Of a DNA stretch of 64,000 nt, positions 1 to 64,000 are shown in pieces. The position numbers were made by a program, and so were the translations under genes. Under the pieces are notes generated by a model. That model was given only the letters and a program-made list of their open reading frames with translations. It was not told where the DNA came from and made no database searches. The stretch comes from Paraspadella gotoi (taxonomy: Eukaryota > Animalia > Chaetognatha): contig CM119267.1 of the NCBI GenBank assembly GCA_051294375.1, positions 7,606,683 to 7,670,682 on the forward strand. Direction: 5' to 3'. Positions within the stretch are counted from its first letter, which is position 1, and each line of letters begins with the position of its first letter.

Positions 1-196
1 GTCGTAACGCGACGCACCAGAGAGGCCTTAGCTTGCTCATGAAGAGATATGTATATATTATATCTACCTCGACCCCACCCGCGATCTTAATGTATCTTGC
101 GTGGATAGAGTCGGGTCATTTAATAGAATTTTTTACGCCGGACTGATTATGTTATTAACTATCTCGTGCAAGTCCAAGAAAAAGCCTAACCCGCAC

Positions 197-624
197 CTTT
201 CTATTCCGCTCGAGATGCTTCCTGATCGAGACGGCCTTTTTGATCATGTGATATAGATCTTCGGGGATTTCCGAGGCGAGACCCTTGGCCTTGAGGATGC
301 GAAGAACCTTGGTGCCAGTGACGAACTTGACCTGGGCGACGCCGTGAGAGTCGCGAAGAATGACGCCTATCTGCGACGGCGTCAACCCCTTTTTGGCCAA
401 CTTGAAGATCTGTTCCTTGACATCGTCCGAAGACAGCTTGAGCCAGTTGGGCACGGAGCGCCTAGTTGGAGATTGAAAACGGGAATGTTGTTGCGAGATT
501 TCAGTTATTAGAAGAATTTTTAACAAGTTCTTTTTCACAAAACGTACACGTATATAAACCAGAATTACCTGTAAGGCAGAGCGCTCTGCGAAATACCTTT
601 TCCGGGAGCGTGCATACGACCCAT
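197..624 (-). CDS. RPS13: 40S ribosomal protein S13 (partial; 3' exon lies left of the window)
   Basis: Exon 1 [18 protein letters not shown] (ATG 624). Exon 2 [45 protein letters not shown]...[10 protein letters not shown], followed by a GT donor at about 196. Confidence 0.97.
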
Positions 625-2050
625 TTTAAAACTTTAAAAAATATATCTAAAAAGGAAAAGGAAATACTAAGATTGGATACGCTTAATATTTAAACAATTT
701 TAATGAACCCTACGGTTAGAAATTAACATTCCAACTGTCAATGTAATATATGGATAATTTAGTTGAAACGAAAAACGTCCAAGTTTATATTCCATTACAT
801 TTGACACAACTGAAGAATAGAACGCGGTCACCTGGGAGATTACAAATAAATAACGACAATAAGTAAACAAAGTTATATCACAACTAAAGGGGCAAGGGAT
901 GGAATGCATAAATTTATGAACAGACGGGTTGTCAACGACAATTTTCTTAGTACAATTCTTAGCCGATAAAAAATAAATACGCCTCCATTGTTATGTTTTT
1001 AAGCGAAGAAATTTTATTTACTACATTCACCGAGTTAAGAAATGAATGGGATATGGAAAATTAATTAAATAATCAGCGGTTATTAAAATAAAACTTTCTT
1101 CGTCTATATAACTAAACTCAAAAACAAACTTTGTCAATAAATACGTTAAGATTTAAATTTGACTAACGAGAAAAAGCGGGACTCGTTAGATGCAATTGAG
1201 AGATGAAGAAATTCAGAGTAATGAAGTTAAAATGGACTGTTTCCGTCAAAACCACCGTCAGAATAGCAAATTGTCACTGTATTGACTCGTAAATACATAA
1301 CGAAACCACCAATCAAATAAAACTTTTAGTGACGTTAATACGCGAATAACATGTAGAAGTGCTATAAGAGTAAACTGGAAAAACGAAGGGAATGGAATAT
1401 TGTGAGTATCAGTATTGCGAAAGAGTGGAGTAAATATGAACTGGAGGGAAGAATGACTCGAATCAACATGTAGAATCCTATGGACTAATAGGAAAGGAAC
1501 TTGTTCTCCGAGTAACATTAAAATGTTAAGAAATTATTTTATCGCGAGAAACACCAGAAAACGATATTCCTTGATTATGTTTCGCTGAAAGAGATCAGTA
1601 ATCGTCTATCAAGTTGGAAGATCAAGTTCAAAAGAATTTTATAATAAACTCGAAAATATAAATGAGCAATTTGTCCATGGTCTCTTTTAATATAACACAT
1701 GATAGCTATTATCAACTAAACTTATATACTATTTCATCAGAGAGCATAAACGTTTTCCTTGTAAAAAAAAATACCATGGCACACATACCTCTAGTTTTTT
1801 GACTAAACTATCGTCATTTATTTTCAGGTTCATTACCGAACCATTTTCGATGACTGTAACAAGTGAAGCTGACATTCTCTAAATGCCAGCAACTAGTAGG
1901 AAAAATGTTAGAAAGAAACCAAATTACGGGAGTAAGCGTGAATTGTTTATGGCACGTGATTGTGAAGAACGAGAAACGTGTCGAAAATGCGACCAAGTTT
2001 GTTTTTTTTTACACTAAGATTCGATGAGTTTTTTTTTAATTCGGAATCGT

Positions 2051-5000
2051 TCATGCGCTGTGTCGGTCTCTTTCGATGAGAAGCGAGACCTGCGGACCGC
2101 AAGACTTGAGAGAAGTAACGGCTTCTTCGTGTTGGACTTGATTAAAGTTTTTGCCGTTGACTTCGACTATTTTGTCGCCTGAAAAATAACAATATTATGT
2201 TTCTAAATTACAAAGCAATAGAAGAAAATGTTTATCAGAAAAAATTACCTGGTCTAAGAATGTTGTCGGCCGGACCGCCGGGTTGAATCTTCGTTACAAA
2301 TATTCCGGGATCGTTGGGCCTGAAAGGATTTCCCAGCGAACCCACTCCGCCTAAAAAAAAGTTCATGTTAACTTAATCTTTTAATTTCTAATTAAATTTA
2401 AACGAGATTAGGGCAAACATATATATATATATAATTAAAATAAAATACATATGTATATGTATCATAATCTTACCAGCGATGGAAAACCCGAGACCAGGAT
2501 TCTTTTTGATCATAACGTTAAAGAGTTGATACTTGTTGACGTGATCGTTAACGATGGTGGGCAGAGGCCCGACGGGCGCCAACCCATCAACGGCCGCCGT
2601 GTAGCCCGGCGGAAACGGACTGGCTGACGTCGGAGGGAACGAGAGGCGTTTCTGCGTCAAGGGCGAACCGCCGCAAGGAATCATGGAAGGGAGCCCAGAA
2701 GTTGAGACTGGCGTGGAAGACCTGGAAGGGAATGTACGTAAAAGTCATCGGGTAAATATAAAGATCAGCTTTAAATCTGGCTGGACTTTTCAATGATACC
2801 ACCTCGAAGGTCGGGATCCCGGAGTAGAAGCTCCTTCACGAGGGAATCCTGGGCTATACAAAGACTGAGTGCCGAGACGAGGAATCCGGGAACCGGGAAT
2901 CTCTAAGGGATGAGGACCTGGGAAGGTTTAGCATCAGTGAGTAGGTTCATACACTCGTCTCAGGAATAAGGCCAAAAGCGCCTAACCGGGAGGAATCATT
3001 GGCGTTCCCGTCCCCGTGCCATGAGGGTCGTAGACATGGTGGGAGTGAGCGTAACCTGTTCACGAGTCAGGTCAATTGAAACTTAAACTGACATTTTTCT
3101 GTATGCACTACTCGTTTATTTACGATCATGAGATGGCAAACTGACCAGAATCGGTCGATCCTGAGATTTGAGAGGGCGGGTAAAGCGCCGCGTGGCCCCA
3201 CGCGGGGTCGGGATCGGCGAATCCCTGGAGCAGGAAGCTTGAATCGACCGTTCGCGACCCCGGGTGGATGTTAGGAGGAAGCGGCTGAGGGATCATTCGC
3301 GCGTGAGATCTGTCGAGCAGCGTCGGCGGACCTCGGCCCGGCAGCAGACCCGGCAGCCCAACCAAGGGAGGGAGAGCGCCCGGCGGAAGAGTTCCGTAAC
3401 CATGCGGCGCCGCGTAGTCGAGGGCGGGATGAGGGAGGAATGGGTGATGATGATGAGGTTTCAACGAGGCGAAAAGCGTCTTGGAACCGTCGCCGTGGGG
3501 ACCTTAAATTTAGGTTAAAACAAAAAGCTGGATAATAATTAAGAAACAAAAAATTTTTAATTCNNNNNNNNNNAGGCGGACCGATATGACAATAAATTGT
3601 TTAAGATCACCAACCTGCGAGGTGATGGGCATGGTGCTGATGCGAAAAACCGCCAAGAGTGAGATCCGGAGGCGGAAAGTGAGATCCTGGAGGTAGACCC
3701 GGTAATCCCGGCAGATGGGCGGGAAGGTGATAAGGGGGCGGCGCCAAAGAGGGCGAGACCCCAGGAATGGGTGCGTGCGGCGGAATGAGATCGGGTTGAT
3801 GATGGGGTCCCAGCGGAATCTCGATGGTGCTCATCCTCATGAGATTGGCGGTCGCCGAACCGGGGGGCGGGGGCGTATGCGAACGCGTGGGGGGCATATG
3901 CACTTGATAGCCCGATTGAATGTATGCCTGAGAGAGATGATGACCTCCGGCCCAGCCCTGATGCGGGTCGTAGCCATCGATAATTCGTGGGGCGCCGCCC
4001 GAAGGGGCGCCGCCGCCGCTACCAACGACGACGCCACCACCACCACCACCAACTTTTGAAGCTTAAAATAATATAGAAATTATGATATAAAACTTTGCTT
4101 GGTTTCTGATCTGCCATTTTAACTCGTCTCACTTTTTGGAAAGAATGACTCGACCGACGGCGAAGATTTTAGTTTCGGCGTCGGAGCCGGGGGCGGCGTT
4201 GATTTTTGTCCGCTCATTTTATTCTGTCGCGAATCAAGTTCGATTAGAATGATACTTCGATAGATAAATTTAATAAACATATTCAAACTAACAATAAGAA
4301 TCTAATTGTTTTCCCCCCACCTGTAGATGCGCCAAAAACTGCTGGCGCCAATCAGACGGCGGAGTTCGTCCCAACGTCATGCTTTTTCTGGCGGCGCCGG
4401 CATCGGGCGTCGTGTGAAAGCCAGGCGTCATTCTTTGTGCAGGTGACCTCCCCGACACGCCCGTCGCTGCGTACTCGTCGTACAGCTTGTCCGGTCCGAT
4501 GACCTTTCCACCACCAACGGGATTCCTGTACGTTTCCTCCATCGTTTTGTTGTTGTACGGACTCCACGTGTACTGACGTGGTAGCGTCCGGCTATACGCC
4601 GCTTGTCGATAACCTAGGGTAAAGTTTGTTACGTGTTTCGACGCATTGATTGCGAAGTTCAAAAATTAAGAAACGTTAACGGAGGATTCAGATAGTTCAC
4701 CTTCAAGATCGCTCGTGTATCCGTCTCCAATGAATTTACGGGTTTTGCCGTCGCGAGGAGGAATCATTTCCCAATCTGAGGTGTACCCATCCCGGATATT
4801 GGCCAACTTGGCTTGACGGCGACGCCTGTTGAAGATGAAACTACCAATTCGGAAAGAGTTTCTTGATTTTAAAAATCAAAATTCAAATTGACCTGGATGC
4901 CGCCTCGTGATTCATTTCCTGATCGCTTTTGTAGCCAGGATCGCCATCACCCCTGTAGTCGTTGATGTTCCAGGCAGAGTTGGCTCCATAATTTGGCACA

Positions 5001-8000
5001 TTGATGCTCGCTCTTTTTTGCTGGAAAGTAAGAGACAAGCATAACATTAATAAAAAAGGACCAATCTCTCGATACTTATATGTAGATTACAATACAAGAA
5101 CATTAGAAAAAAATTCCATCGATGCACGGCTATAGTTTAATAAAAAAAATATTTTAAGCATAAAAATAATAAAATTAAAACAAATGAACTACCTGCATAA
5201 AATAATTGGCGTCTGCCTGAGACCATGTCCTGTAACCGGCGGCGCGTTCATCGCAGAAGGATTTGCTCTGCGGCATGGGACCCCGGAATCCAGTTTCCCT
5301 GGTCAGAGTGCGAGACATCATGGGCTCCACGGCGTAAGGCGAGGCGCCCTTTCCAGGATCCTGAAACAAGCCGCCCGGCTGGGAAATTGGTCGAGGGCGC
5401 GCCCGATTTCCGTAAGGATCGAGGCCGGAATCGTCGCGGGACGAGCGCTTGCTCATCGTCGGGCCTGAACGACGAAGGGAATGTTATAATTAATATAATT
5501 ATAATTAATGCAAATTATTGCAAAACGCGAAACTGACGAGCGATACCATACCCGCGGAAGGAGGTCGAGGAGGAAACACAGAAGCCGACGAAAGGTGAGG
5601 GAATTGAGATTGACTAGTTGTTGGAAGGGAAGACATTCGACTAACCATGTGTCCCTGCAAAAAAAGGAAACCATCGTGATGCCATCAGTCTCTTAAGGAC
5701 TAAGAATTATTAACTACCTGAACGGTGGCTGCCCCGGAGAAGGGCAGGTTCACTCCTTGTAGAGCCGCGAAGTGAGCTTTGGAGCTCCGGACCGGCTGCG
5801 CGTCGCCGGATTGTTGCTGCGGGTGCTGCTGCTGATGATGATGAGGAGGAAAGCCGGCGCCGACCCCGGGAGCGACGAGATTAGGCTGGGATAACGCAGA
5901 TAAGAGCGAGCCGCCAGAGGACGAGGGAGACTTGACGCGCTTCAATTTGGCGTCGACATCCTTGTCGCTCGCCAGCGACTCGCGGTGCAGCTGCTGATCT
6001 CTGAACTGCTGCTGCTGCAAACCGACTTGATGCAGCAGCGACATTTCGTCGTCGCTGGAAGCGCCGCTCGGAAAACCTCCGCTGCTCCGGTGACTGCGAC
6101 TGTGGGTGGGGGTGGTTTTTAATATTCAAACTTTATAAAGTGCATAATTCTCTAGCTCATTAGTCTTACCAAGAAGCCAGTCAAGTAGCCTTCAAAACAC
6201 TAGGTAAGTCATAAGTTAATTCTCCACTGAACTTACAGGGTAGTGAATCAAAACTTAGAATAGTATTTACCATCAGATTTTATAATTATTGAATGTCTTT
6301 TTATAATACACTAAAATAATCACTTATGTTTTTTCTTTCTGATATAGGTTTTATTTTCCTCATGCTTTTACAATACGCTGCGCTACTAAAAAGAATGCAA
6401 CATTGGTTGAATTTGCTCTGCGCCAGTAAAGAGCTTAAAAACACTACTAAATATGTTAATGTTCCCTAGCAGTATGTTATGAAATTCATTTAATAAATAA
6501 GCTATATTGCCCCTGACTTTGGACAGGCTTTGGTGGTTTAAGGCCTCCATCACTCTTACAAGATAATTACATAGCAGGTCCCTGCAAGCTTTCAATCAAG
6601 ACTCTCTCACAGTCCCGTTTATTCACTCCCAGAGTACCTGGCTTCCCTATCAATGAAGTGGAAAATATTTATATTATTTATATTATCAAGAAGGCTATTA
6701 AGAAAAGAAATAACTACTAATCTAAGTCGGGAAACCATGTTTCGACTCGTGCCTTTCGAGTCTGATAAAGATTCGAAAGGCAAGAGTCGAAACATGTCCG
6801 ACTTTTATTGTTAAAAAAAATCGTCGATAATGCCAATTAAAACTTTTGTTTTCCTTGATTAAGTTACAACGTTACCTGCTGCTGACACTGTCGCGGTTTT
6901 TGTCTCGCTTATCGATCTGATTTCCGCCGCCGCCTTTCAACAACGATAGATCCGACATTCTTGCCACGAGGGAATTCGCCACCGCCGTCGGGGTATTTTT
7001 GATGCCGCCTCCACCAACGGCGGCGGAAGAGGGCGGACCTACGAATAATTTCAAAGCCATGCCAAATAATATAACTTTCAACTTTTAATAGCGGCGGCAC
7101 TCTAAAATCGTCCGTAGAACCTTCCAGGCACCCCGCTTTCCTCCGCGATTACCTCTAGACTCGACTCCGACCGCCGCGGATGTCGCCGGCGACGCCATGT
7201 ACTTGTTGAGATCGGAAGCCTTGAGGCTCAGGCCCTTGGGTTTAGGCGGAGGAGGAGGAGGGCCGCCAACGATTGTCTGACCAGAAACTAGGCCCAACGT
7301 TGGCGTCGCGCTTTGACGATTTAAGGCTAAAAAAAGAGCCATGTATTACATTACATTAACTTTAATTTCCTCGTTTTATAGTACTCTTGCGTGGTGCCCG
7401 GGAAGAAAAACTCACCTCCGTCATTATCGCCCGTGGCCGACGAGTCGACGAGCATCGTCGAGGATCCCGCGCGACGAACTTCCGAAGAAGCGGAATCCGA
7501 AAAGGACGACCCGCGTCCGGAAGTAGAGTACACTGACGGCGGGTTCTTGGGACGTGGCGGCGGAACGCTCCCGTCAACGGAGGAAGTAGTTTGACCAGAT
7601 GACGACCATGCCTTTTGGTGCAACATTCCTTCGAGGGCGGAATCTGAAAAGGACAAATAGTAAAGACAAAGACCAAATAAAAAGGATCAATAAACTGACA
7701 GATCTCACCGTTGACGGCTGAGTCCGGACGAAAGTCCCCATTGGCCGAAACGTTGGTCAACAGTTGCGGTGGGGGAACGTGATGACTGAGAGAGCGGAGC
7801 GGCGAGGCCATCGAAGAAGATCGCGTCGAAGGTGGTCGCGAGGATCCTTGGACCGAATCACGGAAAGTCTTGGGCAGATCTGTACGGAAATAGAAAGATG
7901 TATGGGTCAAGGTAAAAAATTGTACATCGAAATAAGAGTACAAAAAAATAACTAATAAATAACTGACTAATAACTCATCCGTGCACCGATATCTAATTAA

Positions 8001-11000
8001 ACCCTTGTTGACAACGCAACGATTGTTTGATGAATCGAAATAATACGTATAATAATAATAACGTCCATAGCTCATTCCTCAAAACCCGTACCGACGCCGA
8101 TGCCGTCTCGAGAAGGCGCCTCCTTAGAATCCTTCGGTGTCGACGAGGATAAAGGAAGGAGCGCGGACGCCAGCGGTGGTGGCGGCGGCGGAAGGGGAGG
8201 GGACGGGGAATGGCGTAGGAGATGGGCCGATGGTTGCGGAGGAATGGGAGGTGGATTGGGCAAAGGACTGTAGGATGAGACTCTGTTGGCACCCGTCATG
8301 GACGAAGCGAGAGGGGGATAAGCGGCGGAAGTGGCGACGGAGCCGACAGCGCCGTTTTGACGAGTCACGTCGTGGCCGGCGTCGCCAAATCCGTTTATAT
8401 CCACCAAACTGAAAGAAAAAAGCGATAACCAAAGAAATTGACTCATTTTCAATTAAGTCATGAGTTCATCTCTTGAAAACGAGACACAGAAATCCAATCT
8501 TACCCGTGCATATTTCCGGCGTCGCGATTGGAAGAAGGAAGTTCCCCCGTAGAAGGAGACCTCGGGATTTCCGCGAGACCTTCGGGCGCCGGGCGGCGTC
8601 CAGCTTGTCGTTCTGGTGGAGCCTCATCGCCATTGGATTCAAGGCCCATCCCGAGTTCACCACCTGGGATTAAAAATTCAAGGCGAGGTGATTAGTTTTA
8701 AAAATTGGTTCACCTAAAAACCAGCGAAATATTACCGCTCTTTAACCCAATACCTTTTAAACTAGCGTTGCGGTTGTGTCGAGTTGGGGCGCGCGTTTCT
8801 TTCGGGAATGGAGTAGGAACTCGATTGAAGTTTGTTGGTTCACCATCCTAACGTGAACATAATGGGGTTTAATACATAGTACATATTACAAAATCTTTAA
8901 GATAATGATTTTCAAAATTAGTTTTATTACCGTTCCCTCGGTGGCGAACTTAATCTGTTGCCTCCGAGCGCGCTCCTCTTCCCATAATGACTGGTGAAAC
9001 GACTCAGCGTCGGCGTTGCTGCCACCTTGATCATCGTTGCCATCAATGGGCGGCTCTTCCGGTTGCTAATGAAAGAAAACAAACGATGTGACTGCAATTA
9101 TTTCGTCCCAACAACAAGAAACTTACCTGAGGAAAAAGGTAGCAGGTGAGCATCCTTTGTCCAGTACCAGGTGCAACGTCCGTTTGCAACGAAATCAAGG
9201 GCTTCGTTTGATTCTCCGAGATCCACAGGGCGGCGAGTGACTGTAGAAATAAAGAGTGTAATTAATCTTTTTTTTTTATTTGCTGGCAAACTGGCGAAAA
9301 AGCCAACCTTCAACTTGGTGAAAGAAAAAGGAAGATACCGAAGGCGATTGTCGCATAGATTCAAAACCGTCAACCGCGGCAAATGACCCAGCTCTTCGGG
9401 TAGAACTTCCAACTTGTTGCTGCAAAAGATTTAACATAGAAGTTATAATACAGTTGACAATCACGTGGAATGTATACAAGTTTTACCTTCGCAATGAAAG
9501 CAAGGTCAGTTGCAAACATGAACCGAGTTCTGGTGGAACTCCAGATAGAAAATTTTCATCTATGTTCAGCGACCTAAAAAAAATCCAAGGACCAAGACAT
9601 GTACTAATCTTAACCAATAATTTTAAGTGTTTTCCAGTTCTTGGTAATTCACCTCAGATGTCGCAGCAGCCCGATTGAAGGCGGAATCTCTTCCAAGTCG
9701 TTGGCCGAGAGGGTGAGTTCTTGAAGAGACAACATTCCTCCCATAGAAAACGGTAGTGAAACCAACTGGTTGTCATCGACTAGGAAAAAAATAAAAAATT
9801 TCTAAACTAGTTTGGACAGATTTATTCATTAAGAAACGCGAGTAAAATTTTGGTGAAAAAAAACCATTCGAACCTTTGAGTATTTTTAACAGATTGAGTC
9901 TTCCAATAGAATCCGGCAACTCTTGCAACAGATTCGTGGAAAGATAAAGGTGAGTTAGAGCGTTACAGCCGGCAATCTCAGGAGGAACCCATTGAATTCG
10001 ATTCTAGGAGGAAAAGATTGTACTTTAATTGGTTTTAATATCAGTACTATCAGTAGTCATCAGTAGTCTGTAATTCATAGCTATGTACATATACGCCGTA
10101 TTATATCGTAATTTTCCTGCGTGCACACATGACTAACCTTGGAAGCATCGAGAAAAGTGATATTTCTCAGTTTCCCAATTTCTGCCGGGAGAGCGGAAAT
10201 TTGATTGATGTCGCACCATAACTCCAAGAGGGAGCCCAATGTTCCAACAACTGCTCAAAAGAACATGCCAAGTTTAGCACCCATGTAAAATTTAGATAAG
10301 TGAATAAAGAACCCACCCTCGGGAATCTCAGTAAAGTCATTGTTTCCGATGTCCAATCTCTCCAACTCGACGAGACGCGACATCGATTTCGGCAAAGTCT
10401 TCAAGTGGTTTTCTCGAAGTTCTGAGGAGAGGAGATTTAATTGAATTTAAATCGCTCCGTTGTGGCAGAATATTCACACCGCCTCACGTCCACCATCGTT
10501 CAGCCAAATCCATTGGCTCAGAGGGGGAACACACCATCCCAGGCGTTGTGTTCCATCCACAGTCCTAACGACTTCCTTCTGTGTTGGCAAAGCGAGACCG
10601 TCCTAGGGTAACCGGGCCAGTGAGTGAAAGAGTCACTGAGGGTCGGAAGCCCCCAAAGCCAACAGTGAGATGCCCCATCCCAATGGGCATCACAGGCAAC
10701 CCGGCTGTTGCCATAAGGGTGAGCCCTACTATCGAACACGCAACCTTCTCAGGGTACGCTACGACAAACGCCTATGCCCTGCCGACTTCGGGTACGGTAC
10801 GACAAACGCCTATGCCCCCACAACTCGTGCTCTCTCTCCCACTATGTTAACAGTCTTGTCAGAAATCTCTCAGGCTTGAGGAACCTGAGTGATGACTATC
10901 CTCACAGGGGATCCTGTGGTGGTATATTCACACCGCCTCACATCCACCATCGTTCAGCCAAATCCATTGGCTCAGAGGGGGAACACACCATCCCAGGCGT

Positions 11001-12212
11001 TATGTTCCATCCACAGTCCTAACAACTTCCCTCTGCATTGGCAAAGCGAGACCGTTCTAGGGTAACCGCGCCAGTGACTGGAGGCATCACTGAGTGTCGA
11101 AAGCCCCCAAAGGCAACAGTGAGATGCCCCATCCCAAAGGGCATCACAGGCAACCCGGCTGTTGCCATTCCGTCTCATTTCGACAATCGCGATGATTCTC
11201 ACCCAATATTTTGAGCTTAGATAGACGGCCAAAGTTGGCGGGAAGGTATTCTAAGAAGGTATCGTTGAGATAGAGTTGAGTAAGGTTGAGTAGTTGCGTA
11301 AATCCGTCGGGTAACTTCCCCAACGGATTTACGGAGGCTTCCACGACGGACAAAGATTTGCAGCCTTTGATGGCGTCTGAATTTCGGAATGAGTGGAACG
11401 ATCAAGGATTAGGACGTTTGAAAATGTGTACAAATTTTCACTAACAGCAACGAAAATATTTTCAGAAAAACTATCCTCACCTGGAATGTCGAGAATGCCA
11501 TTTTTGGAGCAATCCAGCTCGATGAGGCCGACGAGAGATGCCAAGGCGGGAGGAATGCTCGTAAGTTCGTTGTCAGAGAGGCCGAGTTTTTTAAGGCTGT
11601 GACATACAAAGAGCGACCTGACAAGCAGAGGGGTAGAATACAGAATGAGAATAAGTTACCCTTACATGGAGATTTTAAATCAAACGCACGAACCGCAACC
11701 AAATTCGAAAAGATGTAGTGAGAAAAATGGGATAGAACACATTCGCATAAAAATTGAAAAAAAAAGGCGGGGAGGTTACAGATTACCTTTGAAGCTACTG
11801 ACAAAAAAAAATTTTTTTAGGGGAATGTAAAATTACTTTTACAATCGCATAATATTTATTTTAAAAGATTATTTTCATATACTAATTTATGCGCAACAAA
11901 CCTCGGTAATTCTCTAATTTGGTTTGAATCCAAATAGAGTTCCTCCAATGTCCTTTCATGATGAAAAACGGCGTCAGGAACAAAGTCCAAACTGTCAAAG
12001 AAAACCGATCGTTAAAAAAAGGACTTTCGTCCTAATATATAATTTCATAAGGCCGACAAGGTTCGTCTATACTACCTGCAATGCCGGAAGTCAAGAATGA
12101 AAACCTCGTCGTCGTCGGCGTTATTTCCCGTGCAGGTGCAGCGGTTAAGCAACTTATTCATCGCCACCTGCGCTCCGCCTGTTGACGGAATGACCGATGA
12201 CAAGTAATCCAT
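2051..12212 (-). CDS. LAP family protein (N-terminal LRRs, C-terminal PDZ; Erbin/Densin/Lap1-like), multi-exon
   Basis: LRR exons ([41 protein letters not shown]; [34 protein letters not shown]), a long low-complexity middle, and a terminal PDZ ([12 protein letters not shown]...[28 protein letters not shown]...HEEAVTSLK). The start could instead be the later in-frame [11 protein letters not shown] gap lies at 3564-3573. Confidence 0.9.
6724..6804. repeat. Intronic near-perfect palindrome containing a degenerate minimal hammerhead-like core (Penelope-type remnant)
   Basis: catgtttcgactc-gtgcctttcgagtc / tgataaa / gattcgaaaggca-agagtcgaaacatg. The right half reads CTGATAA-A, stem gattc/gagtc, GAAA-CATG-TC. 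Confidence 0.6.
10461..11169 (+). mobile_element. Non-autonomous miniature LTR retrotransposon (TRIM) with tRNA-like sequence in its LTRs, inside a LAP intron
   Basis: Two 255-bp direct repeats (10461-10715 and 10915-11169; about 21 mismatches by hand count) with TGTGG...TGCCAT(A/T) termini. The 199-bp internal region has no coding capacity. CCGT is duplicated on both flanks. Confidence 0.85.
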
Positions 12213-13074
12213 TTTTTAGTTCTTTTTAAGGTGATGCGATTATTGAGAAAACGAAGAGTCTATTTTTGAACACATTTTTTTTTAGATCCAGATTTCTCAG
12301 TAGTAATAATCGCGGGACGGTAGAAGCCGAAGCTGTTTTTCGTTTTACAGGGACGGTCAGATTTGCGTAGTTGGCAAGTAACGGCCGCACGATAAAAAGA
12401 GAAAGGGTTAATCGCCACCGCCGTCGCTGACACCGCTTCCGCCGCCGCCGTCCCTGACGTAGCGGCGAAACGAAGGTTCTTCGCCGCTGCGTCGGACTTG
12501 GTGGCGCGGCGGTAGGAGGCGAAGTGCCATCGCCGTCGAAGAGATGATTCTCGCCCAAAAGATAAAAAGTTCAGGAAAAATCGCGTATAATCATGGAGAT
12601 TATATATTTAGACGGTTGGCCAGTAGTCTTTCTAACAAAAATAAACTAATAATTACTGGATTGGGAAAAATAAAAATGGTTAAGGCGTGTCAACTCTTAA
12701 CACCCAAGTAAAAATTGTCGGGGAGGGAGGGTTTGCCAGTTCAAGGAATTAATGACGAAGAATAAAAAATAAAAAAAAATTCTATTGACTAGGATAAACT
12801 AAACCAATTTAAATTAAAACGTGAAAATTCAAACCCAAAGCGGCCAAAAAATATTACCATATTTATTACTAAGTCATCAAAATCACATCGCGCTTCTGTT
12901 AAAAAATAAAGCATGACATCAGAAGGAGCAACAAAAACATAACGTTTTAATGGCGCAGCAATACTGAAGAATTAGAGACAAAAACGAGGGAAGGAGATCT
13001 AAGCAGGGTCTTTGATTTGTCTTTTTTTCTATCTTTTAATAATTTACAGGTCTGAAGTTAGGGAACGAAAAAAT

Positions 13075-15472
<2,398 letters not shown>

Positions 15473-16449
15473 ATTTTCCAAGTCGCGTCCAAAAAAATAT
15501 TTTCGATCATAAGTTTGCCCTAAAATACATTGCTTCTATTTGCTTTCAGTACGAGTTTTTATAAGGTTTTGTCATTGACCTTGACAGTATGTTTCGATGT
15601 AAACTAATGTTTTGTAAAAAGAATAAAATTTTCAATGATAAACAAAAATGGAATATTTTATTTAATCAATCCCATGCAATTTTCGGTGGCAATAGTGGTT
15701 TCCGAAGGAAACAATAAACAAAACCAAAAAATGACTGGGAGACAATATAAAAACGACTAATCTTATGCCAAATAGTTTCGGGATCGTTTTTATTTAAATT
15801 AATGTAATATAAAATAGTTTAAAAGCGAATAAACCGACTAAAGCATCGCCAAGCAGAGAAGTGCCTCTTAATAGCCACAGAAATTTTAATAACATCTCTA
15901 ATGGTTCATTATGGCACGCAAGAAATTAAATTTACATGGCTATGGAACTACAGCCATTAAGATTTATTTAAGTATGTATAATTATCAAACCCTATTCAAT
16001 GAAATACTGCTTACGAAAAGTTACATCCTACTTATAGCGGCTTTGCATAGATTGTCGTCAGATAAATTAGTAAAAAAAAAATACGATACAAAATATACCA
16101 GATCCTGTCGTTTCCTACTATGAGTAATTTGTTCGAAATCGTACGAAATAATTAAAATATAAAAATCTCGAAAGGACCTATGGAGCTACGAAAATATTTC
16201 GTGGCTGAGGTAGTTGCCATAGGCACTGTTGTTCCGAACGCTTATCAGCATTGAACATAATAAAAACGTTTAATAAATGTGAAAAAAAGCGTATTAGTGT
16301 GGGAGGTGGATTATCCTTCACCGGGAACCAGGGGGAAGTCGGCCATTTTTTTAATCCGATTCCCCGGGGAATGATCGAAGAATAAGTACGCCGGTGAGCA
16401 ACGCTATGCATGATCACGATGGTGATGGCGATAAAATCTATGAGCGAGA

Positions 16450-21840
<5,391 letters not shown>

Positions 21841-23304
21841 TTATTTTGTTATCGTTTCGCATATAAAACAATCACATAGGAATTTTGAAAGCTGGAAAAT
21901 CGTAAAAAAAACTTGTTAGCATCCCAAAAAAAAATTAGTTAAGTTCAATTTAAAAAGCTTACTCTCAATATATGCAATTAAGAAATTTAAAGAAATACAA
22001 AATCAAAGAATTAGCGTATGAAACTAAAAGCATGAAATATGGCATGGCGAACATTAAAAAGTAACCACATTAAAAGTATATATTTTTTCCAACTTAGAAA
22101 ACAATTATTATCAATAATTTAAGGCGATCGCACAAAAATGTTTTAATAACAATTCCAATTCCAGCTAGTACCTTAATTTTTTTGGAGCAATTTATTAATA
22201 TTTATTTCAAAATAAATTCTTTAAAATGAGAGAACTTGTAAAAATTTATCAGCGAAAAACTATAGACGATATTGCCTTATAGAATAATTATAAGTAGACA
22301 ACATAATGAACTAATAAGGAAAAAAAGTCCAAAGTATGAGACAATAGACTTTTAGTGAGTTAGGTCGAGCAGAGTGAGGATAAAGGACATCTTGAATGGA
22401 AGATGAACTCCTTGTCGCGGCGGCGGCGGCAACACCACCACGCGATTATTCCAAAGAGTCGCGCTGTTCCGATGTTCTTGCTTGGCTGGCAAAGGTAGGG
22501 TGGGACGGAGTCATCGAGGAAACTCATCACACCGAGTTTCAACCTCCACTCGGCGCCTCGAGCTTTGCGCCATTTCAACAAAAGACTCCTGATTCACTTA
22601 CTAATTAGGAAGTCACTGCAGCTTATCTAATTATCTAATTATTAAGGGGCATAGTCTATGGATCGAATAAGATTTTCAAAAAAAAAAAAAGGAATTACTA
22701 ATTTTGTTTGGGGGTATTACATCTTTCGACCACATTTCAACACTGAAGTCCTAGATTAAAGCACTTGCAGTTTTTCACGGGCACATCGCTCCGATGATTT
22801 GGACTAATTTAAATAGGGAAATCATTTCACTCCATTTGCAACAATTTCCGAAACAAATTGACCGAACTATCCCAATCGGGTTACAAAAGAGAATTGTTCA
22901 TAGCGAGAGACAATAAGAACAATCATAAAACTATCTCATTCAGTCTCTTTGTTTAATTGCTGACTTACGAATCAAAATAAGAATTTAGGAAAGTACTTGA
23001 AGCTTCGCTAATAACTAATCTCGTATTTAACTTAAATTTGGTCTTTGCTAATAGAAAATATCACACAATAAAATTAATTCTCAATTATTGAAAATATCAA
23101 CATATATAAAACAAATATAAATAAACAAACAACGGTAAAATATGGCACCACCAATGATTTACAACAAGAGTCCTCCATTTTTTCGTTTTTTATTATATTT
23201 TTTATTGACCTAATTTTAATTATTGATTTTTTTGACAGTTTCGTTTTGTCGTTTTTTGTAACAAAAACAGTTACAAAAAAGTTTTTCTATTTAAAAGTAT
23301 ATCC

Positions 23305-23890
23305 ATATACAATAAGGCGTAGTGAAATTTACAGATAAAAATTTGAATAGTTGATCATGAACAGTCTTATACTAACAAACATTGATATATATAAAAAAAA
23401 TTTTATACTTCTCAATTTTCGCACTTGCCTAGTAGAAAATGTTTAATTTTTAAAATATTTTTTTTTAGTTTTGAAAGCAGATTCGAATTCCTCATAAAAA
23501 GTTCATAAAAGAAAATATAAGTTTTTTCTTCATTAAGGTAGCAAAAAATTTAAACAATTTTTTTTTTACTAAAATTTAAACTATTAACAGTTTTTTAGGA
23601 TTTTGACCCACTTAATGAAATAATATTCTAAAAAGAGTTGTTTCCTTTTATCAACATTTCGTGAGGAATTCGAATCTGCTTTCAAAAAATATATATATAT
23701 TCTAAAATTTTTATATTTTTTATGGCGAGTACTATGAATAAATATGGGCTCATGCGAAAATTGAAAAAAAAAATTGTTTATTTAAAAATGTTTGTTCCTG
23801 ACAACAGGTACAAGCCTGTTCATGATCTACTATTACTATTTTTATTCTACTTGATTTTAATATTTCTGCTACGCTTTAATAATTAATATA
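23305..23890. mobile_element. AT-rich foldback/MITE-like element with long imperfect inverted arms
   Basis: Nested inverted blocks: aaggcgtagtgaaat vs atttctgctacgcttt, gatcatgaacag vs ctgttcatgatc, ttgaaagcagattcgaattcctca vs tgaggaattcgaatctgctttcaa. Ends are approximate. Confidence 0.7.
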
Positions 23891-24180
23891 CAATTATACA
23901 TACGTAGTTTCAAAAGAAACAAGTTTTATTAAAAAGGCAAATTTGTTTACGTTTATAAACGTAAACAATCAAAATGTAAATATTAAGGCAATAGGTGAAT
24001 GATAATTCAAAAATAAACGATAACAAAAACATATTGGGCGAATACTGACAAGGGGCGTGTACTACTGAGTAATGCTGTACCGTTTCATCCATCCCCAAAG
24101 CTTCTCACGTCAAGCGAGTATTATTTTTGAAACGACTAGGCTGGAGAGTATTTGATGTTTCTTTTTTCATGAATTCGTCT

Positions 24181-26151
24181 TCATCCCGTGTAATAATTGG
24201 CAGGAACGAAGGGCATCTTGCTAACGACGGCCGAGACGTTTTTCTTCCGGATTTCGAGATAAACTTCGGTGCCGACCTTCGAAAAGGGCGTGGCTACGTA
24301 TCCCATAGAGACGTTCTTTGTTAAACATGGAGACGGACAGCCGGAGGTGAGGCTACCGATGGAATTCCCGTCCTTATCCAGGATGGGTGTGCCGGCGCGA
24401 GCGGGCGGCCCCGTCGATACGAACCCAACTCTTTTTCGCTGAGGCTTTTCTTTAAGTTGTTTCAGGATAATTTCAGCTCCTACAATAGCGTCGAAGACCA
24501 AGGATAGGAAGGTGATCACGTGAAATAGACGGGGAGGAAGAGAATTAATAGTAGAAACGAGTAGGGATCGAAATTTTCGAGCGATTTCAGAATTCACACA
24601 CAAACCGGGAAAGTCCTTGGCTTCCCTCCTCCTCTTTCCGATGGTCCAAGCGAGAGTGGCTTCGACCGGAGTCGTTGTCTCGTCAAGGTCGTTGCCGTAA
24701 AGGCAGAGGCCGGCTTCGAGCCGAAGAGAATCGCGGACGCCCAGACCGGCCAATCGAACCGAGTCTGCTCCGGACGACAGAAGCCCCTCTGTCACGTGAA
24801 CCGCTTTATCTTCGGGCACGGAAATCTAAAATAGAGAAAGTGGTTGAAAATCGCTTCATCAGAACTATGCTGTCGAACTAATTTCAAATTTTGATAAATA
24901 TGAAAAAAAAACCTCGACTCCGTCCTCTCCAGTGTAGCCGCATCTGGTGACCCTGCATCCGGCAACTCCAAGTACTGTCGCCTCCACCGTCGTCATGAAA
25001 GTAAGTTGCGCGAGGTCACAGTCCACAAGAGGTTGAAGAACCTTCGCTATCCCAGGCCCTTGGACGGCGATGAGTGCTTGCTGTTGTGCCTCAATGCTGA
25101 CATCCTTGCCTGCGGCGCGGAAAGTCGCCTCGGCCGACTTTAGATGCGCCCAGTCTTTGTCGATGCAACCTAAGGATTTAAGCGGTAAGAAATTTATTAA
25201 ATTGAATTCACACATTATGCAATATGTATGTAAATGGATTATATAAGGCGTTTAAAATGATTCTCCTTAACTATTTGAGCCTATCCTAATCAGCAACGAG
25301 TACAGATCTCAGTCGGGCTTTAAAAAGTCGAACCGAACCNNNNNNNNNNCCTATCCTAATCATCAACGAGTACAGATCTCAGTCGGGCGTTACAAAGTCG
25401 AACCGAACCCAAAACCTTTTCATCACAAGCTCACAAAACTCAATAACTCAATAATCCTACCCGATTACCAACCTTGAGGTCTATTAGTATTACAATTTAC
25501 AAATGTATTATACTTTTGAGCATGACCAATTCTAAATCAAAAGTTACTACTAGGCTATCAAAATAGTTTAACCAAGAAAGAAAAACTTTTAACCAGCGTT
25601 GGAGACTACGTAAAGAAAGTCGTCTTTGATCTTTGAGACGATGAGGTCATCTATTATTCCACCCGAGGGCAAGGTAAACAGAGTCAGCGTCCCCTGGTTT
25701 GCTTTGAGTCCACGTATATCGCCGACGACAAGCGACTCCATGAATGCTACGGCGTCCTTGCCGCGAACATGAGACTGAAGCATGTGGGACACGTCAAAAA
25801 TGCTAAAGGAAAGTTGGAGTTTGTTTAAAAAAACTTGAATAAGCATGTTTGTTAACGGATGAACTAAAATGATACTTTATACAATCAGTTTTGGCTAAAA
25901 CCCTCTTGCCGCCCACCTTCGCACCTGAGGTGCTCCCTCGTGTGCATATGGGAAGCTGAATGAGTCATGTCGGGATACGACACTGGCATGGAGAAACCGG
26001 CGAACGGGACCATCTTGGCGCCTTTGGCGACGTGAAAGTCGTGAAGAGGCGTCTTTTTATTGGCAGCATCTGAAGACGAAAGACGCGCGAACAACGTCGC
26101 GGTGGAAGATCGGAGCAAACGCCGCAACGGGCGGATAGGAAGTAAGGACAT
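24181..26151 (-). CDS. AMT: Glycine cleavage system T protein (aminomethyltransferase), mitochondrial
   Basis: Transit peptide, then [68 protein letters not shown] and [10 protein letters not shown]. Confidence 0.97.
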
Positions 26152-26254
26152 GTTTTTTTACTTTCGTTTTCTTCCTTCTGTAAAGAAAATAACGATGTGT
26201 ATTGGCAGAAATTTGTTTAAAAATTAATCTCGAAACAACCAAGTACAAAAGGCT

Positions 26255-27733
26255 TCATTCGAACGAAATTTCAACCTTAATTAACTTGACTGGTTTTTTA
26301 CGAACCACATACAAACGATGTACGCCCAATAACAAAGCCGTCAAAGTCAAGACCACCCCTACTGCAAGAAACATGGCCTCGAAGGCATGAACGAGACGAA
26401 TCTGTCCTAGAGGTTTACCCATCAGCTCGGATATACTTATGGCGTCCAAGACAGCGAACTGCTCCAACCAAAAAATGGGAAAAACTATGGAATCGGGAAA
26501 ACCTTCGTAGAAATCGTCGTAAACCGGGACTCTTTTTACGTAAGTATTGATCTGTAGACGTCCAGCGCCTTTAACGGCGGCACCCGTGAAAGGTTCCACG
26601 TTGACGAAGGTGGAGTGATCGATAGGATCCGGACTCAATCCTTTAAAAGCTTTAACGTAGACTTTGTCCGCGTTAAGAAAATGAGGCTGGGAAACGAAAA
26701 ACGGCGCTCCTTTTGAACAGCGGCTGATGTTGAGAACCCCAGATGGAAGGCACGGTGACGATATTGGCGAGCAGAAGCAGGCGTTCTCGGATGAGTTGGC
26801 AAAGACGTTATCGTCTAATTCAAACCGGTAAGTGTCTAAGCCGAGTAGCTCTTCTTCGCCGACGAACACCGACTTGATGGAGCGGCACATGTTGGGGACG
26901 AAGGTATATTGGGGTTTTTCCTTACCCAGAAAAGGTTGAAAGGCCGTGCCATCGGTGCCGCGAATTCGGTTGCAGTCTTTACCAGGCCACACGCTCAACT
27001 TCTGGTCGCCGTTCCAAGAGGCGACCTTCAAGAACCGCGAGAGGTCACCGTCTTGTCCAGTGTAGACGTCGAGCCTTCCTTGGTCCGACCAGTTCCTACC
27101 AAGATGCCATCCAAACTTGGCGGAAGAAACTGCGTTGTGGACGATGTATTTGAGATCGTGCAAGAGAGGATCTTCATAGCCCCATAGGAGCTCTTTCACG
27201 GTCGGCCTTACAAAAAACGAGGAGCCCGTCTGAGCAATAAGAGATCGAAGCAGGACTCTAGTGACAAACGAAATGTCGCGCGTATTCTCTAGCACCAGCA
27301 GCAACGGGACGTTGAGCACGCGAATTCGGTCCGTTTCGGGACCCACGCTGGCCGCTTCATCAAAAGAGTAACGCGACACCTCTCGATAAGAGACGATTTG
27401 GCCATCGTCCGAAAAACGTACGTCGACCTTCTGGCGATGCTCCAAGTAGACGTAGGGACCGGACTCCAAGAGCTCCGGCGCCTCGCCGTACTTGAGCACT
27501 TCTAAAGGATTGACAACGTGGAAGAAATAAAAGCTATTCTTGACGGGAACGGGAATGTTCTTCCACAGCCGAAATGACGGAGAGGAGGAGGAATTGCGAA
27601 GAGGAATGAGCACCTGGGCCTCTCGACGAATCAGCGCATCGAAGTAAAAAAGGAAACTGACGGAGAATGACAAAACGGCGACCCCGAGCAGTGAAGTGAC
27701 CGCCAACTGACCGACGGAACAAGGCCGAGACAT
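26255..27733 (-). CDS. CD36/scavenger receptor class B (LIMP-2/SR-BI-like), single exon
   Basis: About 490-aa ORF with N- and C-terminal TM segments, YFFHVVNP, GPYVY, LLWGYEDP, IRGTDGT, Cys cluster, SQPHFLNAD, VEPFTG. The first in-frame ATG is at 27733. Confidence 0.93.
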   Translation of the reverse strand: MSRPCSVGQLAVTSLLGVAVLSFSVSFLFYFDALIRREAQVLIPLRNSSSSPSFRLWKNIPVPVKNSFYFFHVVNPLEVLKYGEAPELLESGPYVYLEHRQKVDVRFSDDGQIVSYREVSRYSFDEAASVGPETDRIRVLNVPLLLVLENTRDISFVTRVLLRSLIAQTGSSFFVRPTVKELLWGYEDPLLHDLKYIVHNAVSSAKFGWHLGRNWSDQGRLDVYTGQDGDLSRFLKVASWNGDQKLSVWPGKDCNRIRGTDGTAFQPFLGKEKPQYTFVPNMCRSIKSVFVGEEELLGLDTYRFELDDNVFANSSENACFCSPISSPCLPSGVLNISRCSKGAPFFVSQPHFLNADKVYVKAFKGLSPDPIDHSTFVNVEPFTGAAVKGAGRLQINTYVKRVPVYDDFYEGFPDSIVFPIFWLEQFAVLDAISISELMGKPLGQIRLVHAFEAMFLAVGVVLTLTALLLGVHRLYVVRKKPVKLIKVEISFE

Positions 27734-27889
27734 GGGGAAAGGATCCTTCAACCTTGGCACATTTTAAACTTTGGTAAATAAGGGAACCATAAAAGATTTG
27801 CAATGTCTACTACTTTGGTTTATAATGATTACACAAACATTTATAAAATAAATCACTGATTGCATAGAAGTTTTTTTACGACTTAGGCA

Positions 27890-28642
27890 TCATCGCTTCT
27901 CATCTCGTCGCCTAATATCGAAGGGTGGTGGCATTTCCAGTGGTGGCAAATCAAAGTTGAATCTTAAGCTTCCGTCGGTGGGCGAGAGTAACGCGACGTT
28001 GTCGCCGACGGCATTATCCAGCGAAGACGGGTTCCGCGATTTCGTCATCTCGCAGAGACTTGCTTCCAACATCGAGTTCTTTCGTTTGGTCTCGTCCAGT
28101 TCGCTGAGGAGACTTGCGATGTGACTCCGCAAGTCGAAGTTGTGCAACCGCAGTTCCTCGATGACATCCGCGTCGGTTTTCGGGCCTTTCCAGGCGCAAG
28201 ATGTGGCGACCTTGGCGGAATTATCGCCGCGCCCGCAGGATCGATAGTTTAATTCCTGCAGGACGACGCAGGATCGAATTAAAGATTCCTGCACCGATTC
28301 TTCTGGGGGCGAGGAGTGTATCGGTGTCGCCGCGGCGGCAGAGTTCCCTAATTTATCTTGATACTGCAACTTGCCTTGTTCCAACTGCTTTTCGCGAACC
28401 GATCGGAGATAAATAAAACGTTCTTTTTTGGCAATTAACTGTTCGATGCCTTTTTCTTGCGCACGACGCTGTAAGTCTATCGACTCCAGAATGGAAGGAC
28501 TCAATAAGGGCGTCGATCTGGCTTTGGCGAGCGAATCCATCGCCGCCGAACGACAAGAAATTGCGGCGTCGAAATCTCCACGTCGGGCAAACCGATCTGA
28601 GTTTCGCTCGTACAAGTGTGCATCGTTCATGTAGGATGACAT
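27890..28642 (-). CDS. NRBF2: Nuclear receptor-binding factor 2 (MIT-like N-terminus, coiled coil), single exon
   Basis: NDAHLYERNSDRFARRGDFDAAISCR, KGPKTDADVIEELRLHN, C-terminal DLPPLEMPPPFD. Confidence 0.82.
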   Translation of the reverse strand: MSSYMNDAHLYERNSDRFARRGDFDAAISCRSAAMDSLAKARSTPLLSPSILESIDLQRRAQEKGIEQLIAKKERFIYLRSVREKQLEQGKLQYQDKLGNSAAAATPIHSSPPEESVQESLIRSCVVLQELNYRSCGRGDNSAKVATSCAWKGPKTDADVIEELRLHNFDLRSHIASLLSELDETKRKNSMLEASLCEMTKSRNPSSLDNAVGDNVALLSPTDGSLRFNFDLPPLEMPPPFDIRRRDEKR

Positions 28643-29074
28643 TCTAATTTGTTAGAAATAATATTTTCATGAAATACTATTTGGAAAATTCGATGATCGT
28701 GATCATGCATGATCCGTGAAAAAATTATGCAAATACATTGCAAACTACTACTTAAGATATAACAGAAGATTTAATCAATAAAAATAACTGCTGCGAAACC
28801 TTTCACAAACGTAACAATGTGTAATCTGATACCAATTAATACATATTTGGTTCACGACATTTTTCTTTCGTCAGAATTCAATGGAGTTTTGGGAAATTCA
28901 ATAGAGTTTTTGTTGCACTATTCACACAGCAAAACCAGCAGCTGTGAACTTAATGTGGATTCAGAATCAACTCACGTAAAATTGTACAAATGCAAATGTA
29001 CCGATACACCATTGACCAACAAGATAAAACTTTAGGAATGACTAGAAGTTTCAAATAAATAAAAATACAATCAA

Positions 29075-31395
29075 TTAGGAAACTTCGCCAACTATTGGAA
29101 CATATCCTTCATGACTTCTTTGGCGTTCGAAACGATTGTGTCGTGATTCAACCACCGCGAAGCTGACCGCGCCCATGACTCCCACGATGGCCAAGATGAG
29201 CAGTTGGTACGGAAGAGACAAGTAGTCGCTGCCAATAAAAAGTTTTTAATCCTCATAAATAAGTAGGCAAAACAAGCCTAGGATGTCATTTACGAAAACA
29301 TTAAAAGCAGCTGCCTGTTAAGCGCCGAGCGCTGCATGAATTGGTACACGATAATATTCACCCGAGCCTCTTCCGGTCCCATTTTCCAATCTCCTTATCA
29401 TAAATAAACAGTGGTTAAAATCTACCAAGACCCCACCTGTAAAAGAACGCGATGGCGGCAGCGACTGATTGACTGAACTTATAGAGCGCAAAAGCAGAGG
29501 CGCTCTCCTCCTGGTACATGTTACTAAGAATAGAGTAGCATTGCGTGTTGAAAGAGGCGTCGGCCAGACCGAGCATGGCGCCGATTCCGACTGCTAGGTA
29601 TTTATTGGGCGTCCAGTACGTGGCGGCTTCGGAACCATTGATGGCGGGAAAGGACATAAATATGAGGTAAAAGGCTGTCAAGTGGACGAAGAGGCCGAAG
29701 ACAACGACTTTGTTGCGACCGATGCGTGAAGTGATTTTCTAAGAATAAACGGAGTTCTCGTGCTTTGAAAAAGAAAAAAGAATATCACTATCGACATTCT
29801 ATCTCACCTTTCCCAGAAAACCAAAAATGCCACCACCGAGAATCTCTCCGATTCCCGTGAATATCCCGACCAAACCGATGAGGCGTTTGGCTTCGGCGCC
29901 GAATTGCTTTGTGCTGCTGACGGTCGTCGGATAAACCCCACTCCAAAAAGTTAGCTCCAAACCTTAAAAAAGGTAAAATAACATGAAGCGCTAAGCGGAA
30001 AAAACGCGGAAAAAGAAAGCAAATCGACAAACCGGTGTAAAAAAAGCATACGCTTAACAGGATCATATCCAAGGTTATGAACATCCTTCCGGATTGCTTA
30101 ATGGTGTCGATAGCCTCCTGCCAATGCGACCGCGTGCCGTCGGCCTGGATGACTCCATCGCCAGGTTCAGGAAGAACGCCGCGTCGCGGTTCAACGCGTA
30201 ACAGGAGCAAAACAAGCACGCCGAGAAAATTAGCGGCCGATAATCCAATGAATAATATTGTTCTAGAGCAGGGAAGTGATTGATAAGGTTATCTGAGTAA
30301 AAATAACTAGAAGAATAACCCAAGATGAAAACCTGTGATCTGCGTCTATTTCTATTTCTCCTTTAAACTCGAAATAGACGAAAGGATTTCCGAAGAGCAA
30401 GCTACACTGAAGTAGTCCCCAAAATATTCCCGCGTTCCGGCCAGCGGTGTCGCCGGGAGAATTTATCGTGAGGAAATTTCCTTGCGCTGGAAGGAAAGCA
30501 AAAATAATCTTTAAATCGCTGCAGAGCTTAATTCATTTTTAGACGAATCAGAAAAAGCAGCGATGGAAAAAAAGAGGGAGAGCGACATATAATTAAAAAA
30601 GAGAGAGCGACATAGATATAAATATATATATATATAAAGTTATAAACTGAACTCGTTTATATACATAAAAATTATATTGTAAATAAAACAAACAAATGAG
30701 TGGAGGAATATGAAACATGTGAATCTAAAAGATCTTGCTGATTAGAGCTATATCTAAATTTTTAGCTTTTTATGGTTACACACTTAAACTATTTTCAATA
30801 TTAAAACAGCGTGACAATGACAACGACAACGACGACTATGGTCAAAAGAAGCAGAAACGAATAAACATCTCGCCCAAGTCGGGCAATCGCCCGTCTGGCG
30901 AGATAAAAAGAAACTTGGACGACGTATGTAAGATATAAGAGAATACAACGATTAAGTTTATTCGATCTCACCCGTCCAGATGACCGGCGCTGCTAGCCCG
31001 ACGATGACAGAACCAAGGTACAACGCCCACGTCATGGGCTTCAGAAAGCTGATGACGAAGAGAAAGTAGCCCAGGCCGGCAGAGAACATGGACCACTTGG
31101 GTCCAAACAGGGCGACCACGGGAGGAGCGAACCAGTTGAATACCGCAAAAACGATGTAAATGATAGCGAGGGAGGTGAACCCATCGCCATTGAAGGATTT
31201 ATCTTGTTTTTTAGCATCTTTAAGAACCGCCTTTTCAACCATAGAACAAGTTTGAAAGGCGCCGAAAATTAGCATAAATGCGACGCCGACCAAAATTACA
31301 TTTAGGAGGGGGTTGATAGGTCGCCTTCTCCATAATGCGAAGCGACTCCAAATGGTTGGTTGTGACGTCTCCCCGGGGGAACTGGATGACGGCAT
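29075..31395 (-). CDS. MFSD11: UNC93-like MFS membrane protein
   Basis: NVILVGVAFMLIFGAFQTCSMVE, GDGFTSLAIIYIVFAVFNWFAPPVV, LGLADASFNTQ, SAFALYKFSQSVAAAIAFFYS. Confidence 0.92.
30800..30909 (-). mobile_element. Helentron/HINE-like 5' end fragment in an MFSD11 intron
   Basis: Minus strand: ttttt-ATCTCGCCAGACGGGC-gatt-GCCCGACTTGGGCGAGAT hairpin followed by a (gtcgtt)n microsatellite. About 65 bp is homologous to 38910-38978. Confidence 0.55.
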
Positions 31396-31586
31396 TTTTT
31401 GGGGTTTTTTTGTTTCCTGCTCTTCGATTATTTTTCAGTTGTTAGATTCACATATAATTGGTTTTCTGGAGTTAATTTCAATAAATAGTTTATTGGAATA
31501 AATTGTACAGATCAAATTTAATTAAAAAATAGATATAGCAAACACAGAAAAAAGGGTTTAAAGATGTTGATCACAGACGAAGATAT

Positions 31587-33069
31587 TTAAAGGTGAGCCG
31601 GAGAGACGACGACGACTTCCGGCCGCGGGCAAAAGTCGGGAGAAGGCGGGCAAACCTCCGGCACAACCTCCCACGACACAACAGGCTCCACGATCTCGAC
31701 CTCACTAACGGCCCTATCTAACGGGAAGCGGCGATATCCAACGGCGTGACGGTGACCACGTCGGTCGAATAACTCGTAGACTAGGCCCGCGTCGTCATGG
31801 TCCAATGACGACGTGAAGTCGTTGACCGTCGTGAACCTGAGGCCGGGGGCGCCGGTAAAATGATTGTTGGTCGCGTTGTCCAGAATTCGTCGGGAGTTAT
31901 AGATGGCAATTTCTTTCGAACTACAGACTACGACGTCTTGCTCGAGCCTCTCTACGGCGTTGTCCTTATGGCGAATGAGAAGCCAAGCTTGAGAGCTCTG
32001 AGCCTCTGGAGAAGTCGGCATTCTGGATTCGCTCGTGCTAGGACTTATCTTTACAGGAGCGTCTATTAAGTAAGCAGCAGAGAAAAACGAAACGGAAAAG
32101 TATAACGCTCACTATTTAACTAATGGAGATATTGCTGAAGTATCCAAAGTATCGAACAGTTTTAATCTGAGATGTACGTATATTTTTTGTTTCCCCGTTG
32201 AAATCTCTAAACCCTTACGCTCACTCTAACCTTTCTTCGTGGTTTTCCTGTTTCTCGTCCGTCTTCTCATGTCCTTGTCCAAAGGAACCTTTTGGAACTG
32301 CACAGAGAGGAGGGCGTCGCCGCACTCGGCTTCAAACAAACATCCAAACTTCTCGTCGCCAGTCTACGCATCGAATCGCCAGTTAAAACAACCGAAATAA
32401 CTCTCCAGAAGCATCAAAGTTTCCATTTGATGATTAAAAAGAAATCAAAGTTAAATATCCTTTCCTCGCCCCCGTCTGAAGTGCCAAAACTAATTCCCTT
32501 ACCATCTCGGAATTATCCAAGACCTTTTCGGGTATGGGAATTCCTTGAAGCGCCAATTCTTCAACGAGGACCCTCATCGCTTCCAAAGCGTTGTCGAGAA
32601 GGCGCCTTCTCGACGAGTAGACGCCGACCAAGCGCGTCGCTTCGCTCCTCGAAAACGTCGTCGTGGTAGAGAGGAGAAAAACGATCGGAGTGTTTTTGAA
32701 CATGTTTCGTCGCTTCGCCGGTCGCGGGGTCTTTTTCGATTTGGGTTCCTTGGACTTCTTAGAGGATTTGGCAACTGGATCGTGGACTGTATCGGTTTCA
32801 AGGGCGGACCCGAGAACGTCCGTTTTCACGTCGGCACAATCCACCGGATTATTAGCGGGATCATCTATAGTGACGGCATTGGTGTCCGTATCAAAGACAG
32901 ATGACAAAATTTTTTTAGCAGGGGATCGGGGGACTCTTGATAGCTTTCCTTTCCTTCTTTTTTCGCAATTTGAATGGCACGGCACCGCCTTCGATAGGGG
33001 TTGTCGCTTTGATGTCGAAGCACTGGTTTTTTTCACACCGCGTCGGAACTTCTTCGATTCAGTCTTCAT
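31587..33069 (-). CDS. Uncharacterised 3-exon protein (basic low-complexity N-terminus, two similar internal segments)
   Basis: ORFs 32434-33069 and 31587-32021 join through a middle exon at about 32210-32365 (TGDEKFGCLFEAECGDALLSVQFQKVP) with phase-compatible GT-AG introns. Composition is exon-like. Confidence 0.7.
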
Positions 33070-33211
33070 CGCTAGAGAATTTAACTAGCTATCTGGAACG
33101 AGTTAACTACTATTTTACTCTAATTTGGGGGTTTATATTTCTGGTATTTTTTTTTGGTTTTTTTTTATTTATTTATTTTTTTTTTAATTAAAACGTAAAA
33201 AATTTTAAAAA

Positions 33212-34037
33212 ATGACGTCCGGCAGAAAAATAAAAACATGGACCTACGACAACGGAGGTAAAGAACACAAATTTAAAAACAAAACCTGTCCGAGTCGGAG
33301 TGTACATAATACCTTATTTAAACATTAAAAAAAAAGAGTGCCCAAGAGCGGAAATCTAACGAGAGTTAATCTTTCTCAATCGGAACGGTTTAGAATACAC
33401 TGGCGAGGTGGAGCACGGAAAGCGTCACGGACAAGGGACTTACAAGTGGACCACGGGGGAAAAGTTTAACGGCGCCTGGTTTACGGGACTGAGGGAAGGA
33501 AAAGGATTTCTGAAATACGCCAAAGGCACTAAACACGAAGGATTTTGGAAGGACGACGAGCCGTGGGTTGGGGTTGATTGTGTTAATTATCAATAATTTC
33601 AGCCCTGGTCGAGATGTTTTCTCAAAATTTATAGGGGAGAGGAATTGTGACTTGGGATCATGGAATACGATTCAAAGGAATTTTTCAAGGTCATACAGTC
33701 AATCTAAAGTATAACTAAAATGTTTAAGAAAATAAAAGGCCTGAAAGAAATATCTTGGGCCAACGCAGGATGGGCCTACGCGAAAGGTGAACTCACGGTC
33801 ATCAAAGACAACACAGTCCTATGGGCCGAATTAATCGACGACAAATGGGAACTCAAGGTCATAGAATTCTTTTATTGTTAAATTCCAGTTATATAAGAGC
33901 CTATAAACTATATGTTTACGTATGCTCAGATTCCGAACTCTATCCTAAAACGAAGCGAATACACGCTGTGGCACATTCCGGCAAACATCCACGAACGAGC
34001 GCTGTGGAGAGAAAGGGAGGCGAAAAAATCGTGGTAA
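33212..34037 (+). CDS. Small MORN-repeat protein, about 5 exons; the only plus-strand gene recognised
   Basis: MTSGRKIKTWTYDNG|EYTGEVEHGKRHGQGTYKWTTGEKFNGAWFTGLREGKGFLKYAKGTKHEGFWKDDEPW|GRGIVTWDHGIRFKGIFQ matches MORN Y-x-G-x-W-x-x-G-x-x-H-G-x-G repeats. The 3' exons are less certain. Confidence 0.78.
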
Positions 34038-34133
34038 AGATTGATTTAAGTTCAGCTACCGGAAATAGATTGTAATGTGAAGTCAAATAGAAAAATTCAA
34101 ATTTTGAAGACGACAACAAAATATAAAACTCCT

Positions 34134-34647
34134 TCACCGCTTTAACACAGATGAAGAAGTAGATTTGGCTATGCACTGATGTACGATGCTGTACATAAGC
34201 GGAATGGGTCTGTTCGAGTCGGGCACCTTCCAGGCTGAACTGGGAGTCTCTTCTAAGTTAAGTTCTTTGGTAAGGAATTCTCGGTCCAAAGGTTCTAGCG
34301 GTTGGCCGGCTTCGTGAAGCAGAGCCGAGCACGAATGATTGTAACCGTTGAATTCCAAATACTCCCTGGAAAAAATAAGGAAAGCTTAGTTGCGATAAGA
34401 ATGGTTCACAAAATTATGGGTGTCGCGGTTTGAACGATGCAATGACTAGCCTGATAAGTTCGTTAATGAGCAAATTTTCGTTGCTTAGAAACGGCTTTGC
34501 TATGCCATCTCCGGTAGGACCGTCCGAGTCCCGCGAATCGTTCAGCACTTTAAAAACTTCGGCTCTCATGTCGTCGCGCAACTTTTGCAGAGCGCCACTC
34601 TTTTCCAACGTCAGTTTTAATGAAGCCTTTACTTCTCGTTCGGCCAT
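34134..34647 (-). CDS. CEP20: LisH-domain centrosomal protein FOPNL/FOR20
   Basis: MAEREVKASLKLTLEKSGALQKLRDDMRAEVFKVL...PFLSNENLLINELIR|EYLEFNGYNHSCSALLHEAGQPLEPLDREFL...IPLMYSIV. Confidence 0.9.
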
Positions 34648-34750
34648 TTTAATTTTCTTCTTTCGCAACTATTTTGAGATTGAAAGAATTTCCAATAACG
34701 TAATTCTTTAATTTCAGTACTTAAGGGAGGGCAGAAAAAGGAAAGAAAGG

Positions 34751-36641
34751 TTAAACGGCCGTCGATCCTTCGCTGTCGCCATCGCTGCCGCTGCTCCCGC
34801 CGCTAGCGCAATAACTGCCGCTTTTATATTCAACCGTTCTTTCCGTCGCCGACGCCAGTGTTAGCGGAGTTTCTGAGAAAAGGGCTTGAAGGTTTTTAAA
34901 GTGACGAAAGGCCAACTGCAATGATCTGTTGCTCTCCAGGATGGCGTTCACGTCATCACGAAGTTGAGAATTAGAAGAGTCTACGGATGCATTTGGCTTT
35001 TTGACAGGCGTCGATTCGGCGACGGGCTTCAACGCTTCTATTTTCGGAGGCTCCGTCGAGAAGGTTCGTTCCAACGTTTCTTCGAGAGCTCTCTCCAAAT
35101 CTGGGACTTCTTTTCCACTCTCGCCGCGGGTCGACGTCGCTTTCTCGATCCTCCGACTCTCCTCGTCGCTTTGCAGAACTTCGATCTCGACGTCCTCCAA
35201 AGCGACGTGCGCTTGTGCAACGAAGAGCATGTTCTTCAGCTTCTCAACCGGGCGCTTATCTGGATCGTGTCTCACGGCTATTCTTCGTTCCCACGATCGA
35301 TCGCCGTCGAGCTGAGTCTGAAGAGTGGATTCCGCGTTTTCATCGCGTTTATCGTCGTCCGAATCAGGATCCTGAATCCATGTCTTCGATCGTTCTAATT
35401 CTCTATCGTGAAGACCATCTCTGCTGCCGATGAAAGTCTTTCGTCCGTATGCGGATTTCGAGAGCAAAACGTCGGTGGCAGTTTCGACGGAACCAACTTC
35501 GATGCGAGCAGAAGGGTCCTCGGAACGTTTCTCGGAAACTCGATTGGATTTTGGCGCGGGAATGCTGCCACCGCGTTTAATTTGGCCCGATTTACTAAAC
35601 GCCCTATCAGCAGCTCGACCTCCAACGTCAAATATTATCGCCTCTTTGCCTTTCGAATCGCGAGTGCGTCGATTTTGGGGAAACGTTTTTTTCTTCGTCG
35701 GCGTCGCTTTAGCTCGGAGGAATCGGTCGTGTCTGAGCTTTAACCTTTGCAGTCGCAAATCCTGCTGGCGAAAAAGGTGTTCCAGCCGGTCGTGATATGA
35801 GACGTCAGCCTGCGAGTCGCTTGGCGTTTTTACCGCGTCTACGCCATTGTCAGTCAAAATGGCGGAATCTTGAGAGGAAAGAGTTTCGATCCAAGAGGGA
35901 ATTCGCATCGTTGCTCCTTTTTCGTTCTTTACGGCGTCGATCCAACTGGGATGCTTAATTTTTTGACTGGATACTAATTGAGTTCGGATGGTGCTGATTG
36001 GCGCACCCTCTTTCGTCGTCGTACCTGTCGCGACGTCAGATAGGCCTGAGATGGCCTCCAACCAAGATGGCGCGCCTTTTGATACACTGAGATGATCGGC
36101 GTCGTCTATCCAAGACGGAGATCTTGGTTTGCTTTTCGGCGCCGTCTCCGTCGTGCCAACGAGAAGTTTTTTTTCTTGGTCATAGTGACTTCTTATGCTC
36201 GCCACAGCCTTGTCCTCTTGAGCGTTGATCTTAAGTTCGTCAACGCAGTCGATTAGATGTTGATAAAAGTCTTTTCTCGAGTCAAAAGGGAGAGACGGTT
36301 CATCTGCTTGATCCAGTCTCATCCGACGTAAAGAATCGTCCAAATCTAAAAATTTACACATTTCGTCTTACAAAGGAGATTCAAATTTTTGCCCTCTCGG
36401 TTGTCAATGAAACCTTAACATTAAAAATTCATAACTTACTACAATCCTTATCCCTCGTCTTGTCTTTTTTCAGCTTTTCTTTCTTCGATTTCCGCGCAGA
36501 AGGTAAGTTTTGATAATCGGTAATTTCCGAATTAGTTCTTTCAAAGTCACTTATGTATTCTTCTAAAGTTTCCGACGCAGTCTTTTTCGAAGGTTCAAAA
36601 CAATATAACGAAGAAAGCGTCACTTGAACCCCTTTGTCCAT
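34751..36641 (-). CDS. Uncharacterised ~600-aa protein with repeated PSWI/L motifs and coiled coils (2 exons)
   Basis: ORF 36429-36641 splices in frame to the 536-aa ORF 34751-36361. It contains four P-S-W-[IL]-[DE] motifs. Confidence 0.75.
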
Positions 36642-36842
36642 GGTTGTGAAACTAGAAACTTAAATGGAAGTTTGGCCACGATATATTTTATAAAACCCAT
36701 GTCAAAAACTTTAATTTTAAAAATCTTAATACGTTAACTTTTCGAGAAATAGGAAAACAATAGAAAAAAAAAGAGATGACGACGCGCCGTGTGGAACTCG
36801 CGCGATTATTCGTTTCGATCGCGACCCGAGGGCGCCCAGTCT

Positions 36843-37719
36843 TTACATTTCGCTTCTCTGCTCCTTCAGCTTCTGTCGTTTCAACTTCTTCGTCGACTGC
36901 TTCTTTTTCTTCGGCTCTTCGTCGCCGGATCCCTTAACAACGACGTCGTCCTTCTCCGTCATGATCACCTGAAGGGAAATGGGCGCTTTAACATTAGATA
37001 CTTTTAGCTTGATTGCTTTCAACAACAAAATAAATATTTTTGGGTTTTAATAAAGTTTATTAAAATTATTCTTTGGAAAGAAAACCAAATTATATTACTA
37101 AAAGTAAGCAATCGGTATTCCATATCGATATTACCTCGATATGACACGGCGAAGACATGTAGGCGTTGATTCTACCGTGAGCTCTGTACGTACGACGCCT
37201 CATTTGAGCCGCGCGATTGACTTGAATGTGAGTGATCACCTGAAATTAATTTTATACTGTTAGCAGCAATGAAAACAAGTGAAAAAGGGTGCTTATTTAT
37301 GTGCCATACCATGTGATCGACGTCAAGTCCCTTATAATCGGCGTTGGATTCGGCGTTTTTGAGGAGCGAGAGCAAAAACTCGGCAGACTTCTTGGGCCAC
37401 CGCCCCTGGCTTCCAGAAGCGTTCCAGGATTTGGCCTGGGCGTGGCGTCCGGGACCTCCGACGTAACGGCGGAAGGGAACAATTTCCTTTTTTTCGATGA
37501 CGTTCTTGAGAAAGCGGGTCGCTCTGAAACGCGTGAAATAAGATTTAATTCGAAATTAATATTGAAATTAGACGAGTGAAGGAATAGAAACCTTCTCAAT
37601 GGCATCCCGCGGATGGCTCCGGCGGTTTCGCGCGTATTCTTGTAATGAACGCGAAGATTGGCGCCCCTCGCCTTGACCGACTTAGACGGGTTTTCCGGCT
37701 CGCTCGCGTAACGCGTCAT
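36843..37719 (-). CDS. RPL17: 60S ribosomal protein L17 (uL22)
   Basis: [73 protein letters not shown]-terminal [15 protein letters not shown]. Confidence 0.97.
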
Positions 37720-37873
37720 CTCTAATTATCTCAGAAAACTAAAAATAACGATGCGAATAACAACTTCAATTGCCGAAAAGCAAATTAATAATAGTAAAAA
37801 TAATATCACGAAAAGAAACCAATGAAAATATATAAGGAAAAGTTCCCAATGCTTCAAAGGTTGATGGGAGGTA

Positions 37874-39260
37874 TCACAAAATCTCTACAGAGGGATTCGA
37901 AAGCACTTCAGCCCCCGACTCATGACGTAATAGAGCATCCTTAACGGCATCATGCCGTCCACCGGCGAATCGCCCGAGACTGCCGTCGGCTCTCACGACG
38001 CGATGGCACGGCACCATTAACATCACCGGGTTGTTTCGCATGGCCGATCCGACAGCCCGCGCGGCGCCAGGGTTATTGGCAATTGTCGCCAAGGAAGAGT
38101 AAGTGACACGTGATCCGAAGCCGACACGCCGACGCAAGGAGTCGAGGACGCGGGGACGGAAAGAGGAGAGATTCTAATAAGAAAAGACAAGAGAGAATAA
38201 GGAAAGAGAAAACTGAGAGGAGCGAAGGTGGAAAAAATGACGAAAAAAAAAGATAAAGAAGAGAAAGAATATTAGGATGAGATGGAAGCGAGAGACAAAT
38301 GAAAGAACGAATTCAAGATAATGTAGTGAGCAAACGAGAGTAAACAGAAAGGGAGAAAGGCAAGTCATGAAGCTTTGTTCATTTTGCTATAGCCTATAGC
38401 TTTTTCGCTAATTTTATCTTTTTTCTATTGTCCTTTTTTTTACCGATTTCTTTTTTTTTGGCATTTTAAGTTTATTAAATGGTTATATTAAAAAATCTTA
38501 AAATATAGTGATCTCGCCAGACGTTACTATCAAAAAAAAATTAATGAAAAAATCCGGAAAAAAAATGAATGATTGATGTATTAACAAATTATTGATATAA
38601 TAATAATTGATTGATGTAATAGTAATTGACTGATTTATGTAATAGTAATTGGCTGATTTATGTAATAGTAATTGATTGATTGATATAATATTGATTGATG
38701 TAATAATAATTGATTAATACGATGATAACTAATTATTAAGGCGATGATAACCAAAATATTGATGCGATGATAATCATTCATTGATACGATAATAGTCATT
38801 CATTGATACATTGATAGTCATTCATTGATACGATAATAGCCATTCATTGATACGATGATAGCCATTTATTGATACGATAATAGTCATTCATTAATGCGAT
38901 GATAGTCATTCAGAAGAAGCAGAGGCGGTCCTTAATGACGCCCAAAGCGGGTTTTAGCCCGTCTGGCGAGATAAAAAAGAATATTTTTACCCCAGAAAGC
39001 AAACAGATCTTCGGGGTCTCCGGCAATGGAGAGACTCTCTCGAAATAAGCCTTGAGCCAGAGCAACGACTGTTCCACCGTGGGTGATCGGTCGCAAGTTT
39101 GTTTCGTTTCAAAAGAAATCTGTTTTGACGACATTGACTGAGATTCGCTCATGCCGAGTTCGTGGACGCCGTTGGTGCAGACGACGAGTTTGAGGGGGCC
39201 AATGGGTGAAGAAATATGTAACGTTTCGCCCGCTCCATCGCAATTGCTCTTTACGGTCAT
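37874..39260 (-). CDS. MGMT: O6-methylguanine-DNA methyltransferase
   Basis: Exon 1 ISSPIGPLKL...WLKAYF. Exon 2 VTYSSLATIANNPGAARAVGSAMRNNPVMLMVPCHRVV, with the PCHR active site. Confidence 0.95.
38511..38978 (-). mobile_element. Helentron/HINE-like non-autonomous element with subterminal inverted repeats and internal minisatellite (MGMT intron)
   Basis: ATCTCGCCAGACG at 38511-38523 is inverted to CGTCTGGCGAGAT at 38960-38972. Between them are degenerate ~20-22 nt tandem units (tgattgatgtaatagtaat; attcattgatacgataatagtc). One end is shared with 30845-30909. Confidence 0.6.
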
Positions 39261-39458
39261 TTTTAACAAAAAAATATAAACTGTTACGAATCTGAAAATT
39301 ATAAAACAATTAGGAAAGCTCGAAACGGATCTAAAAACTTTTAACGTTTAAATTTCTGAATCGAAAATAAAACTTGTAATTTATTAATGACAGAAGCGTC
39401 TCTATTATCAACGACTTTCTTTCTCGAGCTCTTCATGCGTCGGTGACGCAGGCTCCCT

Positions 39459-40627
39459 TTAGACGGAATCAAGAACCGGAGGCTCATAGCCCTCGGGCCG
39501 CGAAACGACCTCGCCCTCGGCCGTCTCCATAGCCACCGCGCCCTTCCCTTCGCCGTGAAGCTCCAACAACTTTCCGAGGTCGAAGCGGGGGCGCTTCATC
39601 ACCTTTAGAAGAGGTAAAAGGAAGTAGTTATTAGCAACCAAAACATTCGTGATGTCAGCAATAGACCAACCTTGACTTTGTTGATGAAGACGTCGTACAG
39701 CGGATAGATGGACTGACAGGACTTCTCGATGTCTTTGCCGATCGAGTCGGGGATGAGCTTGTTAACGACCTCCTTCAAGTCGCTGCTGCTCACCTCCTTG
39801 CTGATGATGTCAAACATCTTCCGGCGAATTTGCTGCGGAAACGAGAAGAACCATGTTCGAATTCGGTTTGCTCAAGTCTCAGCGAAGTGACATAAGTTAC
39901 ATTCATAGAAATTTTTTTCTCCAGCAATTTTGAAGAACACCGATGAATCAACTCCCAAATTTTGAAAAAAGTCTTCGGCCGTACCTTGACTTGCTGAGTT
40001 TGAGCGTAAGACGTCTTCTTAATCTGGTTCTGACGTTTCTTGGTGAATCCAACACAGAAGAGACGAAGGAGGAATCCGTCTGTCGTCTTCACGTCGAGTC
40101 GAGCTTCGATCATAGTCTGCCACTTTTTCACCATGGACCTTAGAAAAATAGAGCATTAGCGAAAGGTCTCAAAATTCCTTTTTGCCCACCGCCCGTAAAT
40201 GTTCCTGCGGCTCTCAAACCTCTTTTTATCCGTGGTAAGGGTCATGCCGTGAAAGTTGGTGAGGCAGTTCCTCCCTTGAACCTCCTCGCAAATGAGGCGG
40301 AACTTTCTGAAGGCGACTTCGTCGTTCTGGAGATCCGCCAAGGAAACCTCGTAGACGCGACCTTTGAGGCTGTCGGAGGCGATGCGGGTGCCTTCAGTTC
40401 AAGGAGGAAAACCAAAGAGATAAAACGTGTTTTTAATTTGACAACGGATATGACTTCGAAAACATACCGGCGGTCTTATTGACGGGGGTCTTGCAAATGC
40501 CCCGGGTGTTGAACATGACGGGGGCGCGTACGTCGTACCACTCCTTCCTCGTGAAAGGGTCAACCACCTTTTTCTTCTGACCCTTCTTTCCTCCTTTCGT
40601 TAGACGCTTGTTCTTACCGACTGCCAT
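39459..40627 (-). CDS. RPS3A: 40S ribosomal protein S3a (eS1)
   Basis: [73 protein letters not shown]. Confidence 0.98.
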
Positions 40628-41397
40628 TTTTTTGGGCTTTTCTTACTTTCTATTTAACTTGAATAACAAACGGACACAAATAGTAAGAAAGTGATAAAAA
40701 GCTTATTTAACTTAACGTACTGCTGAAACTTTCAATATAGAGATACATTTTTAAAAAAAAATATTATAGTAAAGTTTCGCAGGATCCAGTCTTGATTAGG
40801 AGACTCCCGACGGGTCCTTTGTAACGCAGAATTGGGCCGCACGTGATAATCGCCATTTCTTCTGCGTTACCACACAAGAAACCGCTGGGCAGTGGGCACC
40901 ACGACGAAATAATCCAAGTCTAACGAATGACTATTTCAGAGAGATAAATTTAGGGATGAAGTTAGGATCGGTTTTAGTGGTGCACGCATCCAAAGAGTAA
41001 AACAAAGTTTGTCGCAAAAAACAGAAATTTTTTAAAAGGTTCACCAAAATAACATCGTGAGAACGGTTCATTCAGCCAGGCCACGCCGAGACATTAGAAG
41101 GCGGATTTGGACGCCAGCAAAACTTTTAAAGCAACGACTCCTCGCGATCAACTCCCTCCGACTATTTGATCATTTGTTTCTCATTGAATTCAAGTGTGAT
41201 TATATATCATATGATTATTTATGAAATTGGTACAACCAATTTATATATATATTATATAATAATAAATTTATATCATATTATAATTTATAAGAAACAAATA
41301 TGATAGGAATTTAATACAATTAGCAGTTATGGATTGGGTGAAATTTTACGCTAAACTTTACCCTCAGGTTTTTCGCAAATGTTAAAATCAAACGACA

Positions 41398-41497
41398 TTA
41401 TACAGTATACTGTACAATATACAGTTTATACACTATATATACACAATATACACTATACATACACTACACATTATACACTATATTATACACTATATAC
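41398..41497. repeat. Degenerate (TATACAC)n microsatellite
   Basis: tatacactatatatacacaatatacactatacatacactacacattatacactatattatacactata. Confidence 0.7.
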
Positions 41498-42020
41498 AGC
41501 AGATAGTAGATCTTCAACTTCTTATTTCTTAGAATAAAATTTGGTTGCAATATTTTTACACCTTCACTCACGAAGAAAATTTATTTTACAATTTACTATC
41601 TGTTAATTTTTTAAAGTTTAGTTGAGTAAATCTAGCCAAGTGGTTGAAAAAAAAAAAAGATGGATAAACAAGATAATTTATTCAATGCTTAAGTCATAAT
41701 TTCAATAACAAAAATTACAATGTCTACAATAACAAAAAGTATAAAAAAACAACTTTACAGCGAAAAGCTGTTACACAATTATGGTGAATTCCCAGAGAAA
41801 TGATATCCACAACAAAGCAAATTACTCCTACAAGTTCGAGGCCAACGGCTTGACACCACTTGACACCACCGGTCTGACGAAAAAATGTTTTTTCCACCTG
41901 GCTCAAATGACGGAAAATATAGTTCAACCCTCACTCTGCACTCCCTTGCTTAATTCTTCACTTAGTAGTTTTAAATAATGTTACTAGAAATGACACTGAA
42001 AATTAAAAACTAAGAAATAA

Positions 42021-43647
42021 CTAAGTTGCTCTTGTAGAGAAGAATAGTTTTTGTGTATTTTCAAAGCAAGCTTCCGTCAATTCTTCCAAAGTTTCGCCGC
42101 GCGTTGTCGATACTACTTCCGCTACCTTGAAAATGCATACGAAAAAAGACTAAGTAATTAATTAGTAAGTAGGACTAAGTAAGTAATTATGTACAAAAAC
42201 CAAGAAAAAGCTCGGAATTTTGTCAAACCAGACCTGGATTATATTGGCGGGTTCATTACGTCCCTTGACACCCATCGAAGGATCCCACTTCGCTGGCTTG
42301 TTGGCCACAGGAATTTTGCTTTTAACCAGACCAGATCCTGTTAGAACGTAAATCGAATCACACTATCATTTTTGAATCAAGCTTCTAATGTTATTCCGTT
42401 TCTGACCTGCGTGACTGTTCTTAATTTCGCACCAGGGGGCGTCAGTTTCTAACACGAGTCGATTCAGAGGAATTTTCGCCACGACCTCTAAGTTTTCCTT
42501 CGTTTTCAAAGAGCATCCGTTCAGTCCGATGAAGAGATCCAGGTCCAAAATTGACTCTGCGTCTTTCCATGTCCCGTCGAAAGAGTGGACAACTCCGCCT
42601 TGTGAGATACATTCAATCAATCAATCGAAAAATCAATCAATAAGTCATCATCGGTGTTATCGTTGTCGTGATCGCCATCATTAATTATTTAATTAATTAA
42701 AAATTAATTAATTCACTATTTTATTATGCTTTTTTTATAATGTTCTTTGTTATTACTTTAATTATTGTAATAAATTAAATAATTTATTATTTTTTCATTA
42801 ATTAAGTAAACAATTAACTAATTAATTACCACTTATGATCGTGGGCAGATCAGGCATTGTTATCTCAAACTTGTTTTGAGAGAACTAGATGTTATAAAAG
42901 GTGTTCAATTTTGGCCCGCCTTAATACTCACCCTTTACTCTGTCGCGATGCCGGCGCATCAATGGAAGGAAATCCTCGGCGGCGTTTCTCAAATGAAGAA
43001 ACATGGGAAGCTTCGATTCTTCCGCCAAATCGAACTGACGCTAAAGGAATGGTTATCAAGTTTTATTCTAACCTTACATAAGTATAAAAGAAATTAGAAT
43101 TTACTTCAAAGTACTTTAATTGAGTTTCCTTGTCGCAGAAATGTAGACGGTCATAGTCGAGGCCACATTCCCCGACGGCGACAACGTTTTCCGCATTCGA
43201 AGAGGCAAGTGACGCCAAAGCTTCGTAATAGGCTTGGGCATTGGCTTCGGTTTTGCAGTCTTCAGCATAGCCGGCCGGGTCCTCGCGGTTGGGGCCGAAA
43301 AGGAATTCCTTACATCGAGTCGGATGACAACCCACTAAGTAATAAAGAGGATTTAGCTTTTGATATTTATTATTTTTCTAACGATAACAACGAGAAAAAC
43401 TGCGAAAGTCGTTAAATGGGTCACCTGTGGCTGTTAACCTGGGATCGGTTTTGGCCAGATTCACGGCCTCCTCGCTCTCCTTCAAGCTGCCTCCGGTGAC
43501 GACGATCTTCTCCACTCCCCCTCGCCACGCGCGCTCCAACACGCGAGTCAAGTCGTCCTCGTGCTTCCGGGTTCCGTGATAAACGCCGCGGAAAACGGGA
43601 TCGGTCAGATTGACGCCGACATCGATGAATTTACGGGTCAAACTCAT
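42021..43647 (-). CDS. TATDN1: TatD DNase domain-containing protein 1
   Basis: [72 protein letters not shown]. Confidence 0.96.
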
Positions 43648-44107
43648 TTTTTCGCTTTTGTCACTGAAATAAATTTATAAGGCCGCCCCATGAGAATTAT
43701 TATCACTAAACAAAAGAGACAAACTGGAATTATCCACAGTAATTTGAAGAAATCGGGAGTCCGAAAGGAATACTCATCCGAATCAAAATGAGAATGAAAA
43801 GAGTGAAAAGCTATGTATAGTCGAATCCATGCAAATAATTCATATCCGAGTCCCTTAATATCAGTCCATTGAAATTTGATTTAGGTTGGAAACTTGCAAT
43901 TTATGAATTTTTTCAAGATTATTTTTTTAAAAATTTAATGTTTTTATACTTATTTTCTTAATTTAAATTTTAACGGGATTAATAATTTTAATGTTTTATT
44001 TGTCGAACCCTCCCAATTTTTATAAAAATGGTTTTATTCCATTCTCAATCCTGAATTTACTATCTTGGAAAAAAGCATATCCCATTTTCCGTAGAGGATA
44101 TTTATTT

Positions 44108-44226
44108 AAAAAATTGTTTGATTTTATAAAAATTAAAATATTTCCGAATCTATATTAAATTTTTTTTTATTGAAAAAAAAAATCAATATAAATTCGGAAA
44201 TTTTTATAAAATCAAACAATTTTTTA
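44108..44226. repeat. AT-rich palindrome (core of a foldback-like element)
   Basis: aaattgtttgattttataaaaa...atttccgaat pairs with attcggaaat-ttttataaaatcaaacaattt. Confidence 0.6.
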
Positions 44227-44823
44227 ATTTCAATAACTTTATTTTATTTTTTTGTAGATCAAATTGTTTAAAAGTTACTAGCAAAAAAAATTTATTTAAT
44301 TTTTTACTATTTTCAATATTTATTTATTTTATTTTAAATAAAAATAAATATTTTTTAAATTTTTTTTAAATTTAATAATGCTAAAGGCATTATACCTTTT
44401 TTTGGTTAAAAAAAATACCATTATAACTTTCAGAAAAACAAATGTATAACATTAACATCAAGCCTAAAAAGAATTGTGTTAAAAATATAAAAAAATATTT
44501 CATTGTTAAACTTCAATTTGCTGTACGAGAGCATGCCCAAACAAATACAGGCAATAATTAATGCTGAGGGAAAGAATACTAAATATTGAAAAACTTTTAA
44601 CTATATTTTATATATTTTTATTGAATAAATATATTTTCAACAATTATGTAATATACTTTTTTCCTAGATAGTATTTGAAGATATTTGTTACAAAAATATT
44701 AACCTTAAATTCCCTATTCAGACTCCGTTGAGTAACCATGTGCAAAGAAAGTAAAAGACAAAACAATTTTGACTAGCTTCTACCGTTCGAAAAATCGAAC
44801 GCCCTTTTTTCGCCCCGAGCTCA

Positions 44824-46540
44824 TCAGTTGAAATTGAACTTAAAATGAAAACCCCCTCCGCCGAATGGATCAAAACCCTGAGAGAATGGATTCCCATGAC
44901 CTCCCCCATGCTGCTGCGCCTCGGGATCCAACGGATCTTGGCCATTGTCGTATTGGCGCCGCTTCTCTTCGTCTGTTAACACTTCCTTGGCAGCGGCAAT
45001 GTCTATAAACTTTCGTTGCGCCGTCTCCTTTTCCTTCTCGTCCTGAAACATGTCCGGGTGCCATTTTTTCGCCAGGCGCTTGTAGGCCTTGAGAATGTCC
45101 TTTTTACGGGCGTTCCGCGGAACACCGAGGATTTTGTAGTAGTCGCGCTTTTGACTTTGCTTGAGGAGCCGGTTGGCCCGTTCCAACGCTTCCTGGACGG
45201 CTTTGGAGTTTTCGTCGAGGCCCTTGGCCTGCTGAAAGTCGTTAATAGCGGTCTCGAAGTCGTCGAGGAGCAGATGAGACTCCCCGCGATCAAGGAGCGC
45301 CGCGACACTGTGGGGGTTGAGTTCGAGGACGGCGGTGCAGGCGACGAGGGCCTCCTTGGCGCGACCGTCTTTTCGGTAGCAGTGGCACAGGTGCTCCTTC
45401 GACTTAACGACGTAGCGATGCTCTCGCGGCTCGGTGCTCAAGGCCGCCTGAGCCTTGGCGACGCAGTCCGACCAGCGGGAGTCGTCGATGCTCCTCTTGA
45501 CGGCTTCGTACTGCTTGGTCAACTTCTTGACCTTAGTATAGTGAGGTTTGCACGTCTTGTCGTCGGGGTCAAGTTTGAGACACTCGCGGATCTCGGCGAG
45601 GGATTCTTCGTATTCGCCGATCCCGTAGTGGAGGAGCGAGATCTTCAGGAAGGTGGCCCGAGAGTCGGACCGGAGTTTAGTGACCGCTTTTAAATCGGAA
45701 ATGGCCTTGAAATCTTCGCCCTCCTAGAAAGAAAAAGAACAAATTAAGACCGATGATTCTAGACCAACATATATAAAATAAGAGAAGGACGAATAAGATA
45801 GATTCTCTCACATGCGCAAAAGCATCGGCTCGGAGTTCTCGCAGTTTAGGATCCCACGGCAACTTGTCGATGAGAGAAGTGAGTCTTTCAATCGCGCCAT
45901 GGAAGTCGTGATATCTCATGAGACTCTCCGCCTCATTCAGTTCTCGTTCAAGTGGCTCCACCTCAAGGAGCTTTTTCTGAGCCTCCTCGTTGCCTGGCAA
46001 AATGCGGAAATAAAATTTTAAACGACTGATAATCAAACCATAATGAAGTTAAAACCCTTTTTAGTGTCAATGCTGAAACGTATCTAACTGGGATAATGAA
46101 TACATTAATAATAATGATGGACACTTACTAGGATCAAGTCTTAACACGTTTTCATAGTCGGCGTGGGCTTCCTCGAAACTGCCTTGCTTCATGTGGATAT
46201 TTCCCCTCTGGAGTCGCGCGCTCAAAAAGTCAGGCTTCATGTTAATAACCTTGTCCAAGTCGGGTAGGGCTGCTTTGGACCTGCCCATGGCCAGAAACAC
46301 GGTGGCCCTACGAAAGTAAATCATGTAGTTGGCGGGGTCTTTGTCCACTGCGGCGTGATAGTGGGAGAGAGCGTCGGCCAACTGTCCCGCCGCCATCATC
46401 TTCTTGCCCATCTCCAGATACTTTTCCACTTCAGCGGAAGCGTCAAGAGTCGAGACCCCGTGGATAATCAGATCGAAAAGGACGAGGAGGAGGGGAAACA
46501 CGGACAACGGCGTCCAGATTAGGGCCTTTTTCAGACGCAT
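44824..46540 (-). CDS. DNAJC3: DnaJ homolog subfamily C member 3 (P58IPK): signal peptide, TPRs, J domain
   Basis: [59 protein letters not shown]...WHPD, C-terminal [10 protein letters not shown]. Confidence 0.97.
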
Positions 46541-46809
46541 CCTCTGGACTTAGTTGTTTGTAATTCGTTTATAACAAAAACCAGAAATGACGCAAGTAAA
46601 CTGGATTTTTTGTTTATTAAAAAAAAAAAAAAGAAATGACGCACGAAAACTGGCGAGAAGGTTTGGACGAGGGAAAAAAAGAAGGACAATGATAATCACA
46701 ATGATATTATGAAACCGGAAATACGGATGGATCAATGGGCAAATAGCAGATAATGACGATCAATAATCAAATGACGGACAACGTACAAGCAAATTTGAGT
46801 CGGCAACAA

Positions 46810-48546
46810 TTATTCATTTTTTTTCACTTCAGCTTTGTGTTCCTTTAAATCAGCTTCAGTGAGGTACGGTAAAGATCGCATATGAAACATGGGCACAGGC
46901 ACTCTATATTCCTCGGACGAGTTCAAATTCTGGAAAGTAAAGTGGCCGCTCATGTTGCCGTAAGACGTAGAAAAAGTCACGCAGCTGACGTAAGAATGTT
47001 CTACACCGGGTTTGAGAACGGGATATTCGCCGACGACGCCGGCGCCGTCGACGACTTCCTCGAGCCCGTCCGCGTCCGCGATGGCCCAGTGACGCGAGAT
47101 GAGCCTCGAGGCGAATGACGCCGGCGCCGCCGGGTCCATTCGTATCGTCACGCGGTAGGTGTGAAAAAAGTGGGCGGGAGAAATGGAGGACAATTCTGGA
47201 AGGAAACAAGTCTTCACGGAAACGGAGATGGCGCTGGCTGCCGGGGCGTCGGAAAGAGGCGGAGGCGGACCCGAATCTTTTTCGGTCGCCGTCTTGAAAA
47301 GAAAAATTTGTTTCATTATAACGGGAAATGAGTCGCTCTCGAGGTTGTCCGCGTATTCTGTCAACCACTGAGAGAAACTGGAGGCGGTAACGAAGTGGCC
47401 GGTCACGTGTCGAGCGTTCACTGCCGCTTCATCCAGGTCTTCGTAGGGGTTGTCGTTGGCCGGATAAAATATCTCGCCGACGCGGTGTCCGTTGGGGTCG
47501 CCGTCCTTGAGGCATAAGAACTGTCCCGTCGCTGTGTGAATGCAAAGGGTCAAGGGCAAACAGTTCCGCAAGTTGGAGTCGCGGACGGTGAGGGCGCTCG
47601 AGGCGGTTTCTAGATCGACGAGGCACTCGGATCTGTTCGAGGGAAAACCTCGAAATATTTTAACCCAACTAAAAACATTTGCTTATGGTGAGGGAAAGTT
47701 ATGGATAAAACTAAACACAGGATAAAATCATATGGGTAAAAAGTTAACCGTCTAACTCCTAAATTTCTTTTACAACACCTGTAATGAGTCGAAATGGACA
47801 TAGATCCCATGACCCCAGGCATAACGAGCCGCTGACCGTTGCAAATTCGAAAGGAGCATCGAAGGTCGAGCGGAAGTCTCAAGCCCATTCCAGACTCTGC
47901 ATCGTCAAGAAGAGAGTCGGGAACGCCCTCTTGCAACGATTCGTAGATTTGGGGACAACGGTAGATAAGGAATTCTGCAAATGGAAGAAAAAAAGAGGAA
48001 TCTTCAATAATTTTCGGGGGGGGGGGAACGGCACAAAGAAAATTTACTTTGGATTCGGTTCCAGGCATTTCGAACGACGGAGTAACAATCGACGTACTTG
48101 GCCCAGTGTCGGTAGTAAGAGGCAAAGGCTTGCTTCCAGGTCTGGTCATCTCGTTTTTCTTTAAGTAGCCAAAGACGACGACAGTGTCGTCCCCACAATG
48201 AGTCGTCGTTGGCGAGGTTGGTGAATCGCCGGCAGCAATGTTGAAGGCTCAGCAGGTCTCGCCAGTTCACGTACTTTGCATAAAGACAAAAAACGTGAAA
48301 GGCAAAAAACAAAACAAAAAAACAAAAAACCCCCCCAAAAAAAAAAAAAAAATAGCTGACTTGCAATATTTTGAGTAAAGGTTCTTCGGGCAATGCCGAC
48401 AGCTTCGGCTCCGGAAGCACCATCAGGCGGCCCTCCACGTCCGGCGCTGCGATGGCCTGGGATTTTACGCCGAAGTCAATGACGTGGTCAACTTCGGCGC
48501 CGGGGGTATTCTCCGAAGATGAAGCCATACCCAAGTTCCTCTTCAT
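46810..48546 (-). CDS. FBXO3: F-box only protein 3 (F-box, SMI1/KNR4-like, ApaG domain)
   Basis: F-box LSALPEEPLLKILQYVNWRDLL, RLPLDLRCSFRICNGQRLVMPGVMGSM, ApaG-like FFHTYRVTI...RLISRHWAI...VDGAGVVGEYPVL. Confidence 0.93.
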
Positions 48547-48972
48547 CGATTCATCAAGGCTTTAAAGGCTGAAAATCCATCTTTGCGCCCTTCCGCTTTG
48601 CGAAATTCTTTCATGAAAAACCTAGAAAAACTATCTTTTTTAATTGAATTTTGTAAATTTCAATTATACTATTCCGAGACGAGTGAACGAATAGCAATAC
48701 TAGTAAAGAGTAGCATCAATAACACAATTTTAAAAACGAAAACCAATCAATTTCATTTCACTGGTCATTAAACGGTAGGTCGTCCACGCGGATATTAGAT
48801 GAATGGGTAACTCCTCTTCCAAGTCATGAGTGAAAAATGTGTCCTATATCGTCCACATTTCTTGGAATGAACAACATTAACGGCCTCTCCACAACAGGAT
48901 TCATCAAGTCCTAACGCATTACGAATTTACTCGAGAAAACCTTTAGGAAAAGACTCCGTTCCGAATTGCTCG

Positions 48973-50439
48973 TCAATCCACATGCGCGACTTTGCCTTGA
49001 AGAGGATTCGGTGACACGTTGAAGATTCTTCGCCGCTCGGAAAACGGGGGCGAGGATGAGGCGCCCGAAGAAGCGGCCCGCGAGTTGCGGGAGTAAAAAT
49101 GCGATTCTGAGTAGACGGGCGGAAAGGAGGCGCCGTCCATCCGTAGACGGCGTTCTACGGCGCGGTCGAAAAATCTTTAAGGAAATAAAACAAAGTGTGA
49201 TCGCGAAAATAGCCGGCCAATTCAATCGTTGTTTATAAACCTTGATATCTTGACGGCGTTTCCAGACCCTGGAGAGAAGGCGGAAAGGCTGGTCGTGTCG
49301 ACGAAGATTTCCTCAGCCTGGAGTTCTTCCTGAAGAGAGTCGCAGCCTCGAACACGGCGACGAGGAAGGGCTGAGTCTTCCGACTTAAATGTAACGAAGG
49401 GAAAAGTTCGAGTTAATGTCCAATTCTAAATTACACGTCAGTGCTAAAGTCGATCGTGCTTTCCGTAACACACGTCACGTTAAGAGGAATCTTGAATCAT
49501 TTACCGACGTCTTTTGTTCGACAATTAAAACTAAGGACCAGCCAGTCCCCAAAGACCCCCCCCTTCTTATATCTACATATTCACAAAAACTACAAAAAAA
49601 TACAGTTATTTATATAATGTCATTATCTTAATTTATTAAGAATATATGTAAAACATTGAAGTACAATTATAAAAAGCTGCCCTCTATTGTTAAAAATTCT
49701 ATTCACGATCATTTGTTTCAAATTTTTCTTGAAATGGGCCCGCTATTTTTGGAGGATGTAAAACTAAAAGATATGAAAGTTATTTTACGGTTTACTCTTT
49801 TGCTTAGTTAGAAATAGTCATAGAACTTCATATTTATAAATGTAAACGAATGTTGCCAATTGCAAAAGCAAGCATCTCACCTTGGCCATAAAGAGATCAA
49901 CTTTAGTTCCGACTATGATGAATGGTAATTGAACCGCAGTTTTCGCTGTAGAATAAAGCGTGCTCCTATGCTGCTGCTCTTCCGCTACCGCAAGCTCCTC
50001 CACCCACTTGCTCAAGTTTTGGGCAGATTTTTTATTGGATAAATCGTGACAGAGAATCGCGCCGTGGATCCCGGCGTTGTAAAACACGCTTCTGCGCAAG
50101 AATTTTATCTTTTTTTACTGACATTTTTGATCAAACCAAGTTTTTATGATAAAACGACTAACAAATTACGTTATGTGGCTTATCAATTTAAGTCTTAACC
50201 TAAAAAAAAAAAAATCACCTCGTATTGGCGTGTGACTTATTCCCCCCTACGTCCCAGAGTTCCACGTAAAAGGTCCGTTCGGCCGGCGTTCCCTGTTTGA
50301 ACTCGTGGATCTTGACGTCGACGGCGGCGCCGATCGTCCATGCGGCGTTGACGAGCGGCGTCTCGTGGACGAGAAGGTGGACCAACGATGACTTACCGAC
50401 GCCGCTGTCGCCAACGACGACGACTCGAACTCTGTCCAT
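48973..50439 (-). CDS. RABL3: Rab-like protein 3
   Basis: [80 protein letters not shown], ends KVAHVD*. Confidence 0.93.
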
Positions 50440-50642
50440 CGCCGACGATATCACTTTACTTTGAAGACTTGTTTCTACACTTTGGACCGTTTCTTCCAGG
50501 CTTCTTTTTCATATTAAGTTTATTTTCTCATAACAGCTTGGTAATTCAATTATCATTACTGATGATGGTTTACGTGGGACATGGGAAATACGTGTATTAT
50601 GAATTCAATGTATCTACCTTAAAATAAAAATATTTAAACATG

Positions 50643-51596
50643 TCATTTGGGAAAGAACGGCGCATGACCCAAAGACTTGGGATCAAATTTTGAGAAATCG
50701 TAAAAACCAAGACAGTCGTAGTTTTTGTCGAAGACGAGCTCGAAGGAACCGCCATTGGAAGAGGATGCGGAAACATCCGCCTTGACAAAAGAGAGGACTT
50801 CGTCGTCATCCGTGAGGACGTGGCAAATGTCGTTGTTGAGTCCATCGGACGCCGAGCGAGAGAATGCGGGAAGCGTCGAATTATATTCTTTGGCTTCCTG
50901 TTCGGTGACGAGACGTTCCGCGCGGTCACTTATAATCAGAGCCCACTGCATATAGGCAGTCGTCAGGACATCCCCGAGAGTACTCCAAACCAATTTGCAT
51001 CGCGGAATATTCAGCTTGATCAATTGGAACAGTTTGTATCCAGACATCCTTCGAAGTTCGGCAACCTGCATTACTTGAAACATCTCCTCCACCAACCTGC
51101 TCATCAACGTATCGTTGAGTTCAGTCGGTGAAATTTTAGCCGCCGTCTCCAAATTTTGGAGCCGGGCTGTTTCGCCGATGGACTGGCCCACCGGTTGCGA
51201 GGATTCCGCCCGAACTGTCGCCTCCCGCTCCCGCGACTTAGCCGTCCACTCATCTTTTAGCCAACGGGGTAATTGACGCCAGGCTCGGCTGAGGGTCGCA
51301 AAGTCCGTTGGGAAGGAAGGGTGCAGAATCTTGAGGCAACTGACCCAGAGATCGTAGGAAGTAACGGGGCCTTTGGTCATTAAAAGTTTAGGGTCGACGG
51401 TCGAGGGAGACATATCGACTCTGATCCGCTTCCCCGCGGGTTCGTCGACGGAAACTTCCACTTTCAGTGGACGTTTGGTAGCGGAAGAAGTCGTCGGGAC
51501 TTCAGTAGACTTGCTAGAGCCCGATTGGTCCACATCGTCCGACGCGTCAGCGTCTATCTTCACCGATGCCAAGGCGATAATATCAGAGTTGCTCAT
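50643..51596 (-). CDS. Uncharacterised single-exon protein with divergent HMG-box-like segment(s)
   Basis: About 317-aa ORF with exon-like composition. KGPVTSYDLWV...LSRAWRQLPRWLKDEWTAKS and RRMSGYKLF...VWSTLGDVLTTAY resemble the HMG helix 1/helix 3 patterns. Confidence 0.65.
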   Translation of the reverse strand: MSNSDIIALASVKIDADASDDVDQSGSSKSTEVPTTSSATKRPLKVEVSVDEPAGKRIRVDMSPSTVDPKLLMTKGPVTSYDLWVSCLKILHPSFPTDFATLSRAWRQLPRWLKDEWTAKSREREATVRAESSQPVGQSIGETARLQNLETAAKISPTELNDTLMSRLVEEMFQVMQVAELRRMSGYKLFQLIKLNIPRCKLVWSTLGDVLTTAYMQWALIISDRAERLVTEQEAKEYNSTLPAFSRSASDGLNNDICHVLTDDDEVLSFVKADVSASSSNGGSFELVFDKNYDCLGFYDFSKFDPKSLGHAPFFPK

Positions 51597-51770
51597 CTTT
51601 CGTTTTCGCAAATTTGATCAACTGTATATTTTAAAAAAATTAAAAAAATATAAAATACATGGAGGGGGGGGACTAGAACAGTGTTTTTCAGATCTTTGTT
51701 TACCATAACAAAGTCAAGACTTAACAAGCGGATGGATGAGAACTCGGTTGAAAAATAAAAGAAGAAAGTT

Positions 51771-52181
51771 TCACAACCATTGAGAAAACGCGTAGACCAG
51801 GAAAAATACGAAAACGCCGAAGCCGACGACGTAACACATTAGGTTTTTGTGTCCTCGTTGAGTCATGCTCGTTAGTCTGGACACGGTGGACTGCAAGAGG
51901 CCTCCGGAAGAATCGAAATCGTCGTCGACGTTGCCGAGCAAGAGATTCTGCGAGTCCGTCTCGCGACCAATGTCGAGGGACAGGGATTTCAGCATGCGAA
52001 CCTAACAACGAGACGAAGAACAAGAATTAACCTTCGCGCATCGAAAGGAAAGGAAGAAAGTGATTACTTTGGAGGTGAGTCCCTCGGCCAACTTGTCGTT
52101 CTCTTGTTCCATCATCTGGTGCATGGCGTGACTGGCGTGTCCTTCGTTATTCAGGTGACGGTACGAATAAGGGCTCGACAT
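51771..52181 (-). CDS. BET1: BET1 Qc-SNARE
   Basis: MMEQENDKLAEGLTSKV|RMLKSLSLDIGRET...LLQSTVSRL followed by a C-terminal TM. Confidence 0.9.
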
Positions 52182-52505
52182 TCTGTTTACAAAGTTTTTT
52201 TCTGTCATTAAATCTGACAAAGTCACGTAATTAAAAACCGTGATTTTTTTTTTACTTTTTCTTAAAATTGTACATAGACAGAAGACACCATAAACCGAAA
52301 AAAACTTTTTTGGCTACTTAAGAAAATTTCTCAAATCATACGTATATAAAAAAGTTCCTGTGGGGCAGAGGGAACGTCATCCAGACAATAAACCATCAGC
52401 CAGAAAAAAAATTTAAGCATGAAAAAAGTCACCCAAAAGTATGATAAATAAAAAAAACGAACAAACTATGGCGAGCCAAAAAACTCAATGATTTAAAATA
52501 AAATA

Positions 52506-52706
52506 CCAAGTGATCCGCGGGAACTAATACGAATAAAATTTCAATAATTATTAAAATATTTAAAAATTTAAAAATAATATAATTAAATAATCTTTAAATT
52601 TTTCAAATATATTTATTTATATAATATACATTTATATAAAAGAATATAAAATTAAAAATATTTTTAAATAATTTTTTAAAGTTTTAGTACCAATGGATCA
52701 CCATGT
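52506..52706. mobile_element. Decayed Tc1/mariner-type MITE
   Basis: Left tac-caagtgatccgcgggaactaatac and right gttttagtaccaatggatcaccatg-ta form an imperfect TIR around an AT-rich core, with TA flanks. Confidence 0.45.
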
Positions 52707-53196
52707 AGGTTTAATAAGTTACAGCGATGATTATTTTGAATAAGAAACGGCAATATGGCGCCAAATTTGGTCTAGATGTACGAAAAAATTGTCGCTGGAA
52801 CACGTTATCAAGTAGGTTCCAAAAATAAGAAGATAGCGACAAGAGTTTTATAATTTTCAGTATGATACATACAAATGTATTTATTTAAACCAATATATTC
52901 TCCACTGGAAAAAGATCTTCAGGGGTAAAAAGCCGTCAATGCAAAACTGTGAAAAAAGCAGTGTATTTACTGATTCACTTTACAAAATATCGAAACAGCA
53001 CATTGTTGAAATCAAACACAAAAGCATTTTAGGTGTGATCGCCACAACATTTTATGCTATAGCATCTCGAGCCTAAACCCTCTGGGTGCCCAGCTGTAAA
53101 CCGGTTTAAAATTGTTCTACGTTGTTTAAATATCGCGGAGAGTGTTAGTCTCAGACTTGGTTTTTTAATCGCGTCGAATTTCATGAAGACGACGCC

Positions 53197-56364
<3,168 letters not shown>

Positions 56365-56472
56365 TTTCTTTTAATATCTGGTCTATTGTATTAGATTGAA
56401 TTTAACAATGGAATCTGTTCAAATGAAAAGGCAATGAGCGGACAAGAATGCGATTCAACAAAAAAAACTGCT

Positions 56473-57794
56473 TTAGAATATTGTTCCACGAGTGATTAGA
56501 GTCTTCTTGCACAGATACAGTTCATCAATCTCTTTTATAGTCTCATTAATCAATTTCTCGACTGAGGGGATTGCGTTGCAGACACCCTTCCGAACGCAGA
56601 CGCAACCTACTTCATCATTATACAACACACTCTTGGTCGGAGAGAAAGTTTCGTTCGGTCCCAAAACTACTACGACGACGACATAGCGGCGAGGTAACCG
56701 TCCGCGCCCAATGTTTTTGAGACATTCAGTGTCGCACCAGCACAACTGCGACGAGCGAAACAAGTGTGGTCGAGTAAAATCAACAATGCAATCATCATAC
56801 TCGACATCGTCTTCATCGCGAACGCGCAAAAACTCGATCCGATAACGATGACGCGGCACCGACGGACGATATCGATTAGTCAACAGATCGTCCAGATTCT
56901 TTGCAACGTGCTCCTTTTGGTCGGCAGTAAGAAATAGGCCCTTAATTTCTCGATTTTCCGCAACACCCATGTAGACTTTTCCACAACCTTTAAAAAGAAT
57001 CTTAAACTAAAAACGAACGGCAAAATAGACGCGCCACGAATCGATAAACCGGGCAAACCTTGTTTTGAATTCAAAAACGCGTTGATGTCCATTGAGACGG
57101 GAAAACGGAGTTTGGGCGCGAAAATCATGGAATCTTCTCGGTCAATTTCTGACATCGGCAGAGTCGGGTATTCGTCATAAGCCAAAGTCCGATGCGACTT
57201 GATCGCCACAAACTGACCCTCGCTCCACGGGCAAGGCGTGTCTTTCAAAAGACCATTCGATTCCTTTGAGAGCTCAAGGCTCGATGCATCGGGGAAATCG
57301 TTGACGGCCGAATCGAGTGCCAGTGCTGCCTCACTTTTAGGCGACTTGAAGACGTGAACAGGATCCTGCGCGTCGCGAATATCTTTAGGAAGAATGTATT
57401 CTGGAGAACTCTGAGATGGAAAAGGAAACGGTGAGAGCTGTTCCAGAACAGATTCTAAGCGTCCGGCCCTCAACGAATATTTGGGTCTTTCTTCGATATG
57501 ACGTCTCGAACTCTTCCTTCTTTGCCCACGACAATATTCATTCCTCACATATTTTTTATCAGATGGTTTGCTAAGGTTTTTTCCCCTGGGCAAGTCTAAA
57601 ACAGTCGGAGTTCCCGATTTAGCCGCTTGTCGAGCTACACAGCGCGGTAGAAAAGTTAATACTGGTTTCTTTCTCGGGAAAAGATAGTGTTGTGGTACGG
57701 TATCAGTCTTTTCGTAAATGCCCCCAGGACAATACCGAGCGTCAATGCTGGCAAAATGGGCCCCGTCCGCGAAAGAGCGGGGCATCACGTCCAT
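56473..57794 (-). CDS. Schlafen AlbA_2-domain protein (SLFNL1-like), 2 exons
   Basis: EGQFVAIKS...DINAFLNSKQG|GKVYMGVAENREIKGL...YRIEFLRV...RYVVVVVV...LYNDEVGCVCVRKG matches the AlbA_2 pattern (AFLN-x-x-GG-x-hhhGV-x-D/E). Confidence 0.75.
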
Positions 57795-58153
57795 AGAGTG
57801 ACAACTCTGAGGTAAATTCTTATATGTTAACTGGACATTTCAAAACAAAACAAAACTTTCGATAAAAACTAGAAAAAAATGTTCACTCAAAATTTTAATG
57901 AGAATTCGTAAAATTTGTAAAACAATTTGTAAACGCCATGATTTGTAACCTCTTTAAGCAACAGAAACAGAACTTCTAATCGAAAAGTTTATTTCGACCA
58001 CTGCTTCAGGAATGGACATGAATTTTATTTGGCACGGGCGACTTAAAAAAAAAAGGATAAAGTTAGTAAAAAAATAGTGTTTCTCGACCCCCTCTAATTC
58101 CGCCATGTCTCCGATTAACATTCCTGGCCTCCTAAAACATTCGAAAAATTCCT

Positions 58154-59890
58154 TTAACAGGGATTCGCTGGAAGCAGCTTGCCGACGCAAGTGCCGAACC
58201 CGACGCGGTAGCCGTCTCCCTCGCAAAAACCAGATAAGACCACCTCGTCGCCGTCGACCAGAAATTTGCGTTTGACGTCGTCCGCCAACGCGACTTCCCG
58301 ACTCCCCTTCCAGGATAGCTCCAGCATGGATCCGAGGGAATCGGCCGTCGGACCGGAGATGGTTCCAGAGCCCATGAGGTCGCCGGGTTTTATATTACAA
58401 CCAGTAGCGGTGTGGTGAACGAGTTGTTGTTTCATCGTCCAGTACATGTACTTGAAGTTGGAGCGGCAAACTGCGATTTGGCAACAAGAAGAACATTTCA
58501 ATATTTAATAGTATTTCTGATCTATTATCCTTTCATTAAAGATTGTTTAAAAGGGATCACTGACCCGTGGCGGCCTCTTTCTTGCCATCAGGCTTGATGG
58601 CAACCTCGAGATTGATATCGAAGTTGTAGTCGTCTTCGTGCTTCAGGTACGGCAACAGTTCTACGTCCTGGAGCATGTTCGACGTTATGAATGGCGCCAG
58701 CGCCTCCATAGTGACCACCCAAGGGGATATAGTGGTTCCGAGGTTCTTGCCGCAGAAGGGACCCAACGGTACGTATTCCCACTTTTGAATATCGCGCGCG
58801 CTCCAGTCGTTCATCAGCACCATGCCGAAGATGTGATCGGCGGCCTTTTTCATTGAAATAGGCTCGCCCAAATTGGTGCCTGGTCCAGTAAAAAACGCCA
58901 TTTCTAGTTCAAAGTCCATGAGTCTGGGAGAAACAAGAAAACGATTAAATTTAAACCCTGAAGCCGGAAAACAATTTCATACATGACTAATAGGAATAAA
59001 ATAAGGAACAATACAAGTTTTATGAAATTTAAACATAAGATGTTACGGTTGTACCAGTGTACCAATGTACCTGCAGGGTCCAAATTTAGGCGGGACGTCG
59101 TCCGAAGGCCTGGTCTGTCCGTTTGGTCGCCTGATAGGCGTTCCACTAACGACGACTGAAGAGGACCGTCCGTGGTATCCGACGGGAAGGTGCTTCCAGT
59201 TTGGCATCAATGCATTGTCCTTGCCTCGAAACATGATGCCGACGTTTGTGGCGTGGTGGATAGAAGAGTAAAAATCAGTGTAATCGCCTGAAAAATTTCA
59301 GAAATCGTTTTTTTTTCAAATATCAAACTGTTATTTCGAAATGGATAATTTATATATTGGTTGTACCAATTTCATATATATAATATATAATATTAAATAC
59401 GTAAAGAGGAAAGACGAGAATAAGATGAAAACGGAAAAAAATATAACCTATAGTGGCCGGAAGATGCATGGTACACGTAAGCCGAGGCACGACTGCCTTT
59501 GATTTAAGATCCCCGTTGTCACGAAGGGTCGGCGTGTCAGCGGCCAAAAGTAGCTGCAACGTCTCCCGAGCTTCGCGCCAAGCGTCTTTGCCCAGACCCA
59601 TGAACTCGTTGAGAGTTTCTCTCTCAAAAACGTGGCGCTTATTCGAAAGAATCGGACCTGAATAAAAATAAAAGTAACAAAAAATATTAAAAGTTCAATT
59701 TCACAATTTTAGACACCGAAATAAATCTTGACCTACCTTGAAAAAGGTGAGAGATCTTCGAAAGATCCAGTACAGAGTCACCGATGGCGACACCGATTCG
59801 ACGGCGAGGTTCATCAGGAGTCGAAAAAACTCCGTACGGCAAATTCTGGACGGGAAAGTCCGAATCAGGCGCCACGGGAACCCAAGACAT
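58154..59890 (-). CDS. FAH: Fumarylacetoacetase
   Basis: [80 protein letters not shown]. Confidence 0.98.
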
Positions 59891-60128
59891 TTCGACGTAA
59901 TAAGAGGAAACGACTATAAAAAAAGGTGAATAGTGTAACAAAAAGTTTTAAAATGTTTGTTTACCCAACAAATATAATAAAAGTCTATGAAATAATTACA
60001 AAAATACAGTATATGACCCAGCAACAAGTAACGGATTTTAATTCATCGGAATATAACTAAAAATTGCAATCACCTTAAATCACACAAATTTTGACTAGAC
60101 AATAGAGTACTGATGTGTCTACTGTCTA

Positions 60129-61002
60129 CAGTGCGGCGCAAAAAAAAAGTAGCCACTTCTATCACAGCGAAAAAACTATATTGAATGGATAAATTTTACA
60201 AATATATAAAAATATAAAACAAAGCTTATTGAAAGATAAAGTGATTGGTCCAACTCCAAGTCCCATTAAAATCGATCAAAGCGTCCGAAAGTCAAAAACG
60301 ATTAGTACAAAACATCTGACGAGAATAAATTTATTTTAATAAAAAAAAATATATAACTTTTTATCTTAATATATTTATAATATAAAATTAACTGAGCAAA
60401 TTCAACATCAAATATCTGTAAAGATAAGTATCAACCATTTTTAACCTAAATCAAATTAAAATAAATAAGAAAATTTTATAGAAAAACGATCTTTAAAAAA
60501 AAAACAAAAAAAAAAAAACAAGTTGAGTAATAAATTACCCTAAGTTACTTTTAAAACTTTTTCATATCTAAGTTTTTTCCTTATGGCATCTTTTGTTAAA
60601 ACAAACTAATATAAACTCACAATTATATTAAAAATATTTTTTTTATTTTTATCATAAATTACTTTTTGATTTTAAAATAATTTTTTAAAAATTAATTATT
60701 TTCAATATTTATTATTAAAATGCTAAAACTATTTTTATAGAAAAGTAATACAAATTTATTACCAACCCTTTTATATGCTTAATTCTATTATGATTTTATT
60801 AATTTTATATTATAAATCAGTCAGAAAAAAAAGCGTCATCAATAATAACTTTTAGAAGTCTTGCTATATTCTTTTGCCTGAACATTCAAATTTTGTTTAC
60901 ACCAATCGAAAAGAGCTATACTTTTTATATATTTTCTTAAAATTAAAAAATAAATAATGATGTATTTAAAGCTACCTAGTGACTACTTTTTGCGCCGCAG
61001 TG
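60129..61002. mobile_element. Tc1/mariner-type non-autonomous element (MITE), about 874 bp
   Basis: TA|CAGTGCGGCGCAAAAAAAAAGTAGCCACT ... AGTGACTACTTTTTGCGCCGCAGTG|TA: terminal inverted repeats with TA target duplication and an AT-rich non-coding interior. Confidence 0.85.
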
Positions 61003-61420
61003 TACATACGATGAATCAATACATCTCTATTTGTTTTCAGATACAGGAAAAAAGTATATAGAAAATTTAAGTTCAATGAATCGATACTAGGTCACTTAAA
61101 CTTTAAAGGAACAACTGCCAATAATATATTTCCAGCAAATTTCCTTTTTCTCTCGATATGAGTCTGATTGAATCATTCAAGATTAGTCAAAATTTACTAA
61201 CTATTGATACTTTTTTCTGACAGCCTATACTTTTTCAACAGCCGTAAAATAATGTAAAGGTTAAGCGTAATTTGCACCATAAAAGATGAATTGTATTTCC
61301 ACCAGAGTAAAATAATTAATTGGAAAGAGCATAGGATTAAGCTGTTGGACGAAGACGCCTATAGCGAAATCATTTTCGACTAGTTTGAGATTTTTTTTTT
61401 TTTTTTGCATAGCGTCATTC

Positions 61421-62167
61421 TTAAAAATGACTCCAAGCGGTCGGAACCGCCGTCGTTAGCGAGGAAGATTTCGTCTTCGTCTTAGCGCAAGACACATATT
61501 GATACGACTCTAGCACTGCCGTGCTGTTGCTGTCTTGGCTGGAGGTGATACAGGTGGCTTGAAATCGCATAAGAGACGTGTGCACCCAAGCCCGAGCGTC
61601 CTGACAGTAGTTGACCATGAAGGAAAGGTCTTCCTTGTAGGTCAAGGGTATTGTCTGACGAATAATAAAGGGACTCCTCATCGGGACAACGACGTGAGTG
61701 GCGTTTTTTATGTCCGCCAAAAGAGAACCGAGACTGACTTGGACGCTGAAGCTAACCAAAGTGATTGAGTAATAGTTAGGGTTGTAGAGTCGCCACCGGT
61801 TCTCGAAGACGAAGTCAACCCGCTCCTTGGAGGCGTTGATGTTCACGCGAAAGGGCTCGATGGTACGAGGTACGGTGGGATCGAGCCCGAGTTCCGGCGA
61901 ACGAGGGTAGATGAAGAAGGTGACGAGGAAGGTGAGGACGAACACGGCGACAATGGTCACCATAACGTGCAGGGTAGTCCGTTTGGGTTTAAGACGTTCG
62001 TCGGAGAAGGGGACAAGGGAAATCAATTGTTCTTTTTCCCGGTTGACGTGGCCTCTGCCGCGACACGTGGGGCAGTCGACGTAGACCGTTTCTTCGTTTT
62101 CCTCGGGATACCGATCGAACTCGTGGTAGCTCCCGAGGCCCTCTAACTGATAGAGGCTGCTCCCCAT
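61421..62167 (-). CDS. TMEM106B: TMEM106 family type II membrane protein, single exon
   Basis: DCPTCRGRGHV...QLISLVPFSDERLKPKRTTLHV, TM, FFIYPRS, NPNYYSI, YQYVSC. Confidence 0.9.
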   Translation of the reverse strand: MGSSLYQLEGLGSYHEFDRYPEENEETVYVDCPTCRGRGHVNREKEQLISLVPFSDERLKPKRTTLHVMVTIVAVFVLTFLVTFFIYPRSPELGLDPTVPRTIEPFRVNINASKERVDFVFENRWRLYNPNYYSITLVSFSVQVSLGSLLADIKNATHVVVPMRSPFIIRQTIPLTYKEDLSFMVNYCQDARAWVHTSLMRFQATCITSSQDSNSTAVLESYQYVSCAKTKTKSSSLTTAVPTAWSHF

Positions 62168-62550
62168 CTTCGAAAACAAGAAATTGAAAAAAGATAAAAT
62201 TTGCGAGTTATAATATAGAATTTTTTTATTTTTTTTAACAAAGAATAGAAAAAATATTTCATAAATTGTAAGGGCACTTTTCTAAATAACGTTGAGTAAG
62301 GCAATAAGTAAGGCATTGTTCAATAAGGAATGACAATTACTAATGAGTAACGTGAAAAAAAAGTTGAATTGAGTATAGCGTAATAAACAGTTGGGTCAGT
62401 GTCGCATTGTCCATCTCCATTTTCATTGCTATGATATGTACATTGTACAATTGGCAAATGTTCTGTAGGTATAACTTATATGTGTAAAGTTCAGTTTATA
62501 CAGAAAGCATATTCAAAGTGCTCCGACTCGTTTGCGTTTTTGGCGATATT

Positions 62551-64000
62551 TCAGTTCTTCTTGTTTCCTTTTTTCAAACTCCTAACCCGAGTCTTGCTAG
62601 AAACATCGGAGTCGGAAAAGTCGACGTCCGATTCGCGCGATAGGACGATGATGTCGTCGTCGCTCGAAGCGACCAAGTTGTCGTCGTCTTGGTGTCCATT
62701 GATCGGTTTGACATTTCGTTTGCGAAAGGATTTGGACGAGACGCTTTCCTCGTCGACGTTGTAATTTTCGTTGGCGTCGGGAACCAATTCTCCGTCGCTG
62801 TCAAGAGAAGCCATCCCGGTCTTCTTTTCTCCATTTTTGATCCGATTTCTCCCCTCCGCCGACGACTTGGACCTTCCAGGCGACTTGGCTCGGGTTCGAC
62901 TCGGTTTAGTCTTTTCTCTCTTCTCGCGTGGAGGGTGAGGGACGAGGAATTCTCCCTCGGGCAGAGGGGAAGATCTAGGCACGGATCTTGCGGCCACCGA
63001 CTTGGGAAGCGTCTCCCCGGCCGAATCAATTTCTGCTGCGGCGCGATTCTTAGTCGATCCTCTCTCGCCTCGGTCGAGCTCGTCCTCCGACTCCCACAGC
63101 CGACGTTTCCCGTCCGTCCGCGGGACGGAACTCTTCTCTGGTCTTGAGTCGACGCTGGCCGAGCGATGAGAGGTCGGGCTGTCGTCGTTCCGCCCTCGAG
63201 AAAGCTGGAACCCGCCGTCGCCTCGGAGTCTTTCGTCGCCGGCCGAGTCAAGTCGCTCGTTTTCGCCGAAAGCGTTCACGGCGGGCGGCGGGGATTCAAT
63301 TGCGGCAGTGGCGGACTGACGTAAATGATCGAACATTGCTGGCCCCTTGAGAGCGGCGACGAAGGCCAGGGATGTAATGTAAGTTAGGGTCTGAGCACCG
63401 AGTGATAGGACGAATTTGTAGCCCTGAAAATAATTGGGAATAGTAGTTTGCGTTTTTATTACCGAATGAATTTATATCAGGTTTAAATTGTAATTTAGAA
63501 TGTATTTTTTTCCGATATTATGAATTCGAGATTTTACCAGAAAATTTATAAATGTACTTATGTAGCCAATGCTGATCGCTTAATATAAGTACCTGTTGCT
63601 TAGCTTTTGAAATAATGTCATCTATTTCGTTTTCTTTCTCCGTCAGCATCGGATGAACGAATCGGCGATACAAAATTGACGAGCCTTTTTGACATGATTT
63701 AATTACATAAATGCCAAGCATACACAGTCCAAGTTACAGATGAAACTTACCCTTCGTGTATGGCGACAACAGCCAGATGAGAAAGATGATCTTGACTTCG
63801 TGATAAAAAGGCATCCACCAAGAGACGAGGATATCGGCAAAAGTCTCGGCGAAAAGAAAGAGCGCGAACACGATCCAGTACATCATCCATTTCACGTAGT
63901 CCTTGACGCTCTTTGTCTTGACAGCTTTGTAGCTTTGGTAGGCGGGAAAAAGCGTCCCGAAAAAAAGGATCACGAGGCGGGAGATCAATGAGGAGATCAT
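62551..64000 (-). CDS. REEP: Receptor expression-enhancing protein (REEP1-4 subfamily)
   Basis: [68 protein letters not shown], long disordered C-terminal exon. Confidence 0.94.

Follow-up and report, generated by a model that had tools for sequence, protein, structure and literature searches.

Do 25 minus-strand genes on one stretch of animal DNA reflect polycistronic transcription and, if so, how long are the transcription units? The window considered here, meaning the whole stretch of 64,000 nucleotides of Paraspadella gotoi DNA that was analysed, holds 26 genes, 25 on the minus strand and one on the plus strand, at a density of about one per 2.5 kb. The initial annotation had read about 26 recognisable genes, 25 of them head to tail on the minus strand, as a single 64-kb array.

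Gene content, orientation and spacing

The gene set (Table 1) is based on a reading of the entire minus strand, on the list of open frames and on a comparison of 42 exon translations with Pfam. Among the 25 minus-strand genes, 21 themselves match a Pfam family at E<=0.01, in a few cases under the curated cut-off. Labels that go beyond the Pfam family (BET1, RABL3, MFSD11, LAP, FBXO3 and other gene names) are presumptive. Six of the eight relatives of the Schlafen-like gene that were tested carry SLFN_AlbA_2. Scanning the gaps codon by codon located the final two exons of RABL3, which reduced the RABL3-FBXO3 spacer to 444 nt, and gave no further supportable gene in the gaps of the window. At 22396, a plus-strand frame of 70 codons lacks a Pfam match but may still be a gene. 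Searches of the window for RNA genes gave none with ARAGORN and five Rfam matches, all far under the gathering cut-off; an exact look-up of three window proteins gave no match, and the ESM Atlas returned CD36 clusters only.

Table 1. Annotated features, listed in the direction of minus-strand transcription (spacers run from the upstream stop to the ATG)
Feature	Position	Strand	Basis and remarks
REEP/TB2-DP1 gene, ATG at window edge	62551..64000	-	PF03134; candidate unit 1
TMEM106, single exon, 383 nt past REEP stop	61421..62167	-	PF21002/PF07092
MITE-like element, TA-flanked terminal inverted repeats	60127..61004	.	termini read, element class inferred; inflates the 1530-nt TMEM106-FAH gap
FAH, head of candidate unit 2	58154..59890	-	PF01557
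Schlafen/AlbA_2-like gene (orf57), spacer 359 nt	56473..57794	-	relatives with PF04326; no Pfam match of its own
USP15/USP4-like, spacer 108 nt	53197..56364	-	Pfam and similarity
BET1-like SNARE (presumptive name), head of candidate unit 3	51771..52208	-	weak Sec20 match under cut-off
'HMG-like' open frame, 324 codons, spacer 174 nt	50643..51596	-	open frame only, no Pfam match; label from the initial annotation
RABL3-like small GTPase (presumptive name), spacer 203 nt	48973..50439	-	Roc/Ras match; last exons by codon scan
FBXO3-like (F-box and ApaG), spacer 444 nt	46810..48528	-	Pfam
DNAJC3 (TPR and DnaJ), spacer 269 nt	44824..46540	-	Pfam; spacer with four CGTCATT motifs
TatD DNase, flanked by 1176- and 1393-nt gaps	42021..43647	-	Pfam
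RPS3A, head of candidate unit RPS3A-MGMT-RPL17-orf36-FOPNL	39459..40627	-	Pfam; four introns spliced in RNA
MGMT, spacer 198 nt	37874..39260	-	PF01035
RPL17, spacer 154 nt	36843..37719	-	RNA contig bridges spacer; candidate acceptor 19 nt before ATG
orf36, orphan, expressed	34751..36641	-	RNA contigs
FOPNL/CEP20, spacer 103 nt, GC-AG intron	34134..34647	-	Pfam; RNA contig bridges spacer
MORN-repeat gene, 128 codons	33210..33881	+	PF02493; three GT-AG introns confirmed in RNA
Divergent interval, 140 nt, inferred bidirectional promoter	33070..33209	.	ATG-to-ATG layout
orf33, orphan, expressed; head of candidate unit orf33-MFSD11-NRBF2-SCARB-AMT	31587..33069	-	RNA contigs
MFSD11/UNC-93-like, spacer 191 nt	29075..31395	-	PF05978; five introns spliced in RNA
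NRBF2-like, single exon, spacer 432 nt	27890..28642	-	NRBF2_MIT under cut-off; RNA contig bridges spacer
SCARB/CD36, single exon, spacer 156 nt	26255..27733	-	Pfam; RNA contig bridges spacer
AMT (glycine cleavage T), spacer 103 nt	24181..26151	-	Pfam
MAP4K (kinase and CNH), 2523-nt gap with GC-rich block	16450..21657	-	Pfam; likely own unit
PI4K type II, 977-nt gap	13075..15472	-	Pfam
LAP-family LRR/PDZ gene (presumptive name), 913-nt gap with GC-rich block	2051..12161	-	LRR match
RPS13, first two exons (rest beyond window), 1426-nt gap	197..624	-	Pfam

The strand count agrees with the initial annotation, as does its remark that random orientation would almost never yield 25 of 26 (two-sided binomial p=8e-7). 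Tandem duplication does not explain this bias, because the gene families are unrelated. The idea of one 64-kb array had to be given up: the sole plus-strand gene, MORN, splits the window into same-strand runs of 16 genes (REEP to FOPNL) and 9 genes (orf33 to RPS13). There are two runs because the MORN gene sits head-to-head with orf33, with its ATG (33210) 140 nt from that of orf33; its other end is about 250 nt from the FOPNL stop, tail-to-tail. MORN and orf33 are probably served by a common bidirectional promoter, and the pair provides an internal control for promoter activity. Since two starts fit into 140 nt here, short spacers alone do not argue against separate promoters.

The 23 same-strand stop-to-ATG spacers are bimodal. 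Fifteen fall at 103-444 nt (103, 103, 108, 154, 156, 174, 191, 198, 201, 203, 269, 359, 383, 432 and 444 nt) and eight at 913-2523 nt (913, 977, 988, 1176, 1393, 1426, 1530 and 2523 nt); the nine quoted in the initial annotation (103, 103, 108, 154, 174, 191, 198, 201 and 203 nt) were all exact on recount. Ten of the 23, at 203 nt or less, are within the <250-bp operon definition of PMC12460157, and a further five, UTRs included, measure 269-444 nt. The long gaps part the genes into groups of at most five. Some of these gaps are inflated by inverted repeats, and upstream of RPS3A, MAP4K and LAP there are GC-rich blocks that may represent promoter or 5'-exon DNA.

RNA and sequence signals at the gene joints

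RNA contigs (run X1) were compared with positions 24001-44000, a range that holds nine same-strand joints. The 16 pieces listed, out of 545, have no mismatched letters, and all 15 cis-splice joints listed (there are 26 further ones) are introns on the predicted strand. Four of the nine same-strand joints are crossed by a single RNA contig among the matches listed: MFSD11-NRBF2 and NRBF2-SCARB both lie within a 4309-nt contig from which the five MFSD11 introns are spliced out, and orf36-FOPNL and MGMT-RPL17 are each crossed as well, the latter by a contig that starts inside an unspliced MGMT intron. A contig over two genes is not the same as a single transcript, since overlap between UTRs, or DNA, could join two genes in one contig; that of FOPNL runs on into the antisense MORN mRNA.

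At three of the nine joints, among the matches listed, the upstream contig instead stops shortly before the next ATG (28, 70 and ~22 nt). The SCARB contig ends at 26179, the A of a TTTACAG acceptor; this end is 28 nt, and the acceptor 26 nt, ahead of the AMT ATG. The orf33 contig ends at 31465, 70 nt before the MFSD11 ATG, 29 nt past the start of an AATAAA and 1 nt past a CAG. The RPL17 contig ends at about 36663, ~22 nt before the orf36 ATG, a position computed on the assumption that its last piece aligns fully. The three ends are 1, 1 and 4 nt from an HAG, with a joint chance of about 0.006 that is post hoc and includes the computed end. At several joints, then, the upstream 3' end appears to lie almost on the downstream acceptor. 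Cleavage sites and acceptors are similar in composition, which bears on the closeness of contig ends to HAG, and the end of a contig is no proof of an RNA end. The TatD contig runs from exon 1 upstream beyond 44000; RNA depth is low in the TatD-RPS3A gap, an observation that was not counted as evidence. No spliced leader was seen on the species' own RNA among the 12 loose ends listed, out of 115, or among the 16 listed pieces.

Are the acceptors themselves recognisable? In a model trained on the 15 RNA-confirmed introns, scores of at least 2 were reached upstream of 6 of 24 ATGs; the opposite strand likewise gave 6 of 24, while among gap windows the count was 18 of 123 and among shuffled sequences the rate was 11.6%. 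Acceptor enrichment upstream of ATGs is weak, and the notion of a strong acceptor before nearly every ATG was dropped after comparison with these controls. The predicted acceptors would put the first exon base at 26177 for AMT, 31465 for MFSD11, 36658 or 36651 for orf36, 37738 for RPL17, 39291 for MGMT and 646 for RPS13. RPS13 has a pyrimidine run 22-37 nt, and the TCT-like CCTTTTC 36 nt, before its ATG. A clade-like RPS13 protein (P0272, possibly a chimeric assembly) has a TOP-like MG-LFL start at the same distance as this CCTTTTC. The pyrimidine run was dropped as proof of a TOP promoter, being equally the best-scoring acceptor. The motif CGTCATT has 16 minus-strand copies in the window, four of them in the DNAJC3 spacer; a further CGTCATT lies at the MORN start. 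Given the weak acceptors, the TCT-like motif of RPS13, the CGTCATT cluster of DNAJC3 and the 140 nt between MORN and orf33, some internal genes may have promoters of their own.

RPL17 relatives and spliced leaders

RPL17 exon 2 shares 90-94% identity with environmental proteins and no more than 77% with named ones, and the environmental protein P0131 is 90% identical to window RPL17 over a 71-residue query. USP15 is 64-70% identical to three other proteins and 52-53% identical to the best named ones (chiton, Lingula and amphioxus); no named chaetognath protein occurs among the matches listed. Window RPL17 falls in a long-stemmed clade with support of 100/100 in both trees that were made, one in which the clade takes up 11 of 39 rows (hand-picked from the matches) and one in which it takes up 8 of 21. 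The N-terminal MG extensions of some marine metatranscriptome proteins we take to be a library adapter and then the mRNA's 5' end. The extension of P0131, MG-KLKFFYLLN, is an exact translation, over nine residues, of chaetognath SL1, and that of P0409, MG-EAKNIYFTCLK, is close to the translation of SL3 (Table 3 of PMC2481426). Among 65 extensions of at least six residues, the leader-match scores were 47 for P0131 and 27 for P0409, and the best of the other 63 was 20. Six other entries of the RPL17 clade have only MG ahead of the start and are uninformative; in other animals the MG extensions mostly read as TOP starts.

As judged from these peptide translations, RPL17 orthologues in relatives would carry chaetognath leaders. 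Because two proteins of the RPL17 clade begin with translated chaetognath leaders, the clade and the leaders together make a chaetognath affinity very likely. Window RPL17 (190 aa, 21,745 Da, pI 10.44) also agrees in length and pI with Spadella L17, given in PMC2020476 as 190 aa, 21,642 Da and pI 10.45, which weakly supports the same affinity. Xenoturbella, catenulids and nematodes were considered as lineages and dropped, as were gastrotrichs, for which a GC content of 43% would fit but from which the leaders point away. No copy of three published leaders was found in the window with up to six edits allowed. A search for a conserved neighbourhood with a relative's RPL17 as query gave no close-relative locus among the best 80 of 136 metagenome loci.

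Probable operons and their alternatives

The best-fitting explanation is that the window contains about five adjacent SL-resolved operons of two to five mostly housekeeping genes, together with single genes, on one strand; we regard this as likely. It builds directly on the orientation, the spacers, the splicing, the contigs over four joints and the leaders on relatives' RPL17. The candidate operons would be REEP-TMEM106, FAH-Schlafen-like-USP15, BET1-'HMG'-RABL3-FBXO3-DNAJC3, RPS3A-MGMT-RPL17-orf36-FOPNL and orf33-MFSD11-NRBF2-SCARB-AMT. TatD, MAP4K, PI4K2, LAP and RPS13 probably each form a unit by themselves, and the large left-hand signalling genes with GC-rich upstream blocks are probably separate units. 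Drawing on the gene anatomy and on the published chaetognath system, we propose that Pol II would start where each tight group begins and read through two to five genes. Cleavage and polyadenylation of the upstream mRNA would take place on, or within a few bases of, the acceptor of the next gene, where a leader of 33-36 nt would be trans-spliced and so cap the downstream mRNA. Leader addition in this species, the limits of the units and their promoters are predicted on this basis. The suggestion of adjacent co-oriented operons in the initial annotation fits well, and its alternative of very long polycistrons is unsupported for the 64 kb as one unit, because the divergent gene pair interrupts the array.

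How does this arrangement relate to known systems? In SL2-type nematode operons, the acceptor follows the poly(A) site by about 100 nt and a dedicated SL2 is used; they resemble the window in their closely spaced, co-oriented housekeeping genes and may differ from it in that three contig ends here, themselves weak evidence, are 1-4 nt from an acceptor. In kinetoplastids, every known mRNA is trans-spliced and the runs comprise tens to hundreds of mostly intronless genes. The window shares with them long single-strand runs bounded by strand switches; unlike them, it has cis-introns in most of its genes, runs of only 16 and 9, and kilobase gaps. The likeness to a kinetoplastid unit proposed at the outset is thus lost, since the 64-kb array is neither an unbroken run nor intron-free (15 cis-splice joints are listed). 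Ciona intestinalis and Oikopleura dioica also resolve operons with spliced leaders and have little or no intercistronic DNA, with medians of 1 bp and about 31-33 bp, respectively, according to PMC7986045; they belong to another phylum with another leader, and Ciona operons are mostly dicistronic, with a maximum of 6-7 genes.

The closest parallel is within the chaetognaths. As reported in PMC12460157, about half of P. gotoi genes are trans-spliced and 18% are in operons, the longest with nine genes. In Spadella cephaloptera, PMC2481426 describes an RPS14-PCNA operon whose poly(A) site and acceptor are 3 nt apart, and several other clustered genes of the same orientation on a BAC from 2008; both accounts present chaetognaths as lacking operon-specific leaders. 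In the window, too, housekeeping and ribosomal-protein genes follow one another head to tail at distances below 250 bp; its upstream 3' ends may lie close to an acceptor (1-4 nt, from contig ends, against the published 3 nt), and RPL17 orthologues of relatives appear to carry SL1/SL3-type leaders. The window departs from the published operons in that several candidate operons succeed each other on the same strand across 64 kb. Because SL trans-splicing and operons in Chaetognatha are already in print (PMC2481426, PMC12460157), the novelty is well under what the initial annotation assumed: as operons, these genes are a further example of the published system, and the possible news is the shared polarity of the units. 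No same-strand domain above the operon was found in print for chaetognaths in a literature search and the main text of PMC12460157, in which 'strand' and 'orientation' have 0 occurrences. Six window gene names are absent from three of its supplements; its operon table, outside that search, may list the block.

Could transcription extend beyond the tight groups? Each run might be one very long polycistron, with the 16 genes between REEP and FOPNL in one case and as many as 9, starting at orf33, in the other; the gaps of 0.9-2.5 kb would be intercistronic DNA stretched by long UTRs and MITEs, and the <250-bp rule would split the units wrongly. We think this unlikely. A split of the array between the 444- and 913-nt spacers yields 11 inferred units, ten of them on one strand (p=0.012, uncorrected). 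At most two switches in 25 joints has p=1.5e-4 for a same-strand probability of ~0.57, which was taken from the published operon fraction (PMC12460157 counts 2,151 candidate operons, which together hold 5,061 of 21,072 genes). However, the value of 0.012 is uncorrected for a window picked for its bias, the split is post hoc, and a genome of 21,000 genes is expected to have about 0.12 such windows even if operons are not clustered locally; given such clustering and the selection of the window, the strand excess is unremarkable, though it may still be real. What keeps the 16-gene reading alive is that a MITE-like element and inverted repeats inflate some gaps, the 878-bp element taking up more than half of that between TMEM106 and FAH. 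Three gaps of that run are largely AT-rich, and a contig reaches more than 500 nt upstream of TatD. Against this stand the GC-rich blocks ahead of RPS3A, MAP4K and LAP, the published maximum of nine genes and, again from PMC12460157, the depletion of signalling genes from operons. That housekeeping genes form strand-polarised domains above the operon level, with a 30-kb REEP-FOPNL polycistron of 16 genes and MITE-stretched joints, accordingly seems improbable to us. If true, such a polycistron would be almost twice the longest published chaetognath operon, would be missed by distance-based calling and would bring a kinetoplastid-like arrangement to an animal. Should same-strand runs of at least 16 genes be common genome-wide, the 250-bp rule would underestimate arrow worm operon length, and chaetognaths would offer a model, among animals, of polycistronic transcription on the scale of domains.

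The opposite possibility is that there is no polycistron, and that each gene has a compact promoter of its own, often inside the 3' end of the upstream gene. Some mRNAs might then still be trans-spliced, and co-orientation would be due to chance or to low transcriptional interference. The weak acceptor enrichment, the TOP-like starts at RPS13 and possibly RPL17, the CGTCATT cluster ahead of DNAJC3 and the two starts within 140 nt at MORN/orf33 all point this way, and a compact annelid genome without operons is described in PMC7854359. It is difficult, however, to reconcile separate promoters throughout with a lineage known to use operons, with 25 of 26 genes on one strand, which is not expected by chance, with upstream RNA that, at two joints, ends 22-28 nt short of the following ATG, or with the leaders on RPL17 orthologues, and we give this explanation a small share of the probability. 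Least probable by far is that the adjacency or orientation is an artefact of assembly or annotation. Two short N gaps do occur inside genes, but at four joints the RNA contigs agree with the sequence in every base, and each of the 15 intron joints listed is on the predicted strand.

Exon structure and orphan genes

FOPNL contains a GC-AG intron, with GC at its 5' end, and joining the exons across it yields an open frame with a FOP domain. SCARB, TMEM106 and NRBF2, which have many introns in many animals, are single exons here, and USP15 has a long first exon (see table); these genes could be read either as retrocopies captured by operons or as the products of intron loss. Two expressed orphans, orf33 and orf36, lie within candidate operons, and a Pfam search of both gave no match.

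Outside this species, two RPL17 database proteins from a different plankton group (P0164 and P0222) have a common N-terminal extension, NSISDRQTFHG. It precedes parts that are TOP-like (the pyrimidine-rich start type of ribosomal-protein mRNAs) and differ between the two proteins; the extension could represent a further leader, or else a start that lies upstream.

Features of the window
Feature	Position	Remark
orf33	31587-33069	minus strand
orf36	34751-36641	minus strand
FOPNL intron	34450-34366	GC-AG
USP15	53965-56364	first exon about 2.3 kb
SCARB	26255-27733	single exon
TMEM106	61421-62167	single exon
NRBF2	27890-28642	single exon
MGMT-intron tandem arrays	38540-38912	units of 22 nt and 19 nt
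AT-rich element	60127-61004	878 bp; terminal inverted repeats flanked by TA
Nested inverted repeats	23335-23845	AMT-MAP4K gap
LAP-intron hairpin	6736-6796	28 bp, near-perfect
LAP-intron direct repeat	10461-10714, 10915-11168	254 nt, 92% identity, GC-rich
GC-rich non-coding block	40770-41160	upstream of RPS3A
GC-rich non-coding block	22360-22600	upstream of MAP4K
GC-rich non-coding block	12300-12560	upstream of LAP
CGTCATT, four copies	46592-46776	269-nt FBXO3-DNAJC3 spacer
CGTCATT, one copy	33217	start of MORN

Repeats and probable mobile elements

The depth of RNA contigs on the MGMT-intron arrays is very high, and the arrays are therefore a dispersed satellite. The AT-rich element presumably belongs to a class resembling Tc1/mariner-MITE, and the nested inverted repeats are probably a further MITE. 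Within introns of LAP, the LRR/PDZ gene, lie a direct repeat and a hairpin with a folding energy of -45 kcal/mol (z=-9.9). An Rfam search at the hairpin gave a match far below gathering; it may be a miRNA precursor or a MITE remnant.

Candidate promoter elements

The GC-rich blocks are likely promoters or 5' exons; a 70-codon plus-strand ATG frame within the MAP4K block had no match in a Pfam search. CGTCATT we take to be a possible CRE/UPR-like promoter element. Alternatively, it may belong to the operon-linked class of motifs that PMC12460157 mentions.

Follow-up and report, generated by a model that had tools for sequence, protein, structure and literature searches.

Densely packed, co-oriented genes and candidate spliced-leader addition sites in a 64-kb region of probable chaetognath origin

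Gene content and strand organization

The window, meaning the whole 64,000-nt stretch of DNA that was analyzed, contains 26 genes, 25 of which are encoded on the minus strand (p = 8e-7 against a coin-flip null) and are arranged in two co-oriented runs (Table 1). The longer run consists of REEP, TMEM106, FAH, Schlafen-like, USP15, BET1, an orphan termed "HMG-like," RABL3, FBXO3, DNAJC3, TATDN1, RPS3A, MGMT, RPL17, orphan2, and FOPNL-like, and six of its introns were matched by joints in RNA contigs. The shorter run is made up of orphan1, MFSD11/UNC-93, NRBF2, CD36, AMT, MAP4K, PI4K2, LRR-PDZ (LAP), and RPS13. The only plus-strand gene found encodes MORN repeats and lies head to head with orphan1, with 168 nt between the two ATGs; all remaining plus-strand ORFs outside the minus-strand genes were shorter than 100 codons.

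Gene models were produced automatically and their introns were corrected by hand in eight genes; the donors of Schlafen-like and of PI4K2 intron 1 are uncertain, and the shortest modelled cis intron was 61 nt. Among the gene names given in the original prediction, "HMG-like" and FOPNL (exon 1) found no match in a Pfam search, and the name Schlafen-like was weakly backed (Pfam E = 0.089). Four single-exon proteins of the window had no entry in a protein cluster collection.

Table 1. Features of the 64-kb window (for acceptors, the distance runs from the AG to the ATG and percentiles refer to the scores of cis acceptors).
Feature	Position	Strand	Basis or remarks
Run of 16 co-oriented genes	34134..64000	minus	Open-frame gene models, Pfam for most
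Run of 9 co-oriented genes	197..33069	minus	Gene models and Pfam
MORN-repeat gene (provisional 3′ end)	33238..33593	plus	Pfam MORN E 8.7e-10, sequence
RPL17 gene (taxonomic marker)	36843..37719	minus	Protein search and tree
Candidate operon orphan1-MFSD11-NRBF2-CD36-AMT	24181..33069	minus	Spacers 191, 432, 156, 103 nt; putative shared transcript
Candidate operon RPS3A-MGMT-RPL17-orphan2-FOPNL	34134..40627	minus	Spacers 198, 154, 201, 103 nt; putative shared transcript
Candidate operon BET1-"HMG-like"-RABL3-FBXO3-DNAJC3	44824..52181	minus	Spacers 174, 203, 444, 269 nt
Candidate operon FAH-Schlafen-like-USP15	53197..59890	minus	Spacers 359, 108 nt; putative shared transcript
Candidate pair REEP-TMEM106	61421..64000	minus	Spacer 383 nt
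RPS13 acceptor-like site	647..658	minus	22 nt; score 5.89; good donor 185 nt upstream
AMT candidate acceptor	26178..26192	minus	26 nt; 99th percentile; 76 nt past CD36 stop; no usable donor
NRBF2 candidate acceptor	28644..28661	minus	1 nt; 3rd percentile; branch-point-like CTAAC
orphan1 candidate acceptor	33072..33082	minus	2 nt; 5th percentile; head-to-head promoter
orphan2 candidate acceptor	36652..36662	minus	10 nt; 7th percentile
RPL17 candidate acceptor	37739..37750	minus	19 nt; 53rd percentile
MGMT candidate acceptor	39292..39305	minus	31 nt; 69th percentile
TATDN1 candidate acceptor	43664..43675	minus	16 nt; 58th percentile; RNA contig passes through
FBXO3 AATAAA with DNAJC3 candidate AG 12 nt later	46601..46618	minus	RNA contig genomic across AG
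FBXO3 upstream AG	48622..48623	minus	93 nt to modelled ATG; 5th percentile; absent from the original prediction
"HMG-like" candidate acceptor	51622..51638	minus	25 nt; 11th percentile
Schlafen-like candidate acceptor	57807..57818	minus	12 nt; 29th percentile
FAH acceptor-like site	59914..59926	minus	23 nt; 87th percentile; good donor 160 nt upstream
TMEM106 candidate acceptor	62168..62182	minus	0 nt; 51st percentile

Acceptor-like motifs upstream of start codons

The original prediction had quoted ten motifs, each a T-rich tract plus AG shortly before an ATG, and every one of them was found once on the minus strand at the place described. AGs were scored with an acceptor matrix trained on 100 cis introns modelled in the window, with the 25th percentile of true acceptors as the threshold. 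Upstream counts were made over 24 genes; REEP was excluded because its ATG sits at the window edge. In 10 of the 24 genes, an AG at or above the threshold occurred 0–30 nt before the ATG, compared to 40 of the 214 windows inside introns (Fisher p = 0.013), 82 of the 413 windows in spacers (p = 0.015), and 3 of the 24 windows in antisense (p = 0.024), and 34 of 1000 dinucleotide shuffles reached 10 genes. The enrichment fades with distance, being equalled by 93 of 1000 shuffles at 0–60 nt and by 212 of 1000 at 0–100 nt; no correction was applied for the use of three window sizes. YAGs numbered 24 vs. 14 expected in the 30 nt ahead of the ATG (p ~0.01). Acceptor-like AGs are enriched above chance, about twofold, but the effect is modest and is gone against shuffles beyond 30 nt.

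As acceptors, the named sites of AMT, FAH, TATDN1, TMEM106, and RPS13 were strong or typical, whereas those of NRBF2, orphan1, orphan2, "HMG-like," USP15 (2nd percentile), and FOPNL (5th percentile) were poor, all six lying at or below the 11th percentile of cis acceptors. Orphan1 has a better AG than the named one, at position 33093. The low-scoring sites hint that chaetognath trans-acceptors might have an A-richer consensus than cis acceptors. In addition, the RPS13 site looks like a pyrimidine-tract (TOP) start.

Since the list of scored candidate sites was hand-picked, the search for paired donors was anchored on the ATG to avoid bias. A donor reaching the 25th percentile was present 61–280 nt upstream in FAH, RABL3, PI4K2, and RPS13 only, so that the earlier description of the acceptors as unpaired applies to 20 of the 24 genes and not to these four. 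The four good donors are what would be seen if the AGs were acceptors of ordinary cis introns in the 5′ UTR, spliced to short non-coding first exons. This explanation also gains from an AAG|GT upstream of FBXO3, located 32 nt behind the RABL3 stop, and from RPS13 loci of other animals (L001, L002, L003, L005) in which a pyrimidine tract and a GT were recognized by eye, along with an acceptor directly ahead of the ATG. Donors in 4 of 24 genes are, however, the number expected by chance (4.3 sites), and a minimum intron of 61 nt would place exon 1 and the promoter of AMT, USP15, and FOPNL inside the end of the upstream gene. As a general account of the sites we regard cis splicing as highly improbable; individually, the FAH and RPS13 sites could be ordinary 5′ UTR introns.

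Spacers and candidate operons

Spacers were measured from stop codon to ATG in 23 same-strand pairs. The ~105-nt spacing claimed in the original prediction was found in three pairs (103, 103, and 108 nt) but not in the others; spacers were ≤250 nt in 10 pairs, ≤450 nt in 15, and 860–2520 nt in 8. Even when measured from stop to ATG, 10 of the 23 pairs fall within the gap used to define operons in P. gotoi (<250 bp; PMC12460157). Grouping of neighbors yielded the candidate operons of Table 1, and the one running from BET1 to DNAJC3 perhaps extends to TATDN1. At five junctions, a poly(A) signal is positioned only 12–25 nt ahead of the next YAG (raw count), and at the FBXO3-DNAJC3 and RABL3-FBXO3 junctions it lies ~12–17 nt from the next candidate AG.

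A more far-reaching possibility is that the entire 16-gene, 30-kb run from REEP to FOPNL is transcribed as one or two polycistronic units, exceeding the nine-gene maximum published for arrow worms. Housekeeping genes would then be transcribed in directional blocks that approach the trypanosome kind, and at several junctions poly(A) cutting would be coupled to leader addition within ~10–25 nt. We consider this doubtful.

RNA contigs across the region

The assembled contigs of one sequencing run (X1) were taken as RNA because they skip six modelled GT-AG introns. The contigs cover spacers and leave introns empty; they span nearly the whole DNAJC3-TATDN1 spacer and meet inside the FBXO3-DNAJC3 spacer, and a contig that crosses genes is compatible with separate transcripts. 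Contigs covered the 5′ regions of three genes. They cross the candidate AGs at TATDN1 (extending 517 nt past it) and DNAJC3, whereas the FBXO3 contig starts at position 48623, the A of AG|G, making this the only candidate site with RNA support. Such a start would be the outcome of a graph branch with a leader ending in AG. We infer that a chaetognath leader of this kind may exist, though leaders in the published table have AAA at their end and a literature search found no report of a G-ending chaetognath leader. AG occurs at 26 of 444 positions of the RABL3-FBXO3 spacer. The FBXO3 start is a single event, and a one-base contig break at 44182 indicates that contigs break for other reasons as well.

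No leader-like sequence was present on the window's RNA among 6 listed loose ends of 19 (run X1). Positions 48707–52500 (RABL3, "HMG-like," BET1) have next to no contig cover, and this carries no evidential weight. Run X1 contains 0.82 of the sampled words of positions 53000–62500, a figure on which no weight is placed; under even sampling, 0.70 would be expected for coding sequence plus short UTRs and 0.90 for all but introns.

These results bear on whether most genes of a trans-splicing animal could here have their own promoters, with the AGs in part chance matches in AT-rich 5′ regions and the packing a product of genome compaction more than of shared transcripts. Background sequence passes the acceptor threshold at 19–20%, which would account for about 5 of the 10 scoring sites by chance; contigs pass through two candidate AGs; orphan1, situated at a head-to-head promoter, cannot be a downstream operon gene; 82% of P. 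gotoi genes are not operonic; and eight of the 23 spacers are long (860–2520 nt). On the other hand, individual promoters sit poorly with same-strand runs of 16 and 9 genes, with spacers of 103–108 nt, and with poly(A) signals placed so closely ahead of the next YAG at five junctions. We judge independent promoters for most genes to be unlikely, and favor grouped transcription with leader addition.

Phylogenetic placement and leader sequences

A search with RPL17 exon 2 returned a tight group of relatives with 90–94% identity, and in a quick 30-row tree the window's RPL17 nests in that clade (SH-aLRT 100), which is distinct from the named animals tested. N-terminal extensions of more than seven residues occurred in 2 of 61 RPL17 proteins of the clade type, and both match published chaetognath leaders. 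The extension of P0349, KLKFFYLLN, agrees with the SL1 frame at 9 of 9 residues, that of P0507 agrees with SL3.2 at 7 of 10 residues, and in both the leader peptide is followed by the stretch FKFSRLT. In P0507, 7 codons (21 nt) separate the end of the leader peptide from the ATG; the candidate AG of RPL17 in the window lies 19 nt before its ATG. The two proteins are environmental predictions that belong to a sister RPL17 subgroup and to another species than the window's.

An SL1-frame or SL3.2 5-mer was found at no protein start in the rest of the 523 proteins, among which a vertebrate USP4 starts with an SL2 5-mer by chance. No leader peptide was detected on TMEM106 relatives in a set of 150 proteins that included close relatives. 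A metagenome scan with the RPS13 exon gave no close relative among the matches listed (best, 89%) and no chaetognath leader word among the 80 loci listed. USP15 falls in a long-stemmed clade adjoining lophotrochozoans (quick tree, midpoint root), and none of the search matches was a named chaetognath sequence. A sponge, nematode, tunicate, flatworm, or rotifer origin was set aside, as the USP15, RPS13, and RPL17 searches were not headed by named members of those groups, and in view of the leader match. Judged by sequence relationships, the window very likely derives from a member of the Chaetognatha.

Were the lineage instead a non-chaetognath one that lacks leader splicing, the leader-bearing RPL17 relatives would have to be chimeric plankton assemblies. 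The close relatives found are indeed all environmental predictions, and P0349 is missing an internal stretch, with 4–5 unexplained residues following its SL1 match. Chimerism would nevertheless have had to join two distinct leader forms, both chaetognath, to the same gene family ahead of the same stretch, and the RPL17 clade is strongly supported and separate from the named animals tested. We find this hardly credible and retain the chaetognath assignment.

The absence of an SL RNA gene from the window, noted in the original prediction, was borne out; Rfam gave five weak matches, none of them real, with no SL, 5S, or snRNA family. A pattern search for published chaetognath leaders produced 0 matches in the window, the best SL1 match having 11 mismatches and the best SL2.0 match 14.

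Probable spliced-leader addition and comparison with known systems

Leader splicing of arrow worms has been in print since 2008. About half of chaetognath genes are leader trans-spliced and operons are present, according to PMC2481426 and PMC12460157; the latter gives 10,197 of 21,072 genes as trans-spliced and 18% as located in operons in Paraspadella gotoi, and the former describes the ribosomal-protein set of Spadella as trans-spliced. Six gene names of the window had no match in the readable P. gotoi supplements, a search that did not extend to the operon spreadsheet. Should the species be P. gotoi, the window's genes might already appear in the table of that study.

Taken together, the tightly packed same-strand genes are likely transcribed in groups and resolved by spliced leader addition at unpaired AGs, a process known in chaetognaths. 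The gene groups would share one transcript, the upstream message of which would be cut and polyadenylated near AATAAA or ATTAAA, ~60–130 nt before the next ATG. A capped leader of 33–36 nt, encoded at another place in the genome, would then be joined by the spliceosome to the unpaired AG downstream, which lies between a few and ~90 nt ahead of the start codon. The interpretation of the motifs as leader addition sites is supported for the mechanism and the region by the chaetognath lineage, the missing donors, and the same-strand runs, mainly because of the chaetognath origin and published trans-splicing and operons, i.e., evidence from outside the original prediction. It does not carry over to each named AG, as six have low acceptor scores and a leader joined to the window's RNA was not seen. 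In all likelihood the region adds to the known instances of leader splicing and operons in chaetognaths, with the exact sites as candidates. If true, the phylum, for which the literature searched yielded one genome-scale study, would gain four operon candidates of five or three genes and about 20 candidate sites of leader addition, and leader splicing could be suspected from raw DNA. The region would be of greater significance if the 16-gene run proved to be one transcription unit, or if trans-acceptors proved to be A-richer than cis acceptors.

The nematode acceptor consensus is TTTTCAG. The window has no strict acceptor of this type and chaetognaths have no operon-specific leader, in which they differ from the SL2 operons of Caenorhabditis elegans; intercistronic regions of ~100 nt and acceptors immediately upstream of the ATG are common to both (PMC7986045). 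Tunicate operons (Ciona, Oikopleura; PMC7986045) are alike in having short intercistronic distances and packed genes resolved without an operon-specific leader. They belong to a different phylum with a different leader, and the gaps between their gene models have published medians of 1 and ~31 nt (PMC7986045), vs. stop-to-ATG distances of 103–444 nt here.

The closest likeness is to published chaetognaths, very likely of the same phylum, namely the RPS14-PCNA operon of Spadella cephaloptera (PMC2481426) and P. gotoi (PMC12460157), with packed one-strand housekeeping and ribosomal-protein genes and with no leader gene in the neighborhood of the targets. Leader use is established for the published genes, whereas those of the window are known by candidate sites. 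The poly(A) signal in the window, ~12–17 nt from the candidate AG at two junctions, recalls the 3 bases that separate the poly(A) site from the acceptor in the published case. Sixteen same-strand genes compare with nine in the longest published operon, but chains with spacers of ≤450 nt hold only two to five genes. Gene density is 26 genes in 64 kb here vs. about 22,000 in 257 Mb across P. gotoi (PMC12460157).

Gene layout and candidate operons

Twenty-five genes were modelled on the minus strand; their 100 cis introns measure at least 61 nt (median 89 nt) and include one GC-AG. A single gene, of the MORN-repeat type and head to head with the orphan gene orphan1, was found on the plus strand. 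The minus-strand genes fall into two runs, one of 16 (REEP to FOPNL) and one of 9 (orphan1 to RPS13); the p value for 25 of 26 genes on one strand, 8e-7, assumes a coin-flip null for this window alone. Most genes were named from Pfam matches or protein searches; for RPS3A, MAP4K, PI4K2, LAP (the LRR-PDZ gene) and FOPNL, and for the orthologue-level labels, we presume identities recognised from the translations. The three orphan genes gave zero Pfam matches on the exons tested, and the name 'HMG-like', first given to one of them, finds no support in Pfam. Stop-to-ATG spacers measure at most 250 nt in 10 of 23 pairs and at most 450 nt in 15; the ~105-nt spacers of the original prediction describe three pairs but not the remainder. 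In 10 of the 15 short spacers, a poly(A) signal precedes the following ATG by 63-133 nt. The tight clusters orphan1-AMT, RPS3A-FOPNL, BET1-DNAJC3, FAH-USP15 and REEP-TMEM106 are most likely operons, and one or two polycistrons of more than nine genes appear improbable.

PMC2481426 describes four forms of chaetognath leader, ribosomal-protein genes among their targets, and an operon of RPS14 and PCNA whose poly(A) site and acceptor are three bases apart. For Paraspadella gotoi, PMC12460157 reports that nearly half of all genes are trans-spliced and 18% operonic, with nine genes in the longest operon and no operon-specific leader. The window clusters would represent a further instance of this known chaetognath system, and may already be annotated among those operons. 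In such a system, the upstream message would terminate near the poly(A) signal found 60-130 nt ahead of the following gene's ATG, and the leader would join at the next usable AG; first genes, such as orphan1, would either lose a short outron or escape trans-splicing. We consider this combination of leader splicing and operons quite probable for the window region. The layout, the motifs, the missing donors, the lack of a leader gene in the window and the leader peptides on clade relatives are observations; the phylum, co-transcription, leader use at these genes and the exact sites are inferred. The window search found zero leader genes, as originally stated; chaetognath leader genes reside in 5S clusters, according to PMC2566580.

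Acceptor motifs and donors

The ten T-rich/AG motifs quoted as spliced-leader addition sites, on the minus strand shortly before start codons, are all present in the window sequence. Using a matrix trained on the window's own cis acceptors, 24 genes were scored for cis-grade AGs. Such an AG occurs within 30 nt of the ATG in 10 of the 24, and in 40/214 intron, 82/413 spacer and 3/24 antisense control windows. Ten genes were reached by 34 of 1000 shuffles at 30 nt; significance was lost at 60 and 100 nt, where 93 and 212 of 1000 matched the observed number. YAG trinucleotides within 30 nt numbered 24 vs 14 expected. The enrichment over chance is modest. The sites of AMT, FAH, RPS13, TATDN1, TMEM106, RPL17 and MGMT resemble ordinary acceptors, and those of NRBF2, orphan1, orphan2, 'HMG-like', USP15 and FOPNL do not. 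Either chance matches occur among the named sites or trans-acceptors are A-richer than cis acceptors; any single low-scoring AG has about an even chance of being genuine.

Donors in the window are well defined (G at -1 in 91%, A at -2 in 73%). Non-coding DNA 61-280 nt upstream contains a donor that reaches the 25th percentile or better in 4 of 24 genes, which is the chance number. The description of the AGs as unpaired holds for most genes; the four with good donors, FAH, RABL3, PI4K2 and RPS13, may carry ordinary 5' UTR introns, a layout found in RPS13 of other animals (L001-L003, L005). Two further RPS13 contigs (L007, L008) contain, about 100 nt upstream, a gene end that we take to be RPL22-like, likely forming a copepod operon. 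They are related to RPS13 mRNAs (L006, L009, L011) with the calanoid copepod leader given in PMC4664967 at their 5' ends.

RNA contigs

Contigs from X1, the one sequencing run containing the window, examined over 43001-52500 and covering three gene 5' regions, jump six modelled introns and leave these empty; X1 was taken as RNA from this skipping, its record not classing it as such. Assembled contigs cannot reveal RNA ends. Position 48623, where the FBXO3 contig starts, is the A of tttttctAG|G; no contig lies upstream. A leader ending in AAG that met the genomic path would interrupt the assembly graph at precisely this point; a start on an AG by chance has a frequency of about 26/444 (8/444 for YAG), and the same start could come from a variant base or from coverage running out. 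At TATDN1 the contig continues for 517 nt past the candidate AG. The DNAJC3 contig follows the genome over its own AG and meets the FBXO3 contig in a T-run separated from that AG only by an AATAAA and 12 nt. A common precursor whose leader junctions were pruned in assembly would explain this; so, just as well, would the lack of any leader at these sites. The leader was absent among the 6 of 19 loose ends examined over 43001-52500. The true FBXO3 start may be an in-frame ATG 18 nt upstream.

Probable chaetognath affinity

The window is very likely arrow worm DNA, because of the clade placement of RPL17 and USP15 and the leader peptides on RPL17 relatives. Named USP15 relatives reach only 51-58%; three further relatives, at 65-70%, form a long-stemmed clade adjoining lophotrochozoans in the tree. 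A search with RPL17 exon 2 retrieves a tight group at 90-94%, whose members come from environmental samples and from assemblies of sequencing runs. The N-terminus of one relative, P0349 (MG-KLKFFYLLN), is the exact translation of chaetognath SL1 as given in Table 3 of PMC2481426, and that of P0507 (MG-EAKNIYFTCLK) matches SL3.2 at 7/10 in register; these two alone among 61 clade-type RPL17 proteins have extensions of more than 7 residues. Window RPL17 (95% identical to P0346) nests in this leader-bearing clade with SH-aLRT 100, P0349 and P0507 sitting in the sister subgroup. In P0507, 21 nt separate the end of the leader from the ATG; the candidate AG of window RPL17 lies 19 nt before its own ATG. 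The presence of two RPL17 subgroups in the clade (P0340-P0350, P0507) agrees with reports of duplicated ribosomal-protein genes in chaetognaths.

Other features

Features observed in the window
Position	Strand	Feature	Observation
1800-1875	-	Small AT-rich candidate gene in the LAP-RPS13 interval, outside gene count	AG 3 nt 5' of ATG; good donor after 28 codons
6736-6796		61-nt near-perfect hairpin in 776-nt LRR-PDZ intron	Weak Rfam miRNA-type match (33 bits vs threshold 88); could be an editing hairpin, splicing hairpin or unknown microRNA
10461-10714, 10915-11168		254-nt direct repeat in a single LRR-PDZ intron	92% identical
22360-22593	-	GC-rich island 700 nt upstream of MAP4K	Convincing ORF absent; possibly promoter or non-coding first exon
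30871-30909, 38939-38977		39-nt element near 5' end of MFSD11 and MGMT introns	85% identical; possibly a small mobile element
31587-33069, 34751-36641, 50643-51596	-	Orphan genes	317-598 codons; embedded in housekeeping clusters
33069-33238		orphan1 (-)/MORN-repeat gene (+) intergenic DNA	168 nt between ATGs, TGACGT inside; likely bidirectional promoter
34366-34450	-	GC-AG intron, FOPNL-like gene	Sole non-GT donor among modelled introns
38544-38934		Minisatellite arrays in 817-nt MGMT intron	Units of 22 nt and about 19 nt
48529-48615	-	Short upstream ORFs before FBXO3	Downstream of RNA-supported AG
50440-50512	-	Short upstream ORF before RABL3	
61421-62167	-	TMEM106, intronless	Close relatives predicted from DNA stop at shared places as if intron-bearing

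The TMEM106 comparison hints at intron loss in the window's lineage. The 3' part of the MORN gene converges on the FOPNL 3' end.
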